A stretch of 64,000 nt of DNA from a virus (lineage: Duplodnaviria; Caudoviricetes): the IMG/VR virus record IMGVR_UViG_3300014205_000011, positions 1 to 64,000 of that record, one strand, 5' to 3'. The position numbers were made by a program, and so were the translations under genes. Shown piece by piece: positions 1 through 64,000 of this stretch; position 1 is the stretch's first letter; the number at the start of each line of letters is the position of its first letter. Below the pieces are notes generated by a model. That model was not told the DNA's origin. It saw only the letters and a list, made by a program, of their open reading frames with translations, and did not search any database.

Positions 1-1
1 A

Positions 2-457
2 GAAATAGGTGATGTAATAAGTAGTCCAACCCTTAACGAAGTACTTACAGCAGGGAATACGTCTGCTTTAGATATAAACGTAGGGGACATAACCTCTACA
101 AATATTTTAGGGGGCGGTTATACACCAACAACAACTAATATAACCAACGTAGTAAGCAGTGTGCCATCTGCGTTTACTTATCAAAGAGTGGGCGATATTG
201 TAACGGGATACGGGTATATTTTAATTGATGTTGGCGCAACAGGCACTTGTGAAGTAAACTTTACTTTGCCAGTAGCTTCTAACTTTGCTAATGTCGAAGA
301 TTTAAAAGGAAATGGACAGCCTCATATTGGGGGAGCAAATGTTAACAGTATTTACCTTCTCGCACAAACAACTACCAACCAAGTAAGATTAATATTTGAA
401 GCCAATTCTACTGGGTTGGTTGGAGTAAACTTTTCATTTCAATACATAATACTATGA
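2..457 (+). CDS. Tail fibre / receptor-binding protein, C-terminal part (5' truncated by window edge)
   Basis: The frame of the 161..457 ORF is open back to base 2 (EIGDVISSPTLNEVLTAGNTSALDIN...). Thr/Asn-rich, beta-strand-like, with a TLxEVLxAGN motif typical of Bacteroidota phage fibres. Confidence 0.6.
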   Translation, partial: EIGDVISSPTLNEVLTAGNTSALDINVGDITSTNILGGGYTPTTTNITNVVSSVPSAFTYQRVGDIVTGYGYILIDVGATGTCEVNFTLPVASNFANVEDLKGNGQPHIGGANVNSIYLLAQTTTNQVRLIFEANSTGLVGVNFSFQYIIL

Positions 458-750
458 TATACCTAGACGATTATACTTTTATTAGCACGGGCTCAATAAC
501 TGCCACACCATTAGGTAGTGCAGGGTGGAAACTAATAGTAATAAGCCTTGAAAGCAACATTGCAGCAGGGGATGAGTTATTAATTAAATTAGACGGTGGA
601 CAAGAGCCGCTTTTTAAAATCACTGATAACAGGGTAAAAAAAGTAGTAGTGTATTGTGATGCCAATACAGAAGTTTCTCTTTATTTTGAAAGCAACAATA
701 GCAGCGAGGTAAATATTACCATTAAAGACGCTGATATAAGCATAATATAA
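454..750 (+). CDS. Hypothetical protein, fibre-associated
   Basis: 98-aa ORF with ATGA overlap to the upstream gene; same G/C-richer codon style as 2..457. Confidence 0.6.
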   Translation: MIYLDDYTFISTGSITATPLGSAGWKLIVISLESNIAAGDELLIKLDGGQEPLFKITDNRVKKVVVYCDANTEVSLYFESNNSSEVNITIKDADISII

Positions 751-751
751 C

Positions 752-1321
752 ATGGCATTTACACTCCAAAATAGTATAAGTTTGGTTAGCAACTCTGTTC
801 TAAAAGTATATGATACTACTGGTACTTATAATGCTACTACAAATCTTGGGGGGTGGGGAAGTCCTAATCCTACAAGAGCAGGTATTACAAGTGCCACAGT
901 ATCTATTTACTTACCTTCAGCTACAACACCTGTTGTTGTTACAACTGTAACCAGTACTGTACAAGCTGCTGCTGCTGAAGAATTTTTAATATATAGTTAT
1001 AGCTTGGCTGATTTAAATATTAGTACAGATGTATTACCTGATGGAATATACAGAATTGTTTACACAGTAGTTAGCTCTGGTACAACATATATAAATGATC
1101 AAAGCTTTTTAAGTTATGCTCAAGTAAAGTGTTGCATCTTTAATAAGTTTGCTAACTTTATAGACGATTCATGTGGGTGTAAAAAAGATACTTCAGATTT
1201 ACTTACTCAGTGGTCTATGCTAAAAGCTATTATGTTTGGGGTAGCTGGTGGTAACCTTATAGAAGCTAATACCATACTTACCAAACTTCAAACTATGTGT
1301 GATATAAATAAATGCTGTTAA
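752..1321 (+). CDS. Putative virion (tail hub/fibre-attachment) protein
   Basis: DTTGxYxxxxNxGGWGxPNP and DGIY motifs plus Cys-rich C-terminus (KCC, CGCK, KCC), recalled from crAss-like tail-region proteins. Confidence 0.5.
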   Translation: MAFTLQNSISLVSNSVLKVYDTTGTYNATTNLGGWGSPNPTRAGITSATVSIYLPSATTPVVVTTVTSTVQAAAAEEFLIYSYSLADLNISTDVLPDGIYRIVYTVVSSGTTYINDQSFLSYAQVKCCIFNKFANFIDDSCGCKKDTSDLLTQWSMLKAIMFGVAGGNLIEANTILTKLQTMCDINKCC

Positions 1322-1322
1322 T

Positions 1323-1907
1323 ATGAGTTGTACAAATTGTTATGATTGCTTACCATTAGTTCTTACACCAATAGGTGCTACTGGAGCTACAGGCCCTACA
1401 GGAGCAACTGGTGCTACAGGTGCTAGTGGATTTTCTATTGTAGGATATACTGGTTTAGTTAGTACTACTGGATCAGGTAGTTGGGAAGATTTAGCTACTT
1501 ATACTCTTAATGTAGACAGTACTACTGGACAACTTCTTCAAAATGGTGAAGGTTATTATATATTGTATAATATGGCTACTAATGCTACAGGACTAAACAC
1601 AAGACAGTTTAGAATTTTAATAGGAGCTACTGCTAGTACTACTATATATGGAACTTTTTACCCCATAGTTAATCAAGATAGCTGCATAGGACAACTTACA
1701 GTTACAAGATTATCAAGTACAGTTGTAACATTAGCTGGTACTAGCTCTAGTTATAGGTCAAACACTACTGTAGTATCAACTGATAATATTACAGTATCAG
1801 ATTTAGCTAGTAATTCTTTTGTATTAAAAATACAAGGATTTACAACATCTGCCCCTAGTACAGTATCACATATAAATTCAGTTGTTAATTTTATGAACAA
1901 AGCATAA
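1323..1907 (+). CDS. Collagen-like fibre protein
   Basis: N-terminal CxxCxxC, then a Gly-X-Thr repeat, then a Ser/Thr-rich beta domain. Confidence 0.65.
   Translation: MSCTNCYDCLPLVLTPIGATGATGPTGATGATGASGFSIVGYTGLVSTTGSGSWEDLATYTLNVDSTTGQLLQNGEGYYILYNMATNATGLNTRQFRILIGATASTTIYGTFYPIVNQDSCIGQLTVTRLSSTVVTLAGTSSSYRSNTTVVSTDNITVSDLASNSFVLKIQGFTTSAPSTVSHINSVVNFMNKA
1374..1430 (+). repeat. Collagen-like G-X-Y repeat (GATGATGPTGATGATGASG)
   Basis: Read directly from the translation. Confidence 0.9.
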
Positions 1908-3199
1908 TGGCAAATTTTAATATAACAGAAAGCCTTACAGTAGCTAATAATACTACAACAACTTTAGATGTAGATAACCTTGTACTATATTATGTAGTAA
2001 GTGGAACAGCTACTTTATCTACAGGTAATTATACTATAAGTACAAGTTCAAGTCCTACAGATGGAAAACTATTTTATATATGGTATAAAGGTAGAGTAAC
2101 TTATGGTGGAGGATATGTAGTAAATATATTAGGTACAGCATTTACTCAACAAGAAGCTCTTAGTGACTCTTTAATAATAGTTAAAGGTAATGGAGCAGAT
2201 TTTGATATAGTCGTATTAAAAGATGATTTAGATTTTTATTTACCTTATAAAGGAGTAGATACTTATGCAACAGTATTAGCTGGTGGTACTTTAACATTAG
2301 AGCCTAAGCTAGATAAAAAAGTACAAATAATAACAGGCTCAGGTTCTATGTCTGGTAGTAGTACTATTACTGCTACAGCAGAAACTGTAGGAGATGAATT
2401 TTTAATCATATACAATGCTACTTTAACTTTAGGTGCTAACTCGTATACAATATTTGGTATTTCACTTACAGCAGAAGAAGCAGCTAGTGGAGACTTAAGC
2501 ATATTAACAAGTTATGATGGAGCAGCTTGGCAAACATCTATGATGAAAGGTCAAAGTCTAGTGCCAGATAGAGCTACACAAGCACAAGCTGAAACAGGTA
2601 GTAATAATACTACTTACACAACACCTTTAAGAGTATCACAATACGTAGCTGCTTGGTTACTTGCAGGAGCTAAAAGTACTAGTCAAATATGGACATTTAG
2701 TAATGCTACACCTATTAATTTATCTGCTCTTACTGCTAATCAAACACTTGAATTAGATGGTAGTAAAAATATTACATCAGTAGCTAAACAAGATGCTTAC
2801 AATGCAGCTTTTGGTACTACTGCTGGAACAGTAACAGAAGGAGATGATACTAGAGTAGCAAATGATAGTTTTGTACTTTATGGATCTTTTGTAACTGGTG
2901 AAGTAGGAGCTATAGGATTTGATATGCAACATGCAATAACTGTTACATCTGCTTATATAAGAGTAACAGGTACTTTATCAGGAACTGATGATGGTACTAT
3001 AACACTTAGTAAAGGTGGTTCTGCTATAACAGGTGGTAGCCAAGTAATACCTTTATCAACACCATTTGGTACAGATTATACACTTAGTTTATCAGGTCCT
3101 AATGCTAGTTTTGTAGTAGGAGACGAACTTAGATATACAACAAGTAAAACTACATCAGGAGGTAAAATTATGATAGTAGTTTATTATACTAAAGACTAA
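1907..3199 (+). CDS. Tail fibre protein
   Basis: Two similar ~90-aa beta domains, then fibre-type motifs ATQAQAETGSNNTTYTTPLRV and GTTAGTVTEGDDTRV. Confidence 0.7.
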   Translation: MANFNITESLTVANNTTTTLDVDNLVLYYVVSGTATLSTGNYTISTSSSPTDGKLFYIWYKGRVTYGGGYVVNILGTAFTQQEALSDSLIIVKGNGADFDIVVLKDDLDFYLPYKGVDTYATVLAGGTLTLEPKLDKKVQIITGSGSMSGSSTITATAETVGDEFLIIYNATLTLGANSYTIFGISLTAEEAASGDLSILTSYDGAAWQTSMMKGQSLVPDRATQAQAETGSNNTTYTTPLRVSQYVAAWLLAGAKSTSQIWTFSNATPINLSALTANQTLELDGSKNITSVAKQDAYNAAFGTTAGTVTEGDDTRVANDSFVLYGSFVTGEVGAIGFDMQHAITVTSAYIRVTGTLSGTDDGTITLSKGGSAITGGSQVIPLSTPFGTDYTLSLSGPNASFVVGDELRYTTSKTTSGGKIMIVVYYTKD

Positions 3200-3456
3200 T
3201 GACAAAGACAGAGGTAGATAATTATAGCGTATATGCTCAAAACAAATTGGTCACTGAATGGAATACATATTTAACTAATTTAAGTAATGGTAAACCACTC
3301 AAGTATCCAAATACTTCTCTTATATTTGCAATGATAGCTTTAGAAGTTATATTTCAATATGAACCTGACCCAGATTCTGATAATTATGCAAGCAATTGTA
3401 TATCAGAAGAACAATTTTGCAATGTAATAGCTTACTTACAAAAAACAATAAGATGA
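3199..3456 (+). CDS. Small putative virion protein
   Basis: 85-aa ORF coupled by TAATG/ATGA overlaps within the structural operon. Confidence 0.55.
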   Translation: MTKTEVDNYSVYAQNKLVTEWNTYLTNLSNGKPLKYPNTSLIFAMIALEVIFQYEPDPDSDNYASNCISEEQFCNVIAYLQKTIR

Positions 3457-4091
3457 CACAATTAGAAAAATTAGTGCAGAATGTATACTCTGCTATAAAA
3501 CAATCATCAGGTACTAACACAGATCCTGCTGCTACAACTGTTACAGGGCCTTGGTCAATAATCTCTTTACTAAAAGGGTGGTTATCTGGATTAGGATTTG
3601 GTTCAGTAAAAGGTAAAATCTTTAATAGTTCAGCAGAAAAAACAAGACCTGCAAATGTTACTGCATATGTTGCTAAAGACGTATTAGCAGAATCTACTTC
3701 AGTAGCTACTACTTGGAGATTTGAAAATATTATAGATGCAGCAGGAGAACAAGGTTATATAACTAAAGTTCAATTGTGGAGTTCTGATAAAGCTGAAACA
3801 GGTATTTACAGAATACATTTTTTTACTACTTCTATAACAGCAATAAATGATGCAGACCCTTTTTTACAACTTTATGCTAACAGAGATTCATATATAGGTT
3901 ATGTAAATATGCCAGCTATGACTACAGAAGATGCTTCAAGTTCTACTGCAAGCTATAGTCAAATAGTAGATCCTAGAATTACTTTTGTATCCAGCACTAC
4001 TAGTATTTATGCAATGTTAGAAACTCTTTCAGGATTTACTCCTGTTAGTGCTGCAACTTACACAATAAAAATTAGTACTACTAAATCATAA
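3453..4091 (+). CDS. Putative virion beta-sandwich protein
   Basis: ATG at 3453 overlaps the upstream stop; Thr/Ser-rich, beta-strand pattern. Confidence 0.6.
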   Translation: MTQLEKLVQNVYSAIKQSSGTNTDPAATTVTGPWSIISLLKGWLSGLGFGSVKGKIFNSSAEKTRPANVTAYVAKDVLAESTSVATTWRFENIIDAAGEQGYITKVQLWSSDKAETGIYRIHFFTTSITAINDADPFLQLYANRDSYIGYVNMPAMTTEDASSSTASYSQIVDPRITFVSSTTSIYAMLETLSGFTPVSAATYTIKISTTKS

Positions 4092-4873
4092 TGGTAACTA
4101 CTAATTTTATATTAATACTTAATGGAAGTAATTTACTTCCTGAAACAAAAGCCTATATAGCCGCTGGGGGCATAACCGACCCCGTAATTATACAAGCAGC
4201 CAACACCCTTTTTACAGGACTAATAAACAACAACCTTTGGCCTTTATATCATGCTGTTTACCCGTGTGCGGGGGGAACTGCCCTAAGCAACTCCATAAAC
4301 GCAAAAGCCCCCGGCACTTATAACCTGTCTTACGTAGGGGGAATAACTCATAATGCTAATGGGATGACGTTTGACGGTGCAACGGGCTATGCTTTAACAG
4401 GGATAAACCCATCCGTTCCTGTATTTGGAGCACAAGATAACTTTGGACTATCTGTATATGTTAGAAACAACCTAAACGCAGGTTGTGCTATTGGAGGGGG
4501 ATTGTTAAGCCCTGTAAGAATTACCCAAATATACCCTCGGTTAGCAGGAATGTCAGATATTGCTATAAATTCTGCAAATTCTGACGGTGCAGCAAGTGCA
4601 GATAGTAGGGGGCAATGGGATGCACATCGTACTGCTTCAAATGTAATAAAAGGATTTAAAAACGGGGCGGTAGTAGTTAACTCAACAAGGGCAAGCGTTA
4701 CCCCTGCAAGTGCACAAATAGGGATAGGTGCAAATAACAGAACAGCAGCTACGGATTTTTCAGCTTTTAACATTGCTTTTGCAACTTTGTCACAAGGGCT
4801 AACAGATGCACAAGTAGCTATTCAAAATACATTAATTCAAGAATTTAATACTGCATTAAGCAGAAACGTATAA
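4091..4873 (+). CDS. Putative receptor-binding / lectin-like virion protein
   Basis: Ala/Gly/Asn-rich beta protein (GGITHNANGMTFDGATGY); codon style differs from flanking genes. Confidence 0.5.
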   Translation: MVTTNFILILNGSNLLPETKAYIAAGGITDPVIIQAANTLFTGLINNNLWPLYHAVYPCAGGTALSNSINAKAPGTYNLSYVGGITHNANGMTFDGATGYALTGINPSVPVFGAQDNFGLSVYVRNNLNAGCAIGGGLLSPVRITQIYPRLAGMSDIAINSANSDGAASADSRGQWDAHRTASNVIKGFKNGAVVVNSTRASVTPASAQIGIGANNRTAATDFSAFNIAFATLSQGLTDAQVAIQNTLIQEFNTALSRNV

Positions 4874-5088
4874 TGGAACTACTAATAGTAAACAAAGTAT
4901 TTGCTGAAGAGAACAAGGGCAAAACAGCCATACATGATGGTGCAAATTATATATTTGATTACAGGATAACCAAAGACGGCAAATATGTGTGTAGTATGGA
5001 TTATAAAATTACTATGCCACAACTTTTTGAAAATACTACTTTTGAAACAGGTAACTTTGAAACCACAGATTTTAATAATGAAAAATAA
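4873..5088 (+). CDS. Hypothetical protein
   Basis: 71-aa ORF, TAATG coupled. Confidence 0.55.
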   Translation: MELLIVNKVFAEENKGKTAIHDGANYIFDYRITKDGKYVCSMDYKITMPQLFENTTFETGNFETTDFNNEK

Positions 5089-5608
5089 AACAATATTTAT
5101 TTTAACTACATTAATTGTAATGTTAACATTTTCAAGTTGTTACACTAAAAAACAAGCTATTGCTAAGTTTTGTAATCCATTATTGGTTAAAGATAGTTTT
5201 AATTTAATTACTAATGTAAAAGATAGTATAGTTAAAAAAGACAGTACAGTATTTATTCCTAAGTTTTATACAAACTTTGAATTAGACAACTTGTGTGACA
5301 GTCTAGGTAAAGCTAAAGACATTAACTTTACTACAGGTACTGGAAACAATACAGCCAGTGTAGAGATAAAAAACAATAAACTCAAAGTAAAATGTAATTG
5401 TGATAGCGCAATACAGGTTCTTAAAAGCATTATTAAATCTCACAACAAAAAAAGTGTTACCAAACAAAAAACCACTACTGTAACACAAGCCCCTGCAAAG
5501 CCAGTACATTGGTTAAAACAGTTTCAGGCATGGAGTATATGGTTTTGGTGGATAGGATTATTTACTATAGCATTTTTTATACTTTGGATTATAAAAAAAT
5601 TTGTATAA
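5078..5608 (+). CDS. Unimolecular spanin-like lipoprotein
   Basis: Likely start ATG 5078: MKNKTIFILTTLIVMLTFSSC (signal plus lipobox-like Cys). C-terminal TM helix WSIWFWWIGLFTIAFFILWIIKK. Sits next to holin-like and endolysin genes. Confidence 0.7.
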   Translation: MKNKTIFILTTLIVMLTFSSCYTKKQAIAKFCNPLLVKDSFNLITNVKDSIVKKDSTVFIPKFYTNFELDNLCDSLGKAKDINFTTGTGNNTASVEIKNNKLKVKCNCDSAIQVLKSIIKSHNKKSVTKQKTTTVTQAPAKPVHWLKQFQAWSIWFWWIGLFTIAFFILWIIKKFV

Positions 5609-5613
5609 GTTTG
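5606..5613 (+). promoter_or_regulatory. Bacteroidota sigma70 -7 box (TAAGTTTG)
   Basis: Matches TAnnTTTG, 20 nt upstream of ATG 5634. Confidence 0.45.
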
Positions 5614-5633
5614 TACACTCTATTTACTATAAC

Positions 5634-5927
5634 ATGACATCTGATACTATAATCACAATACTAGGCAGTGGAGCAGGAGGAGCTCTTTTAATAAAAGTAA
5701 TAGAAATTTTTCTTTTGCCTAAAGAAAAAGTTAAAGAATTTGATCAAACACTTAGAGATGAACTATGGGACAGGATTAAAAATCTTGAAGGCAGACTTGA
5801 TGAACAAAACAAAATGATTGTAGAAGTAATAAAAGAAAATGCTTCAGTAAAACAAGAGCTGCATACTTACAAAGAAGAGAACACAATGCTCAAAGCAGAG
5901 TTAGATAAACACATAAAAAACAATTAA
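5634..5927 (+). CDS. Holin-like membrane protein (1 TM plus coiled coil)
   Basis: N-terminal hydrophobic helix IITILGSGAGGALLIKVIEIFLL, then heptad-rich tail; lysis-cassette context. Confidence 0.5.
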   Translation: MTSDTIITILGSGAGGALLIKVIEIFLLPKEKVKEFDQTLRDELWDRIKNLEGRLDEQNKMIVEVIKENASVKQELHTYKEENTMLKAELDKHIKNN

Positions 5928-5932
5928 AATAT

Positions 5933-7078
5933 ATGCAACTTGAAGAGATTATTAAACAGGAGATGATTAATAATCCTGAGATGAGTGCTGGAGAAATTGC
6001 GAGAAAGCTAATTAAAGAGGGATTAGCTGTACATCCAAGGACTATAACCAAAAAGATTTCTAGAATCAAAAAGAGAGAAAACAAGTTACAAGAGTTTGTA
6101 ACAGATTACCAACTTGACAAAGCAGACATTAAAAATGTTACTATTAATGAATGGACTGTAACAAGTTTTAAAAATGGTAAACCAAACACTTACACTAACA
6201 CACAAATAAAAGTTAAAGCTGAACCTAGTTTAAAAACTTTTAACTTTGAAGAACATTTAAAGGAGTATCAATCTCCCAAGTTTGAATCGCATAACATTAA
6301 CAATGATTCAATAGCTCTAATTAACATATACGATGCTCATATAGACAAGATGAGCTTTAAAGGTAACTCTACTGTACAAAACAATTTAAACACCTTTACA
6401 AACTGTTTTAGTAACTTATTTAGCTCTGTATACAATTACAATCCTAATACAATAGTATTTCCTGTAGGTTCAGACTTTTTTAATACTAATTCATTGAGTA
6501 AGTTTACCAAAAAGGGAACTATACAAGATACAAGTACTCTTCCACATATAGCATTTGATTTAGGTCTTAAAGCTATTAGAAGTTGTATAGACATAGCTAA
6601 AACACACTCAAACATATACATACCCATTATACAAGGTAATCATGATGAAGATACTTGTTTTTACTTAGGTAAATGTTTAAGTTTTATATATGAAAATGAT
6701 GATAGGGTAACTATAGATGATTCGTATAGCAAAAGAAAATACTTTAATTATAAAGATATACTATTAGGATTTGCACATGGTTCATTAGAAAGAAGGTTTA
6801 TAGACAAATTGCCTTTAGTAATGGCGCAAGAACAAAAAGAGTTGTGGGGTAATACAGAGTTTAGATATTGGTTTTTAGGTGATATACATCATAAACAAGA
6901 ATATAGATTTCTTAGAACCAAAGACTCTATAGGTGTAGAAGTTAACTTTCTTAGAGCCATATCTGAAGTAGATCAATGGCATAATGATAATGGATATATA
7001 GGTATACATAAATCAGCAGAAGCAAGTATATTTGCAAAAAACAAAGGTGAAATAGCTAAATTTAAAGTAAATATATAA
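5933..7078 (+). CDS. Calcineurin-like metallophosphoesterase with N-terminal HTH-like region
   Basis: Motifs DAH, GSD, GNHD, AHG, GDIHH in canonical order. Confidence 0.85.
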   Translation: MQLEEIIKQEMINNPEMSAGEIARKLIKEGLAVHPRTITKKISRIKKRENKLQEFVTDYQLDKADIKNVTINEWTVTSFKNGKPNTYTNTQIKVKAEPSLKTFNFEEHLKEYQSPKFESHNINNDSIALINIYDAHIDKMSFKGNSTVQNNLNTFTNCFSNLFSSVYNYNPNTIVFPVGSDFFNTNSLSKFTKKGTIQDTSTLPHIAFDLGLKAIRSCIDIAKTHSNIYIPIIQGNHDEDTCFYLGKCLSFIYENDDRVTIDDSYSKRKYFNYKDILLGFAHGSLERRFIDKLPLVMAQEQKELWGNTEFRYWFLGDIHHKQEYRFLRTKDSIGVEVNFLRAISEVDQWHNDNGYIGIHKSAEASIFAKNKGEIAKFKVNI

Positions 7079-7422
7079 TGGAAATAGTACTAAGACGTGG
7101 TGAACCTAATAAACTATACATAGACAATGAATTTGAATGTATAGTAATGAATGATATTCCAGTAGGTAAATATGGTATTTTTCCTATTGATGATCCAGAA
7201 AATTTCTATTTGTATACAGATAAATATCCTAAATGGCATGACTATATGATACATATAGATAATATAGGTACACTATGTAATACTAGTGTTCCTATATCAC
7301 AAGGCGTAGTAGTGTGTAAATACATTAAAGATAACAAACCTGTATATTCAGCAAGTGCATATAAACATTTGTATGAAACACTATTAGGTAGTAATGAGCC
7401 TCTATTCTTATCAGTAATATAA
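7078..7422 (+). CDS. Divergent DUF5675-like protein
   Basis: Pattern VLRR...KLYID..FEC...IPxGxY...MIH resembles DUF5675 as recalled. Confidence 0.4.
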   Translation: MEIVLRRGEPNKLYIDNEFECIVMNDIPVGKYGIFPIDDPENFYLYTDKYPKWHDYMIHIDNIGTLCNTSVPISQGVVVCKYIKDNKPVYSASAYKHLYETLLGSNEPLFLSVI

Positions 7423-7423
7423 C

Positions 7424-7431
7424 TATCTTTG
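7424..7431 (+). promoter_or_regulatory. Bacteroidota -7 box (TATCTTTG), probable leaderless start
   Basis: TAnnTTTG ending 3 nt before ATG 7435. Confidence 0.55.
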
Positions 7432-7434
7432 TAT

Positions 7435-8109
7435 ATGGCTACTTTAAAGCAAATAGTTGATGATATACTTACTACTTGGGAAGGTGGGAGAAGAAGTAGT
7501 AATGCACTTCCAGATAGAAACTATATTATCTTTAAAATACTTGAATATAGGGCTATGTACATTAGAAGAGATACTGAAAAGAATCAATTCATTACTAACC
7601 AAATAGAACAAGATTTAGGATGTTTAGCTCTTGAAAATGTAGATGCAGCAGATTGTTGTGATGTAGAAGTAGGTTGTACAGTTAAAAGAACTGTAGTAGA
7701 AATACCTGAAATACTTAGGCTTAACTCTAAAGATGCTCTTACATATGTAGGCAGTATAGATAAAACTACTAGTTACAAGATTATTAGACCTTATGATGCT
7801 GCATGGGTTAAATATAACAAGTATACTAATAAATCTAACAGAGCATATCTACTCAACAAAAAGATATATGTTATCTCTAGTAATCCATTTATAGATAAAA
7901 TTAATGCTAGAGGTGTGTTTTATGACCCTAGAGATATTAGACAATTCATATGTGATGGTGAGGCTTGTTATACAGAAGATAGTAGATTCCCTATACCGTC
8001 TGATATGTTACAAAGTATAGTAGAACAAATAGTAACTAAAGACCTGAGAATGGGTATGACAGATACAATTAACAATCAAGTAGATGATAAAACGTTACTC
8101 AAGAACTAA
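7435..8109 (+). CDS. Tail ring (tubular) protein
   Basis: Position and size match crAss-like ring proteins upstream of IHF-like and muzzle genes; ends with YPIP-like FPIPSDML motif. Confidence 0.65.
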   Translation: MATLKQIVDDILTTWEGGRRSSNALPDRNYIIFKILEYRAMYIRRDTEKNQFITNQIEQDLGCLALENVDAADCCDVEVGCTVKRTVVEIPEILRLNSKDALTYVGSIDKTTSYKIIRPYDAAWVKYNKYTNKSNRAYLLNKKIYVISSNPFIDKINARGVFYDPRDIRQFICDGEACYTEDSRFPIPSDMLQSIVEQIVTKDLRMGMTDTINNQVDDKTLLKN

Positions 8110-8524
8110 AGATGCTTATGACTTTTACAAGTCTAAAGGAGGTACTGAAGACTATGATACTTACATTAAAGTGATTACTTACTACAATAAGTATGTAATT
8201 AATCAAATGATTAATGAAGGTAGAGTTTTAAGAATGGGTAGATTAGGTACCATGATGGTAGCTGCTGTATGGAGAAACTTTAATAAACAAGTAGTAAATT
8301 GGGGAGAAACTAATAAACTTAGAAGTCAAGGTATAAAAGAAATGGTATACTTTACAGATAATTATGCTGTAAAGTATTACTACATGAGAAACAAGTTTAA
8401 GAATAGAAGGTTTTACAAGTTTAAACCTACTAGAGGTATACATGGAAATGTAGCTAAACTAATAGAAGCTAATAAAAAAGATGATTTACTATATAAAAAA
8501 TACGCACAAATAAACAAATCATGA
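8084..8524 (+). CDS. IHF/HU-like DNA-binding protein
   Basis: Basic 146-aa protein with VLRMGRLGTMMV and YKFKPTR; crAss-like tail modules carry IHF-like genes at this position. Confidence 0.55.
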   Translation: MIKRYSRTKDAYDFYKSKGGTEDYDTYIKVITYYNKYVINQMINEGRVLRMGRLGTMMVAAVWRNFNKQVVNWGETNKLRSQGIKEMVYFTDNYAVKYYYMRNKFKNRRFYKFKPTRGIHGNVAKLIEANKKDDLLYKKYAQINKS

Positions 8525-9027
8525 CAGTAAAAGACTTTATAAAAAAATATTATCCATATGCTTTAGAAACACAAACTAAAACAGGTATATCAGCTATTGC
8601 AATATTAGCTCAATCTGCTATTGAAACAGGTTGGGGGGAGAAATGTCCTGGTAACATGATGTTTGGTATTAAAGATACAGATGGGTTAAATGGTCATGAG
8701 CAACTTATTACTACTACTGAATATCATTCTACTGCTGGTGTAAAATACCCTGAAGTAATTAGTATTAAACCAGTCACTTATTCTGGTAAAAAGATGTTTA
8801 AATACACAGTTAAAGACTACTTTAAAAAATATAATTCACCTGAAGAAAGCTTTACAGACCATGCTAACTTCTTTAAAAATAACAAAAGGTACAGTAAAGC
8901 ACTTTTAGTAAAAGATGATCCTATAAAGTTTGCAATAGAGATAGCATTAGCAGGTTACGCTACTGGCCCAGGATACGCTGCTTTATGGGTAGATGTAATT
9001 AAAACAGTACAAAAACACATAAAATGA
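8521..9027 (+). CDS. Endolysin, GH73/FlgJ-like glucosaminidase
   Basis: AILAQSAIETGWG (catalytic Glu), NMMFGIK, TTEY, GYATGPGY motifs. Confidence 0.9.
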   Translation: MTVKDFIKKYYPYALETQTKTGISAIAILAQSAIETGWGEKCPGNMMFGIKDTDGLNGHEQLITTTEYHSTAGVKYPEVISIKPVTYSGKKMFKYTVKDYFKKYNSPEESFTDHANFFKNNKRYSKALLVKDDPIKFAIEIALAGYATGPGYAALWVDVIKTVQKHIK

Positions 9028-9845
9028 TTTATAAAACAACTTCATCTAAATATGTAATAGCAAAAGTTCTAAGGGATGTTAACCCTCAGAATGATAACTT
9101 TATTGTAGATGCTTTTGAATGGTTAGGTGAAGCATTAGAGTTTATAGGCACACCTTTACAATATGAGTTAAAGACTGCCAAAATAAATATAGTAGGACAT
9201 AAAGCAGAATTACCTTGTGACTTATATCTCATTGAGCAAGTAAGTCATAATGGTAGACCTATGAAATATGGCAGTCAAAGCTTTCCATATGGATTACATT
9301 GTGAAGATTGTATATCTGGTTCAACTAATTCTACCACTAATAGAGCAAGTTTTCTATGGGTTACTAATCCTAATGATCCTTTAGGTAGAGAAGATGGTAA
9401 TAACTTTTTACCTCTTAGAACTAGCTTTGATGGAACATATTCTCATGAAGTATATTATATAGATGGTAATTACATTAAAACTAGTTGTGAAGAAACAGAT
9501 ATATGTATATTTTATAGAGCATTTAGAACAGATTGTGATGGGTACCCTGAAATACCTGATTACATACAATTTAAAGAAGCACTATATTGGTACATTAGAA
9601 CTAAAATGATAGGCTCTGGTTTTCAAGATCCTGTGTTTGATTATGCAGATTCAGAACAAAGATGGTTAAAGTATTGTTCACAAGCAAGAAGTAAAGCTGA
9701 TATACCTAGCTATGATCAAATGGAAAACATGAAAAACAGATGGGTTAGGCTTATACCTCAAATAAACTCAAGTAAAGATTTCTTTAAGAACTTAGGTGAT
9801 GAAGAAAACTTAGTAAGGAATTATAATAGAAATAGATTTTTCTAG
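9024..9845 (+). CDS. Tail ring protein (portal-proximal type)
   Basis: Immediately upstream of the muzzle gene; AELPCDL and GYPEIPD...EALYWYI motifs as recalled from crAss-like ring proteins. Confidence 0.7.
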   Translation: MIYKTTSSKYVIAKVLRDVNPQNDNFIVDAFEWLGEALEFIGTPLQYELKTAKINIVGHKAELPCDLYLIEQVSHNGRPMKYGSQSFPYGLHCEDCISGSTNSTTNRASFLWVTNPNDPLGREDGNNFLPLRTSFDGTYSHEVYYIDGNYIKTSCEETDICIFYRAFRTDCDGYPEIPDYIQFKEALYWYIRTKMIGSGFQDPVFDYADSEQRWLKYCSQARSKADIPSYDQMENMKNRWVRLIPQINSSKDFFKNLGDEENLVRNYNRNRFF

Positions 9846-12800
9846 ATGCAAAAAGGAATATTTAAAGATACTGCCCCAGAGTTTCAACCAGAAGGTACTA
9901 CTCCATTTATGTCTAACTGGAATCACAGTAAGACTGATAATGCTATTACTGTAGAAGAAGCTAATGAAAGCATAGCTAACTTAACTACAGATTTTGTACC
10001 TATTGGTAAAATAGTCTTGAATAGTGGTAGAGCTATTATATTCTCTAGAAGTATATATGACAACTTTGAACCTAATTGTGAAATAGGTATTATAGACTCA
10101 ACAGGTTATACAACTATAGTAGCTGATAATCAACTTAACTTTAAACTTACTAATCAAATACAAGGAGAATTTAAAATTAATATTAGAGGTGAAGAAATTA
10201 TTTACTTTACTGATAACCTTAATCCTGTTAGGTATCTTAACTTGACTACTCTTAACAATGCTGTTAACACAGTTAAAGCTATTACAGATATAGATCAATT
10301 TAGGTTATTTCCTATATTTAATGCAAGTAATATTCAACTAGTATCTGTTAATGATACAGGTGGTGTGCTTAAATCTGGTGTGTATTATGTAAGTTATGCT
10401 TATGTAGATTTAGATGGCAATAACACTAATTTTCTTAATGTATCTAATCAAATTTCTGTTACAAAAGCTCTTAAAGGTATAGCTACACAAAATGTAGCAT
10501 ATGGATTATATGATGGGGTAGATGCTAATACAACTACTACTAAAAGCTTTACTATAGCTATTAATAACTTAGACAGTAGTTACCAAACTATAAGGGTAGC
10601 CATAATACAAGTTATTAATGGTACACCTTCTGTTAGTTATATAGACTATCCTATAATTAGTTCAAGTGTTAACTTTACTTTTACTGGCAATGAAACAGTT
10701 ACTATAGGTAGTTTAGCAGATATAACAGTAGACAGAGCTAGTTACAAAACAGCTAAGGCTGTTACACAATACAATGCACAACTATATTTAGGCAATCTTA
10801 AAGGACAAAAAAGCTTAGATTACCAGAAGTATGCTAATAATATTAAAATCAACTATGTAGAAAAGACTACTGAATTAAATATACTTAGAGAAGGTGGTAC
10901 TAGTATAAATTCTACAGACAAAAATGAAGTAATCATTTATGACCAATTAGGATTTATGGATGATGAAGTATATGCTATGTACATTGCTTTCTTATTAAAA
11001 GATGGTAGTTGGTCTAGAGCATTTCATATACCAGGTAGAGAAGCAACTACACTTAATGGAGCTATGCATGGTTTAGGCAATCCTACTCTATCTACAGATA
11101 CTACAACTGTAGCACAAGTAATAGCTAATGAACAATTACCTGGTGGTAATTATGGTTTACCTAGTTGTAAAAGTTACCTTGATGGTGGTAACTATATAAA
11201 CGGCACACAAGAAGCTAAGTTTTATCAAGTATATAACACTGCTGGAGCTAATGGCTTAATGGGTTATTGGGAAAATGAAAATGAAACTTATCCTGATAAT
11301 GCAGATTGGGATATATGGAACTCTACTGGACAAATAGGCAGTTTAAGAAATAGTAATGTAAGACATCATAAATTTCCTAATCCTGCTAATCCTTTTTGTG
11401 TTATACCTTATTATACTAGACCAACTAGTACTAATGCACAAGGTAGAGTACTAGGTATTAAACTATCAGATATATATATACCCGATTTTATCAAAAATGA
11501 AGTACAAGGATATGGTGTATTTTATGCACAAAGAGATGCTAATAACTCATTAGTACTTAGTCAAGGTGCTCCTATATTTGCTCCTATAACAGTAACTACT
11601 GCTGGCGTAATAGGTATGAATAGGTTAAATGTTTCTGTTTCAGACTTTAATGTACCTGCTAATTTAGGTGCGGATATATTTCAGTTCTCAGGTTTTGACT
11701 TAATGATAGACAATACTAGAGCAAATAGTCCTACTTTCATGAAAAATGAATTTACCCTTAATGCTCCTATTACAGTATTTGCTACAGGAACATCAGGATC
11801 TGCTAACAGGTTTACAAGTTATACAGAATCCATTTACTCTAGTAACCAAAATACAAGAAGTGACTATGTAAGACAGATTATAGCAAGAACTATGATACCT
11901 CATAATAGTATTAACAATCCTGTAGCAGCTCAAGGATTTACCTATACAGTACTTAATGAGTTTGGACAAAAATATGGCCTATATCAGATTGCTCCTACTA
12001 ACCTTACTTTAACAGTTCCAACTATAGCTAATACTTTACCTCATACAGATCATACTACATGTCCTGGTTATATTACTAATATATATCAGTACAAGCAAGA
12101 TTTGTTTAATCAGTTTGATCAACAACTGCTTAGGTTTACAGGTACTATTATTTCAGATTTAGATAGTCCAACTAGTCAAGATGTATATGGAGGCGATACA
12201 AGTTATAACTCATATGGTTTTAGAGGTACAGGATTACCATTAGGTTTAGGAGGTAGACAAGTTAGATGTGTAAACTATGTTGCACTTAAAAGTTATTATC
12301 ATGCAGGTTACAGACAAAATGGGCCTGATTTAACTACAGCTAATGAACAAGACTTTTACTATCCTAAACAAGAAATTAGCCAAGTACTAGATTTACAAGC
12401 ATGGGCAGAAGAAAAGTTTATAGTAAACAAAGATTACTCACTAGGTAATTACCTTAATCCAGTATTACCAAAAGATAAAAGTATACTAAGTGCAGATGAA
12501 GATTTCTCTAATAGAGTAGTAAGAAGTGAAAAAGATAATCCTGAATCACAAATAGATAACTATAGAATATTTTTAGCACTTAATTACAAAGATGTGCCTA
12601 GGGATAAAGGGGCTATATGGAGACTTGAAACATTTAACAATGTATTACTTATACATAATCTAAGAGCACTTAGAAGAACTATAGGTTCAGAAAATATTAG
12701 AACAGATTCAATATCTGCTACATTAGGCTCAGGTAACATATTTGATATAGATCCTAAAGAACTTATACAAACTAAAGAAGGTTATGGCGGAACTGATTGT

Positions 12801-13883
12801 CAATGGTCTGGTATGGTAACACCTTATGGATATTTTTTTACAGATATAGATTCAGGTAATGTATTCCTACTTGGAGATGGTTTAGATACTATTTCTAACT
12901 ATGGTATGATGAATTACTTTAAAGATAATTTTAAATCTACATTACAATCAGAACTAACAACATTAGGGTTTACATATAATAATATAGATAATCCTAACTC
13001 TCCTTATGGTACAGGTATTAGCAGTTTTTATGATCCTAAATATAAAAGGATTATAATATGTAAAAAAGACTTTAGTCTACTTACTAGTGTAACACAAGTA
13101 GATTACACAGCTAGTTTTGGTACATATACAGCTAACCAATTACTGTATGGAGATAATAAGTTTTACAAAGTAGAGTTTCTTAGAACTAATACAGTTGATA
13201 CTACTAAGCAAATCATTACAGACAGTTTAGGACCTTTTTCACAGGTTCTTACACAAGTCTCACTTACTGATACAGAGTACTTTAAAGACCTTAGTTTCAC
13301 TATAAGCTATTATCCTGAGAAAAAACAATGGGGAAGCTTTTATGACTTCAAGCCTAACTTCATGTACAATGATACTAAGTATTCATACTCAAGTATATAC
13401 GATGAAATATATAGACATAACCAAGAATATAACTATTGTATCTTTTATGGCACTCAATACAACTCTGTTGTAGATGTAGTAAGCAATGATGGATTAGATC
13501 AAAAGACTTATGGCTCTATAAGTTGGGTAAGCAAATCAGATAGTTTAGGTGTAGAGATAATGCTTGACACATTTAATCAAGCTATTATATATAACAGTAA
13601 TCAGTGTTCAGGTATAGTTACATTAACTAATTTAGACACTATGAGAAGAGCTGAAAATCAATGGAACTTTAACAAATTTAGAGACATTTCTATTCCAAAT
13701 ACTAACTTCTTTATAGATGGAGAGTTTAACCCTTTATCTGTAGACCCTAACAAAAGTTGGTATGAGAAAAGAAAGTTTCAAGATAGGTATCTTATTGCAA
13801 GACTTATATACTTTAACAATAACCAAAATAAGTTTGTAGTACTCTCTGCTGATTCAGAATATCGTAGGATAAGTCCTAGATAG
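9846..13883 (+). CDS. Muzzle / tail stabilization protein
   Basis: 1345 aa; YFTDNLNPVRYLN, GGDT, YGGTDCQWS and SFYDFKP motifs of the crAss-like stabilization protein; conserved gene position. Confidence 0.8.
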   Translation: MQKGIFKDTAPEFQPEGTTPFMSNWNHSKTDNAITVEEANESIANLTTDFVPIGKIVLNSGRAIIFSRSIYDNFEPNCEIGIIDSTGYTTIVADNQLNFKLTNQIQGEFKINIRGEEIIYFTDNLNPVRYLNLTTLNNAVNTVKAITDIDQFRLFPIFNASNIQLVSVNDTGGVLKSGVYYVSYAYVDLDGNNTNFLNVSNQISVTKALKGIATQNVAYGLYDGVDANTTTTKSFTIAINNLDSSYQTIRVAIIQVINGTPSVSYIDYPIISSSVNFTFTGNETVTIGSLADITVDRASYKTAKAVTQYNAQLYLGNLKGQKSLDYQKYANNIKINYVEKTTELNILREGGTSINSTDKNEVIIYDQLGFMDDEVYAMYIAFLLKDGSWSRAFHIPGREATTLNGAMHGLGNPTLSTDTTTVAQVIANEQLPGGNYGLPSCKSYLDGGNYINGTQEAKFYQVYNTAGANGLMGYWENENETYPDNADWDIWNSTGQIGSLRNSNVRHHKFPNPANPFCVIPYYTRPTSTNAQGRVLGIKLSDIYIPDFIKNEVQGYGVFYAQRDANNSLVLSQGAPIFAPITVTTAGVIGMNRLNVSVSDFNVPANLGADIFQFSGFDLMIDNTRANSPTFMKNEFTLNAPITVFATGTSGSANRFTSYTESIYSSNQNTRSDYVRQIIARTMIPHNSINNPVAAQGFTYTVLNEFGQKYGLYQIAPTNLTLTVPTIANTLPHTDHTTCPGYITNIYQYKQDLFNQFDQQLLRFTGTIISDLDSPTSQDVYGGDTSYNSYGFRGTGLPLGLGGRQVRCVNYVALKSYYHAGYRQNGPDLTTANEQDFYYPKQEISQVLDLQAWAEEKFIVNKDYSLGNYLNPVLPKDKSILSADEDFSNRVVRSEKDNPESQIDNYRIFLALNYKDVPRDKGAIWRLETFNNVLLIHNLRALRRTIGSENIRTDSISATLGSGNIFDIDPKELIQTKEGYGGTDCQWSGMVTPYGYFFTDIDSGNVFLLGDGLDTISNYGMMNYFKDNFKSTLQSELTTLGFTYNNIDNPNSPYGTGISSFYDPKYKRIIICKKDFSLLTSVTQVDYTASFGTYTANQLLYGDNKFYKVEFLRTNTVDTTKQIITDSLGPFSQVLTQVSLTDTEYFKDLSFTISYYPEKKQWGSFYDFKPNFMYNDTKYSYSSIYDEIYRHNQEYNYCIFYGTQYNSVVDVVSNDGLDQKTYGSISWVSKSDSLGVEIMLDTFNQAIIYNSNQCSGIVTLTNLDTMRRAENQWNFNKFRDISIPNTNFFIDGEFNPLSVDPNKSWYEKRKFQDRYLIARLIYFNNNQNKFVVLSADSEYRRISPR

Positions 13884-13887
13884 TTCC

Positions 13888-13895
13888 TACCTTTG
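13888..13895 (+). promoter_or_regulatory. Bacteroidota -7 box (TACCTTTG)
   Basis: TAnnTTTG in the gap before the cargo genes (ATG 13908). Confidence 0.5.
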
Positions 13896-13907
13896 TGTAA
13901 GCTCATA

Positions 13908-15389
13908 ATGAAAAATATTATGAAAAAGAAACAATATAATAAAAATTATATGAAGTATGAAGATGGTGGTTATATTAACCCTATGCTTCAATATGGTCTT
14001 ACTGGTGCAAGTATAGGTACTACAGTAGGAGGCCCTGTAGGTACTGCTGTAGGTGCTGGTGCTGGTTTAGTAACTGGTGCAGTATTAGGTGGTATACAAG
14101 CTCAAAAAGATAAAAAGTTAAAGATGCAATATGAGCAGACTTTACTAGAAGATAAACAGCAAACAGATGCTATGAGGTATCAAAACCTTAATGACTTTTC
14201 TACACCATATTATATGGCTAAAGGCGGTAAAGTTAAAGGCAATGCTGAAATTGAAGATAATGAAGTAGTTGAGGTTCCTAATTCTACATTGCCATTTTCT
14301 AAGAATGGAGGCAAATTAAATTATCTCAGCTCAAATGGCTATGAAGCTGATGGTAACACACATGAAGAAGGTGGTATTAATACTCAACTACCACAAGGTA
14401 CTAGAATATACTCAGATGATTTAAAAGCTACAACAGGTAAAACATTTGCTAAAGAAGCAAGTAAGTTACAAAAGGCTAAAGGTGATATAGAAAATAACTT
14501 AGGTATAGCTAGTAATGTAAAAAAACAATCTATAGATAGATTAACTAATAGGTTAAATAAATTGTTTGCTGAACAAGAGAGTATGAAATATGAACAAGGT
14601 GGTGAAATGTATGCTACAGGTGGTAAAGTTCCTAATAAAACTCCACTTACTATGCCTGATGCTCTTAATGCAAAAGTACCTGATTTGTCATACTCATTAA
14701 ATACAGATATAATAGATAATAGATCTACTTTACCTAATTTTAAACCTCCAGTAACAAATACACCAGTAACAGAAAACAACTTTGATTACTCAAGTATATT
14801 ACCATACCTTAGTCCTGTAGTACAAGGTATAGAAAGTTTAGGCAAAAAAGAATATATGCCTAAAAGGAGAATAGATGAAGGTGTTACCAGTATACTGCCT
14901 GGGGATAGAGAAGCTGAGTTAATGACTAGGTCTACTAATGTTAGAAATAGAGAAGGTTTATTTACTGCTTTAAAAGGAGTTAATAGACTTGCTTCACCTG
15001 CTAGTACTGCTGCTACTAGTCAATTGTTTACTGATTACACTAATGCATCAGGAGATATAGCAAGTAAAGAAGCAGAGTTAAAAGCTAATTTTGATAATAA
15101 TAGGTTCAATGCTATTTTAGGTATAAAAGGTACTAACCTTAATCAAGCCAGACTTGAAGATGAAAACAGATTAGCTACAGATGCTAACTCTAGAAATATC
15201 AGAAGACAAGCATTGGGAGATACAGCTACTGTTGCACAAATGCAAAATTATGAAGGTCTTATACAAGATGCTGATGAAATTAAATTAGCTGCTGTATTAG
15301 CCAATGCAGATCCTGCTGTAAGAAAGAATTATATTAAACAACTTAAAGCTAAGGGTAAATATAAAAACTTACTTAGCGCATACGAATAG
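13908..15389 (+). CDS. Ejected cargo protein 1-like
   Basis: Gly/Ala-rich TM segment, repeated xxxGG motifs, AEIEDNE and THEEGGI motifs; follows the muzzle gene. Confidence 0.7.
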   Translation: MKNIMKKKQYNKNYMKYEDGGYINPMLQYGLTGASIGTTVGGPVGTAVGAGAGLVTGAVLGGIQAQKDKKLKMQYEQTLLEDKQQTDAMRYQNLNDFSTPYYMAKGGKVKGNAEIEDNEVVEVPNSTLPFSKNGGKLNYLSSNGYEADGNTHEEGGINTQLPQGTRIYSDDLKATTGKTFAKEASKLQKAKGDIENNLGIASNVKKQSIDRLTNRLNKLFAEQESMKYEQGGEMYATGGKVPNKTPLTMPDALNAKVPDLSYSLNTDIIDNRSTLPNFKPPVTNTPVTENNFDYSSILPYLSPVVQGIESLGKKEYMPKRRIDEGVTSILPGDREAELMTRSTNVRNREGLFTALKGVNRLASPASTAATSQLFTDYTNASGDIASKEAELKANFDNNRFNAILGIKGTNLNQARLEDENRLATDANSRNIRRQALGDTATVAQMQNYEGLIQDADEIKLAAVLANADPAVRKNYIKQLKAKGKYKNLLSAYE

Positions 15390-15391
15390 TT

Positions 15392-17260
15392 ATGAATGTA
15401 TTTGATAAGTATTATTCTTCACAATATGTACCTCAATATGCACCATTACCTGTAGAAGAAATAGGTAGAGGTTTAGATAAAAGACAAGCTTTGCATGAAC
15501 AAAACTTAGCTGGTATGGATCAATTAGAAGACATATGGGCTAACTTAAAGTTTTTACCTCAAGATGAACAACAAGCTAAAGCAAGACTTCAAGGATACAG
15601 AAAACAGTTTGATGAGTTTGCACAATCAGGTGATTACTCACAAGCTAGACCTTTTGTTAAACGAGTAGCAAGAGCATATGTAGATGATCTTACTGGTGGT
15701 TATTTAGGTGCTACACAACAAAGTTATCAAAACTATTACAAAGACATAGAAAATATAGATAAATCTAATCAACCTGTAACATTTAAACAAGGTGCTAAGA
15801 GCAATAGGTTTAATAGGTATAAAGGTATAGACCCAAGTAATCCTGAACTGTTTCAACAAGTATACAGAACTTCAGATGTGCCTGAATATGTAGACGCTTT
15901 AAAAGAAGTACACAATTACCTTAAAGATATGAAACCTACACAAGATTACTCAAGTGTAAGTCCTTGGTTTAAAAGTACTGATGGTAGAAGTTGGTTACAA
16001 AACTCTAGAAAACTAGAAGAACTTCCTGCATCAGTATTATATGAAGCAGGTGTAAACATACTTAAAAATAATCCAAAAGTACAAGAGCAAGCTGCGTTTG
16101 CAGCAGATGCTATGGGTAAAGATCCTCAAGAATATTTTGATGCTTTAATTAAAAACGCTGCTGTTAACAGTGCTAATATATTAGCTTATAGAAAAACACA
16201 AACAGATCAGGACAGACAAAATGTATCTGAGTTAGAGTTTGGCTTTGATGGTGTAAATAATCCTGAAGTTAGAGAAGGATATACTAATCTTGTAAATGAC
16301 AACAATAAAATGTATTTTAAACCATTTAAAGTTACACAAGAAGAGTTTACACCTGAAAAACTTGTAAATTTCTTTAAATCTAAAGGATATGCAATAAAAG
16401 GTGTAGTAGATGATAACCATTACGCTTTATATAAAGACGGCAAGTTTGTAGGAACATATAACTCTAAAGGAACAACTACTAAATATGGATCATTTGAAAA
16501 TGCAAAAGATCCATCACTAACTATGGATCTTGTAGAGTTTAGTAAAACAGGTAATGAGTTTAATGTAGACAAACTAGATCCTGCAAGTAAAGCTATATAC
16601 AATAGAGTGTATGACTTAATGCCAGGTAAAACTGCTGAAGAAAAACATAAAGCTGCTAATAAGTATCTTGGTTCACTTGAAACATTACAAAATGCAACAG
16701 CTATTAAATATCTAGATAGAAAATCTACAGATGAACTTAAGAAAAGGTTGGGTGAAACTATTACTACAAGAAATATAATAGATTTAGAAACTGGTAAAAT
16801 AATGACAGGTACTGAGTTTTTAACAGATCCTTTAGTTAGAGCTACACTTAAAAATACTGAAAACAAGAATGCTATAGATGTTATGGCTAATATAAATATA
16901 GTAGGTAAAGCAGATCCTGACAATCCATATAAAGATATTACAGGTAAAATAAATTCTGCTTCATTTGTTACTCCTACTATTATAAGAGTAGGTGATAGAG
17001 AGTATGCTGTATCACAAGATGCTTATGAAACTTCCCAACCTATGAATAAGGTTAACAGTATAATCAATGACCTTACTAGAAGTAGAAGATCAGGTTTACC
17101 CTCTGATGCATCTGCTTCAGGATACCCTGAAATTAAAAGTATACTTAATCCTAAGACAGGTAAGTATGACTTGAGTATAGGAAGTTACAATGTATCTAAT
17201 GTAGCAGCAGAAGAATTACCTTCTGTTCTTATAGAATCACTTAAAGCACTTAACAAGTAA
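15392..17260 (+). CDS. Ejected cargo protein 2-like
   Basis: 622 aa with N-terminal YVPQYAPLP motif; lies between cargo 1 and the RNA polymerase. Confidence 0.55.
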   Translation: MNVFDKYYSSQYVPQYAPLPVEEIGRGLDKRQALHEQNLAGMDQLEDIWANLKFLPQDEQQAKARLQGYRKQFDEFAQSGDYSQARPFVKRVARAYVDDLTGGYLGATQQSYQNYYKDIENIDKSNQPVTFKQGAKSNRFNRYKGIDPSNPELFQQVYRTSDVPEYVDALKEVHNYLKDMKPTQDYSSVSPWFKSTDGRSWLQNSRKLEELPASVLYEAGVNILKNNPKVQEQAAFAADAMGKDPQEYFDALIKNAAVNSANILAYRKTQTDQDRQNVSELEFGFDGVNNPEVREGYTNLVNDNNKMYFKPFKVTQEEFTPEKLVNFFKSKGYAIKGVVDDNHYALYKDGKFVGTYNSKGTTTKYGSFENAKDPSLTMDLVEFSKTGNEFNVDKLDPASKAIYNRVYDLMPGKTAEEKHKAANKYLGSLETLQNATAIKYLDRKSTDELKKRLGETITTRNIIDLETGKIMTGTEFLTDPLVRATLKNTENKNAIDVMANINIVGKADPDNPYKDITGKINSASFVTPTIIRVGDREYAVSQDAYETSQPMNKVNSIINDLTRSRRSGLPSDASASGYPEIKSILNPKTGKYDLSIGSYNVSNVAAEELPSVLIESLKALNK

Positions 17261-20200
17261 TGCCAGGTAAATATGATGATCTGCTTAAAGGACTTGATCC
17301 TAAAGGCACAGATCCTTTAATAGGATCATATAGCTTTGATAGTAACTTAGGAGACTCTAAGTATGATAATAATTATGTTCCCTTCTATGGTAATGAACAA
17401 GCTGCTTTAGATTATCAAAGAGCTGATAGGCAAAGTAATTGGGATAGTTTTGGTAATCTCTTACTAAGAGGTGTAGGTAAAGCAGTACTAACTGTGCCTG
17501 AAACATTTGGATACCTTGCTGATGTACCAGAGATGTTACACATGACAGATGATTATGACAATCAATTGTCTAGCTTAGTTAGAGAAAAGAAAAGTTGGTT
17601 AGATGATGCATTACCTGAATACTCTAGACAAATAAACACAGATGAGTTTAAACCTCAAAGTGTAGAATGGTGGTTTAGAAATGGAGACTCTGTAATAGAA
17701 AGCCTTGGTTATTTAGTACCAGGTTATGCAGTAGGTAAAGGTGTAGGTGCAGGTCTTAAAATGCTTAAAGCTGCTAAAGGAGTACAAACAGCAGGTAGTG
17801 CTTTATCAGCAGCAGTAGCTCTAAACTATACAGAAACTATGCAAACTGCTGGTGAATTCTATAGGAGATCTGTAAAAGACTATCTGAGTGTACTTAAAGA
17901 TCCTAATGATCCAAGTAAGGGCAAAAAATATACAGAAGAACAAGCTAGACAAAAAGCAGCAGAAGGTGCATCAGCTATAGTATGGCAAGGTAAGATAAAT
18001 ATACCATTAGAGCTAGTAACTACTATGGCTTTGTTTAAAGGTTTTAAAGGTCTTAAAGGAAGTAGGGCATTAGCTGGTACTAATGTAAATGAAAAAGTTG
18101 GTACTTTTTTAGCTAAAGAATTAGGCAAACAAACAGCAACTGAATATCTTGAAGAAGTAAGTTTAGGTTATATAGAAGCTAACCAAGATAGAAAAAGAAA
18201 TAAACAACTAGGCAGACAAGTAGATGAAAGTGATGACATCACTAGAATGTTAAAATATTTATTTAGTGATAAAGGTTTAACAGAAGGTTTACTAGGTGCT
18301 GTAGGTGGTGGAGTAGTAGGTAGTTTATTTGTTAATAGACAAATTAAAGATTTTAAAGAACAGCAAAGAATAGTAAAAGATATTACAGGTAAAAACAATA
18401 CAGACTTAGAAGCATTAGTTAGCAATTTAGCTGATCATAATAAAACTTCTGCACAAGCTCAAGCTAATAGAGATGAAATAGGATTTGATGTATCTCAAAG
18501 GCAAAAGCTTAATGAAATAGCTGCTATTAATGCTTACTCAGGTACATCAGAACAATTCTTAGATCAGCTAGAAGTAGCTGCTGAATTATCTACAGACCCT
18601 GATGCACAAACAATGCTTAGAGAATACACTCAACAAGCTGAAGCAGTAGAAAAAATAGTTAATCAAGTAGAAAACAAGTATCAAGAAAGAACACCAGAGT
18701 TTAAAAGATTAGCTACAAGCTATTTACTTAATGAAAAGACTTACATAGATACAGTTAATAAACTTAATAAAGAAATTAATACAGCTTTAACTAGTGTTGC
18801 GTTACCTGATACTGTATATAGTAACTTAAACTTACTTTACAATCAGAAAACTGTAATAGATAAATTACTTAGCCAAAACATACCAAAAGAATACAAAGAG
18901 TATTTACAGAATGAATTGACAGAAGTTAATAACCAAATAGAGTTACAATCACCACTTAATTATTTAAGTGATACTAAAAAACCTATTGAAAGCTTTTCTG
19001 TACCTAATGTAGATACTATTATACAACCTTTGTTAGACAACAAGTACAAATATGATTTTAAAGCTAAAGAAGCTAAAAGTAACTTTGAGAACATAGACTC
19101 ACAACAAGAACAAGTAGAACAAAGCATACAAGATGAGCTTACAAGAAAAAAACGTGAAGAAGTAATGTCTGACTTAGACAAGCTTAATAAAACATTTCAA
19201 CAACAACCTAGTTCTCAATCTAAAGAACAGCTTAAAGACTTTGAGAAGTTTAAAGACTCTATGAGGGAAGTAGGATATACAGAAGATGAAATAGAAGCTC
19301 AATACAATGAACTTGTAGATGTAATTAATGATAAAGAAAGAGAAGAAACTCAAACACCTGAACAAGTAGAAAGAGAAGAACAAATTGATCAAGCTCAAGG
19401 TGAAAGTTTAGTAACTACACCTGAGACTGTTACAGAGACTACACCTACAGAAATAGTAGAAGAAACTTTACAGTTAGATATAGATGAAAGTAGTTTACCA
19501 GAGTTTATACCTGATAGAACAGATACAGTTATCATAGAAGAAGACTTTGAGAGTATAACATTTGATGTGAGACCTGGGCCAGGTTTAGCAAGTACTAGTG
19601 AAGAATATAAAACTAGTAAATACAATGATGTAATGTATAGCTCTGTAGGCAATCCTATTAGAAGTGGCCAAGAGTCTGAGTTTGATTTTGCTTACCTTAA
19701 TTCTCCTAATGGAGTTAAAGTAGGTGACCAAATAGAACTATATGTAGATAGTAACTCTAAGTACAGCTTAGAAGGTAAAGGGAACACTGCTGAAACTGTA
19801 CACATTAAGTTACGAGTTAATGGTAAAGATATAGGTAACCTTAAAAACTTTAGAGTAACAGGTGATGATATAGCTGATGCTAAAACATTAGAAGTAAGAA
19901 CATACTTATTTAATAACCCAACACAGACTCTTACTACTACCATAGCTGAAAAGACTAATGGGTTTATACTAAGGTCTAAAGTTAATGAGAATGGTAAATT
20001 AGTACCTGCTAAAAACTCTATTAAAAATATACAAAAAGGTATTTATATACCTACACAAACAGGTGAAAATGTTTACATAAAAACTGAAAGTGGCTTTAGG
20101 GGTATAACACAAGAAGAACTAGGTATGGTAACCATGTTAGTAGAAACTGCTAATGGTCAAATCATGCCTGTACAAATATTTGCAAGAGATGTAACCCCAA

Positions 20201-23200
20201 AAGAAGCGTTGATAATTGCTAAATGGGTAAAGAATAACTTTATTCCTACTGAAGTAAATGTTAATGAACTTAAAGAGTTAGACAAGATTAAAATAGAAGG
20301 TAACAGTTACATATTCAACTCAGTAGGTAATAGTATAAATGTAGCCACTAGCAAGGGTACTATACAAAGTTTTCCTCTTGATGCCAAGGTATACAGAAAT
20401 AATTACTTAAACAATTTACCTCAATTAGAAAACTATTTTTACAATAAGAAAGTAAGGTTTACAGAAGATTCTGTTGTAAAAGAGGGTAATAGGTATAAGT
20501 ATAGTGAACTAACTGATGAGCAACTAGCTGATATTATAACTGGTACTAAGTATGATATAAACAATAAAACTCTACTATTTAATAGAAAGTTTACTAGTTT
20601 AACTGGTAAAGAGTATAGCAGCTATACAGATTTTATAATAGAAAACAATTTATACACTACAGATGTAGATGTTACTAAACCTTTTTTTGGTGCTGCTGTA
20701 TATTTGAATGAGCCTGGTATACAAACACAGCCTGTTACAGAAACTATTGAATCTGTAGAACCTACTATTACATTAACACCTAAGTTGCCTCAAGATATGA
20801 ATATAGAGGAACTTAGGGCATTACCTAATACTGATAACACACAAAAAGCTTTAGATGCTTTTAACACTATTAATTTTAGCACTAAAGAATCTATTATAGA
20901 AGGATTAACAAAAGTAATAAACATTACAGACAAAGAAGGCATATCAAAAGATAAATATGAACAGATACTTAAACAAAAAGAAAAGCTTATAGGTAATAAC
21001 AATTACTTTACTAAAGATTATATAGAAAAATATATACTATTTAGTACTAAAGAATTTCCTACTATAGAAACAATACAACCTGTTCAAAATGTAGAAACAG
21101 CAGTCAATGAAGTTAATAATGGAGACTTATTTGGTAATGTTACTGATCTTGATCCTGATGATGCTCCTTTAGTGTTTAATAGAAGTATTGCAAGTCAAGG
21201 TATTACACAGAACATACCTAATACTGCTAAAGAGTTATTAGACTATGCTATAAATAATGCTGGTGATAGTACTAAAAGCATAGGTAAACTTATAAAAGAA
21301 AATCTAAGTAAAGCTGAAGTATACATAAACAAACTTGATACAGAGGTTACTAAAGACTTTTTAAATAATAATGGATTAGATGTAAACATGGCTTATGCTG
21401 AGAATACAAAGTCTATCATTATACCTGAAACAGCTTTAAACCTTGATTCACAAACATTAGCTAATACCCTTATACATGAGTTTACACATGCTTATACAGA
21501 GTTTGTGTTGTTTAAGTCTTCAAGGTTTCCTGAGCAAATGACTAAGGAAGAAAAGCAATTTGTAAATACTATAGAAGATCTATACAACTACAGTAAAAAG
21601 TATGTACCTGAAGATATGTATGGTATGACTAATACTTCAGAGTTTCTAGCTGAACTTAGTAATCCTTTATTTGTAAAACAACTTGAAGCTATTAGTAGAG
21701 ACAATAGAAACATATTTCAAAGAATAATAGATGCTATACTTAAACTGTTTGGTATAAACAGAATAGCTACAGACTCTGTGTACACAGAAGCATTTAATGC
21801 ATTAGAAAAATATTTAAAGTCTACTAGTAAAACAGGCTGGATACAAAGAGGAACACTACAGTACTCTAGAATACCTGGTACTACTAGGTCTGAACAGAAA
21901 AGAAGAACAGATACTATTAACTCAATGTTTGTAAGGTCTGCCATAAGGTTAATACAAAAAGGCCCTTACTCATTAGATTATTTGACTAAAGCTCAAGTTA
22001 ATGAGTTATATAACCAAATTAAAGTTAAACTAAGTGAAGATACTAGTGGTAAACTTAAACCTGTATTGGATAACTGGGATCAATTTGTATCAGAATCTAA
22101 AAGAAGTTTAGTAGATTTTGGATTCTTATACAAGTCTGATGATTCTATGGAGCTGCTTGAAATAGATGATACAAGTAAAGAATCTTGGCAAATTAAACCA
22201 TTTCAAGAAAACGTAAAAGAAAGTTTAAGTAAAGCACAAAAGTTATATTTAAGATTCATAGAGAAAGTAGATGCTGATGGTAACTATGTAAAAGATGATA
22301 TAGGTAGAAACACTTTTGTACCATATAATGACATCAGTACATTTTTAATTAAGAACCTTGCAGGGCTAGATACACATGAAGAGATGTTAAACAAGTTGCT
22401 TAATTTAAGTAATGTAAGACCAGAGCTTAAAAGAATATATACAGATTTAAGTACTGATAAAAGCTCACAGAACTTTAAAAATAACTTTTTTACTAACTTT
22501 TCTAAGAATAGAACAGACTTTGTAACTGTACTAAGTTCTGGTGAAGGTGAAACTAAGTCTTCTAAAGTAATTGAAACAACTAGGAAAAACCTTAAACGTG
22601 AAGTGCTTAAGGAATGGGCTGTTACTTATCAAAGAGCAGTTATTAAAGATGACAAAGTAAACAAAGATGTAGTAGATAAAGCATACAGTAAACTTAGTAA
22701 GCTTAGATATAAAGACTCTGTTACTAAAGAACAAGCTGATATTATATCTGACTCGCTTAAACAAATAGGTATTTTTATAGATGCTAACAGGTTTGAGGGC
22801 ATGAAAGATGCTGATATAACTAAATATCTTATAGGGCCTGCTTCTATTAATACATTATTTAACAGCTTAAACAAAGGGTATGATGTATTTAATGTAACAG
22901 AAGATCCTAATACTAAAAAGGAAACTAATATATTAAACAAATTATCTGAACTAGAATCAAATTTAAGGTATGAAGACATTATGTCTAGTTTTTTAAATGG
23001 AGACTTTAATAGAGTATTTACAATAGGTAATGATACTAGTTTAAGTAAAACTGTTAGAAGACTTAAAAGAGGCGATCTTAAAGAATTTCAATCAGATGTG
23101 TTCTATTATCCTGATGCAGAAAATGTTAACTGGGGATTAGAAAGGTTAGCTAAAGATGCTGACTTTAGAGAACAATTTAAAGTAGCTGTATTAGACTCAG

Positions 23201-26200
23201 AAAGACTTGATATGCCTGGTATGAAAGGTACTAGTTATGGAAACATGGGGCCTTTGACATGGGGTAAGACACAAGTTAACTCTGCTTTAGACCAAGGTAA
23301 AAAGTATGGATGGTTCTCATTACCCACACCTGCTGATAAAGAAAATATATACATAGCTAGGTTGTCTATTACTAAAATACAACTAGTAGATGGTAAACTA
23401 GATGAAACAGCTTTAGCTATGTATTACAGAATTGTAATGGCTGAAACAGCTAGAATATATAAAGCTAGTAAAGAACTTATAGAATGGAATGAAGATGATT
23501 TAATTATAGGCTACCATTACGACTCTGGTACTACACCTAGAAAAGCTAAAGATAAAGCATTAGGTATAGTAAGAGACAACAAAGGTGAAATCATACCTGA
23601 TAGAATTGAAACACCTGTTTACTCTGGTAGAGCATTTGATTACCATGTATTTACAGAATTAAACCAACTTGGATTTAACAGAAAAGCATTAGGCACTATT
23701 AACTTTGTAGAAAGTGAAAAACAAACTATAGCTGATGCTATTAACAAATACTTTGAAGCAGATGTAAATAACATACTTAAAGTATGGGAAGAAACTGGCA
23801 TAATTAAACAAGAAGATAGCATATATAAAAGTTTAGAAATAGATTCTAAGATAATGCAAGAATACAAGTTGGTTACTAATGTAGCTAGGAACTTTGTATT
23901 TAACATGCATCAAGCATATTGGTTTATGAGCTCTGTATTATTAGGTGATTTAGCTTTTACTAAAAACTCAGAAGACTATACTAAAAGGATAGCACTATGG
24001 CAAACACCTGGTACCCCTATAGGATCTGGTACATATAATACAGTAATAGTAAAAGATGATGTAATAATTTCAGAGTTAGCGAATGAGTATAAAAAAGCTT
24101 TTAGAAAATTAGGATACACAGAAGAACAATTAAATAGTATAGTAGGTATTAACTCTGACACTGGAAAAAGAACTGGTTACTATAAAGTAAATGGTACTGA
24201 TGCTCAAGGATTAGCTACATGGGAAAGATATTTAGACATTATTGTTAGACAAGGTATGATGACACCTGAGTTAGAGCAAAACATAGAAGCTATGGAAAAA
24301 GGTGAACTTACACCTGAATCTGCTAAGTTATTGTTTGCTCCTGTAAAAGGTACTAATATAGGTTACAGATTAATTAATGGTAAACGAGTACCTGTAGTAG
24401 TTAAATACTCTTTAGTTCCAATACTACCAAGCTTTACAAAGCTTCCTAAATATAAAAAACTACTTAAATCTATGCAAGAAAAAGGTGTAGACGAACTAGT
24501 ATTTGAATCAGGCTTTAAGTTAGGACAACAAAAACTAGGCGATTGGAGAGACAGTAAAACTTGGAAATTAATAGAACTTAATAATGATTCGTATAGAATA
24601 CCTCAAGTAGTACCATATAAAGACTCAGGTACTACACTGTTACCTACTCAGTCTATGAAAAATATTATAAGTAACATAAACTTAGATGGATTTTATAAAG
24701 TAGGAGATGGTGTAATTACTGGTGCTGAAATGATACAGCAATATCAAGAGCTTATAAGCAGTAACCTTGTATATGATGCTAACAAACTTATTAAAAGATT
24801 AATGTTAGATAATCCTGGGCCTGAAAGTAACAAAAGATTACAAAGTGTGTTTCTATCAGAAGGAAGAAAGAGAAATAATCTTACACAAAATCAAGAAGAT
24901 GCTTTAGAAATAGTAGATGGAGATTTTAGAGTACCTATGTCTATGCCTTGGTTAAGTTCACAAAGGCAAAACATGTATTTTAGTTTATTTAATAAAAAAG
25001 TTGCTACTAGAAAAGTACCTGGTTTTTCTGCTGTAAACGTGAGTGATTTTGCTACTACTTACTCTAAAGGTAAAGAATTGAAGTTCTATAACGTAATCTA
25101 TGACAATCCCACAGAAGATCAAGAGTTTACTATAGAAGCAGCAGAAGTAATGGTAAGCCAAGACTATTTTAGAAATGTTATTAACAAAAGGTACAAAGAT
25201 TACAATCTTGAAGGAGATTTAACACTTGATAAAATACCAGAAGACCTTAGATACTTTATAGCTAATAGGATACCTAACCAGGGTAAAAACTCTATGATTA
25301 TGTGTAAAATAGTAGGATTTTTACCTAAAGAAGCTGCTAGCCAAATAATGTTACCTAAAGAAGGTACTACACAAGGAGGATATGACTTTGACATTGATAA
25401 ATCTTTTATACTTACTAAAAACTTTTATATAGAAGAAGGCGTAATTAAAGTAAATAAATATTTTAGTAACGAAGAAGATACAAATAAAAGATATGCTGAA
25501 TATATATTAGAGAATAATAAAGCTATACAAGTTAGAGAATTGCTTAGAGAGTTTCATGAAGACATAGCTTATAATGAAGATGTAGTGTTTAAGCTTGATA
25601 ATGCTTTAGAAGATAAGGTTAACAATGTATTAGGCATAGATAGAAAAAGTATTACAGATGAAGAATACTATGACATCATACTAGATTACTATTCTATGGA
25701 AGAGTTAAGCTTGGAAGAGTTTAGTAAACTAAATATAATTGAACAAAACACTAAAGCAGCTAGAGAAAACAGAATAATAGATACTTACATAGGTATACTA
25801 TCTAGTTCTCATAATTTCTATGAATCTATATACCCTAATAATGTAGATACACTATTAGAAATTAGAAGAGAAATCAAAAGAATAACTAAACCAGCAGTAG
25901 AAAGTAAGAACTTTATAACTCTGCAATACCAAAATAACTCTAGAGAACTTAACCAAGCAGGTAAACAACTTGTAGGTGTACACTCTAATGCTGCTGTAGC
26001 TAGGGCTTATTTACAACTTAGTAACTATGTATCACCTACTTCAGTAGTGTTTGACAATAAGGTACTAAATGAAATGGGTAACAAGGTAGATTACTCTGGT
26101 AACTTGATTAGTAACAACCACTTAGAGTTACAAAATGCTTCAGTGGATAATGCTAAAGAACCTATACTAGGTGACTTGAATGATAACATGCTTACTGCTA

Positions 26201-27759
26201 ATGTATGGAATTACCTTACAGATTTAGGTGTACCACTTAGAACTGTAGCTATGTTTATGCAACAGCCTATTATGTTGGAGCTTACAAGAGAGTGGAATAA
26301 CTTTGGTAGAACTAGAAATGATGTAGTAAAAGCTTATAACAAGTTAAATGATGAATATGGTATTAAAATTAAACAAAAAATACCTAAATTAGAATCAGTT
26401 GATACTAATACACTTACAGATAATCTTATTAAAAATGAAGATCCTAACCATCTTATATATCAAATGCAAATACTTGATAAGTTCATGGAATATTACAATG
26501 ATAGTGCTGAACATGCTAAATTCATTAATGCTATGAGAGCTGATTCAGTTAGAACATTACCTTCAGTAATAGGTAACAGGTTCTTCATGGATAACTATGA
26601 TAAATATATGACTGATGAAGTAGAGTTAGCATTGCCTATGATGACAGAATTTGCTGAACAAGCTGTTAATAGACCATTAAAACTATCTAGAAATTTGTTT
26701 GTATGGGATTCTCCTGTACTTAACAATCTTAAAGAAGTATTTACTGAAACTCAATCAGATTTTATAACTGAAGATTTAGCTACACAGCTATATGAAGATT
26801 ATATAAGTTACTTGTATACACTACCTCAATCACCCCTATTCTCACAAGTAGAAAGGTTAAATGAGTATCTGTATACTAGACCTATAGCTAATAGAGTACT
26901 AAGGATACAACAAAGGGAAAGACAGTACTTTATGGAAGATAGTAACTATGTTATGAATCCTTTCATAATGGCATTATCTATACAAAATGTTGAAACTAAA
27001 ACACCTACAGGTAAAGAATTAGATTATCAACTAGTAGTACTTGAAGATATGTCTGCTTCTAGGTCTGACTTACAAAAGTCTGAAATACAAGATGGTTGGT
27101 TAGAAATGTACCAAGATGAAAAGTCTAGAGACCTAGCTATAGATTTATTTACTTATTCTTTTTTTATAAATGGTTTTAATAGAGGAAGTAATACCCTAGT
27201 AGATTATATACCAGTAGCACTAATGGAAGACCTTGGTATACTTAAGTACTGGAAAAACATAGAAGACTCTGTTAAAGCAGGTGATAAAATGGGTATAGAC
27301 CCCACTGAATTTATAGAAAAGTTTGTAAGAAATATTAAGAACCAAGGTCTTAGTCCAAGTAAGAAGATTAAGAAAGATGGTAACAAGATACTTAATGGTG
27401 TAGTACTTGACTTACATACTATTAAAGTATCAGATGAGTTTACTATAGGTTCTGGTCTAACTAAGAGTTACCCTATGATAATTAGTATGTCTGATAAAGG
27501 TAGTACTAAAATGTTCAAACTAAGTAAAGTAGAGAACAGCAAGAATGCCATATATAAGGAAATCAATGCTTTAGGTACTAAGATACTAAGAGAGTATAGC
27601 CAAGATCCACAAGTAGAATCTATATTTAAAGATAATAATAGAACTAAAGAGATAGTTGAGTTACCTTTGGATACTACTGTACCTGAGATAGAAGTTGAAA
27701 ACATAGAGCCTAACATTTCAGATGAAGAAGCTCAGAATAGACTGGAGGAATGCAAATGA
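17260..27759 (+). CDS. Virion DNA-dependent RNA polymerase (crAss-like, single chain) with zincin-like domain
   Basis: RIPNQG followed by GGYDFDIDK (DFDID at 25384-25398, the phi14:2 gp66-type catalytic motif); HEFTH at 21475-21489; hydrophobic Gly-rich N-terminal segments. Confidence 0.9.
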   Translation: MPGKYDDLLKGLDPKGTDPLIGSYSFDSNLGDSKYDNNYVPFYGNEQAALDYQRADRQSNWDSFGNLLLRGVGKAVLTVPETFGYLADVPEMLHMTDDYDNQLSSLVREKKSWLDDALPEYSRQINTDEFKPQSVEWWFRNGDSVIESLGYLVPGYAVGKGVGAGLKMLKAAKGVQTAGSALSAAVALNYTETMQTAGEFYRRSVKDYLSVLKDPNDPSKGKKYTEEQARQKAAEGASAIVWQGKINIPLELVTTMALFKGFKGLKGSRALAGTNVNEKVGTFLAKELGKQTATEYLEEVSLGYIEANQDRKRNKQLGRQVDESDDITRMLKYLFSDKGLTEGLLGAVGGGVVGSLFVNRQIKDFKEQQRIVKDITGKNNTDLEALVSNLADHNKTSAQAQANRDEIGFDVSQRQKLNEIAAINAYSGTSEQFLDQLEVAAELSTDPDAQTMLREYTQQAEAVEKIVNQVENKYQERTPEFKRLATSYLLNEKTYIDTVNKLNKEINTALTSVALPDTVYSNLNLLYNQKTVIDKLLSQNIPKEYKEYLQNELTEVNNQIELQSPLNYLSDTKKPIESFSVPNVDTIIQPLLDNKYKYDFKAKEAKSNFENIDSQQEQVEQSIQDELTRKKREEVMSDLDKLNKTFQQQPSSQSKEQLKDFEKFKDSMREVGYTEDEIEAQYNELVDVINDKEREETQTPEQVEREEQIDQAQGESLVTTPETVTETTPTEIVEETLQLDIDESSLPEFIPDRTDTVIIEEDFESITFDVRPGPGLASTSEEYKTSKYNDVMYSSVGNPIRSGQESEFDFAYLNSPNGVKVGDQIELYVDSNSKYSLEGKGNTAETVHIKLRVNGKDIGNLKNFRVTGDDIADAKTLEVRTYLFNNPTQTLTTTIAEKTNGFILRSKVNENGKLVPAKNSIKNIQKGIYIPTQTGENVYIKTESGFRGITQEELGMVTMLVETANGQIMPVQIFARDVTPKEALIIAKWVKNNFIPTEVNVNELKELDKIKIEGNSYIFNSVGNSINVATSKGTIQSFPLDAKVYRNNYLNNLPQLENYFYNKKVRFTEDSVVKEGNRYKYSELTDEQLADIITGTKYDINNKTLLFNRKFTSLTGKEYSSYTDFIIENNLYTTDVDVTKPFFGAAVYLNEPGIQTQPVTETIESVEPTITLTPKLPQDMNIEELRALPNTDNTQKALDAFNTINFSTKESIIEGLTKVINITDKEGISKDKYEQILKQKEKLIGNNNYFTKDYIEKYILFSTKEFPTIETIQPVQNVETAVNEVNNGDLFGNVTDLDPDDAPLVFNRSIASQGITQNIPNTAKELLDYAINNAGDSTKSIGKLIKENLSKAEVYINKLDTEVTKDFLNNNGLDVNMAYAENTKSIIIPETALNLDSQTLANTLIHEFTHAYTEFVLFKSSRFPEQMTKEEKQFVNTIEDLYNYSKKYVPEDMYGMTNTSEFLAELSNPLFVKQLEAISRDNRNIFQRIIDAILKLFGINRIATDSVYTEAFNALEKYLKSTSKTGWIQRGTLQYSRIPGTTRSEQKRRTDTINSMFVRSAIRLIQKGPYSLDYLTKAQVNELYNQIKVKLSEDTSGKLKPVLDNWDQFVSESKRSLVDFGFLYKSDDSMELLEIDDTSKESWQIKPFQENVKESLSKAQKLYLRFIEKVDADGNYVKDDIGRNTFVPYNDISTFLIKNLAGLDTHEEMLNKLLNLSNVRPELKRIYTDLSTDKSSQNFKNNFFTNFSKNRTDFVTVLSSGEGETKSSKVIETTRKNLKREVLKEWAVTYQRAVIKDDKVNKDVVDKAYSKLSKLRYKDSVTKEQADIISDSLKQIGIFIDANRFEGMKDADITKYLIGPASINTLFNSLNKGYDVFNVTEDPNTKKETNILNKLSELESNLRYEDIMSSFLNGDFNRVFTIGNDTSLSKTVRRLKRGDLKEFQSDVFYYPDAENVNWGLERLAKDADFREQFKVAVLDSERLDMPGMKGTSYGNMGPLTWGKTQVNSALDQGKKYGWFSLPTPADKENIYIARLSITKIQLVDGKLDETALAMYYRIVMAETARIYKASKELIEWNEDDLIIGYHYDSGTTPRKAKDKALGIVRDNKGEIIPDRIETPVYSGRAFDYHVFTELNQLGFNRKALGTINFVESEKQTIADAINKYFEADVNNILKVWEETGIIKQEDSIYKSLEIDSKIMQEYKLVTNVARNFVFNMHQAYWFMSSVLLGDLAFTKNSEDYTKRIALWQTPGTPIGSGTYNTVIVKDDVIISELANEYKKAFRKLGYTEEQLNSIVGINSDTGKRTGYYKVNGTDAQGLATWERYLDIIVRQGMMTPELEQNIEAMEKGELTPESAKLLFAPVKGTNIGYRLINGKRVPVVVKYSLVPILPSFTKLPKYKKLLKSMQEKGVDELVFESGFKLGQQKLGDWRDSKTWKLIELNNDSYRIPQVVPYKDSGTTLLPTQSMKNIISNINLDGFYKVGDGVITGAEMIQQYQELISSNLVYDANKLIKRLMLDNPGPESNKRLQSVFLSEGRKRNNLTQNQEDALEIVDGDFRVPMSMPWLSSQRQNMYFSLFNKKVATRKVPGFSAVNVSDFATTYSKGKELKFYNVIYDNPTEDQEFTIEAAEVMVSQDYFRNVINKRYKDYNLEGDLTLDKIPEDLRYFIANRIPNQGKNSMIMCKIVGFLPKEAASQIMLPKEGTTQGGYDFDIDKSFILTKNFYIEEGVIKVNKYFSNEEDTNKRYAEYILENNKAIQVRELLREFHEDIAYNEDVVFKLDNALEDKVNNVLGIDRKSITDEEYYDIILDYYSMEELSLEEFSKLNIIEQNTKAARENRIIDTYIGILSSSHNFYESIYPNNVDTLLEIRREIKRITKPAVESKNFITLQYQNNSRELNQAGKQLVGVHSNAAVARAYLQLSNYVSPTSVVFDNKVLNEMGNKVDYSGNLISNNHLELQNASVDNAKEPILGDLNDNMLTANVWNYLTDLGVPLRTVAMFMQQPIMLELTREWNNFGRTRNDVVKAYNKLNDEYGIKIKQKIPKLESVDTNTLTDNLIKNEDPNHLIYQMQILDKFMEYYNDSAEHAKFINAMRADSVRTLPSVIGNRFFMDNYDKYMTDEVELALPMMTEFAEQAVNRPLKLSRNLFVWDSPVLNNLKEVFTETQSDFITEDLATQLYEDYISYLYTLPQSPLFSQVERLNEYLYTRPIANRVLRIQQRERQYFMEDSNYVMNPFIMALSIQNVETKTPTGKELDYQLVVLEDMSASRSDLQKSEIQDGWLEMYQDEKSRDLAIDLFTYSFFINGFNRGSNTLVDYIPVALMEDLGILKYWKNIEDSVKAGDKMGIDPTEFIEKFVRNIKNQGLSPSKKIKKDGNKILNGVVLDLHTIKVSDEFTIGSGLTKSYPMIISMSDKGSTKMFKLSKVENSKNAIYKEINALGTKILREYSQDPQVESIFKDNNRTKEIVELPLDTTVPEIEVENIEPNISDEEAQNRLEECK

Positions 27760-30700
27760 AATGCCCTGTAAAAAATAGTGATTGGATAAGACTAGTAGAA
27801 GAAGTAGGTGAACTAAATGCTTACAAATACTTCATGCTTAATAATGAAGAAACACCTACTAAAGAGCAGGTGGATAAGATTATAGAAAATAGGCAACCTA
27901 GTATAGCTAAGTTACTTAAGTATTATAATGCTGATACTGCTGGCTTCTTACCTAAACAAGTGATTGTGGAAAAAGTTAAGCAAGACATTAAGAATAAAAA
28001 CTTAGATGTAGAACTTAAACAAGCAAGTAATGGCAGATATTATTTAGCTAAAAATGGTAGAAAAGTTACTTTTTATGACCTTGATGGAGATTCTAGTAAA
28101 GATGAACAACTTAGTCAAAAGTTACAAGATATACTTACTAACATAGGTATTAAAATAGAAGCTTATGACTCCCTTATAAATAGGTTAGGTGTTGATGCAG
28201 CAGGTGCAGCAGATATAATGAATAACATTATTTACATTGCTAACAACAAAGCTAGTGAAACTACATTACCAGAAGAAGTAAGTCACTTTTTTATAAGAGG
28301 ATTAGGGTTAGATAATCCTTTAGTTAAAAGACTTATGGATAATATAGATCAACATCCTATATATCAACAAGTACTAAATGATTATACTGATTTAAATTAT
28401 ACACAAGAAGAACTTAAAGAAGAAGCAGTAGGTAAACTACTAGGTAAATACATAGTCCAAGAACATAAAAGTACTAAAGGTGGTGTAAGTATATGGGAAA
28501 AGTTTAAAGGTACTATGAATCTTTTATTGGATAAAGTATACAACCTATTTAAAAAGATTACTAATCAAGAAATGTATGCTACTGTAGAACAAGTATATGG
28601 TAAGTTTGCTAAGGATATACTTAAAGGTGACATAATAGTTAAGGATAACAATGATGGTTTCTTTTATCAAATGAGTAGAACTATTTTATCACAACAACAA
28701 ATGGTAGAAGATAAACTTAAAGCTATTGAAGCTAGGATAAAAGATTATAAAGCTAGAGAAGGTGAATATGGTGGAGCAAAAGAAAAGATTGAAAAGTTTA
28801 TAAAAGACACAGAGAAAGCTACAAATGAAATTAAAGAACTTAATGAAGTTAATCATGAAGCAGCATATTTAAAGCTCTTAGAACTTGTTAATGAAGCTAT
28901 AAAAGACACTAAAGAAAGAATAACTACTGGTGAACTTACTGAATTAGGATTATCTAGGGCAATCAATTACATGATAAGTTACAAGAACATTAACCTTGTA
29001 GACACAACTAATGAAGTGATAAAAAAAAGTGCCAATGAACTAGAAGGTCAAAGGCTAAGGCTGCAAACTGAACTAGAAGAATTAGCTAAGGTAAAGCTAG
29101 GTAAAATAGCATTAGAAGAAACTAGTTCAAATAGAACTGTAGATAAACTGCTTACACCTACTTCAGATTTATCTTGGGATCAACAAAATTTAGGGGCTAT
29201 GGCTAATGCTGATGATAGTATATTAGCTATATTAGACAAAAAATACAAGAGAGAAGTAGAAGATAAAGTATTTGAAAAAATGTTAATCTTTGATGAAAAA
29301 CTTGCTGAATTACTTGATAAGGTAAACAAAGAAGATCTTAAATTGTTTATAGACACTCAAGATGGTGTAAACAGGATAACAAGTAAATGGGATGCTAGTT
29401 ATTACAAGGCTAAGAAGCAGTTTATAGAAAGCATAGACAACCTACCTCATGACATAAGGATACTTGAATGGAGAAAATGGTTTAATGAGAACCATACAGT
29501 AAGAGATGCTAATGGTAAATCACATCCTAAAGATAGATGGATAAGTGATAAATGGAAAAGAATACAAGTAGATCCTAATATTAAGGCTCTGTATGACTTT
29601 GTAATGAGTAATAAGATATTCTCTGATAGGTTAATGGGATTAGAGGTATATACTAATAGTGAGTATAGGCTACCTCAGTTTCATAAGACACTTGTAGAAC
29701 AAATAGCTAGTCAAGGTAAATGGGAATTTTTAAAAGGTAAAACTAAAAAGTTACTTACTAGTTTAGAATATACTAAAGATAAAAATATATACACAGATGA
29801 AACAGATAAGCCTATTAGTTTCCTTAAGAAGCCAGGTACTTATAAGTTAGAGGATCCCAGTACAGATATTGTAAATGTGCTTAAAGCTTATGTATACTCC
29901 GCTGAAATGTACAGAGCTAAAAGAGACATACAAGGATTAGTAGAGCTTACTAAAACATATGTAGCACTTAGAAAAGTACCTGTAGTTAATAGAAAAGGTG
30001 CTGTACTTAACCAAGATGGTACACCTATTACTATGGAAGGGTTATCTACCAGGGCTTATAAAAGGGTAGAGGATTGGATAGAAATGATATACTTTGGTAA
30101 TAATCAAAAAGATCAAGGTAGCTTTAACATATTTGGTAAACAAGTAGATAAGCAAAAGGTAGCTAGGGCATTAGGTAAATATAATTCTGTAACAGCTTTA
30201 GCACTTAACTTATTTTCTGCTACATCTAACATTATATATGGTGGTGTTATGCAAGTTATGGAAGCTGTTGGTGGGGAATATTATACAGGTAAAGATTATG
30301 CATGGGCTACTAAAACATATGCTACTCAAGCTTTATCACCTAAACTTAGAGAGCTTGTAAAATACTTTAAAGTAGTACAAGATACTAGTGAATATGGTGA
30401 AAAACATAATTGGATAAGTAAATTAATGTTTGGTGGTCAAACTATAGGTGAAGATATGCTTCAAGTAAGAATGTTTTTAGCTATGGCTCACAATTACAAA
30501 GTAGAGTTGAATGGTGAGAAGATTAATCTATGGGATGCTTTTGAATATGATGGTAAACTTAAATTAAAAGAAGGTATGGAGTTAACTAACCAAGATATTA
30601 GTGATTTTAGAGGTAAGGTAAGAGCAGTAAACCAAAAGTTACATGGTAGATATGATACATTAGATCAAGCTGCTTTACAACAATATTGGTGGGGATATTT

Positions 30701-31307
30701 AGCTTTACAATTTAGAAAGTGGATGCATCCTGGATTTGAAGCTAGATTTAGAAGCCAATACTATGATGAAAGACTTAACCAATATGTAAAAGGTAGATAC
30801 CTTACTTATGTAGACTTTTTTAAAGCTATTAAAGAACTTAAAGGTGTAGTACTAGCTTGGAATAGTCTAGATGCACATGGTAAAGCTAATATGAGAAGGA
30901 ATATAATGGGTCTATTCTATACTGTTGGTACATTCCTGCTGCTTAGTTTGTTTAGAAGTATGGCAGATGATGATGATGAATTAGATAATAGTAAAGGATT
31001 TAATTTCTTTTTGTATCAAATAGATAGGTTCCAATCTGAAATGAAGTTTTACAATGTAGGTATACTTACTGGAGACTTAACTAAATTATTAAGGTCTCCA
31101 GCAGCAGCTATCACTACATTAGAAAATGTAGGTAGGATTTTTAAAGATGCTATAACTTATGATTTCTTGGATGAAGAAGAAAACCTAGTTAGAGGTGAAG
31201 ACTATACTAAGCTTAACAGAGACTTTGAAAAGCTTATACCTATTTTAAAAGAAGCTAAAAGATGGAAAAATGTAGAAGATCAAAGTCAATATTTTAAGAC
31301 TTTCTAG
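27750..31307 (+). CDS. Large ejected cargo protein with degenerate zincin-like motif
   Basis: 1185 aa; N-terminal MKCP...W..LV...GE motif; LPEEVSHFF...EEAVGK motif; last gene of the plus-strand block. Confidence 0.65.
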   Translation: MQMKCPVKNSDWIRLVEEVGELNAYKYFMLNNEETPTKEQVDKIIENRQPSIAKLLKYYNADTAGFLPKQVIVEKVKQDIKNKNLDVELKQASNGRYYLAKNGRKVTFYDLDGDSSKDEQLSQKLQDILTNIGIKIEAYDSLINRLGVDAAGAADIMNNIIYIANNKASETTLPEEVSHFFIRGLGLDNPLVKRLMDNIDQHPIYQQVLNDYTDLNYTQEELKEEAVGKLLGKYIVQEHKSTKGGVSIWEKFKGTMNLLLDKVYNLFKKITNQEMYATVEQVYGKFAKDILKGDIIVKDNNDGFFYQMSRTILSQQQMVEDKLKAIEARIKDYKAREGEYGGAKEKIEKFIKDTEKATNEIKELNEVNHEAAYLKLLELVNEAIKDTKERITTGELTELGLSRAINYMISYKNINLVDTTNEVIKKSANELEGQRLRLQTELEELAKVKLGKIALEETSSNRTVDKLLTPTSDLSWDQQNLGAMANADDSILAILDKKYKREVEDKVFEKMLIFDEKLAELLDKVNKEDLKLFIDTQDGVNRITSKWDASYYKAKKQFIESIDNLPHDIRILEWRKWFNENHTVRDANGKSHPKDRWISDKWKRIQVDPNIKALYDFVMSNKIFSDRLMGLEVYTNSEYRLPQFHKTLVEQIASQGKWEFLKGKTKKLLTSLEYTKDKNIYTDETDKPISFLKKPGTYKLEDPSTDIVNVLKAYVYSAEMYRAKRDIQGLVELTKTYVALRKVPVVNRKGAVLNQDGTPITMEGLSTRAYKRVEDWIEMIYFGNNQKDQGSFNIFGKQVDKQKVARALGKYNSVTALALNLFSATSNIIYGGVMQVMEAVGGEYYTGKDYAWATKTYATQALSPKLRELVKYFKVVQDTSEYGEKHNWISKLMFGGQTIGEDMLQVRMFLAMAHNYKVELNGEKINLWDAFEYDGKLKLKEGMELTNQDISDFRGKVRAVNQKLHGRYDTLDQAALQQYWWGYLALQFRKWMHPGFEARFRSQYYDERLNQYVKGRYLTYVDFFKAIKELKGVVLAWNSLDAHGKANMRRNIMGLFYTVGTFLLLSLFRSMADDDDELDNSKGFNFFLYQIDRFQSEMKFYNVGILTGDLTKLLRSPAAAITTLENVGRIFKDAITYDFLDEEENLVRGEDYTKLNRDFEKLIPILKEAKRWKNVEDQSQYFKTF

Positions 31308-31527
31308 TATAATTTAATTCTGGATGGTTATATTTAATATTAACCCCATATATTACATAATAGCTATTTATAATGTTATAAGGAACATTAGGTAATATAA
31401 TATCTGCTAACTTAGCCCCTACAAGCAATTTACTTATTACAAATGGTATATATAAATTATGTATTCTATGTGAAGTAGGTATTACCTGTCTTCTTTTTAG
31501 TTCATCATATAATTGCTGATTTGTCAT
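31294..31527 (-). CDS. Small LFxP-family protein
   Basis: ELKRRQVI ... NLYIP. Confidence 0.7.
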   Translation of the reverse strand: MTNQQLYDELKRRQVIPTSHRIHNLYIPFVISKLLVGAKLADIILPNVPYNIINSYYVIYGVNIKYNHPELNYTRKS

Positions 31528-31738
31528 ATTCTAAATTTGGTGGTACATTAGTAATATCTATGAACATTGTACCTGTAAGAAAAAGTTTAGATCCACGACT
31601 AACCCAATAGTCATTACTAAGTTGTGTATTTTTTAATGCTAAACATACTTTATTAGGTATAAACAAAGAATTTATAAAGACTGTATACTCTATAATACTT
31701 CTTTGTATTAGTGCATTATATAATTCTGTGTTTGTCAT
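31505..31738 (-). CDS. Small LFxP-family protein
   Basis: LIQRSII ... SLFIP. Confidence 0.7.
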   Translation of the reverse strand: MTNTELYNALIQRSIIEYTVFINSLFIPNKVCLALKNTQLSNDYWVSRGSKLFLTGTMFIDITNVPPNLEYDKSAII

Positions 31739-31941
31739 ATTGCTGGTTTAATACTTAAAAACATTCTTTTTTTTTTATAACCATAATAGACTGTTCCAGA
31801 AAAACATATTGCTGGATAATAAGGAACAGCTATCCCGTTTAAAGAAATAACAACAGCATTAGGCAAAAAAATATTTTTTAGTCTCCAACTAGAAGGAGAA
31901 GAAATAATATCTTTTGTTCTTAACTTTTCATATATTGTCAT
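31735..31941 (-). CDS. Small LFxP-family protein
   Basis: LRTKDII ... NIFLP; contains an A10 tract (31767-31776). Confidence 0.7.
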   Translation of the reverse strand: MTIYEKLRTKDIISSPSSWRLKNIFLPNAVVISLNGIAVPYYPAICFSGTVYYGYKKKRMFLSIKPAI

Positions 31942-32366
31942 AAGTCTATATCTATTCTGTAATGTGAATCAAAAGAAGTTATTGAAGCTATGTGTTTATA
32001 TTTATCAACTATTTCTAAAGGTATACAAGATATTTCACTTACCCCTAATTGTAACTTGTGTGTAGGATTGTTTGCTAAATGTATGTCAGTATACAACTTA
32101 GCTTTAGGAGAAGACATGTCTAATATTTCTTTCATGATGTTTTCAAAACTTGTACAACCTTTACTATACATAGACTCAAGTATAAATAAATTACTATCAG
32201 GTTTAGTACTATCTTTTTGAATTACATTACCTTTTTTATACCTGTTTTCATATTCTCTAAAATCTATACCGTCTTTAAGATTCTTCTCCCATTGATACTG
32301 AAATACATATGATGTCCTATTAAGTATCTGTAATACTTTTGTAATATTCTCTAAGTCTTTTTTCAT
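31938..32366 (-). CDS. Hypothetical protein (possible divergent LFxP member)
   Basis: ATGA-coupled ORF with NLFIL. Confidence 0.55.
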   Translation of the reverse strand: MKKDLENITKVLQILNRTSYVFQYQWEKNLKDGIDFREYENRYKKGNVIQKDSTKPDSNLFILESMYSKGCTSFENIMKEILDMSSPKAKLYTDIHLANNPTHKLQLGVSEISCIPLEIVDKYKHIASITSFDSHYRIDIDL

Positions 32367-32589
32367 GTATAATGAAATTATGATGTTCTAATCCTAAACT
32401 ATTAGGAGATATAAAAGGATAAACATTTTTTGATGGGTATAAAGTTTTAATGTGAATTTCTGCTAATTTTATTATAGTTGTAGGAAAAAATCCTTGTGGA
32501 TAACAGTTACTACCATCTTTATATATAAACACATACCCCATTTGTCTTTCTATAATGTTCCTTATTAATGTTATTTTATATTCTTCCAT
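32320..32589 (-). CDS. Hypothetical protein (possible divergent LFxP member)
   Basis: IIERQMG ... GFFP. Confidence 0.55.
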   Translation of the reverse strand: MEEYKITLIRNIIERQMGYVFIYKDGSNCYPQGFFPTTIIKLAEIHIKTLYPSKNVYPFISPNSLGLEHHNFIIHEKRLREYYKSITDT

Positions 32590-32786
32590 GTATTTAAATT
32601 ATAAGCAGTTTTTGAGGTTTTATGTTTAAAACTATTTCTAAACATAAAAGCTTTAAACTGTAAATTATACCCTTCTTTTATCAATACTAGTTTAGGAAAG
32701 AATAAGTTAGACACATCATCCCATTCATAAAAAGGAACTCTTTCTAATAGTTTCCTATTGTTTAAGTTAGTTAAAGTTGTTTCCAT
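32571..32786 (-). CDS. Small LFxP-family protein
   Basis: NLFFP. Confidence 0.65.
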   Translation of the reverse strand: METTLTNLNNRKLLERVPFYEWDDVSNLFFPKLVLIKEGYNLQFKAFMFRNSFKHKTSKTAYNLNTWKNIK

Positions 32787-33016
32787 CCTCGTTTTGATTT
32801 TTTAGTATAAACATGTAATGTATCATAACCTTTAGTACACAATTCAACTCCATATGTATTTTCTTGAGGATATATCCATATTTTATTATATTCTTCAGGT
32901 CTTATTGATGCAGGCAAAAACAGTTCTGATATTCTAAACCAATTTTGATTCGTATACCAAAAGTTTACAATTGTTTTATTAATTAATACTTGTTTTATAT
33001 TGTTATTTTTATACAT
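32771..33016 (-). CDS. Small LFxP-family protein
   Basis: LINKTIV ... ELFLP. Confidence 0.65.
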   Translation of the reverse strand: MYKNNNIKQVLINKTIVNFWYTNQNWFRISELFLPASIRPEEYNKIWIYPQENTYGVELCTKGYDTLHVYTKKSKRGWKQL

Positions 33017-33231
33017 CCTCCACCACTTATTGAATTAGGAAACATAATTAAATTAGGATAATCATAAGTATAAAATTCTATTGTTTTAAGAGTAAAACCT
33101 TTACCCATCCATACATAACAATATTCTTTAGGAACAATGTATTTTGGTATAAATAAATTTACAGTTGTGCCCCAATTTAATTTTATATTAGTGTTCCATA
33201 ATATGTTTTTATTTTTTAAAATTGTCTTCAT
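32995..33231 (-). CDS. Small LFxP-family protein
   Basis: LKNKNIL ... NLFIP. Confidence 0.65.
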   Translation of the reverse strand: MKTILKNKNILWNTNIKLNWGTTVNLFIPKYIVPKEYCYVWMGKGFTLKTIEFYTYDYPNLIMFPNSISGGGCIKITI

Positions 33232-33243
33232 AGTTTATAAATT

Positions 33244-33275
33244 AAAAAAGGGAGTAGCTTTTATACTACTCCCTT
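33244..33275 (-). terminator. Intrinsic terminator
   Basis: 10-bp stem AAGGGAGTAG/CTACTCCCTT followed by a T-run on the minus strand, just after ORF 33297..33617. Confidence 0.8.
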
Positions 33276-33296
33276 ACAAACACACAATTATCAACA

Positions 33297-33617
33297 CTAG
33301 TCTCTTACTGGCATGTTACTGCGTAACCAAGGATTATAAGCTTGTTGTATTGATTTAACAATAACAACATCTTTAGGTACTACATGAGTCCAATGCTCAT
33401 GATGAGTAACTACACCTTCTTCAGTAAGGCTGAATTTGTCAGGACTTACATCATCACCTCGGTAATCTTTAAGGTCATCTGCATAATCTATTACAGCACC
33501 TTTGGTTTGAAGCAAATGGTGGTGACCAGTTACTTCTCCATGTTGAAGGATAACACCTTCTGTGTAGCCTTTAATGGCTACTTCCGAATTCAATTGTTTT
33601 AAATCTACTCTTTCCAT
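33297..33617 (-). CDS. His-rich putative metal-binding small protein
   Basis: HGEVTGHHH ... HHEH ... QQAYNP ... VRD. Confidence 0.7.
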   Translation of the reverse strand: MERVDLKQLNSEVAIKGYTEGVILQHGEVTGHHHLLQTKGAVIDYADDLKDYRGDDVSPDKFSLTEEGVVTHHEHWTHVVPKDVVIVKSIQQAYNPWLRSNMPVRD

Positions 33618-33634
33618 TTTGTTTTTGTTTACTA

Positions 33635-33642
33635 CAAATTTA
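33635..33642 (-). promoter_or_regulatory. Bacteroidota -7 box (TAAATTTG)
   Basis: TAnnTTTG followed by TAGTAA, the same downstream context as the intron ORF promoter. Confidence 0.5.
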
Positions 33643-33650
33643 CTACTTTA

Positions 33651-34574
33651 TTAACTTTCACTCACTATCATAGTGAGATATTGTTCTCTTGTTAAGCCTT
33701 TGCTTACTTTTAATGGGTGACCTTTATACTCTTCTTTGAGTATACCTAAGTTAACATCTCCTTGACGTTGTATATATTCATACACTTCATCTATTTCAAT
33801 AGATTCATGAGGTACGAGCATTTTAATATTACTAGCTATTGCAGCTATAGGATCAGTCATGAATTCTAAAGTCTCATTGTTAGAACCTTTTTTAGTAGTA
33901 ATATCTACATAAAGAAAGTACATCCTGTCTGTACTTGTATCTTTACATTTGATAATACCAAATACAGAGTCTCCTGATGGTGTAGATATAGTATGTTTAT
34001 ACAAGGTATATGTATCAGGAAATTCTACTTCTTCTTCTGATATACCATCTTCTGTTACAGTCCACCTTTTATGTTTTTTCATAACAGTTTCTTCACCTAT
34101 TATTTCAAGGTTAAGACCTACTACTATTTCTTCAGGTGTAAAGCCTCTAAAAGCTATTGCTTTTTGTTCTTCATTTTCTAGTGCTATGCACTCTTTTAAT
34201 GTTATTGCTTTAAGATCACTTGTGTTAGAATCAGAATACATGTCTGCTATAACAGCATCTATATCTAATTTTACATTTTTCCCTTGTTCCTTATAGTCAA
34301 CATTTACTAACCAAGGTAGGTTATCTTTAATATGCCCACCAAATGTAGTGCCATTACCTATAGCCCAAGGATCTTCAGCTCTATATAATTGAGCTGCTAT
34401 TCTGAAACCTACAAGCATGTCAAATGCTGTGTCTTCTATACAGAACTTATTTTGTACTGTTTCTTGTTTAGCATAGTTTTCAAGCTCTTTAAGCCATTCT
34501 GATGCTGTGTTTATTACCCTATCTTCAGGTAAAAACACTAAATAATCTTTGTTTTCTTCTAGTGTTGCCTCCAT
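33651..34574 (-). CDS. DUF6745-like protein
   Basis: LENEEQKAIA ... KCKDTSTDRMYFLYV ... DPIAAIA ... RQGDV, as recalled for this phage family. Confidence 0.5.
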   Translation of the reverse strand: MEATLEENKDYLVFLPEDRVINTASEWLKELENYAKQETVQNKFCIEDTAFDMLVGFRIAAQLYRAEDPWAIGNGTTFGGHIKDNLPWLVNVDYKEQGKNVKLDIDAVIADMYSDSNTSDLKAITLKECIALENEEQKAIAFRGFTPEEIVVGLNLEIIGEETVMKKHKRWTVTEDGISEEEVEFPDTYTLYKHTISTPSGDSVFGIIKCKDTSTDRMYFLYVDITTKKGSNNETLEFMTDPIAAIASNIKMLVPHESIEIDEVYEYIQRQGDVNLGILKEEYKGHPLKVSKGLTREQYLTMIVSES

Positions 34575-34807
34575 TATATGTTTATTGTGATATTTTTAAA
34601 ATTATGTTCTACTATTGTTACTACTAAGCCATTACCTGTGTCACCACTAGTATAAGGCTTTATCTGAGTATCTTCCACTACCCATATCTGAGATAATGGA
34701 TATGAAAGGGCTTTACGTAATTGATGTGGTGTATCATGTATAATAGTTACATCATCTATACCTGTTAATATAGGTTTGTATTGTTCTTTAAACTTCTCTA
34801 TGTTCAT
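34574..34807 (-). CDS. Hypothetical protein
   Basis: 77-aa ORF in a coupled operon. Confidence 0.6.
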   Translation of the reverse strand: MNIEKFKEQYKPILTGIDDVTIIHDTPHQLRKALSYPLSQIWVVEDTQIKPYTSGDTGNGLVVTIVEHNFKNITINI

Positions 34808-35009
34808 ACTTAGTGTCTATTATTAGTTTAGCTAAAGTAAAAGGTAAAAACATTTCAAAATCTCCACACCATAATATTCTTGTTCCTTTATATAAAAATC
34901 TATTAGTAAGATCTCTTTCAATAAAAACACTATTAACATTTATAGAATAATGTTCAGTATTACTTCTAGTTCTTTTATATAATTCTGCTACTTTATCTTT
35001 GTCTGTCAT
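34788..35009 (-). CDS. Small LFxP-family protein (C-terminal motif subtype)
   Basis: ELYKRTR ... EMFLPFTLAK. Confidence 0.7.
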   Translation of the reverse strand: MTDKDKVAELYKRTRSNTEHYSINVNSVFIERDLTNRFLYKGTRILWCGDFEMFLPFTLAKLIIDTKYEHREV

Positions 35010-35215
35010 AATGTTAATGATTTAGCTAAATGATATGGAAAAAATAGTGCTAGTTCATCTTGGTATAGTAAGTAATACTTTTTATCTGCCCCCATAAACC
35101 CTACTACATCTTCTCCAGTAAAATGCATGTATTCATCTTCATTTGCACACTCAATAGCATCCCCCCAAGTAATAATAGGTTGTAATCTAAGTAGTACTTC
35201 TTCTACTTTCATCAT
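35006..35215 (-). CDS. Small LFxP-family protein (C-terminal motif subtype)
   Basis: ALFFPYHLAK. Confidence 0.7.
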   Translation of the reverse strand: MMKVEEVLLRLQPIITWGDAIECANEDEYMHFTGEDVVGFMGADKKYYLLYQDELALFFPYHLAKSLTL

Positions 35216-35436
35216 ATACTTTTACTGCTTCTAAACTCATTTTCATATATTGATTTGAATAGTGAATATGGTAAAAATATATTAACATCATGATACCAAT
35301 ATTGTATAGTTTCATTGTTAATAACAATGTTAAAATGTACAATACTTTTTAAACCTTGCCCATGAAGTTTATAAAATGTAGAAATTGTATCTTCAGAATC
35401 TTTAACACCAAGTCTAACTAAATCATTTTGTATCAT
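35212..35436 (-). CDS. Small LFxP-family protein (C-terminal motif subtype)
   Basis: NIFLPYSLFK. Confidence 0.7.
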   Translation of the reverse strand: MIQNDLVRLGVKDSEDTISTFYKLHGQGLKSIVHFNIVINNETIQYWYHDVNIFLPYSLFKSIYENEFRSSKSI

Positions 35437-35669
35437 ACTTTAACTATTAAATTATAAGGAAGAAATAAACTATATTCATATGTGTATAATTTATATACTT
35501 TATAATCAAGTCTAAAAATATTCCACGCTTTCCCATTTTTTAAATCATATGATTTAGCCTGAGTAACTAGATGATTTACTGTGTAAGGATAATCTTTATA
35601 CTCTTTATATCTGTCACTAAGTAACCTATCTATAATAGATTGATACAATTTTACATTTAAAGTTCCCAT
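35433..35669 (-). CDS. Small LFxP-family protein (C-terminal motif subtype)
   Basis: SLFLPYNLIV. Confidence 0.7.
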   Translation of the reverse strand: MGTLNVKLYQSIIDRLLSDRYKEYKDYPYTVNHLVTQAKSYDLKNGKAWNIFRLDYKVYKLYTYEYSLFLPYNLIVKV

Positions 35670-36277
35670 AACTTATATTGTTGAATAACTTCTCTATTAT
35701 CATGAATAAAATAAAACACCATTTTTCTATCTTCTATATTTTCTATAGGGGTATATAATGGGCCACTTCCAGGTTTAGTAATATATCTAATAGAATCATC
35801 TGGTATTTTACCTTCTGAAACTAATAAGTCATTAAACACTTTAGAATATATCACACCAAAGTTTTCAATGTCCCAATTATTTCTACCAGGTACTTGATAT
35901 ATCTCACATTCTATAATAATGGGCAAAGTTGTAATAATAGGTACTTGTTGAACATAAGGAAGTAAAAACTTTTTAAGTCCGTTTACTATATTCATTCTTA
36001 CAGAATAGTTACCTGCATAAATAAATTGGTTATTAATAGCTTGATACTTAGGTGTTCCTGCACTCTTAGCATTAGCTACTATTCTATTACCATTTTCATT
36101 TATGAGATACCCTTCTGTGTTGAATTTGTAGTTCTTGTATTTTTTAGGAATTTTAGTCTTTCTAAGCAATCCTGGGTATTTGCTGTAGAAGATTTCTCTC
36201 CTCTTCTGGCTGACTAATACCTTGGTTATGAACTGGGGTATTGTCAGAGTATAAAATGGCTCTTGATTCTGCTTCAC
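35657..36277 (-). CDS. rusA: RusA-like Holliday junction resolvase
   Basis: WDIEN..VIYSKVFNDLLVSEGKIPDDS matches the RusA DxDN..K...D.L...G...DD acidic pattern (with E for D). Confidence 0.65.
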   Translation of the reverse strand: MKQNQEPFYTLTIPQFITKVLVSQKRREIFYSKYPGLLRKTKIPKKYKNYKFNTEGYLINENGNRIVANAKSAGTPKYQAINNQFIYAGNYSVRMNIVNGLKKFLLPYVQQVPIITTLPIIIECEIYQVPGRNNWDIENFGVIYSKVFNDLLVSEGKIPDDSIRYITKPGSGPLYTPIENIEDRKMVFYFIHDNREVIQQYKLWEL

Positions 36278-36917
36278 TCATTCTCTTTCTCTTTTGGTTT
36301 ATAAATTCTTTTAATTCATTTGTAGATGCCTGTCTATCTTTAGTAAGCTTATGTTCACTTGTTTTAATTAATACACATTTAGGTTCTCTAATTTCTACAT
36401 CAAAGTAATTATTTTGAAAATCTTTAATTAATGTTTCAAAATAAGGAAATATTTTTATTGCGTTAGGATGAAATACAAATTTATACATGCGTATATCTAA
36501 ATTAGTTTGTATGTTACCATAACAATAGTTAATGTATTCTTCTACTTTATCTTCTTTTATTAACACAGTCATAAGCATACAATATTGGTCAAGTGTATAT
36601 CTATGTTGCATAAACCCCCATAAATAATTAACTCTTAATAAAAAATCATAAGGTGAGATATATTTAAACTCTCCATCAGATGTTTTAATTCTACTAGTAG
36701 ATTGATGGTTAGATAAATAAGGAATTACAAAATAATCTTTATTTATTCCTATTTGCATTTTACTTGATTCAATACTATTATGAATACTTAAAACATTTAC
36801 ATAACCTTCTTCTTCATTTTTAAATAATATTCCATTTTGAAAATTAATACATATATTAATAGAAGGGTAAACATATTTTTCAAAACTAACATCATGTTGT
36901 TTATTTACTAATATCAT
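36162..36917 (-). CDS. Hypothetical protein directly downstream of the E1-like gene
   Basis: 251-aa ORF overlapping both the E1 stop and the RusA start. Confidence 0.65.
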   Translation of the reverse strand: MILVNKQHDVSFEKYVYPSINICINFQNGILFKNEEEGYVNVLSIHNSIESSKMQIGINKDYFVIPYLSNHQSTSRIKTSDGEFKYISPYDFLLRVNYLWGFMQHRYTLDQYCMLMTVLIKEDKVEEYINYCYGNIQTNLDIRMYKFVFHPNAIKIFPYFETLIKDFQNNYFDVEIREPKCVLIKTSEHKLTKDRQASTNELKEFINQKRKRMSEAESRAILYSDNTPVHNQGISQPEEERNLLQQIPRIA

Positions 36918-37632
36918 AATACATGCTTATCATTTCAAGTTTAAGATTAGGTAAAGGGCAAATAGGTTTCTTATATACAAAATTAGTAAGGTAATTTGTA
37001 AATGAGTTAACCATATAGGCAGATATTAAGTAAGCATAATGAGTAGTTATCTTTAAAGTACAACTACCATCTACACCTTCAGAATCGTCAAATAGTGACT
37101 TTCTGTATTCATCAATTGTATCTTTGGTTACAATGAATATATCCATAGTCCCATATAATATTCTACCATCTATAAAAACACAAGGAGTACTACCATCATT
37201 AGTAATAGCTTCTTGTACCCATGATTCAAACATGTCTTTTCTAGCTTTCATAGAGTCAAAACATGAAAAACATATGGATTCTATTGGAGAATCTTCAGTA
37301 AATAATTCATTTTTAGCTGTTACATTATCTTCACCTGAAAAACTAGCACACAACTCTTTAATAGCATCTACTTTAGGCATACCTAAATGTTTCATGTGAT
37401 AGCCCTGTGCTCCTAAGTTAACAGTATCTACAGAATCATTATCCCATATAGTAAGTTGATGTCCATATCTAGATAATATCATAGCTATGTGTGATCCAGT
37501 TGCTCCAGCCCCTCCTATAGTTATAGGATAAAATTTACCAAACCAAGGCGCATCTTTATACCTGATATTTTTCTCTTCGTAATTAGGCTCCAACTTGATT
37601 TGGGAAGGCATCGTTATATTTGGTGAATTCAT
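36901..37632 (-). CDS. E1-like (ThiF/MoeB family) ubiquitin-like activating enzyme
   Basis: GGAGATGS nucleotide loop, DNDSVDTVNLGAQ, GMPKVDA, CFDSMKARK, IDGR; candidate catalytic Cys in GSCTLK (37060-37062). Confidence 0.9.
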   Translation of the reverse strand: MNSPNITMPSQIKLEPNYEEKNIRYKDAPWFGKFYPITIGGAGATGSHIAMILSRYGHQLTIWDNDSVDTVNLGAQGYHMKHLGMPKVDAIKELCASFSGEDNVTAKNELFTEDSPIESICFSCFDSMKARKDMFESWVQEAITNDGSTPCVFIDGRILYGTMDIFIVTKDTIDEYRKSLFDDSEGVDGSCTLKITTHYAYLISAYMVNSFTNYLTNFVYKKPICPLPNLKLEMISMYYDISK

Positions 37633-38809
37633 TTATTTCTTTCTCCATTTCTTTTTTAAGATACTCTTTATAATAATTTTTTACATCATCTCTTGGTTGT
37701 CCTAAATCAACTTCAGTCATACCATGATAAATAGAATGATAAAAGAAACAAGTATATGCAGTATATAACAAAGGATCTGCTTGTGGTGACATTTTTGCCC
37801 TTATTTCATATATTGTATCATAATGAATAAAATATAAGTCTAACGCTTCATCTACAGCTTGTTTCAATTTTCCATCTTTTCTAAGTTGAAATATTGATTC
37901 TTGTTTAGCTTCTCTAATTTCTTCCATTATAGTATCTACAACATCATAGTTAATAGAATATAAACTTGTTGTTTGTTTTAACCTAAACAAATCACACATC
38001 ATTAAAGCAGGTTTAGTTTTATGTTTTGTATACATTTTATACTCAACAAGTGTTGCTTGGAGATCATCAGGAAGCTTAATAATAGTTTTCAAAGGATCTT
38101 TCCCAATCGTCATACCAGTCTGAGGATAAGTAACTTTGGAAGGTAAAACTATTGGGGTTTTGAACTTTTTTTTCAGTGCCTCTGCTTTCTTTTTAAATAC
38201 ATCGTCTATTTGAATTTCTTCAGTTTCATATAATACTTTACAATCATAATAATGTAATACATCTTTTTCTACTTTAGTAGTTACTTTTGTTTCTTTAGTA
38301 ACAAAGTTTGTTACCCTAGCTATGTGATTAGTAACATCTGCATTGTAACATAACCTAGCTATAGCTTCCCATTTGTTATTTACAATTAAACTTACATAAA
38401 AAGGAAATATCTTACAAGAGTCTGTAATTTCTTCATTATCTGGCCCTGAAAAGAACACTCCTGTTGATACATGTGTATGTATAAATCCTCTATTAACTAA
38501 TCCTTTAACAAAATCAGGATTATAAGTATATATATCTTCTGCGTGTTCTTGAAGATCTTCATAATCAAATGCCATACCTTTAGCATAGTTTATAGGCAAC
38601 ATATCATGTACATTTATAGTACATTCATGAGGATCTTTACTATCTGAACTCCAATATATTACTCCAGACCATTCATTACCTGGATGATCTTTATGCAAAT
38701 ATTGAATTTGATTCTGTAGTTTAATTGATAACACCAAAGTAGGTGTCCCAATTAATTTTACTGCTGATACTTCTTTTTTGGCAGAAGTCGCTGTTGTAGT
38801 AGTCATCAC
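37583..38809 (-). CDS. JAB/MPN+ (JAMM) metallo-isopeptidase
   Basis: NEWSG Glu plus HTHVSTGVFFSGPD = HxH-x7-S-x2-D (HTH at 38471-38479). Confidence 0.9.
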   Translation of the reverse strand: MMTTTTATSAKKEVSAVKLIGTPTLVLSIKLQNQIQYLHKDHPGNEWSGVIYWSSDSKDPHECTINVHDMLPINYAKGMAFDYEDLQEHAEDIYTYNPDFVKGLVNRGFIHTHVSTGVFFSGPDNEEITDSCKIFPFYVSLIVNNKWEAIARLCYNADVTNHIARVTNFVTKETKVTTKVEKDVLHYYDCKVLYETEEIQIDDVFKKKAEALKKKFKTPIVLPSKVTYPQTGMTIGKDPLKTIIKLPDDLQATLVEYKMYTKHKTKPALMMCDLFRLKQTTSLYSINYDVVDTIMEEIREAKQESIFQLRKDGKLKQAVDEALDLYFIHYDTIYEIRAKMSPQADPLLYTAYTCFFYHSIYHGMTEVDLGQPRDDVKNYYKEYLKKEMEKEINEFTKYNDAFPNQVGA

Positions 38810-40160
38810 TATATAATTTTAATACGTTTGTTATTTGTGTTCTTATTTTGTTTTTTAACTGATTGTAAATATCTATATAAACTTGATCTGATATTGCATT
38901 ATTTTCTTCTATTTTTAACCAAGCTTTTTCAAATTCTATATCTTCTTCTTCTACTGGTAAAAAAGATAAAGGTAGTTGAATATCACCAAATTTTGCTGAA
39001 AGACCTTCTACATCATATTTATCTTCAAATAACTTAACAGGAGATTTAAACTTTTTAGACATTAACTGTGTAGTTGTTGGCATATAATCAAAACATAATT
39101 TATTCACTACTCCTTTAATATCATACTGTTCATCAAATGTAATTTGAAGATTTGAAGCAACATATACTATTTTAGTTATACATTCCATAATATCCAATCC
39201 TCTAGCAATTAAAGCATTGGCTACAGCATTAGTATTTATTGAATTATTTGAACCAGTTTCTCTATGTGACAATGCTTGTTTTATGTTAACATAAGGCCCC
39301 CCTTCAAGTGATTCATAGCTTACATAGTCACACAAATGATACAAAAATGAAGTTAATACTACAGGTTTAAATTCTCTACATAAATTACCCCATAATTGAG
39401 TAATGGCAGAGTCGCCTAAACAAAAAGCATTATAACTACCATGAGAATTACTCACACTTAAATGTGAATGTAAATATAAATAATTATTAATTATATCAGA
39501 AGAATTAAATGTAACTCTAGTACCATTAACACTACCTACAGCAGCACATTTATCATTTGATACTACTCTAATCTTAACCAATAAATCTCTAATTATTTTA
39601 AAATGTTTTTTTGAGTTAGTAATAATTACTTTAGGAAACTTAATGTAAAAGTCTGCTGTATAAGGATATGTATCAGTTACAGTATAAGCATAATTACCTT
39701 CACCAAATATACTAGAAGCATCTTTTATAAAATATTCAACAGCATCTTCTATTCTTTTCTTAGCTGTTTTAACATCTATAAATTTTATAAGTGAACCAAG
39801 AGCTGTTATTTGATGATAATGAAAAGTATTATAAGCAAATTTGTTAATAATTTTAATTCTACTAAGCACATCTTGTATAAACACTGCTGTTAATTTAGAA
39901 CTTGTTTCTGCAGTAAAAAATAAAATATCATATTTATCTGTAGTAATTCTGTCATAATAATAATATCTAATATCTGATAAAATTCTATCACTAAAATTAC
40001 TAATGTCTATTTCTAATTCATTTAAAGCATCATTAGTATTTGTTATCATAGAATTTTTCCACAATACATATTGCATATAGCCTAAGTTATCTACAGCTTT
40101 TTTTACTTCATCAATATTTTTTAATTTTAGTTCATCTAACCGTTTTGTATCTATAATCAT
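38721..40160 (-). CDS. Putative E2-like (UBC-fold) conjugating enzyme
   Basis: HSHL...FCLG in the spacing of the E2 HPN...CL active-site region (Cys codon 39420-39422); lies between the Ubl and JAB genes. Confidence 0.6.
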   Translation of the reverse strand: MIIDTKRLDELKLKNIDEVKKAVDNLGYMQYVLWKNSMITNTNDALNELEIDISNFSDRILSDIRYYYYDRITTDKYDILFFTAETSSKLTAVFIQDVLSRIKIINKFAYNTFHYHQITALGSLIKFIDVKTAKKRIEDAVEYFIKDASSIFGEGNYAYTVTDTYPYTADFYIKFPKVIITNSKKHFKIIRDLLVKIRVVSNDKCAAVGSVNGTRVTFNSSDIINNYLYLHSHLSVSNSHGSYNAFCLGDSAITQLWGNLCREFKPVVLTSFLYHLCDYVSYESLEGGPYVNIKQALSHRETGSNNSINTNAVANALIARGLDIMECITKIVYVASNLQITFDEQYDIKGVVNKLCFDYMPTTTQLMSKKFKSPVKLFEDKYDVEGLSAKFGDIQLPLSFLPVEEEDIEFEKAWLKIEENNAISDQVYIDIYNQLKNKIRTQITNVLKLYSDDYYNSDFCQKRSISSKINWDTYFGVIN

Positions 40161-40173
40161 ATTTTAAAATTAA

Positions 40174-40203
40174 ATAACTAGGAGAACGAAATCTCCTAGT
40201 TAT
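40174..40203 (-). terminator. Perfect 12-bp hairpin between Ubl and E2-like genes (terminator/attenuator or RNA-stability element)
   Basis: ATAACTAGGAGA-ACGAAA-TCTCCTAGTTAT, followed on the minus strand by TTAATTTT. Confidence 0.65.
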
Positions 40204-40219
40204 ATGATTAATTAGTGCC

Positions 40220-40468
40220 TTATATAGCACCTTTATGTTTATCTTCTACTAGGTATATCATGATACCATCACCATTAGGCAATACATCACTAGTTTTCAA
40301 TACCCATTTATCAGTACCTGTAGTCCATTGTGTACCCATTACAGCTTTAGTATTAGCATATTGAGGATATTTATCTAAAAATTCTCCCCATGTAGTTATA
40401 CTGTCATCAATTACACAATCTGTAGGAGCTCCACCAGCTCTACTATCTACCATCATTATTGTTCTCAT
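40220..40468 (-). CDS. Ubiquitin-like (beta-grasp) modifier precursor
   Basis: 82 aa; strand-strand-helix(TTWGEFL)-strand...strand(IMIYLV) pattern and extended basic tail KHKG-AI; first gene of the E2/JAB/E1 cluster. Confidence 0.7.
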   Translation of the reverse strand: MRTIMMVDSRAGGAPTDCVIDDSITTWGEFLDKYPQYANTKAVMGTQWTTGTDKWVLKTSDVLPNGDGIMIYLVEDKHKGAI

Positions 40469-41352
40469 ATCAATTCTTTTAATTTGTTTGTTGTTTGTTC
40501 TAATCCATAGTCTATCACCATATCCGTAAAGTCTTTGGTATATGGTGATACTATAGAGTTAATATTGTACTTATCAGTATAATGTACAGCTCCTTTCATT
40601 CCTGGCCCATCATTATCAAAATTCACATACATATCAAACCTGTTAAGTAAGTACCTAACAGTTTGTTCACGTATATGAATCATTTCACTAGCAGGAGCTA
40701 TAGAATTATAGCCAATTGATTTTAAAAACATCACATCTTTTAAGCTTTTAGTGATGATAAGCTTAGGATTAGTAAAATCTAATCCTTGTAATCCTTGTAT
40801 ATTACACCCTTTAGATAAAAACTTAGGTTTACAATAAGGGAGATATATTTTCCAACCTTTACTAAAAAAGTATATAAAAGCAAGATTGTCTTTATAGTCC
40901 CTAAATATTACATTATTTCCTTTATATATCAATCTAATAGGATATACATCATACATGTTAAGTATGTGTTTATTTATATTATATTTAGCCCAATAATCTA
41001 TATGCTTACTCTGCCACTCACTTATTTTATATTCTATATTATTATCACTCTCCTCATATATTGGGACTATAGTTTTGTTTACTATGGTAATATTAAGTTG
41101 CGAATATATTAAATCAACAGCTTGCCCATAATTTACTTTATAAAGCAATTTTACAAACTGCCATATATTACCATTCTCTCCACAACCAAAACATCTAAAT
41201 CTATTATTATCAACTAATAAACTAGGGGTTTTTTCTTTGTGAAAAGGACATAATACTTTTCCTTTAGAAGTACCTGCATATTTATTAAACAGCATAGCTT
41301 CTGTAACATTAGATAAAATTTTATCTCTTTTATTTCTAATGTCTATGATCAA
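40465..41352 (-). CDS. dnaG: DNA primase (CHC2 zinc finger plus TOPRIM)
   Basis: CPFHKEKTPS...CFGCGENG; ITKSLKDVM; FDNDGPG. Confidence 0.92.
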   Translation of the reverse strand: MIIDIRNKRDKILSNVTEAMLFNKYAGTSKGKVLCPFHKEKTPSLLVDNNRFRCFGCGENGNIWQFVKLLYKVNYGQAVDLIYSQLNITIVNKTIVPIYEESDNNIEYKISEWQSKHIDYWAKYNINKHILNMYDVYPIRLIYKGNNVIFRDYKDNLAFIYFFSKGWKIYLPYCKPKFLSKGCNIQGLQGLDFTNPKLIITKSLKDVMFLKSIGYNSIAPASEMIHIREQTVRYLLNRFDMYVNFDNDGPGMKGAVHYTDKYNINSIVSPYTKDFTDMVIDYGLEQTTNKLKELI

Positions 41353-41365
41353 AGTTACCCCCTAA

Positions 41366-41872
41366 CTAGAAAGGAAGGTCATTTTCTGGGTTAGGTTGCC
41401 CAGCATCTGAATCTGTAGTAGATTCTAATTTAGCAACTTCTGCTATAGTTTCTTTTTGTTTAGCGCTAAATTTAAGCGTATTACCATATTCTTCAAGTCT
41501 AATAAAATTAGCAAATGGGCAATTATAATACACTTTACCATTAGAACCACTAATTGTAGGTACTAACATAAAAGATACTTTTTTACCTACTAATTGCTGA
41601 AACAATGATGATTCAACTCTTTCTGCAAGATCTGAATCCATCAATGATGTCCACAATTCTTTTAGCCTTGAAACAGCTTTTTCACTCACATAGAATTTCT
41701 CATAATGAGTACCGGCTTTAGTTTCAAACAATACTCCTAAGTAAGGACTAGGTAACACATTACCATCTTTGTCTTGTGTAACTTCATCTACTTTAGCAAT
41801 TACACCATTGTAAATACCAGCTTCCTGTATATAAGGACGCTTCACTTCTTCATTACCAATGTTTATATCCAT
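41366..41872 (-). CDS. Single-stranded DNA-binding protein-like
   Basis: Beta-rich 168 aa with acidic tail ending DLPF; next to a Sak4-like ATPase. Confidence 0.65.
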   Translation of the reverse strand: MDINIGNEEVKRPYIQEAGIYNGVIAKVDEVTQDKDGNVLPSPYLGVLFETKAGTHYEKFYVSEKAVSRLKELWTSLMDSDLAERVESSLFQQLVGKKVSFMLVPTISGSNGKVYYNCPFANFIRLEEYGNTLKFSAKQKETIAEVAKLESTTDSDAGQPNPENDLPF

Positions 41873-41886
41873 TTTGTACTTTGTTT

Positions 41887-42186
41887 TTAATTGCTACTCA
41901 CTGATTGATTAAGTTGTAAATCATCAGTATTTACTTCTGTATTTGTAGATTTTACAAATACTATTTCAGTTTTTTCATAAAACCTTTTAGGTGTAAGGTT
42001 AAGCGATTTACAAGCTACTTGTATATCTTTAGGCAACACTTTGTATTTATCAGCTAATGAAGCATACAAATCTTTTACTTTCATGTTACCACTTAGCTCC
42101 TCAAATGAAGCTTTAAACTCACTTTCATCTATTTCTACTTTATACGCCATTTTTATTTGTTTAAACTTGGAAATATTAATCCCCAA
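41887..42186 (-). CDS. Hypothetical protein
   Basis: ORF; internal ATG (MAYKVEID) is the likelier start. Confidence 0.55.
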   Translation of the reverse strand: MGINISKFKQIKMAYKVEIDESEFKASFEELSGNMKVKDLYASLADKYKVLPKDIQVACKSLNLTPKRFYEKTEIVFVKSTNTEVNTDDLQLNQSVSSN

Positions 42187-42932
42187 TTAGTTGTTAATCC
42201 TTTATCAGTTTTCTCTGATATTATAAATTCTTTACCTGATAAATGTTCAGGTCTAGCTCCAGTAGCTAAATCTTGCTCTGAAGTTTTAAAAGATAATATG
42301 TTTTGGCTAGTTTCTTTATTCCTATACATATATCCTATTGCATCTGCATCTTGACACACTATAGTTTTTAACTTACCAGTAAGTTGTATATCTCTAGCTT
42401 GCAAATCTTTACCATCTTTACTAATAGATGCAGTCTTTACGTGCCCTGCTAATATAAGACATTTAGTAGAAAGCCCTGTAAATTGATCATAGATCTTTTT
42501 AAAAGCTTTTCTAAGCCAGTCATATCCAGCACCATTAGGAAGTTCAGCTACTACATCATTACCTTTATAGTCTTTACCTACTACTGCTTTTTTATATAAA
42601 TCTACTGCATATTCTCTAGCTATATCTTCCAAAGCTGTAGTAGTGTCTATGATTATAAAATCATATTGAAAACCTTTAACAGCTTCTTCTCGTAATTTAA
42701 CAGCTATTTCAGCAAGTATTTGTATAGGTTTTTTACCTTCTTTAACAGCTATTTGTTTTACATTTAAAGATTGAGATTCATATGAATCTGTACCATCTTC
42801 TAAATCTATTACTAAACTATTAGGAAGTTGACAAAGGTTAGATGATTTACCTACTTTAGCATGACTAAATATAAATAATCTTTTAGGCTCTGTAGTTCCT
42901 ACAGTAGTTCTTTCTTTAGGTAATTCAAACAT
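42153..42932 (-). CDS. Sak4-like / AAA_24 ssDNA-annealing ATPase
   Basis: SHAKVGKS Walker A, IDLEDG, IIIDT, ILAGH, ADAIGY. Confidence 0.8.
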   Translation of the reverse strand: MFELPKERTTVGTTEPKRLFIFSHAKVGKSSNLCQLPNSLVIDLEDGTDSYESQSLNVKQIAVKEGKKPIQILAEIAVKLREEAVKGFQYDFIIIDTTTALEDIAREYAVDLYKKAVVGKDYKGNDVVAELPNGAGYDWLRKAFKKIYDQFTGLSTKCLILAGHVKTASISKDGKDLQARDIQLTGKLKTIVCQDADAIGYMYRNKETSQNILSFKTSEQDLATGARPEHLSGKEFIISEKTDKGLTTNWGLIFPSLNK

Positions 42933-42934
42933 TT

Positions 42935-43169
42935 TTACTTTTCATCTTTCTTTTTTAAAATTATTCTTGTCCAATAATTATTATTTATCCATTCTTCTAT
43001 TAAATTTTCACTAAAAGCAATTCTTATATTAGATGTTGTCATATACATTGACACAAAATTACTGGATAATTTTTTAGGCAAAAATATATTATTCATTACA
43101 TAATCAGCATTTCCAAATGTTTTTTTAAAAACATTTTTTTATCAACTCTTCAATCTCAGGTCTTTCCAT
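42935..43169 (-). pseudogene. Frameshifted LFxP-family ORF (A7 tract)
   Basis: MERPEIEELIKK in one frame; NVFKKTFGNADYVMNNIFLPKKL...KKDEK* in the +1 frame. Removing one A from the A7 run at 43134-43140 joins them. Confidence 0.6.
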
Positions 43170-43411
43170 AAACATCCATCTTTATTTACTATGAAATTAT
43201 TATTGTATTCAGTATAACTTCCTTTACAAAAAGTTTGATGAGCAAAATCAGTAGCAAGTTTATCAGGAATTTCTACATCACGGATTAAATGATACCAAAG
43301 TTTGTATTTCAATATTAAACTATTTGGAACAAACATTTCTCTACTGTTATATATACCTTTATATGTAACATTGCGAGATATTATTTCTCTAGTTATTGCT
43401 TCTTGTATCAT
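43142..43411 (-). CDS. Small LFxP-family protein
   Basis: IISRNV ... EMFVPNS. Confidence 0.65.
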   Translation of the reverse strand: MIQEAITREIISRNVTYKGIYNSREMFVPNSLILKYKLWYHLIRDVEIPDKLATDFAHQTFCKGSYTEYNNNFIVNKDGCLWKDLRLKS

Positions 43412-44376
43412 AATTCTCTTATTTCACCTTTATTTACATCTATATATAGAGGTACACATACATCAGCTTCACCATTACGATTTAATGTAATTTTAAGACT
43501 TCTATAATGTTCTCCATATTGAGCTATATTAAGACCATTATGTTTAGTTATATGGTGTCTATGAGGAGCATATAATGTAAGCATAGTAGTACAATCTCTA
43601 CTAGTTGCTTTATTATCAGCTAACCCATCAATACTAGGCTCAAATCTGTCTTCAATTACTTGACCACTATTAGTATATTGAGCTCTTTCTTTATCTAATG
43701 TTTGTTGCTGATTTATGAGATAACTTACACCATATTTATTTCTATTAGATACACAATCAACAGAAAACTTTTCTATAGTTTGTCTTTTATCCATTCCTCT
43801 TTCAGCACTAAGTAATGAAACGTGATCAAGTATTACAAGCCTAAACTCATCATTATCAACATATTTACCTTGATCAAAATGTCCATTATTTTTACAATAA
43901 TCATCTACTTCTTTAAATATACCATATGGATTAATAGACCCTTCTTTTATAATAAGCACATCTTCAAGTTTTTCAAAATATTCTCTAGTAGAATATATCA
44001 TATCAAATTTTTCTTGAGACATTCTATTTTCATTAAGAGAAAGTATATCTTCACGTTTAAGTATAATATCAAACTTTTTAGACACTCTTCTACTGATACC
44101 CCTTATAAGCATTTCTTCAAGAGACATTTCCATACTATAGTAAAAGATTTTTAACTTAATATCCCTACCCTGTATAAAATCATATGCATTATATACATAA
44201 CAATTATCAGTAAAAAAGCTTTTACCCACTTTTGGACCAGATGATAATAATGTATACACACCTTTTTCAATACCTGGATAATATTTTGAAAATCTAGGTA
44301 ATCCTATTGGTATAGCATTAAACTCTCTACTTTTATTTTTCTCTATCCTATCTACAACCCTATCAAAGTAACTCAT
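43408..44376 (-). CDS. dnaB: DnaB-like replicative helicase
   Basis: SGPKVGKS Walker A, YSMEM, VILDH Walker B, INQQ, LNRNG. Confidence 0.8.
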   Translation of the reverse strand: MSYFDRVVDRIEKNKSREFNAIPIGLPRFSKYYPGIEKGVYTLLSSGPKVGKSFFTDNCYVYNAYDFIQGRDIKLKIFYYSMEMSLEEMLIRGISRRVSKKFDIILKREDILSLNENRMSQEKFDMIYSTREYFEKLEDVLIIKEGSINPYGIFKEVDDYCKNNGHFDQGKYVDNDEFRLVILDHVSLLSAERGMDKRQTIEKFSVDCVSNRNKYGVSYLINQQQTLDKERAQYTNSGQVIEDRFEPSIDGLADNKATSRDCTTMLTLYAPHRHHITKHNGLNIAQYGEHYRSLKITLNRNGEADVCVPLYIDVNKGEIREL

Positions 44377-44966
44377 ATTACCTTCTTTCCTGTTGTAGGT
44401 TCTTCAAGCATAGTATAATAAGTAATCCAATGTTTACCTAAGATGAACTTTTCTAACCCTATATTAATAATACCAGCTTCTTTAGCATTCCTTACAATGC
44501 TTACAATCTGTTGATGTAGAGATAAATCTTTCCCTATTAACTTTAAATACTTATCTCTTAATGAATCATAATCACCACTTCTAGCAGGTAATACTTTGTT
44601 ATCTATGTTTAGAGTGACAGGATACTCTTCCCATAAATCTTCAAAGCTGTCTTTACTAATAAAGAATTGTTCACAAAACTTTTGAGTAAGTAAAAGCTCA
44701 TCTAACATAATGTTTTCACTGGTACTTGTGTTTAGTACTAAACCCATTTCAACTAAAGTTTCCACATCTTTATAACCTACAGGATCTACATAGCGCAACT
44801 TACCTATGCTTCCTCCAGTATTATAAATGTGAACTCTTTTGCTTTTGCCCTTTTCCTTTACGTAATCTGTATAAAGAGGGTCATTAAATAAACACCAAAG
44901 CAACAGGAATTGCCTTGAGTTTATTTGATTTTCACACATAAATTGTGTTATTTGATTTATATCCAT
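44373..44966 (-). CDS. Putative replication initiator / helicase loader
   Basis: HTH-like N-terminal half and FEDLWEEYP motif; directly upstream of the helicase. Confidence 0.45.
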   Translation of the reverse strand: MDINQITQFMCENQINSRQFLLLWCLFNDPLYTDYVKEKGKSKRVHIYNTGGSIGKLRYVDPVGYKDVETLVEMGLVLNTSTSENIMLDELLLTQKFCEQFFISKDSFEDLWEEYPVTLNIDNKVLPARSGDYDSLRDKYLKLIGKDLSLHQQIVSIVRNAKEAGIINIGLEKFILGKHWITYYTMLEEPTTGKKVI

Positions 44967-44999
44967 ATTGCATTTATTATGCTTATATGGAGTTCAGCA

Positions 45000-45521
45000 C
45001 TATATAATACTAAATATTAAGGATACAATACTAGTTAAAATTGCAACTACACCTATTACAACAGCATATGTAGAATTTGGATCTTCTACTTTAACTATAT
45101 AATCTTCTGGTTTAAGTTCAGTTTTAACAGTTTGTTTAACTTTAGGTTCTTGATAACTTGTTGCAGTTATTCTTTCTGGTTTAGCAACAGTAATGTTTTT
45201 TATAGGTCTACCTGCCAAACCAGCTCTTTTTCTTGCTCCATATCTTACTTGAGCTTCTGGCAATACTGATAAAGCTAATTGATAAGTAATAGGAACATTT
45301 TTTCTAAACATTATTGTTTCATTTTCATCAAAATATAATAATCTTTTATCAAAACAAGCTGTCATAATTGAAGAACAAGCAGAACCACCTATGCTATATA
45401 AATAATTTTTAAGTGGTTGTTTAGCTTTGTAGTTACCTTCATCTACTGCTTTTTTAATAATAGTTAAACATTCTTCAACTAGTTTAACATTTAAAGTGTT
45501 GTCATCCTGTTTCGTATTCAT
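45000..45521 (-). CDS. Hypothetical protein with C-terminal TM helix
   Basis: Ends AVVIGVVAILTSIVSLIFSII. Confidence 0.6.
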   Translation of the reverse strand: MNTKQDDNTLNVKLVEECLTIIKKAVDEGNYKAKQPLKNYLYSIGGSACSSIMTACFDKRLLYFDENETIMFRKNVPITYQLALSVLPEAQVRYGARKRAGLAGRPIKNITVAKPERITATSYQEPKVKQTVKTELKPEDYIVKVEDPNSTYAVVIGVVAILTSIVSLIFSII

Positions 45522-45702
45522 ATTTGTATTGTATTTCTGGTGTATTCATTGTAGTAAATATTAAGTACTCTTCTATATTTACTTTATCAATGTTTGTTTT
45601 ATTGTGTAATATTTGTACTCTTTCTTCAAATTCATAATCCATTAATTGAGGTGTAGTAGAGTAAATATTATCTAGCAACAACATTTCTTTCTTTGTCAGC
45701 AT
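45502..45702 (-). CDS. Hypothetical protein
   Basis: 66-aa ORF in a coupled operon. Confidence 0.5.
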   Translation of the reverse strand: MLTKKEMLLLDNIYSTTPQLMDYEFEERVQILHNKTNIDKVNIEEYLIFTTMNTPEIQYKYEYETG

Positions 45703-46096
45703 ACTGTAATTTAATTAAATTAATAAACCGATTATAACTATCTGTATAATACCTGTCTCTACCATATAACTCTTCATGCTTTTTCCTACTATTATTCATA
45801 GTACTTCTTTCTCTTTCAAATAAATGTGCAGTAGCTGCATCAGTTAATTTTATAACAGTAGTTATATACACAATTGCATGATGTCTAGCATATAATCTTT
45901 CTAGTTTTCTTGTATGCTTTATTTCTTCTCTAGATATATTATGAACAGCACAAGCGCATACAATTACATATTCTACATAATCATTAATAGAACCAAATAC
46001 AGAAAGTATAAGCCTTTTAGATAAAGCTTCGTTGATTTCAGATAATGCATTTAATAAGTCTTGGAATGTATCTTCATCATCAATTATTAGCTGCAT
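45668..46096 (-). CDS. DnaA C-terminal (domain IV)-like HTH protein
   Basis: TRKLERLYARHHAIVY...TDAATAHLFERERSTMNNSRKK resembles the DnaA R.R...AR..A.Y...F.RDHSTV pattern. Confidence 0.55.
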   Translation of the reverse strand: MQLIIDDEDTFQDLLNALSEINEALSKRLILSVFGSINDYVEYVIVCACAVHNISREEIKHTRKLERLYARHHAIVYITTVIKLTDAATAHLFERERSTMNNSRKKHEELYGRDRYYTDSYNRFINLIKLQYADKERNVVAR

Positions 46097-46442
46097 AAGC
46101 CTCCTTAATGCGTTTTATTATATCATTGGCATCTGTAGCATCTATAGTAGCATATATTACATCTTCTTTAACTTTATCAAAACTGATAGACATTTTTGTT
46201 TTAGGCAAAGCATCAAATTCTTCTTTATACTTTTTATTTTTTATAAATTGCTCTAAATACTTTGTGTAGTTACTATAATTTGCAAATTCTACTAATACTT
46301 GATTTTCAGGTAAACTAAGTTTTTCCTGTACTAAAGCATCTATTGTTTCTTGTACTTCTTTATTGTAAGCACTAACAGGTACTTGTAATTCTCTAAATAG
46401 CTTTTGTGTAAGAGCTATAACTTGTTTGTCATTTAATTTCAT
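46080..46442 (-). CDS. Hypothetical protein
   Basis: 120-aa helical ORF. Confidence 0.6.
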   Translation of the reverse strand: MKLNDKQVIALTQKLFRELQVPVSAYNKEVQETIDALVQEKLSLPENQVLVEFANYSNYTKYLEQFIKNKKYKEEFDALPKTKMSISFDKVKEDVIYATIDATDANDIIKRIKEAYAANN

Positions 46443-46668
46443 CTAGATTTCCTTCTATTGTTTCAAACTCAAATGGTTCACCTATTTTACCTGCTTCATA
46501 AGCTTGTCTCATCATATCTACTATGTTGTTACAATCACTCATATCTCTGTATAAAGTCATGTCTTCAGGTTCACCTTGACCTATTTCAAATTCTATTTCA
46601 CCATTTATTTCTATGCTCATGAAGTCTCTATAATCTTCATAAGTCCATGTTCTTTGTATTACTTTCAT
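46429..46668 (-). CDS. Hypothetical acidic protein
   Basis: 79-aa ORF (GEPED...AYEAGK). Confidence 0.6.
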   Translation of the reverse strand: MKVIQRTWTYEDYRDFMSIEINGEIEFEIGQGEPEDMTLYRDMSDCNNIVDMMRQAYEAGKIGEPFEFETIEGNLDEIK

Positions 46669-46847
46669 ATTTTAATCATTTTATACTTTATTAATGGAAG
46701 ACTTCTACCCCAACCAAAACCTACATGTATACAATTAGTATCAGGCATAAATAAGTTAGACACCATACCATCATATATTAGGTGATGTTTAAGTATGTTT
46801 CTATAATGAAAAGGATGTAAAGGGTAATTATAAACTATCAGTTTCAT
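46665..46847 (-). CDS. Small LFxP-family protein
   Basis: NLFMP. Confidence 0.6.
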   Translation of the reverse strand: MKLIVYNYPLHPFHYRNILKHHLIYDGMVSNLFMPDTNCIHVGFGWGRSLPLIKYKMIKI

Positions 46848-47022
46848 ATCTTTCTTTTATATAACAAGTAAGTACTAAAATACCATGTTTTTGAATTTGT
46901 ATACCGTCTACAAAAGTTTTAGGAACATACAGATTTCTCCAAAAGTGTAAAGAAGCCCAATCAACATACTTTACAAATACTTTTCTTTTACCTAGTTCTA
47001 GTTTAAGTTTTACGGCATTCAT
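46828..47022 (-). CDS. Small LFxP-family protein
   Basis: ELGKRKVF ... NLYVP. Confidence 0.65.
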   Translation of the reverse strand: MNAVKLKLELGKRKVFVKYVDWASLHFWRNLYVPKTFVDGIQIQKHGILVLTCYIKERYETDSL

Positions 47023-47215
47023 ATCTTAATTTTAATATAGGTGTAATATTGTTAATAGTTATTACTGAGTATACCCAGCTTGGATTACCTGGTATGAACA
47101 AATTATTATACAGTAAATATTTATCTACTATAAGACTTAATTGCTTTGCTATACCTCTACTTTTTAAATCCACGATATGTTTGGTATGTCTTTCTGAGCA
47201 TTCATTAGTGTCCAT
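47003..47215 (-). CDS. Small LFxP-family protein
   Basis: LKSRGIA ... NLFIP. Confidence 0.6.
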   Translation of the reverse strand: MDTNECSERHTKHIVDLKSRGIAKQLSLIVDKYLLYNNLFIPGNPSWVYSVITINNITPILKLRYECRKT

Positions 47216-48297
47216 TTTTCTTTAGTTTCCTTAAGGTATAAAAAATATATTATAGCTTTTTTACCAAATACATATCTAAGCATACGACCTATTACTTGTT
47301 TAGCACGTCTATCTACTGAAGTTGTAGAACACACTATTCCCATATCTACTTCAGGGGCATCAAATCCTCTTTCAAATATTTTAATAGAATTAAGTACTCT
47401 ATGTTTACCTTCTTGAAACTCTTGTATAAGTTTATTTCTAACTTTATCAGTCATATCAGAATCTATACATATACTACCAGGTATCATTTCAGTAAGAGTA
47501 TTGGCAAACTTTTTAGACATAGAAAATGTAATAATCTTTTTATCAGGATTATCCAGTATTAACTGTTTAGCCATTTGTAACTTTTCATCACATTCATATA
47601 TTAACTCATTTCTATCTTGCATGTTTTGTCTACATCTTTTGGCTATGCCTATAACTTCACCTACAGTGTTGTCTAGATTAGTTTGTCTTAAAAACTCTTT
47701 AGCCCCAGGATACCCCATACAAGAAAATACTATATCCAAATCATCATGGAAATATGCAAAATCTCTCCTAAAACTATTATCAAGTAGTTCATATGCTAAA
47801 GGTCTTTCTACAGCTATATTTTTGATTTCAAAGTCACATATCCAACCATTTTCTAAACATTCTTTAAAACCTATATTGTCTATAACAGGAGCATATTTTT
47901 GAATCAAAATATGTTTACCATCTTTTCTTTCTAAACTAGCAGTAGCACAAAGTATATGTTTGTATTTGGAAACTTTAAAGATCTTACTAAAAGTAGTAGC
48001 AGCCATTAAATCACATTCATCTACAAGAAGTAAGTCACATTCTCTTTGTTTCTTAATGTAACTATTGATAATAAATACTTCTACTTTTGAATCTACTTGA
48101 GCTTCTACTTGTTTTTTCATTACTTTGCTGTGAACTATATAATGAATGACAGCATCAGGAAACTTAGTTAACTTTCTTTTAGCAACTTTATTTAATAAAT
48201 AACTTTTACCAAAACCAGTGCTTGCTATGACTGACCCTAATCCCCCCATATTCAACCACTTAGCTATAATACCATCTTGTTTTTCATCTCTCGTCAT
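47164..48297 (-). CDS. Superfamily 2 DNA helicase
   Basis: ASTGFGKS, DECD, TAS, QVIGRMLR. Confidence 0.9.
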   Translation of the reverse strand: MTRDEKQDGIIAKWLNMGGLGSVIASTGFGKSYLLNKVAKRKLTKFPDAVIHYIVHSKVMKKQVEAQVDSKVEVFIINSYIKKQRECDLLLVDECDLMAATTFSKIFKVSKYKHILCATASLERKDGKHILIQKYAPVIDNIGFKECLENGWICDFEIKNIAVERPLAYELLDNSFRRDFAYFHDDLDIVFSCMGYPGAKEFLRQTNLDNTVGEVIGIAKRCRQNMQDRNELIYECDEKLQMAKQLILDNPDKKIITFSMSKKFANTLTEMIPGSICIDSDMTDKVRNKLIQEFQEGKHRVLNSIKIFERGFDAPEVDMGIVCSTTSVDRRAKQVIGRMLRYVFGKKAIIYFLYLKETKEKWTLMNAQKDIPNISWI

Positions 48298-48518
48298 AGT
48301 ATTTCAATATAATAAGTTTTAGTAGTTTTTCTACGTCTTATAGCAAAGGTAGAACTTGGTAAAAATAGTGCTTGTGTATTATAGTTAATTATCGTAATCT
48401 TATCATAAGATATATGTAATAGTTCACTAGTGTAATCAGGCATTTCACACATTTTTCTAATTATACCTCTATTCTGCCACAACTTTCCTTTTTCACTACT
48501 TGTCATTTTATTTGCCAT
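48294..48518 (-). CDS. Small LFxP-family protein
   Basis: QNRGII ... ALFLPSS. Confidence 0.65.
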   Translation of the reverse strand: MANKMTSSEKGKLWQNRGIIRKMCEMPDYTSELLHISYDKITIINYNTQALFLPSSTFAIRRRKTTKTYYIEIL

Positions 48519-48691
48519 AAAATTGATAAATCATCATTATCTACCCAAGTAAATAAACTATGCGGTAAGAAGAGACTAAAACAAGAAGAATCAGAAGGCC
48601 AGTTATAATCTGTATCCCATATCCAAACCTTTCCTTCATGTCTGAACAAATGATACAACAGTATTTGTCTTTTAATAAATTGATCTTTCAT
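48503..48691 (-). CDS. Small LFxP-family protein
   Basis: IKRQIL ... SLFLPHS. Confidence 0.65.
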   Translation of the reverse strand: MKDQFIKRQILLYHLFRHEGKVWIWDTDYNWPSDSSCFSLFLPHSLFTWVDNDDLSILWQIK

Positions 48692-48927
48692 TTTAATTTG
48701 TATATCATTTCAGAACCTCTCCAAGTATGATAAATTATACCTGATGGTATTAGTATTTTATTAGTTAAAAACAAATGTCTTAACATTGGAAAAGGTATAC
48801 AACTAAGTATACACTCTCCATTAACACCTAATCTATAATTACTGTGTGCCATTTGTCTATCTACTAACTCTTTAGCCATTATTAAGTTACCTCTTACTTC
48901 TGGGTAATCATATGAGATTTTTTTCAT
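48688..48927 (-). CDS. Hypothetical protein (possible divergent LFxP member)
   Basis: LVDRQMA ... HLFL..KILIPSG. Confidence 0.55.
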   Translation of the reverse strand: MKKISYDYPEVRGNLIMAKELVDRQMAHSNYRLGVNGECILSCIPFPMLRHLFLTNKILIPSGIIYHTWRGSEMIYKLK

Positions 48928-49151
48928 ATTATCATATATTTAACATGAAATTCAGGAAATGATTCACTTTCACCGATAAAATGATTTATACTTTGAAGGA
49001 TAAAAATATTTAAAGGAAGTGTGTTTTCATATGTTTGACAACTCTGTTTTTTACAATACCATATACCAGTAGTTGCAACTCCCCAATCTTCATCTAATAG
49101 TCTTCTGTTTATAAGAGTATCAACTCTTTCCATATTAGGTTTTATTTTCAT
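48924..49151 (-). CDS. Hypothetical protein (possible divergent LFxP member)
   Basis: LINRRLL ... NIFILQS. Confidence 0.55.
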   Translation of the reverse strand: MKIKPNMERVDTLINRRLLDEDWGVATTGIWYCKKQSCQTYENTLPLNIFILQSINHFIGESESFPEFHVKYMII

Positions 49152-50376
49152 AACTGCTTATTATATTACTCCAATTGTTAATACATTCTTCTATTGTATT
49201 ATTTTGTATAAAATATTCTCTAATAAAGGCGGGAGAATATTTGTATTCTTCTACTTTATTAATAAATTCATTTACTTTCTCATCAGTGTCATAAAATAAT
49301 TTATATAGCTTCTCCACTTGATGTTTAGAACAATACTTGTATTCTAACTTTACATCTATTCTACCAGGTCTAAATAATGCTTCATCTATTTTAGATATAT
49401 CATTAGTTGTAATAAATATTAAAACATTATGTCTAGCCAATATACCATCCATAGAACTAAGTATAGGCATTATAGAAAATTCATTTTTATCTGAGTCTAT
49501 ATACCTGTCTATATCTTCAAATAATATTATAGAGTTATCTTTTACTGTAGACAACAACTCGATAACTGTTGTATCTTTAAAACTACTATTAATACTTACA
49601 AAATAAACATTTCTTTTATATTTTGAGGCTATTGCATGAACAGTAGAAGTTTTACCTGTACCTGGCAATCCATATAGTAAATATCCCCTTTTATAAGGAA
49701 TACCATTAGTTATATACCAGTTTTCAGCTTTACTAAATTTATCTATATCTGCTATAATAATATCTAAGTTATTATCGGTAATAACTGTATCTATAGACTT
49801 GTGTTTAATAGTAAAGCTTTCTTCCCATCCAGAAGACCCTAAAGTATATACTTGAATTCCTGTTTCTTTTTTAGCATCTCTCATATTTTCTATGATACCA
49901 AGTATTTTATACTTCATATCTGTATTCCATATAAAATACCTTATAGTAACAGTCTCATATACTATAGTACTAAGTATTCCAGCATCAGTAGTACTAGGTT
50001 CATTTCTATTACTCCCTATAAACAATGTTTTACCATTTACTTTACACAAATAAATATTAGAAGAAGGAAAAAGAGTGCTTTTATATTCGTAACTTTTTTT
50101 CTCATGATTATAAGTTTCTATAGTAAATAATTGAAATTTCTTTTCTAGTGATTTTAGTTCAAGAGTACTAATCCATTCTTTAGTATACTTATATAGATTA
50201 TCTGTAATATCTATTTTTATAGTAACAAATAGTTTATTCCAGATAAATCCCAACATTATGCCAGGAACTTTTTTAAGACTATTCAATAATCCTAATATTG
50301 TACCTCCTATTACAGCACCTGAAAAGAATTGATTAGTGTCTATTTGAGATTGAATGTATGTATATATTTCTTTCAT
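49135..50376 (-). CDS. BCS1-like membrane-anchored AAA+ ATPase
   Basis: N-terminal TM (FFSGAVIGGTILGLL); W-Y...GIPYKRGYLLYGLPGTGKT, LFEDID, ITTN...D.AL.RPGRID. Confidence 0.85.
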   Translation of the reverse strand: MKEIYTYIQSQIDTNQFFSGAVIGGTILGLLNSLKKVPGIMLGFIWNKLFVTIKIDITDNLYKYTKEWISTLELKSLEKKFQLFTIETYNHEKKSYEYKSTLFPSSNIYLCKVNGKTLFIGSNRNEPSTTDAGILSTIVYETVTIRYFIWNTDMKYKILGIIENMRDAKKETGIQVYTLGSSGWEESFTIKHKSIDTVITDNNLDIIIADIDKFSKAENWYITNGIPYKRGYLLYGLPGTGKTSTVHAIASKYKRNVYFVSINSSFKDTTVIELLSTVKDNSIILFEDIDRYIDSDKNEFSIMPILSSMDGILARHNVLIFITTNDISKIDEALFRPGRIDVKLEYKYCSKHQVEKLYKLFYDTDEKVNEFINKVEEYKYSPAFIREYFIQNNTIEECINNWSNIISSYENKT

Positions 50377-50378
50377 AA

Positions 50379-50895
50379 TTAAAACATAGTTGTTTGTTTT
50401 GGTTTAATAATATCTATAATCTTGTAACATTCTTTAATGTAAAAGCTCATATCAATATCGTAATCTTTTATAGGCTTTTCTATATATGTATTAAATATAG
50501 TTACTTTAAAACCTTTATTAATAAGTTCAGTAGTTCCTTTACTATATTTTTTAACAAATACACAACCTCTGTTACTTATGTAATACCTTACATTCTTCTG
50601 TTGTTTAGTTATCTTAGTATAAGGATTGTTAGTATAATCATACTCTATTTCATGTGTTTCTCCTTGTGAGTCACCTTTAAACTTTTGTCTACCACAAAAA
50701 TCGTATATGTTTTGATGATTATGAATAGTTTGTTCTATTGGCACATTATTTATAAAGTACTCTGATAGAGCTATTTTAACTATGTTAAATGAAAAATCCT
50801 TATGCCACTCTTCATCTTTTCTAAGTTGTTCATTAGGTTTAAAACAACCTTTATATTTTATACTACCGTCTATTTTTAAGGACATGTAATTGTTA
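50379..50895 (-). CDS. polB: DNA polymerase family B, exon 2
   Basis: Resumes ...V-NNYMSLKIDGSIKYKGCF after the intron; spliced ORF is 1923 nt (640 aa plus stop). Confidence 0.9.
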
Positions 50896-50901
50896 CATGT
50901 G

Positions 50902-51600
50902 TTACTCAAATTTCTCTGAGGATCGGACTATATCTTTAATTATTACTCTTTTCACAAAAAATTCTTTAAATCTTACAAGATCCATTTTATACTTAGCAAA
51001 TTTATGTTGTACCCCATGTATGTTAATTTCTTTTAAATACTTATAATTACAATAAGATACAAACACTCCGTCTAGAGTATACAAGTTATACATATATTTA
51101 GTTTTATATAATGTAAACCATTCTGATTGCTTAAGTCTTCTTTCAGGACTAGCTCTTTTCCAAGCTTCTGAAAGTTTTTCACCATGTTGATCCCTTACTC
51201 CATTTTTCCATTCTTTTTTAAGTCTTTCTGAGATCTTTTTAGAAGTGTCTGAATGAACAATCATATTGCTGTCTGAATCTTGCCTTAAGTTATATCCATG
51301 TTCTCTGTTAGTAGATTTATATAGTTTCATCCAAAACATTTCTTGTTTCTTCATTTTAGCTTCATCTTGCCAAGAGATATACTCTAAAATAAAATATTCA
51401 AAATTGTTTTCTCCATACTTGTTCCAAGCAGCTTGTATATAACTGTTTTCATGTTTTTTATTACCAATTCTTAAAGAAGATACATGCCCATGAATTCTAT
51501 TCCAGATGTTTTTGGATTTACCTATATAAACCTTACCGTTTACTATATTTCTAATACAGTAAATCCCTGATATATTTTTGTGTTTTATGTTTACTATCAT
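50902..51600 (-). CDS. Intron-encoded GIY-YIG homing endonuclease
   Basis: SGIYCIRNIVNGKVYIGKS...R...H...E...GYN; lies between intron elements R and S. Confidence 0.93.
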   Translation of the reverse strand: MIVNIKHKNISGIYCIRNIVNGKVYIGKSKNIWNRIHGHVSSLRIGNKKHENSYIQAAWNKYGENNFEYFILEYISWQDEAKMKKQEMFWMKLYKSTNREHGYNLRQDSDSNMIVHSDTSKKISERLKKEWKNGVRDQHGEKLSEAWKRASPERRLKQSEWFTLYKTKYMYNLYTLDGVFVSYCNYKYLKEINIHGVQHKFAKYKMDLVRFKEFFVKRVIIKDIVRSSEKFE

Positions 51601-51605
51601 TACTA

Positions 51606-51613
51606 CAAATATA
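51606..51613 (-). promoter_or_regulatory. Intron-internal -7 box (TATATTTG) for the endonuclease
   Basis: TAnnTTTG ending 5 nt before ATG 51600. Confidence 0.55.
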
Positions 51614-51825
51614 GTAATATAGTTATTAACTAAACATAAAAAAGTTAATAATTACCTGGCACTTCCACTTATTTAAGTGTACTCTACTTTCTTCCACCTT
51701 TAATAAAGATGTGATTTCGATAGTCTCTGAACCTTCCCTATAAACTACAGGGCTTGGATGCTGATTGCCATATCAATTAAGACTTAGGTTTCCAGCAGTT
51801 CACCAGGTTAAGACGCTAACAAATA

Positions 51826-53231
51826 ACGTCTCTTATGATCATCTTAGAGTACTCTGCATATTCTAGTTGTAATTGAGTTTTAGTTTCCCATTCTTTACAT
51901 ATCCTAAAACAATTGTCTAAATCTACCTTTTTAATTTTAAGTGTTACACCATCAGTATTTGATTGTAATAAAGTTAAATTTATTTCAAGTAGTTTCTCTA
52001 TCAACATAGTCATCAATAATTCTCCATTAACGGTTGTAGTAATAGTATATTTACTATCATACAAAAAGCTATTAGCACTATTAGACTTGCCATATATACT
52101 ATTGAGACTCAATTTCAAAGCATTAGAGATAACCATATCCTTTCTCTTCTTAGCTTCTAATCTTTGATTAAGTATATCTTCATATATTTCATAAAATTCT
52201 TCACCAAGATGTTCTGGATATAGTTTATTTTTAACAGCTATAGAAGGATATAGGCTACCTACATCAATATCTAATATGACATGTTCATCATCAGCTTCAT
52301 ATATACCAGGTGTATGTGATTGATGAATGCCTCCAGTACCATAATAGAATACATATCCTTTATAAATAACTTTTTCATCTACAGATTTTTTAGTATCTAC
52401 TATAACTATATTTTTAATTTTTTCTAACAAGTTAATAAATACAGGTGTAGTAAAGTTTATGTAATTAAACACACATTCACTCATTTTTATTTCATGTCTG
52501 TGGGTTCTCCATTCTTTTACATCATATGGATTTAAGTCTAATTTACTACAATACAAGTTTAATGCTAATTGTTCACCTATTTTAGTATCACTATAATTAG
52601 TACAAGGTAATTTATATTTAGCTTTTATTTCTTTTCTTAACTGAATTTTGTCTAAAGACAATTTGTAAAACTGCAAAGTGGAATATACATCCCAATAATT
52701 ATATTCTAAAATGACATCAACCTCTTCTAAAGTAATATTAGCTTTACTATGATGTATAGGCATATCTACTACTTTTGGTAAATCCATAGCTATTTCTAAT
52801 TGTTTTAAATTACAAGATCTAGCAGGATTATTAAAATGATGTATTTTAAACAAATCTAATTGAGGTATTTTTACTTCTTTAGCTTTTATAGCTGTACCAA
52901 ATACACTTTGATCATCTATAAGTTGTTGAGCTTTTTTATACAATAATCTACATATTTCTTCAGATGTAAAATCATCCCATCCAGATGTAAGTCCATCTTG
53001 AAATATAGTATTATCTAAAAAATAATGTATTACAGGATAATCAAACGCAAGATTATTATACCCTATTTGACCTTTACAATTGTTTAAATGATTAAGCAAT
53101 TCAACTATATTATCCCTATCTTTATGTATTACATATTGAACTATTTCTTCAGTGTCTATGTTTATAGCTGTATATGTAAAACAACTTTTAAGTGTTTCAA
53201 TATCATATACCCATACTCTTCTGTCATTCAT
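51826..53231 (-). CDS. polB: DNA polymerase family B, exon 1 (3'-5' exonuclease plus motifs A-C)
   Basis: YDIET, GYNNLAFD, YNYWDV; DIDVGSLYPS, KLSLNSIYGK, QSNTDG. Confidence 0.93.
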
Positions 53232-53430
53232 TATTTACCTCTTTTTCACTAGTAATGTATATTACTTTATTAGGACTAACTTTAACTGGATTACCTTCTT
53301 CTATATCAATATTAAGATCTTGATTACATAAGTATTTTAAACTATGAAAAGCATCCCATTCTTGTATCCAAGATAAAAAGTTATTTGTCATTTCATCATT
53401 TTCTAATACTATTAGTACTTCATGTTTCAT
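53224..53430 (-). CDS. Hypothetical protein
   Basis: 68-aa ORF overlapping the polB start. Confidence 0.55.
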   Translation of the reverse strand: MKHEVLIVLENDEMTNNFLSWIQEWDAFHSLKYLCNQDLNIDIEEGNPVKVSPNKVIYITSEKEVNNE

Positions 53431-53468
53431 TTAATCTCCTTTTTTCAATTTCTAAATGTAGTCCCATA

Positions 53469-53723
53469 TTACCAATTTATCATTGCTTTTCTATTCAACT
53501 TAAGATAACAGACATTATCATGTTTATGATACGTTGATGGATAAACTTTGTATTCATAAAATGAAAGTATAGTTTTAGGTATAAACATATTAGAACTTAA
53601 ACGTTCAATCAAATGCTTCTTACAATGTTCAGCTTTTTCTGAATCAAAATATACACTTTTGTTCCCAAAATCAAATATAGTATCTAATTTATCCCATACT
53701 TCTTCTTGTTTATATATGTCCAT
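53469..53723 (-). CDS. Small LFxP-family protein
   Basis: NMFIPKTIL. Confidence 0.65.
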   Translation of the reverse strand: MDIYKQEEVWDKLDTIFDFGNKSVYFDSEKAEHCKKHLIERLSSNMFIPKTILSFYEYKVYPSTYHKHDNVCYLKLNRKAMINW

Positions 53724-53901
53724 ATTTTCTATCTATTAATGGCTTAACTCTTATTCTTATATAACTATTTACGGGAGTCCAATAATGATGTTGAATTTCA
53801 AATATAGTATGCGGTAAAAATAGATTATAAGATGTATCTAGTATTCCCGATAAAGATTTATATATTTGTCTATTATTTACTAAATGTTTATGTAATCTCA
53901 T
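53710..53901 (-). CDS. Small LFxP-family protein
   Basis: Start reassigned to ATG 53901 (outside the tRNA); LVNNRQIY ... NLFLPHT. Confidence 0.65.
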   Translation of the reverse strand: MRLHKHLVNNRQIYKSLSGILDTSYNLFLPHTIFEIQHHYWTPVNSYIRIRVKPLIDRKYGHI

Positions 53902-53915
53902 ATATTTTAAATTAG

Positions 53916-53991
53916 TAAACCTGGGGGGAATCAAACCCTAATCCTCTTGATTTTTAGAAGAAATCCGTGCTGTTCATTACACTACAGGTTC
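53916..53991 (-). tRNA. trnR: tRNA-Arg(TCT), atypical T arm (possible pseudo-tRNA)
   Basis: Acceptor GAACCTG/CAGGTTT, D stem GTGT/GCAC, anticodon arm GATTT-CTTCTAA-AAATC. T loop is TTTGATT and the T stem has 2 mismatches. Confidence 0.65.
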
Positions 53992-54010
53992 AAGTTCGAG
54001 TCTTTTTAAG

Positions 54011-54018
54011 TATCTTTG
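54011..54018 (+). promoter_or_regulatory. Bacteroidota -7 box (TATCTTTG), probable leaderless start
   Basis: The same 14-mer TATCTTTGTATATG as at 7424-7437. Confidence 0.55.
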
Positions 54019-54021
54019 TAT

Positions 54022-54645
54022 ATGAGAAAACCAAAAGCCATTAACGCTACATGCAGTTCTTGTGGTAAAGAAATGCATTCTAGAGCTGTAGATAAAACTA
54101 AAGTTCTATGTAGACCTTGTAAAGCATTGCCTCCTCCTAAACCATGTGAAACTTGTGGAATTCTTACAAAGAATCCTAAATTTTGTTCTAGTAGCTGTTC
54201 TGCAATTTATACAGGTAAACATTTTCCTAAAAGAACACTTACTAGAAAATGTAGAAGATGTGAAAATTTAGCTGCTTCATACAAAGATGCTTTATGCCTT
54301 CCTTGCAAGGAAGCTTATCATGCTGATAGATTTTTGCACAAATCTGCTGAAAATACTTTAGAGGATTATTGGAATAAACCTTCTTTAAAAAATTTACACA
54401 TGTCTAGTAAAAATGCTCATATAAGAGGATTAGGAAGATCACAACACAAAGAACTTCTTAAACAACCTTGTGCTAACTGCGCTTATGATAAACATGTAGA
54501 ACTATGTCATATTAAACCTATTAAAGATTTTCTTCCTACTGACAAAATTAAAGATGTCAATTCCCCCAGTAATATAATACAACTATGTCGTAACTGTCAC
54601 TGGGAGTTTGATCATCATTTATTATCTCTAGAAGATCTAACATGA
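54022..54645 (+). CDS. HNH endonuclease with N-terminal Cys-rich zinc fingers
   Basis: Multiple CxxC pairs; CANC...ELCHIKP...NIIQLCRNCHWEFDH. The only convincing plus-strand gene in the minus-strand block. Confidence 0.88.
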   Translation: MRKPKAINATCSSCGKEMHSRAVDKTKVLCRPCKALPPPKPCETCGILTKNPKFCSSSCSAIYTGKHFPKRTLTRKCRRCENLAASYKDALCLPCKEAYHADRFLHKSAENTLEDYWNKPSLKNLHMSSKNAHIRGLGRSQHKELLKQPCANCAYDKHVELCHIKPIKDFLPTDKIKDVNSPSNIIQLCRNCHWEFDHHLLSLEDLT

Positions 54646-54803
54646 AAAGTGTAAACTAAAGCTAAACAGAACTGATGATATTGCAAATCTCATCTCCATT
54701 GTCATAAATAGTTCTTTGGGTCTTGGGTTTATGCTCCCTCAAGGTTACTTGTTTACACTTATAAGATCTTTTACTTACTACTAACCCTTTTTCAGTAATA
54801 TTG

Positions 54804-55616
54804 TTAATTCATTTTATGATTCACTATTTCATCATCGCTTGCCTCATCTCCCCATGCTGTTACTATAAGGTAACCTCCTTTAACAGCTTGTAATACTACA
54901 GGATCAGGTATATGTTTAGCTACTATTTTATAATTTTTTACTTCTTCGTTATCCTCTAACTTCATATCTCTTATAGGAGCACATATAGAAAACTTTTCTT
55001 TTTGTATTTCAAATGTTTCATTACGATCACTATGATTATACATAGGATTAGATCTATCAGTGTACCTATCATACTCACGTTTATTGATTTCGGTTATATT
55101 CTCATAAGAGCCTACAAAGCTACTATAACCATAATAAACTTTTAAATATTTGTAATCTTCCGTTTTAAGTTTAAAAGCTTCTATATCAGTAAGATTTTTC
55201 TCTGGGACAAATCCTTTATAAGCTGATAGTTTTCCTTGTACTAAATTATATTTCTTACATATTCTATTTACAGCTTCTTCATCTATAAACTTATTATTAG
55301 GGTAATGTATAGAAAAGTACTCTATTGATCTAGCTTTTTCTTGTGCTATATCTCTATCATTTTTAGCTTTAACTGCTGTTTGTGCTTCAGCAGTTTGACT
55401 AAATCCTAGTTTAGCTAACCTCTCACCTTTATCTATATTTACAACATTACATCTATTTATAGTCTCTTTAGCAGATTTTAGTAACAACTCACCTGCTATA
55501 TTAAATTCAGAATGAATCTGTTCTATCAACTCTTTAGTATTTATAACTTGTTCAGGAACTTCTAAAAGCTCTGCCTCTTCAGTTACAGTTGTATTTTTTT
55601 TAAATAATTTAAACAT
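54804..55616 (-). CDS. Conserved hypothetical phage protein
   Basis: 270 aa; C-terminal DPVVLQAVKGGYLIVTAWGDEA motif. Confidence 0.7.
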   Translation of the reverse strand: MFKLFKKNTTVTEEAELLEVPEQVINTKELIEQIHSEFNIAGELLLKSAKETINRCNVVNIDKGERLAKLGFSQTAEAQTAVKAKNDRDIAQEKARSIEYFSIHYPNNKFIDEEAVNRICKKYNLVQGKLSAYKGFVPEKNLTDIEAFKLKTEDYKYLKVYYGYSSFVGSYENITEINKREYDRYTDRSNPMYNHSDRNETFEIQKEKFSICAPIRDMKLEDNEEVKNYKIVAKHIPDPVVLQAVKGGYLIVTAWGDEASDDEIVNHKMN

Positions 55617-55627
55617 ATTAGTAATTA

Positions 55628-56893
55628 TTAAGCTTGTTGTTGTGACTCTTGTGATTCTGTATCTGCTTCACCTTTATCTAATTGTGCTGTTTCCATATGA
55701 AGAAAACTTGAATTTTTAGCTTTAGTAACATAAGGTATTATACCATCTTTTCTAATACAAATACCTTCTTCAGGTGAACCTTTATCTACAGGTAAACAAT
55801 CAGGGTTAATCTCTGATAATATCTTTTCTTTATATAACTCTATATCAAAGCCTTTATGTTTACCTTGCCATAGTTCAGGTACATATTTTAAAGCATTAGT
55901 ATTGCAAAACTCTTTTACCTGTTCCCAACTTAAATCACAAGCTATACCATGATTATTAACTATAGCTATCCTGTATATGTACAACTCTGAATTACCTTGA
56001 CTATATCCATAAGAGTAACCTCCTTGAATAGCTTTATCACCTGCATATCCCACTATTTCACCATATAGAATATAGTCCTCTGGTATTACATGCTTAATCA
56101 GTTCAAGATGTTGAGCCCATACATCAGTTTCATAAAAACTGGGTTTACCCACAGTATCTTTAATTACTCTTCTACTACCACATACATAATCATATTCATG
56201 AGTTTGTACTTTTACTCCTAACCACTTAAGTATTCTTTCTATAATAGTTAATTGCCTTTTAAACAATACTTTACCAAATCTAGCTGATGTACCATGTATC
56301 TTTTGAGTAATTATTACAGTATCATCATTTTGATATTTGTTTACATTTTTATGATAGTTATCAGTTTCAAAGTGTTGTGGAAACACTTTACTTTCTACTA
56401 ATGATTCAGTAATATTTCTAGCTTTTTGCTCACCTTTTTCCCTAGGTACTTTGATTACATACTTTTTACATATTTCTATTCCTTCAATTTCATTAAAGCT
56501 ATCACCTTCTTTAAATAAAGAATTAATATTTTCAGGAGAAGCAGCAAATATATACATAAGTGAGCTTAATGGCATAAATAAAGCAGAAGAAGTATGACCT
56601 CTAAATTTTACAGCTTTTACTCTTCTGTTATCTTCTATGTAACCTTTTTGAGTTGTATCAATGTTTAGGTTACTGTGTCTGAACAGATTATTCTGTTTGC
56701 AATACTCTTCTGATAGCTGTACTTCAGCAGTAAACAATATGCCTAAGTCACCTATTTGAGTATCTTTGCTTACTATAGCTTGATAACCATATATAGGAAA
56801 TCCTACTACATTATCACAATTATCAAGTTTAACTATATTGTGTACTTTAACTATAGTAGCACAATAATTTTCATTTGTTACTTTTAAATTCAT
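55628..56893 (-). CDS. RNA ligase (Rnl2/DRB0094-like)
   Basis: TQKIHGTS (motif I Lys), YGEIVG, LYIYRI, EGICIR, KAKN; N-terminal OB-like domain. Confidence 0.85.
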   Translation of the reverse strand: MNLKVTNENYCATIVKVHNIVKLDNCDNVVGFPIYGYQAIVSKDTQIGDLGILFTAEVQLSEEYCKQNNLFRHSNLNIDTTQKGYIEDNRRVKAVKFRGHTSSALFMPLSSLMYIFAASPENINSLFKEGDSFNEIEGIEICKKYVIKVPREKGEQKARNITESLVESKVFPQHFETDNYHKNVNKYQNDDTVIITQKIHGTSARFGKVLFKRQLTIIERILKWLGVKVQTHEYDYVCGSRRVIKDTVGKPSFYETDVWAQHLELIKHVIPEDYILYGEIVGYAGDKAIQGGYSYGYSQGNSELYIYRIAIVNNHGIACDLSWEQVKEFCNTNALKYVPELWQGKHKGFDIELYKEKILSEINPDCLPVDKGSPEEGICIRKDGIIPYVTKAKNSSFLHMETAQLDKGEADTESQESQQQA

Positions 56894-57138
56894 ATCATGT
56901 TTTTTAATCTTTCAATTTCGAGTTCATACTTAGCTATTTGAGCATTTACTAGTTTATTTCTTTGTGTATAAGCTTCTGCTTTCTTTTTAAATATTTTATT
57001 ACCTATTTGATGGGTGATAAATGTAGGATAAGCATCTGGGCTAGGGTGAGCATAATATGTTTGTCCTCCTAGTATAAAAGGATTCATGTTACACTTTACA
57101 ATTTGAAATTCTTCTGTTATTAAATATACTTCTTCCAT
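56890..57138 (-). CDS. Hypothetical protein
   Basis: 82-aa ORF, ATGA coupled. Confidence 0.55.
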   Translation of the reverse strand: MEEVYLITEEFQIVKCNMNPFILGGQTYYAHPSPDAYPTFITHQIGNKIFKKKAEAYTQRNKLVNAQIAKYELEIERLKNMI

Positions 57139-57406
57139 TATGCTTTTTTAAAGTTGGGTAATTGAATATGCTACAATGAGGTATAAGGTATACAAAAGCT
57201 GGATCTTTATAATGTTCCTTATAATAATATCCTATTATAGAACTAGGTAAAAATAAATTTTCAGTAGCCTTTCTTGCTAAATAATCTTTTGTAAGTAACG
57301 TAATAATAGATGTATAACCTAACTGTTCATAACATTGAGGATAATGTTTACTAAAAGTCATTATATCTCTTTTATACAACTCATTTTTCAAGTCTTCTAC
57401 TAACAT
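57089..57406 (-). CDS. Small LFxP-family protein
   Basis: ELYKRDIM ... NLFLPSSII. Confidence 0.7.
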   Translation of the reverse strand: MLVEDLKNELYKRDIMTFSKHYPQCYEQLGYTSIITLLTKDYLARKATENLFLPSSIIGYYYKEHYKDPAFVYLIPHCSIFNYPTLKKHNGRSIFNNRRISNCKV

Positions 57407-57588
57407 GTTTTTAAATTAGGTTTTATATGTATTCCTAAAACGTTTGTAGTTATGTAATACTTAGGTATAAATAAAGAACAAGGATAAAATAATTGTGGTT
57501 TATCAAAGATAAAAGATATATAACTACCATCAGGTAATTCATCTTTTATCATAGCTCTTTGTACAAAACTGTTCATTAATTTATTCAT
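57400..57588 (-). CDS. Small LFxP-family protein
   Basis: FVQRAMI ... SLFIPK. Confidence 0.65.
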   Translation of the reverse strand: MNKLMNSFVQRAMIKDELPDGSYISFIFDKPQLFYPCSLFIPKYYITTNVLGIHIKPNLKTC

Positions 57589-57856
57589 TGTTTTTTATAT
57601 TAGTTTGCGATTCAAGTTCCAGTAACTTTTGTAATACTACATTATAATGACTATGTTTTTTAGGTCTAAACCCTAATACAATAATCTTAAATTTGTTTCT
57701 ACTATTAGAATAATAAATATGATAAAAACAATTTTTAACTTCTGGAGCTTGTTTTCCTTCGTAATATATAGTTCCATAGAAAGTTGACCAACTATTATAT
57801 GTACTATATATTAATTTCCAATCATTAGGCAAAAACAATTTTGTTATCCAATTCAT
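57581..57856 (-). CDS. Hypothetical protein
   Basis: 91-aa aromatic-rich ORF. Confidence 0.55.
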   Translation of the reverse strand: MNWITKLFLPNDWKLIYSTYNSWSTFYGTIYYEGKQAPEVKNCFYHIYYSNSRNKFKIIVLGFRPKKHSHYNVVLQKLLELESQTNIKNNE

Positions 57857-58080
57857 TGTACTACTATTTTAATGATTGTTTTATTCTTACCTTCTCCTAC
57901 AGTTTTATAATAAGTACCTTTATTGTAAGGTATTTCAACTTTAACTACACTATTTTTATTTAATGAATCAGATACTTTAAACACTTGCATAGTATCTGTT
58001 TCTAAACGGCTTTTATAACTTGTTTGCCCACATAAAGACATAGTTAGTATTGCTGCTAATATTATTATTAATATTTTCAT
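57853..58080 (-). CDS. Small secreted/periplasmic protein
   Basis: N-terminal signal-like MKILIIILAAILTMSLCGQ. Confidence 0.55.
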   Translation of the reverse strand: MKILIIILAAILTMSLCGQTSYKSRLETDTMQVFKVSDSLNKNSVVKVEIPYNKGTYYKTVGEGKNKTIIKIVVQ

Positions 58081-58193
58081 TGTTTAATTAGTTTAATAGG
58101 TAAATAAAGATTAAGTCTATTAGGTATCCATACAAAACGTTTAAATATATAATAACGATAAGCTTGTGCACTTAACAAATTTTTTGACATCAT
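58077..58193 (-). CDS. Short LFxP-family ORF missed by the ORF track (38 aa)
   Basis: MMSKNLLSAQAYRYYIFKRFVWIPNRLNLYLPIKLIKQ*, with ATGA coupling to the next gene. Confidence 0.5.
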   Translation of the reverse strand: MMSKNLLSAQAYRYYIFKRFVWIPNRLNLYLPIKLIKQ

Positions 58194-58227
58194 TTGCTGA
58201 ATAATGTCATTCTTAAAGAGAGACTTA

Positions 58228-58341
58228 CTACCCACTTAACCCTCCTGTGTGATTGTTATCATCATGTGTAATTATAGCTATAAGTACAACAAGTGTAAAT
58301 AAAGCTGCTATACTTATTACTGTTATGTAAAAATCTGTCAT
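58228..58341 (-). CDS. Small membrane peptide (37 aa)
   Basis: MTDFYITVISIAALFTLVVLIAIITHDDNNHTGGLSG*, ATGA-coupled to the upstream ORF. Confidence 0.5.
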   Translation of the reverse strand: MTDFYITVISIAALFTLVVLIAIITHDDNNHTGGLSG

Positions 58342-58568
58342 GATAATTCTAGTATTAAAGGTTTCTTTTGTAATATAAAAGGATCTTCACTGCATATAAT
58401 AGCAAATTCTTCTGGTGTAATATTAGTAGTATCTACTACTGGCACATCTACTCTGTTTTTACCAGTTTCTAATGAAATCAGTGTTACTATATTTCCTCTA
58501 AGATCAGCTAATATAAATAGCTCATCATTATTTACATCTAAGTAAATGTTTCCTGTTTTTATGTTCAT
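58338..58568 (-). CDS. Hypothetical protein
   Basis: 76-aa beta-rich ORF. Confidence 0.55.
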   Translation of the reverse strand: MNIKTGNIYLDVNNDELFILADLRGNIVTLISLETGKNRVDVPVVDTTNITPEEFAIICSEDPFILQKKPLILELS

Positions 58569-58569
58569 G

Positions 58570-58782
58570 TTATTTTATTGTAAGATCTAAAATTTGTGTA
58601 CTAAGAATTTTAAATTCGCTTTTAGTATTGGGTATAAAAAGATTTATTGTGTTTTGATAACAATAGTGTAAACGTACATCTATAAATTTACTTTTAAAAT
58701 AAATAGCTAATTCAGGTGTAAGATAAGAAGGATTATAACTAGTACGATATATCATCCTATTTATTATATCAAATTTTTCCAT
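58570..58782 (-). CDS. Small LFxP-family protein
   Basis: IINRMIY ... NLFIPNT. Confidence 0.65.
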   Translation of the reverse strand: MEKFDIINRMIYRTSYNPSYLTPELAIYFKSKFIDVRLHYCYQNTINLFIPNTKSEFKILSTQILDLTIK

Positions 58783-59315
58783 ATCAATACTTTTTTTACA
58801 GCTTTACACAAGTCTAATAGAGTTCCACTATTTACAATAATTACATCACAAAGTAAATTTAATTGCTCACCTTCATTTTTAACTATACCTATTATAAAAT
58901 GTTCTTCTTGTTTAATTCTGTCTAACTCTACTGGAAACCTTAAATCATCTATTATCCAATTATCATCTTTGGTGTAATTATCAAATAAAGCTTTAACCCA
59001 TACATCATTGCCAAATATGTTTTTACATTGCTCACAGAACTCTATAAACCTGGGTCTTTCCTTTTCTTTATCTCTTCTAGATAAATCATGATAATCTAGT
59101 CCAGTTATATCAAAATATATATTTGCTGGAGGCTCACTAAACTTAACAATATCCCAAGAAAAAATAGAATTTGCCTTTTTCTCAGTTAGCCAGTTTACTA
59201 CTATTTCTTCATCATATTCTTCTTCCCATTCTTTTTGATACAAAAACCAATGTATTATTTGTGCTACAGTTGACTTACCAACTGAGTTATTGTTTGCTGT
59301 TATTGCTATGATCAT
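58764..59315 (-). CDS. Deoxynucleoside monophosphate kinase
   Basis: P-loop NNNSVGKST; WVKAL; WIIDDLRFPVE. Confidence 0.75.
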   Translation of the reverse strand: MIIAITANNNSVGKSTVAQIIHWFLYQKEWEEEYDEEIVVNWLTEKKANSIFSWDIVKFSEPPANIYFDITGLDYHDLSRRDKEKERPRFIEFCEQCKNIFGNDVWVKALFDNYTKDDNWIIDDLRFPVELDRIKQEEHFIIGIVKNEGEQLNLLCDVIIVNSGTLLDLCKAVKKVLIWKNLI

Positions 59316-59461
59316 TTTCTTTTAAGTTTACTTGTAAAATATTTTTTAAATCCCATACAACTAAGTACAAGCATTTCAACTCTTAGTTTAATTTTTAACC
59401 TATACCACCAAGATTCTTTTTCAAGATCATCAAGTATTTTTTGGGCTATTTTGCTTTTCAT
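59312..59461 (-). CDS. Small basic hypothetical protein (49 aa)
   Basis: MKSKIAQKILDDLEKESWWYRLKIK...KLKRK*, ATGA-coupled on both sides. Confidence 0.5.
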   Translation of the reverse strand: MKSKIAQKILDDLEKESWWYRLKIKLRVEMLVLSCMGFKKYFTSKLKRK

Positions 59462-59730
59462 AAAATTTTTATTTTAAGTTCTAAACTTCTACTATTTTTA
59501 TCAGTAGAATAATAAATATTAACTGTATCTTTAAAATAAAATATTGAACTAGGTAAAAACAAATTTGATCTGTTTAAAGTAAGTATATTATTAATAGTAA
59601 CTTTATAATTATATATACTGTTAGGATTTATATCTAATTCATTATAAGTTTCTTTCAGAAAACTTTTTCGAGTTTTATATTGATATAATATTTTTCTTGT
59701 TTCAAAAATTTTTTCAATGTCTTTATTCAT
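59458..59730 (-). CDS. Small LFxP-family protein
   Basis: FETRKILY ... NLFLPSSIF. Confidence 0.7.
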   Translation of the reverse strand: MNKDIEKIFETRKILYQYKTRKSFLKETYNELDINPNSIYNYKVTINNILTLNRSNLFLPSSIFYFKDTVNIYYSTDKNSRSLELKIKIL

Positions 59731-60032
59731 AACTTTCTTAAGTTAATACATTCTTTTTTTAACAATTTTAAGTATTCTATTTTATCTGTACAACTAAGAG
59801 AAAAGTCTCTCATAAGATCATCTAAAGATCCATATTCAAAATAATCATTATCAGGATCATATAATAAAGAAGCTATTTCATAACATACAAGATCCATATA
59901 ATAACTATAAAAATCACCACTATAATTACCTACCATCTTCATAGCAGGTTTACCTATAGAAATAAACTTAGCGCATAAATAACATTTATGCATTTTCTTA
60001 GTTTTAACTTTTTTTTCTATATGAAAATTCAT
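59727..60032 (-). CDS. Hypothetical protein with CxxC
   Basis: HKCYLCAK ... C. Confidence 0.55.
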   Translation of the reverse strand: MNFHIEKKVKTKKMHKCYLCAKFISIGKPAMKMVGNYSGDFYSYYMDLVCYEIASLLYDPDNDYFEYGSLDDLMRDFSLSCTDKIEYLKLLKKECINLRKL

Positions 60033-60340
60033 ATCTTATAATATTGTTCTTTAGGTTTGCCATTATTAAACCAGTTAAACATACCCCAATGAGTAGCTTT
60101 AATGTTACCATTTATAGCAATAGGTATTATTTTACCACCTTGTTTAAGAGTACCAAGTATATTAGATAATTGATTTTTATCTAACATTACACCATCTTCT
60201 TTAAGTTGTAACATAATTTTTTTAGCATTACAGAAGTAACCTATTTTCTCTATAGTTTGCCATACTATTTGTTTATTAGTATTAGGCTCTACATTCTTAT
60301 TTAATTTTACTCTACGTTCTGTTTCCATAATATTTATCAT
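60029..60340 (-). CDS. Putative winged-helix DNA-binding protein
   Basis: Helix-helix-helix then LKQGGKII beta hairpin. Confidence 0.45.
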   Translation of the reverse strand: MINIMETERRVKLNKNVEPNTNKQIVWQTIEKIGYFCNAKKIMLQLKEDGVMLDKNQLSNILGTLKQGGKIIPIAINGNIKATHWGMFNWFNNGKPKEQYYKI

Positions 60341-60536
60341 AATTATTGTATGAGCATGTCATCCAAGACAAATGTATTTCAATTCTTAATGCTGATGTTG
60401 GAATAAATAAATTTTGATTAAAATTTATTGTTTGTTTTGTAAAAAATTGCTTATAATGTTCAAGAGATGCTTCTTTACTTAAAGCTAACCAATTCATTAA
60501 GCTTTTACTTATATTTTTATCGTATAATTGACTCAT
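60312..60536 (-). CDS. Small LFxP-family protein
   Basis: NLFIPTSAL. Confidence 0.65.
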   Translation of the reverse strand: MSQLYDKNISKSLMNWLALSKEASLEHYKQFFTKQTINFNQNLFIPTSALRIEIHLSWMTCSYNNYDKYYGNRT

Positions 60537-60769
60537 TTAAACATTTTTCTTTTTACGGCTATAGTAGTCCATTCATAACCTTCAGAATCTTTACCTGTTT
60601 CATAAAACTCAAATATACTACTAGGTAATAATAAATTTAAGCAACATTGATTTATAACAAAATCAGATTTGTAAACAGCCCATTCCCTTGTATGAATTTC
60701 TCTAAAGGCTAATATTTTTTCAAAATCTTTCATAAGTTGTTTAATAAAAATACTACCCTGGTTATCCAA
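60533..60769 (-). CDS. Small LFxP-family protein
   Basis: LAFREI ... NLLLPSSIF. Confidence 0.65.
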   Translation of the reverse strand: MDNQGSIFIKQLMKDFEKILAFREIHTREWAVYKSDFVINQCCLNLLLPSSIFEFYETGKDSEGYEWTTIAVKRKMFK

Positions 60770-60830
60770 TAGTATTTATGATATGGAGCTATCATTAAAA
60801 AATAACAATAACAACTTATAACCAGTATTT

Positions 60831-60999
60831 GTATCCCTACAATTTGCAGGAGCAATAGGACTTGAACCTATACTTTTAGTTTTGGAGACTAAATTTCTAC
60901 CAATTGAATTATACTCCCATATCTCTCTAACCTCACTAACATTAGAGAGCCTCTTTTAAAATAATACGGCAAGAACTAAGTGAGTATAAGTATCCCTAC
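60831..60999. repeat. 10-bp direct repeat GTATCCCTAC flanking tRNA-Trp (60831-60840 and 60990-60999)
   Basis: Both copies are preceded by AGTAT-nn. Confidence 0.7.
60847..60918 (-). tRNA. trnW: tRNA-Trp(CCA)
   Basis: GGGAGTA/TGCTCCT acceptor; TTAGT-CTCCAAA-ACTAA anticodon arm; ATAGG-TTCAAGT-CCTAT T arm; CCA end not encoded. Confidence 0.92.
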
Positions 61000-61009
61000 T
61001 TAAATATTG

Positions 61010-61336
61010 TTATGATACACCATCTCCTATAATATCTATGTTACCAGGTAATACAGGTGTTAAAACTTTGTTAAGTGCTTCTAATGCCTTTTCTAATGAA
61101 TTAAATATAAATGCTTCATCAGTATCTTCATCACTCCATTTACCATCTAAGGTTAAATACTCAGCTAAATCATCAGTTTCTTTTATCACACCCCATTTAT
61201 TGCTTTCTATAAAATCAAAAGGAATAACAATGTCTGTGTTAAAAACTTTATACATTACAGGTACAAGTTGTTCTTTAGTTATCATTTTAGTATATTTATT
61301 AGTATTATTAGTATTGAATAGAAACATATACACCAT
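61010..61336 (-). CDS. Hypothetical acidic protein
   Basis: ORF; likelier start MITKEQL. Confidence 0.55.
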   Translation of the reverse strand: MVYMFLFNTNNTNKYTKMITKEQLVPVMYKVFNTDIVIPFDFIESNKWGVIKETDDLAEYLTLDGKWSDEDTDEAFIFNSLEKALEALNKVLTPVLPGNIDIIGDGVS

Positions 61337-61390
61337 GTAATAGTTTCTATATTGATTTTTATATTACGTATAATTTGTTTCACTAAATTA

Positions 61391-61687
61391 TTATTTTGAT
61401 TTTTTTATAGTCTTTTTGACTGTAGACTTCATAAAAGCTTTCATAGCTTTAAGACTATCTTCTATTACTTTGATTTTATACAAAGCATCTTCATATTTTT
61501 CTATAGTACTTAAATCTCCATGCAACTTAACTGTTTCATTACAATCACTTATTCTAATTTCATAGTTATAGTCTGTTTCATCTCCTTTATAACCATCATC
61601 ATATACCATGACACTTATAGTACTAGAATAATCACTTGTAATGGGGTTTAAAAAGTCTACAGATCTGTAATTGTTTTTATTACTCAT
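61391..61687 (-). CDS. Hypothetical protein
   Basis: 98-aa ORF with A-rich leader. Confidence 0.6.
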   Translation of the reverse strand: MSNKNNYRSVDFLNPITSDYSSTISVMVYDDGYKGDETDYNYEIRISDCNETVKLHGDLSTIEKYEDALYKIKVIEDSLKAMKAFMKSTVKKTIKKSK

Positions 61688-61707
61688 TGTTTTATTAAAT
61701 TAATTTG

Positions 61708-61812
61708 TAGAGACTTCTAGACTCGAACTAGAAAGATAAATAATGAAAAAATAAAACCTTCAAAAACTCATCATTTTACCACCAATTCATGAATTACTTC
61801 ACTTTAGTCTCT
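61708..61812 (-). ncRNA. tRNA-like RNA with intact acceptor and T arms but expanded D/anticodon region
   Basis: AGAGACT/AGTCTCT acceptor; TCTAG-TTCGAGT-CTAGA T arm; same CAAATT trailer as tRNA-Trp. Confidence 0.6.
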
Positions 61813-61850
61813 ATCTAACCCTCTCTTTCACTAAAGGTTACATGAAAAAC

Positions 61851-62195
61851 CTATGCTACAGATTTCTCTTTAGCTATATCATGTTGCTCAGAGAGGGCAG
61901 TTTTTTTATTCTTTAAAAATGTTTTAAGTTCTTGTTCAACATCAAGTTTTCTAATGTCTTCCATAACTTCTAATACGTTATTCATGACAGTATTAAGCTT
62001 TTTAATTTTAGTACTACAATCTTTTTGTTGTTTACTGTAGTTCTTTTCTCTGCCTTGTAAGCTACGATAAATTTTAATTAGCTCTTCAGAGCTCATATCT
62101 TTTAGTAATTTTGTGTGTTTTACTTTATTAACATAATAAACATATTCAAAATGTTCAGGATTAGTTACAGCAGGTTCTCTTTGTTGTGTGGTCAT
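61851..62195 (-). CDS. Coiled-coil hypothetical protein
   Basis: 114 aa, heptad-rich. Confidence 0.6.
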   Translation of the reverse strand: MTTQQREPAVTNPEHFEYVYYVNKVKHTKLLKDMSSEELIKIYRSLQGREKNYSKQQKDCSTKIKKLNTVMNNVLEVMEDIRKLDVEQELKTFLKNKKTALSEQHDIAKEKSVA

Positions 62196-62206
62196 GATTT
62201 TAGTTT

Positions 62207-62404
62207 TTAATGAATGAGTTCTAATTCAGCTTCTAAAGCAGCCTCTTTAACAAGTAAATTATTCAGTAAAATCTTGTATGAAGATTCATCTTTATGCTGT
62301 ATTTTAAATAATTCTATACATCTATATACACTAGGTATTTGATCTTCTCTTGTAATAGAGCTTATAGAACTATAAAGTTTATTAAATGTATCTGTCTTAT
62401 TCAT
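62207..62404 (-). CDS. Hypothetical protein
   Basis: 65-aa ORF. Confidence 0.55.
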   Translation of the reverse strand: MNKTDTFNKLYSSISSITREDQIPSVYRCIELFKIQHKDESSYKILLNNLLVKEAALEAELELIH

Positions 62405-62422
62405 TGTTATATATTAAAGAAT

Positions 62423-62445
62423 AAAAAAAGGGGAGATATACTCCC
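62423..62445 (-). terminator. Intrinsic terminator
   Basis: GGGAG-TATAT-CTCCC plus a T run after ORF 62453..62980. Confidence 0.7.
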
Positions 62446-62452
62446 CTATATA

Positions 62453-62980
62453 TTAGAATGTTTCATCTTCTGTAACAGGTTCTGCTACTACAGCAGGTTC
62501 TCTTACAGTCGCAGTTTGAGTCATGCCTTTAAGTGTTTTACCACTTTGTTTAAGCACTGCTAGTGCTGCATTCTCACTGGCCATTTCACTAGGCAACAAA
62601 AATGTTTTGTACCCAGTTACATAATTACCTACTTCTCCAGTAGTTTCATGAAGTTCTTTACCATTATCAGATTTGATAAAGTAAGGTTCTGTTTCAAAGT
62701 TTACAATAGCACCAGGCATTTGTACACCTTTAACTACATCTGCTGGATTAATTTTCCATTCAGGTTCATTGTTAGAGTTATAACTTTGAAATACAGTACG
62801 TTTTTGAATAGCTTTGTCATCCATAATATTAACAATATCCCTTACAGATACTGTAAAATACTCACGAGAAGGTTTTCCATCTTTACGTGTAGTTTCAGTT
62901 TTAATTTCTGAAACATTGGTTACTACTAAGGTTTGAGTTTGAAGATTTTTAATGTCTTCTGTGCTTGTGATTTTTTGCAT
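62453..62980 (-). CDS. Hypothetical protein, possibly OB-fold nucleic-acid binding
   Basis: Beta-rich with acidic tail EDETF; followed by a terminator. Confidence 0.55.
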   Translation of the reverse strand: MQKITSTEDIKNLQTQTLVVTNVSEIKTETTRKDGKPSREYFTVSVRDIVNIMDDKAIQKRTVFQSYNSNNEPEWKINPADVVKGVQMPGAIVNFETEPYFIKSDNGKELHETTGEVGNYVTGYKTFLLPSEMASENAALAVLKQSGKTLKGMTQTATVREPAVVAEPVTEDETF

Positions 62981-63116
62981 GATTTTGTTTGTTAAATTTG
63001 TTAAACTTGTTTAAAATAAAAAAGTCAAGATAGAAGCCAAAATTCCCATAAAAGCTTCTACCTCAACTCAATGAGACTCTATATTATGACTTTAGTATAT
63101 TAGGGAAATTTAAATA

Positions 63117-63473
63117 CTAGATAGTAGATTCAATGTTGATACCTACTACTTCAGCAATGTTATAAAGACGTTTTTTAGCGGCTTCACATGCTTCTACAGT
63201 TTCTGCACTTTGTTCTACATCTTGATGAGCAGTAATTATACTTGTCAAATTCACATTACTTGTATAATACGAGTTTTCAAGTTTTTCTTGCCTAGCTTCT
63301 AGCTCATTTTGAGCAGCTTCTAATTGTGATTGTGCATTAAGAAATGAACTCCTCAATTGTTTTGCAAGATTTTTTTGTGCTGTTTCAGCAGCTTTGCTAA
63401 GATCTCTTGCATCATCTTTTTTGTTTAGAGCGATAAATTGCTCTACGTAGTTGTTTTTGGTGTCTTTTGCCAT
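63117..63473 (-). CDS. Coiled-coil hypothetical protein
   Basis: 118 aa, Ala/Glu/Gln-rich heptads. Confidence 0.65.
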   Translation of the reverse strand: MAKDTKNNYVEQFIALNKKDDARDLSKAAETAQKNLAKQLRSSFLNAQSQLEAAQNELEARQEKLENSYYTSNVNLTSIITAHQDVEQSAETVEACEAAKKRLYNIAEVVGINIESTI

Positions 63474-63517
63474 TTTTTTTAATTAATTAAATTGTACACG
63501 TATACTTTTTTGGAATT

Positions 63518-64000
63518 TTAGTCAATAAAACTAGTTAATAAACTAGTTACATTTGTTTTAGGTTTAAATTTCATCATAGATACTACATCTACAACTTTTT
63601 CTTGTGATTCAGTAGCAGATGTTACAGTACCAATATTTGTCATCCAATCATAAGATTTACTATCATACTTATCTACAAACTCTTGTTGAGTCATAAATGT
63701 CCAAGTACCATCATTATAAGTACTATTTTTAGCACAAAATCCTTTAATACTGCAATAACCCCAATAATTACCATCTATAACACATTCTACATAACTTAAT
63801 TTTGTAGAAGTAACTTTTGGAAATGCTTTTTTAATAACACTATTTACAAGTGCACAATTTGTTACATCTGTAATTACTATTTTATTAGGATCTGATATAG
63901 GTTTATTTTGATATAACTCTAAAAACTTTGATTCTGTTAGGAATGTGTAATCATTATACGTATTACTATCTCTATAACCTGATTCATCACCAAAAAAAAC
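63518..64000 (-). CDS. Hypothetical protein (5' truncated) with internal repeat
   Basis: Open frame from the window edge: VFFGDESGYRDSNTYNDYTFLTESKFLELY...TYNDGTWTFMTQQEFVDKY...FID*. Confidence 0.65.
   Translation of the reverse strand, partial: VFFGDESGYRDSNTYNDYTFLTESKFLELYQNKPISDPNKIVITDVTNCALVNSVIKKAFPKVTSTKLSYVECVIDGNYWGYCSIKGFCAKNSTYNDGTWTFMTQQEFVDKYDSKSYDWMTNIGTVTSATESQEKVVDVVSMMKFKPKTNVTSLLTSFID

Follow-up and report, generated by a model that had tools for sequence, protein, structure and literature searches.

Tandemly duplicated paralogues that combine a constant docking module with a variable binding part, and that serve in host interaction, are found in the ankyrin/PRANC F-box-like proteins of poxviruses and in the MGF families of ASFV. 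In bacteria, beta-clamp-binding peptides follow the patterns QL[SD]LF or QLxLxL, and the hexapeptide of E. coli Hda reads QLSLPL. The crAss-like phages carry blocks of short ORFan genes which have been suspected of targeting host defences, although this was never demonstrated, and phage anti-CRISPR and anti-defence arrays are small, clustered, subject to rapid turnover between close relatives and without homologues, according to the part of Yutin et al. (2021, PMC7886860) considered here.

The subject of this work is a new family of small proteins, restricted to a single phage clade and encoded in the complete 88,245-bp genome of a crAss-type phage. All positions are those of the 64,000-nt stretch of DNA that was analysed (the window).

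Family membership and location

A family HMM recognises 28 members between positions 31294 and 60769 (Table 1) and zero further members in the rest of the complete genome, of which the family makes up about 7%. The genes lie on the minus strand among the early and replication genes, where they occupy gaps between core genes as 13 contiguous arrays of 1-4 genes, tightly packed and co-directional. Their products, of about 50-105 aa, are mostly basic and aromatic-rich. An earlier note on this DNA had named a number of these ORFs and motifs, each of which is present on the minus strand where it had been placed; its paralogues and arrays stand, while its figures (about 26 members plus roughly five weaker ones, in arrays of 1-6) give way to 28 members, two borderline ORFs and the smaller array size.

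Among the 49 small ORFs (110 aa or less) on the minus strand of the window, the strict motif [NSA][LI][FY][LI]P occurs in 17, against a mean of 0.10 and a maximum of 2 in 2000 shuffles, and the core [LIM][FY][LIVFM]P in 26, against 1.0 in shuffles; the comparison with shuffled controls that the earlier note had suggested thus places the motif far above chance. The strict form gives two matches only in the 16,717 aa of larger proteins scanned, and 0-1 per frame in the plus-strand frames of the region.

Membership was assigned by iterative HMM, with the 28 members at 9.5 bits or more and non-members below 6.4 bits. Reversed controls reached at most 7.6 bits and shuffled controls at most 11.8 bits in any iteration, with a maximum of 9.3 in the final one, and the lowest two members, 35433 (11.1 bits) and 57581 (9.5 bits), fall inside the control score range. 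Applied to three phages, the HMM sets 57 members apart from reversed and shuffled controls, except the two lowest-scoring, and four genes of phage L009 absent from the training are recognised at 15-24 bits. The least secure members are 42935-43096 and 57581-57856, which carry the motif at residues 3-11 and have no N-block. The former occupies a DnaB-like/AAA_24 slot, in which L005, L006 and L009 have members too; the latter, unlike other members, has a counterpart in L005 (3666-3965, 34% identity).

For two genes the start is probably later than that of the longest ORF. At 53710-53934 it would be Met12, since the longest ORF runs into tRNA-Arg 53915-53991, and Met12 is where gene call P0001 begins; at 60533-60769 it would be Met13, giving 66 aa, and the Atlas entry for the protein runs from residue 13.

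Finally, no protein outside the clade was recognised as a member when 1.84 billion proteins were searched exhaustively with the profile, and Pfam, PHROG, NCBIfam, PADLOC, PDB and fold comparison gave zero matches.

Table 1. Members of the family and borderline ORFs. Ellipses separate the N-terminal element from the motif region; bits are scores against the family HMM, a profile built with 31294..31527 included.
Position	Strand	Class	Length (aa)	Sequence elements	Bits	Remarks
31294..31527	-	member	77	ELKRRQVI ... NLYIP	31.6	best match is adjacent 31505
31505..31738	-	member	77	ALIQRSII ... SLFIP	34.6	tandem partner of 31294
31735..31941	-	member	68	KLRTKDII ... NIFLP	28.3	
32320..32589	-	borderline, uncounted	89	LIRNIIERQMGYVF ... 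QGFFPTTIIKL	2.6	variant motif by eye
32571..32786	-	member	71	NLNNRKLL ... NLFFP	43.6	C-terminus ...TWKNIK (W-x-x-I motif)
32771..33016	-	member	81	VLINKTIV ... ELFLP	45.0	31.5% identity over 73 aa with adjacent 32995
32995..33231	-	member	78	ILKNKNIL ... NLFIP	36.0	
34788..35009	-	member	73	ELYKRTRS ... EMFLPFTLAKL	24.1	linker long, tail short
35006..35215	-	weak member	69	ALFFPYHLAKSL close to C-terminus	14.4	best match 35433
35212..35436	-	member	74	NIFLPYSLFKSI	29.5	
35433..35669	-	weak member	78	SIIDRLLS ... C-terminal SLFLPYNLIVKV	11.1	shuffled-control range; tail 9 aa
42935..43096	-	doubtful member	53	MNNIFLP	15.6	motif at residues 3-7; no N-block
43142..43411	-	member	89	AITREIIS ... 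EMFVPNSLI	50.2	highest score
46665..46847	-	member	60	HYRNILKH ... NLFMP	26.5	
46828..47022	-	member	64	ELGKRKVF ... NLYVP	31.0	
47003..47215	-	member	70	DLKSRGIA ... NLFIP	26.1	
48294..48518	-	member	74	LWQNRGII ... ALFLPSS	35.2	
48503..48691	-	member	62	QFIKRQIL ... SLFLPHSLF	29.7	P0035 in exhaustive protein search
48688..48927	-	borderline, uncounted	79	ELVDRQMA ... NKILIPSGII	4.5	loose motif only
48924..49151	-	member without Pro	75	TLINRRLL ... LNIFILQS	24.7	from iteration, not regex
53469..53723	-	member	84	NMFIPKTILSFYEY	43.7	
53710..53934	-	member		LVNNRQIY ... NLFLPHTIF	42.4	63 aa if from Met12
57089..57406	-	member	105	ELYKRDIM ... NLFLPSSII	49.7	
57400..57588	-	member	62	SFVQRAMI ... 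SLFIP	22.4	
57581..57856	-	doubtful member	91	KLFLPNDW	9.5	residues 7-14; borderline (shuffled-control range)
58077..58235	-	member	52	MMSKNLLS ... C-terminal NLYLPIKLIKQ	23.5	tail 8 aa
58570..58782	-	member	70	IINRMIYR ... NLFIP	25.0	
59458..59730	-	member	90	IFETRKIL ... NLFLPSSIF	25.2	
60312..60536	-	member	74	NLFIPTSAL	30.4	
60533..60769	-	member	78	ILAFREIH ... NLLLPSSIFEFYE	42.2	added by iteration

Architecture and predicted structure

The family profile contains two informative blocks, the remainder being uninformative. The first is an N-terminal helix, h-h-x-E-L-x-x-R-x-I-h-x3-Y, with its Arg at median residue 14; a linker of 10-54 aa follows, then the second block, N-L-F-(L/I)-P-x-(S/T)-(L/I)-(V/I/F), and a variable tail, which measures at least 19 aa in all members but three, those three stopping 8-11 residues past the motif. 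The N-terminal L-x-x-R-x-hydrophobic element described in the earlier note is real: R/K (92%) and I/L/V (87%) are conserved at the profile positions, and the element is present in 81% of the core-motif-positive ORFs versus 38% of the motif-negative ones. Each conserved position of the two blocks shows a diversity of synonymous codons, Leu in the motif being encoded by all six codons and Pro by all four; conservation thus acts on the protein level, and the small proteins are products of real, coding genes.

In the AlphaFold2 models of two members, the N-terminal helix likewise stops at the Arg, the motif is extended and beta structure comes next; in that of 60533-60769, the helix spans residues 4-25, and a beta-hairpin with a pLDDT of about 90 spans residues 53-72. 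Both models fall short of a confident compact fold, with pTM 0.39 and 0.36, and a folding core is therefore not demonstrated by them.

Evolution in related phages

Three related phages also have the family, and its genes fill matching gaps between core genes in G000, L005, L006 and L009. One-to-one orthologues between the phages are absent, although the helicase is 64-69% identical, and adjacent genes are frequently mutual best matches, which indicates tandem duplication. The median dN/dS of the family is about 0.6, versus about 0.18 for core genes, and its non-synonymous rate is about three times the core-gene rate. Variability is highest in the linker (58% identity in orthologue pairs, against 83% for the C-block); in one pair with flanks 97% identical, a 60-nt linker is only about 50% identical, a pattern that reads as replacement of the linker as a cassette. 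The lineage-specific expansion with constant segments and a divergent rest, as first described from this DNA alone, is borne out by the restriction to the clade, the tandem duplication, the fast non-synonymous change and the hypervariable linker.

Proposed function and alternative explanations

With architecture, clade restriction, turnover and selection regime established, we give about an even chance to the reading in which this clade-restricted paralogue repertoire is host-directed, its two constant pieces forming a folding core and its linker and tail the target surfaces. Repeated tandem duplication would have multiplied the family in the spaces that separate core replication genes, and the proteins would be expressed from the early/replication strand. 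The amphipathic N-terminal helix, ending in E-L-x-x-R-x-I-h, and the extended N-L-F-(L/I)-P segment, leading to a beta-strand or hairpin, would pack as a minimal folding core, and linkers at the short end of the range (10-12 aa) would let the end of the helix lie beside the NLF segment. The surface specifying each paralogue's own target would come from the hypervariable linker and the variable tail, in a repertoire of binders for host takeover or counter-defence that would be kept diverse by gene duplication and loss, rapid amino-acid substitution and cassette-like linker exchange. We infer that the constant blocks serve as a fold core and not as a docking site, and that the function is host-directed; judging from sequence, the small proteins are probably host-directed accessory proteins.

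Shared docking, in which helix and NLF(L/I)P constitute a bipartite linear motif by which every paralogue binds one hub, host or conserved phage protein (for example a host replication, transcription or proteolysis protein), while the variable part brings cargo or blocks clients, is unlikely. The motif lies anywhere from residue 3 to 68, some members consist of little beyond the motif and one flank, and it stays unaltered between phages in which the other proteins have fallen to 30-70% identity; moreover, the AlphaFold2 models show it extended, non-regular and outside any confident tertiary fold. A portable linear motif would fit the short-tailed members and the two with an N-terminal motif better than a fixed fold, and conserved hydrophobic residues are no less expected in a docking peptide than in a fold core. 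However, most members keep a regular helix-linker-motif-hairpin layout, the motif is absent from every large replication protein of the phage, and the motif departs from the beta-clamp consensus, with Asn in place of Gln as first residue, Pro as fifth and a variable sixth.

It is less probable still that the proteins are small nucleic-acid binders (middle or late transcription regulators, or DNA- or RNA-coating factors) diversified for different sites. Such a role would suit their basic character (median pI 9.1, 61% above pI 8), about 15% of aromatic residues, Lys/Arg-rich tails and location inside the replication and recombination module; but 19% of the members are acidic, HTH, RHH, AbrB and zinc-ribbon profiles had zero matches, known DNA-binding folds were not recovered, and 28 regulators are far above the plausible need of an 88-kb phage.

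The earlier note had speculated that the proteins are F-box-like adaptors whose constant motif docks on the Ubl-E2-JAB-E1 machinery of the phage while the variable part picks conjugation substrates, an idea that has become very improbable. Family and operon do share strand and module, four members lie directly downstream of the Ubl operon and RusA, and all four family-carrying phages also have the operon or at least its first genes; this co-occurrence is uninformative, however, because the operon occurs in every relative that was found (complete in L007, its first genes seen in the other three relatives). In L007 the genes immediately downstream of the operon form another array of small genes, of the NGF(L/I)C type, yet 36.5 kb of its early strand contain zero NLF(L/I)P members. 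Furthermore, F-box, PRANC and other adaptor profiles gave no match, the E2-like protein is merely 27-31% identical among phages with an unchanged motif, and most arrays stand 3-20 kb from the operon, scattered among replication genes.

That there is no protein family at all, and that the motif is a scattered repeat or DNA signal which happens to be read in frame or the ORFs arose by chance in AT-rich spacers, has a negligible probability and is refuted as far as sequence analysis reaches: T-rich codons (TTA, TTT, ATA) are common since the genome has 28% G+C, but the full codon range is used at the motif, which is always in the ORF frame, no DNA repeats exceed 30-43 nt at 70-80% identity, 9 of 10 orthologue pairs have a dN/dS below 1, and the genes are closely packed in one direction.

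Comparison with known systems

Downstream of the Ubl operon in the related phage L007, seven small genes sit in the syntenic slot. All seven encode an N-terminal (E/Q)-L-...-I-(I/L) helix and, further along, an N-x-F-(L/I)-x motif, as in the family, with Cys/His for Pro and Gly for Leu; any homology is putative, the profile-profile probability being 0.2%, with no reciprocal HMM matches above controls.

Like the clamp-binding peptides, the motif is short and Leu/Phe-rich and opens with a polar amide residue, and it shares Pro at position 5 with the Hda hexapeptide, a superficial likeness; the family is encoded among replication genes. In contrast to those peptides, the motif has Asn for the near-invariant Gln and lacks a hydrophobic residue at 5 or 6, and it mostly lies inside the protein, not at an end.

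As in the poxvirus and ASFV families, virus-encoded paralogues have expanded by tandem duplication around a constant element with variable surfaces. The two are related neither in sequence nor in fold, the phage proteins are 5-10 times smaller and not known to have a cullin/Skp1-type partner, and docking is only a putative role of their constant part.

The family is small, clustered, without homologues and fast in turnover, like anti-CRISPR and anti-defence arrays, but such loci usually encode unrelated proteins, in contrast to dozens of paralogues with a common motif; PADLOC and Pfam gave no match. With the crAss-like ORFan blocks, as presented in the part of PMC7886860 considered here, it has in common short-gene arrays in the replication/early part and homologues only in close relatives. 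Those blocks consist of unrelated short genes, and that part makes no mention of such a family, whereas here most of the genes belong to one 28-copy family with a two-block signature and a hypervariable linker. An anti-defence or host-takeover role is plausible for the family and would agree with the suspicion voiced there for the short-gene blocks of crAss-like phages.

Coding nature and definition of the family

It is settled that the small minus-strand proteins sharing an N-terminal helix block and an NLF(L/I)P block are a coding, clade-restricted, tandemly amplified and fast-turnover family of the early-/middle strand, and that their constant signature consists of two blocks joined by a hypervariable linker. 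Every ORF and motif quoted in the earlier note was found in its place, and the motif proved to be far more frequent than in shuffled sequences: the strict form, [NSA][LI][FY][LI]P, occurs in 17 of the 49 small minus-strand ORFs, against 0.10 expected and a maximum of 2 in 2000 residue shuffles, and the core [LIM][FY][LIVFM]P in 26 of the 49, against 1.0 expected. Only two strict matches fall in larger proteins (16,717 aa), both encoded on the structural strand and judged to be due to chance, and on the plus strand of the region each of the three frames has 0-1.

All six leucine codons are in use at the second motif position, as are all four proline codons and both asparagine codons, and the N-terminal block shows a similar spread of synonymous codons; the conservation is at the protein level, not at that of DNA. 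A DNA signal, promoter or repeat is ruled out by this codon diversity, the frame specificity and the lack of repeats, those in 31-61 kb reaching at most 30-43 nt at 70-80% identity; a scan for sigma-70 promoters gave the shuffle expectation. Programmed frameshifting between adjacent ORFs was also dismissed: every ORF possesses an ATG of its own, which the N-terminal block follows at a constant short distance.

An iterative HMM, seeded with motif-bearing ORFs of the phage genome containing the window (G000) and of two related contigs (L005 and L006), converged on 57 members, 28 in G000, 13 in L005 and 16 in L006. Every member reached 9 bits or more, and all non-members stayed below 6.4; over all iterations the controls peaked at 7.6 bits (reversed) and 11.8 bits (shuffled; 9.3 in the final iteration), and the two lowest-scoring members, those starting at 35433 and 57581 in the window, lie inside the control range. 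The model also gathered variants with a replaced proline (NLFIS, NLFIT, NLFIL). Its profile shows h-h-x-E-L-x-x-R-x-I-h-x3-Y near the N-terminus (R/K 92%) and N-L-F-(L/I)-P-x-(S/T)-(L/I)-(V/I/F) in the C-block, and carries little information elsewhere. Among 70 members, the arginine lies at median residue 14, the linker from it to the phenylalanine spans 10-54 aa (median 26), and at least 19 residues follow the motif in all but three, which end 8-11 residues after it. These 70 proteins are mostly basic (median pI 9.1), with about 15% aromatic residues; a C-terminal W-x-x-(I/L/V/M), found in 11 of them against 4.0 +/- 1.9 expected, is a weaker third feature, confined to a subset.

Phage genome and gene layout

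The viral record, of which the window is bases 1-64000, is complete, with 88,245 bp, direct terminal repeats and about 28-30% G+C. Structural genes, with ORFs of 3,499, 1,345 and 1,185 aa among them, occupy the plus strand (73-88 kb and 1-31.3 kb), and the early and replication genes the minus strand, from 72.7 to 31.3 kb. The phage looks crAss-like: an 88-kb genome with direct terminal repeats, 28% G+C and a 3,499-aa virion-module protein are consistent with this (N4-like phages likewise carry a giant vRNAP), and the helicase weakly matches that of phage cr127_1. Its DNA was found in a single sequencing run, that of a landfill metagenome, which is probably the sample of origin, and none of the runs listed with phage sequence was an RNA sequencing run.

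Minus-strand core genes, named by Pfam and PHROGs, and tRNA genes of the window
Feature	Position	Strand	Basis or context
RusA	35657-36277	-	Pfam/PHROGs
ThiF-type E1	36901-37632	-	Pfam/PHROGs
Primase zinc ribbon	40465-41352	-	Pfam/PHROGs
AAA_24	42153-42932	-	Pfam/PHROGs
DnaB-like helicase	43408-44376	-	Pfam/PHROGs
SF2 helicase	47164-48297	-	Pfam/PHROGs
BCS1-like AAA ATPase	49135-50376	-	Pfam/PHROGs
GIY-YIG nuclease	50902-51600	-	Pfam/PHROGs
tRNA-Arg(TCT)	53915-53991	-	amid small-gene arrays
RNA ligase	55628-56893	-	Pfam/PHROGs
dNMP-kinase-like protein	58764-59315	-	Pfam/PHROGs
tRNA-Trp(CCA)	60846-60918	-	amid small-gene arrays

The 28 members of G000 form 13 co-directional arrays of 1-4 genes, located between the genes for the primase, helicases, AAA_24, PolB, RNA ligase and others. 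They total 6.3 kb, or 7% of the whole genome and 21% of the 31.3-60.8 kb region; the far-early block (61-72.7 kb) and the structural strand both lack members. For the member at 53710-53934 the Met12 start is favoured, because the tRNA-Arg gene overlaps the start of the longest ORF. Adjacent family genes often share about 20 nt, read in different frames, against the usual 1-4 nt (for example at 31505-31527, 32995-33016, 46828-46847 and 47003-47022 of the window), which suggests either tight translational coupling or a by-product of how the duplicates arose. A further protein of 102-106 aa with a conserved HGE(V/M)TGHHHLL, which is not a family member, is encoded amid the small-gene arrays (33297-33617 of the window, minus strand) and is kept in a more distant phage, L007 (13093-13401 of L010, the stretch downstream of its Ubl operon).

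Several core genes deserve separate mention. The BCS1-like AAA ATPase, an unusual enzyme for a phage, comprises BCS1_N, AAA and BCS1 lid domains; the L005 counterpart is 63% identical, conservation between L005 and its close relative L009 amounts to 97%, and none was seen in the L006 or L007 loci. PolB is split into ORFs of 176 and 471 aa around the GIY-YIG nuclease gene (50896-51825, minus strand), its L005 counterpart being uninterrupted (652 aa, 51% identical to the 471-aa part). Moreover, the polymerase has been switched in situ within the clade, a split family-A enzyme being found in L009:997-3721 and L006:6191-8651 and PolB in G000 (window 50379-53231), L005 (L005:5563-7521) and L007; L009 and L005 differ in polymerase family although the flanking core genes are 85-97% identical. 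Recurrent PolA/PolB switching is described as a feature of crAss-like phages in PMC7886860, and its occurrence in this clade is in line with a crAss-like genome.

Related phages and evolution of the family

Four related phages were found via the helicase: L005 (an 87.6-kb contig; helicase 69% identical to that of G000), L006 (85 kb; 64%), L007 (92 kb, 36% G+C; 54%) and L009, whose core proteins are 85-97% identical to those of L005. The core genes are collinear across all five, and the same inter-core slots, such as the gap between the DnaB-like and AAA_24 genes and either side of the SF2 helicase, hold members in G000, L005, L006 and L009. Beyond the approximately 28 of G000, three relatives carry at least 42 further members.

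No clear one-to-one orthologues were found among G000, L005 and L006, the best cross-genome matches having about 30% identity over partial length. Many members have their best match in the adjacent gene, as is typical of tandem duplicates that have since diverged fast. Between L005 and L009, the identity of family orthologues spans 39-89%; four members of L009 lack an L005 counterpart, yet score 15-24 bits with a profile not trained on them. Nei-Gojobori dN/dS values of the family range from 0.34 to 1.10 (median 0.6; ten L005/L009 pairs, one of them borderline), compared with 0.08-0.37 (median 0.18) for eleven core genes of the same two phages.

The divergence is unevenly distributed along the protein, the identity of L005/L009 pairs falling from 83% in the C-block, through 76% (N-block) and 71% (tail), to 58% in the linker. 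One pair (L009:4387-4587 and L005:8114-8314) is a mosaic, with about 97% DNA identity in the flanks and about 50%, with no indel, in the central 60 nt that correspond to the linker; this is a cassette-like replacement. Linker variation is not the work of a diversity-generating retroelement (DGR), because the genome lacks a reverse transcriptase: RVT_1 gave no match in the complete genome, with positive controls. Nor was a template/variable repeat pair found, no repeat in 31-61 kb exceeding 43 nt.

Accessory genes differ greatly from phage to phage within the clade. Relatives have short genes that resemble aminoacyl-tRNA synthetases (class Ib, class IIc and His-type fragments) at L006:129-2457 and L011:8204-8887, and L006 also has a radical-SAM gene; the L007 phage carries NAMPT and phosphoribosyltransferase genes.

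Searches for known families and folds

The lineage-specific expansion claimed in the earlier note was borne out, since all 17 significant matches of an exhaustive profile search, which covered 1.84 billion representative proteins, belong to G000, L005, L006 or L009. A word-seeded search of 5.8 billion proteins recovered only the phage's own proteins and one near-identical contig. PHROGs, Pfam, NCBIfam, PADLOC and PDB sequences yielded nothing beyond single chance matches, those in Pfam (28 members, E<=0.1) being four single-member hits to DUF3173, DnaA_N, DUF4462 and AvrM-A, and the ESM Atlas gave no usable match. Furthermore, no close phage relative was found in INPHARED at the DNA level, a helicase peptide-seeded scan of viral contigs gave no match, and the family is absent from two distant fecal-phage records with helicases 31-32% identical.

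AlphaFold2 was run with the family as alignment. A 78-aa member was modelled with a mean pLDDT of 72.5 and a pTM of 0.39, with a helix over residues 4-25, an ill-defined middle, an extended motif and a confident hairpin at 53-72, and the 47-aa minimal member (pLDDT 67.8, pTM 0.36) showed a helix at 2-11 followed mostly by coil. The local elements are alike in both models, but neither is a confident compact fold. The 78-aa model found no fold match with Foldseek in BFVD (best E-value 0.25) or in a PDB-wide VIA search (best Z 2.1), and a homodimer co-fold of the member at 60533-60769 scored 0.01, which speaks neither for nor against a dimer.

Two known modules were compared and rejected. The beta-clamp-binding motif (QL[SD]LF or QLxLxL) needs Gln at position 1 and wants hydrophobic residues at positions 4-5 or 4 and 6, whereas the family has N (0.71), S (0.10), E (0.07) or A (0.05) at position 1, P (0.81) at position 5 and K/S/N at position 6. 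For the strand-Pro-helix module of RHH or AbrB type, Pfam gave no CopG, Arc or SpoVT_AbrB match; in such modules a helix directly follows the proline and further structure follows the helix, whereas the family model has a beta-hairpin there and three members end 8-11 residues past the motif.

Possible roles of the family

The favoured reading, to which we give an even chance, is that of a minimal scaffold and a repertoire of putative host-directed binders. The N-terminal helix would pack on the NLF(L/I)P strand or hairpin, and the linker and tail would provide target-binding surfaces. This agrees with PMC7886860, where such roles are suspected for the short-gene blocks of crAss-like phages.

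The main rival, which is much less probable, sees in the constant blocks a bipartite motif that docks on a single shared hub; the variable position of the motif and the weak tertiary predictions speak for it. Neither the regular layout nor the hydrophobicity of the conserved positions decides between scaffold and docking.

A further reading, which we consider improbable, is a phage adaptor repertoire, in which the constant anchor would dock all paralogues on one hub and the cassette-exchanged linkers would select host targets. Candidate hubs may be the phage Ubl/E2 machinery, the BCS1-like AAA ATPase or a host hub. This adaptor repertoire may also take in, as a co-evolved sister version, an array of seven small genes lying directly downstream of the Ubl operon in the L007 phage (L010:11566-14947), in a slot syntenic with 31.3-35.7 kb of the window, where G000 has ten members. 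The array genes encode an N-terminal (E/Q)-L-...-I-(I/L) helix and an N-G-F-(L/I/V)-(C/H)-x-K-L motif, and on these resemblances may form a sister family; an hhalign probability of 0.2% and the lack of reciprocal HMM matches give no support to homology with the family. Binding of nucleic acids is a lower-ranked reading, of similarly small likelihood.

The suggestion that the members are F-box-like adaptors serving the co-encoded Ubl operon (Ubl-E2-JAB-E1) is pure speculation and very improbable. None of the 28 members matches an F-box or PRANC family in Pfam at E<=0.1, and the F-box is a three-helix domain of about 45 aa, whereas the constant part of the family consists of a helix and an extended NLF(L/I)P segment. 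The ThiF match of the operon was confirmed in G000. Of the relatives, L005 and L006 have the Ubl and E2-like genes at least, L009 has the start of the Ubl gene at its end, and L007 has the whole operon; co-occurrence cannot discriminate, because none of the five phages lacks the first operon genes. Despite its whole operon, the L007 phage has no NLF(L/I)P member in 36.5 kb of its early strand, the top family HMM score there being 8.2 bits and no small ORF carrying the core motif. In addition, E2-like proteins of phages with an unchanged motif share only 27-31% identity. Finally, that the family is an artefact is hardly credible.

Significance and comparison with known systems

Small orphan genes abound in phage genomes and their functions are hard to reach, each gene being unique; a shared signature offers a comparative handle, with constant blocks, a variable linker and tail, and a turnover rate. 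The size of the 47-aa minimal member suits direct structural and peptide-binding work. Should the proteins act on the host, they would provide a ready-made panel in which to look for new mechanisms of counter-defence or takeover among phages with Bacteroidota-type hosts, where very few are known, and would represent an unusual multigene-family strategy in a medium-sized phage. The adaptor repertoire, if true, would mirror in bacteriophages the F-box/PRANC logic that eukaryotic viruses use.

Searches of the literature with the motif strings and for phage multigene families gave nothing relevant, and no account turned up there of a single family that fills 7% of the genome of a medium-sized phage with 28 copies and combines a defined signature with cassette-like variation of the linker. 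Phage arrays of small orphan genes as such are already known. The short ORFan blocks of crAss-like phages consist of co-directional short genes in the replication/early module, as do the 13 arrays of the family, and have no homologues outside close relatives, as is the case for the family in all databases searched.
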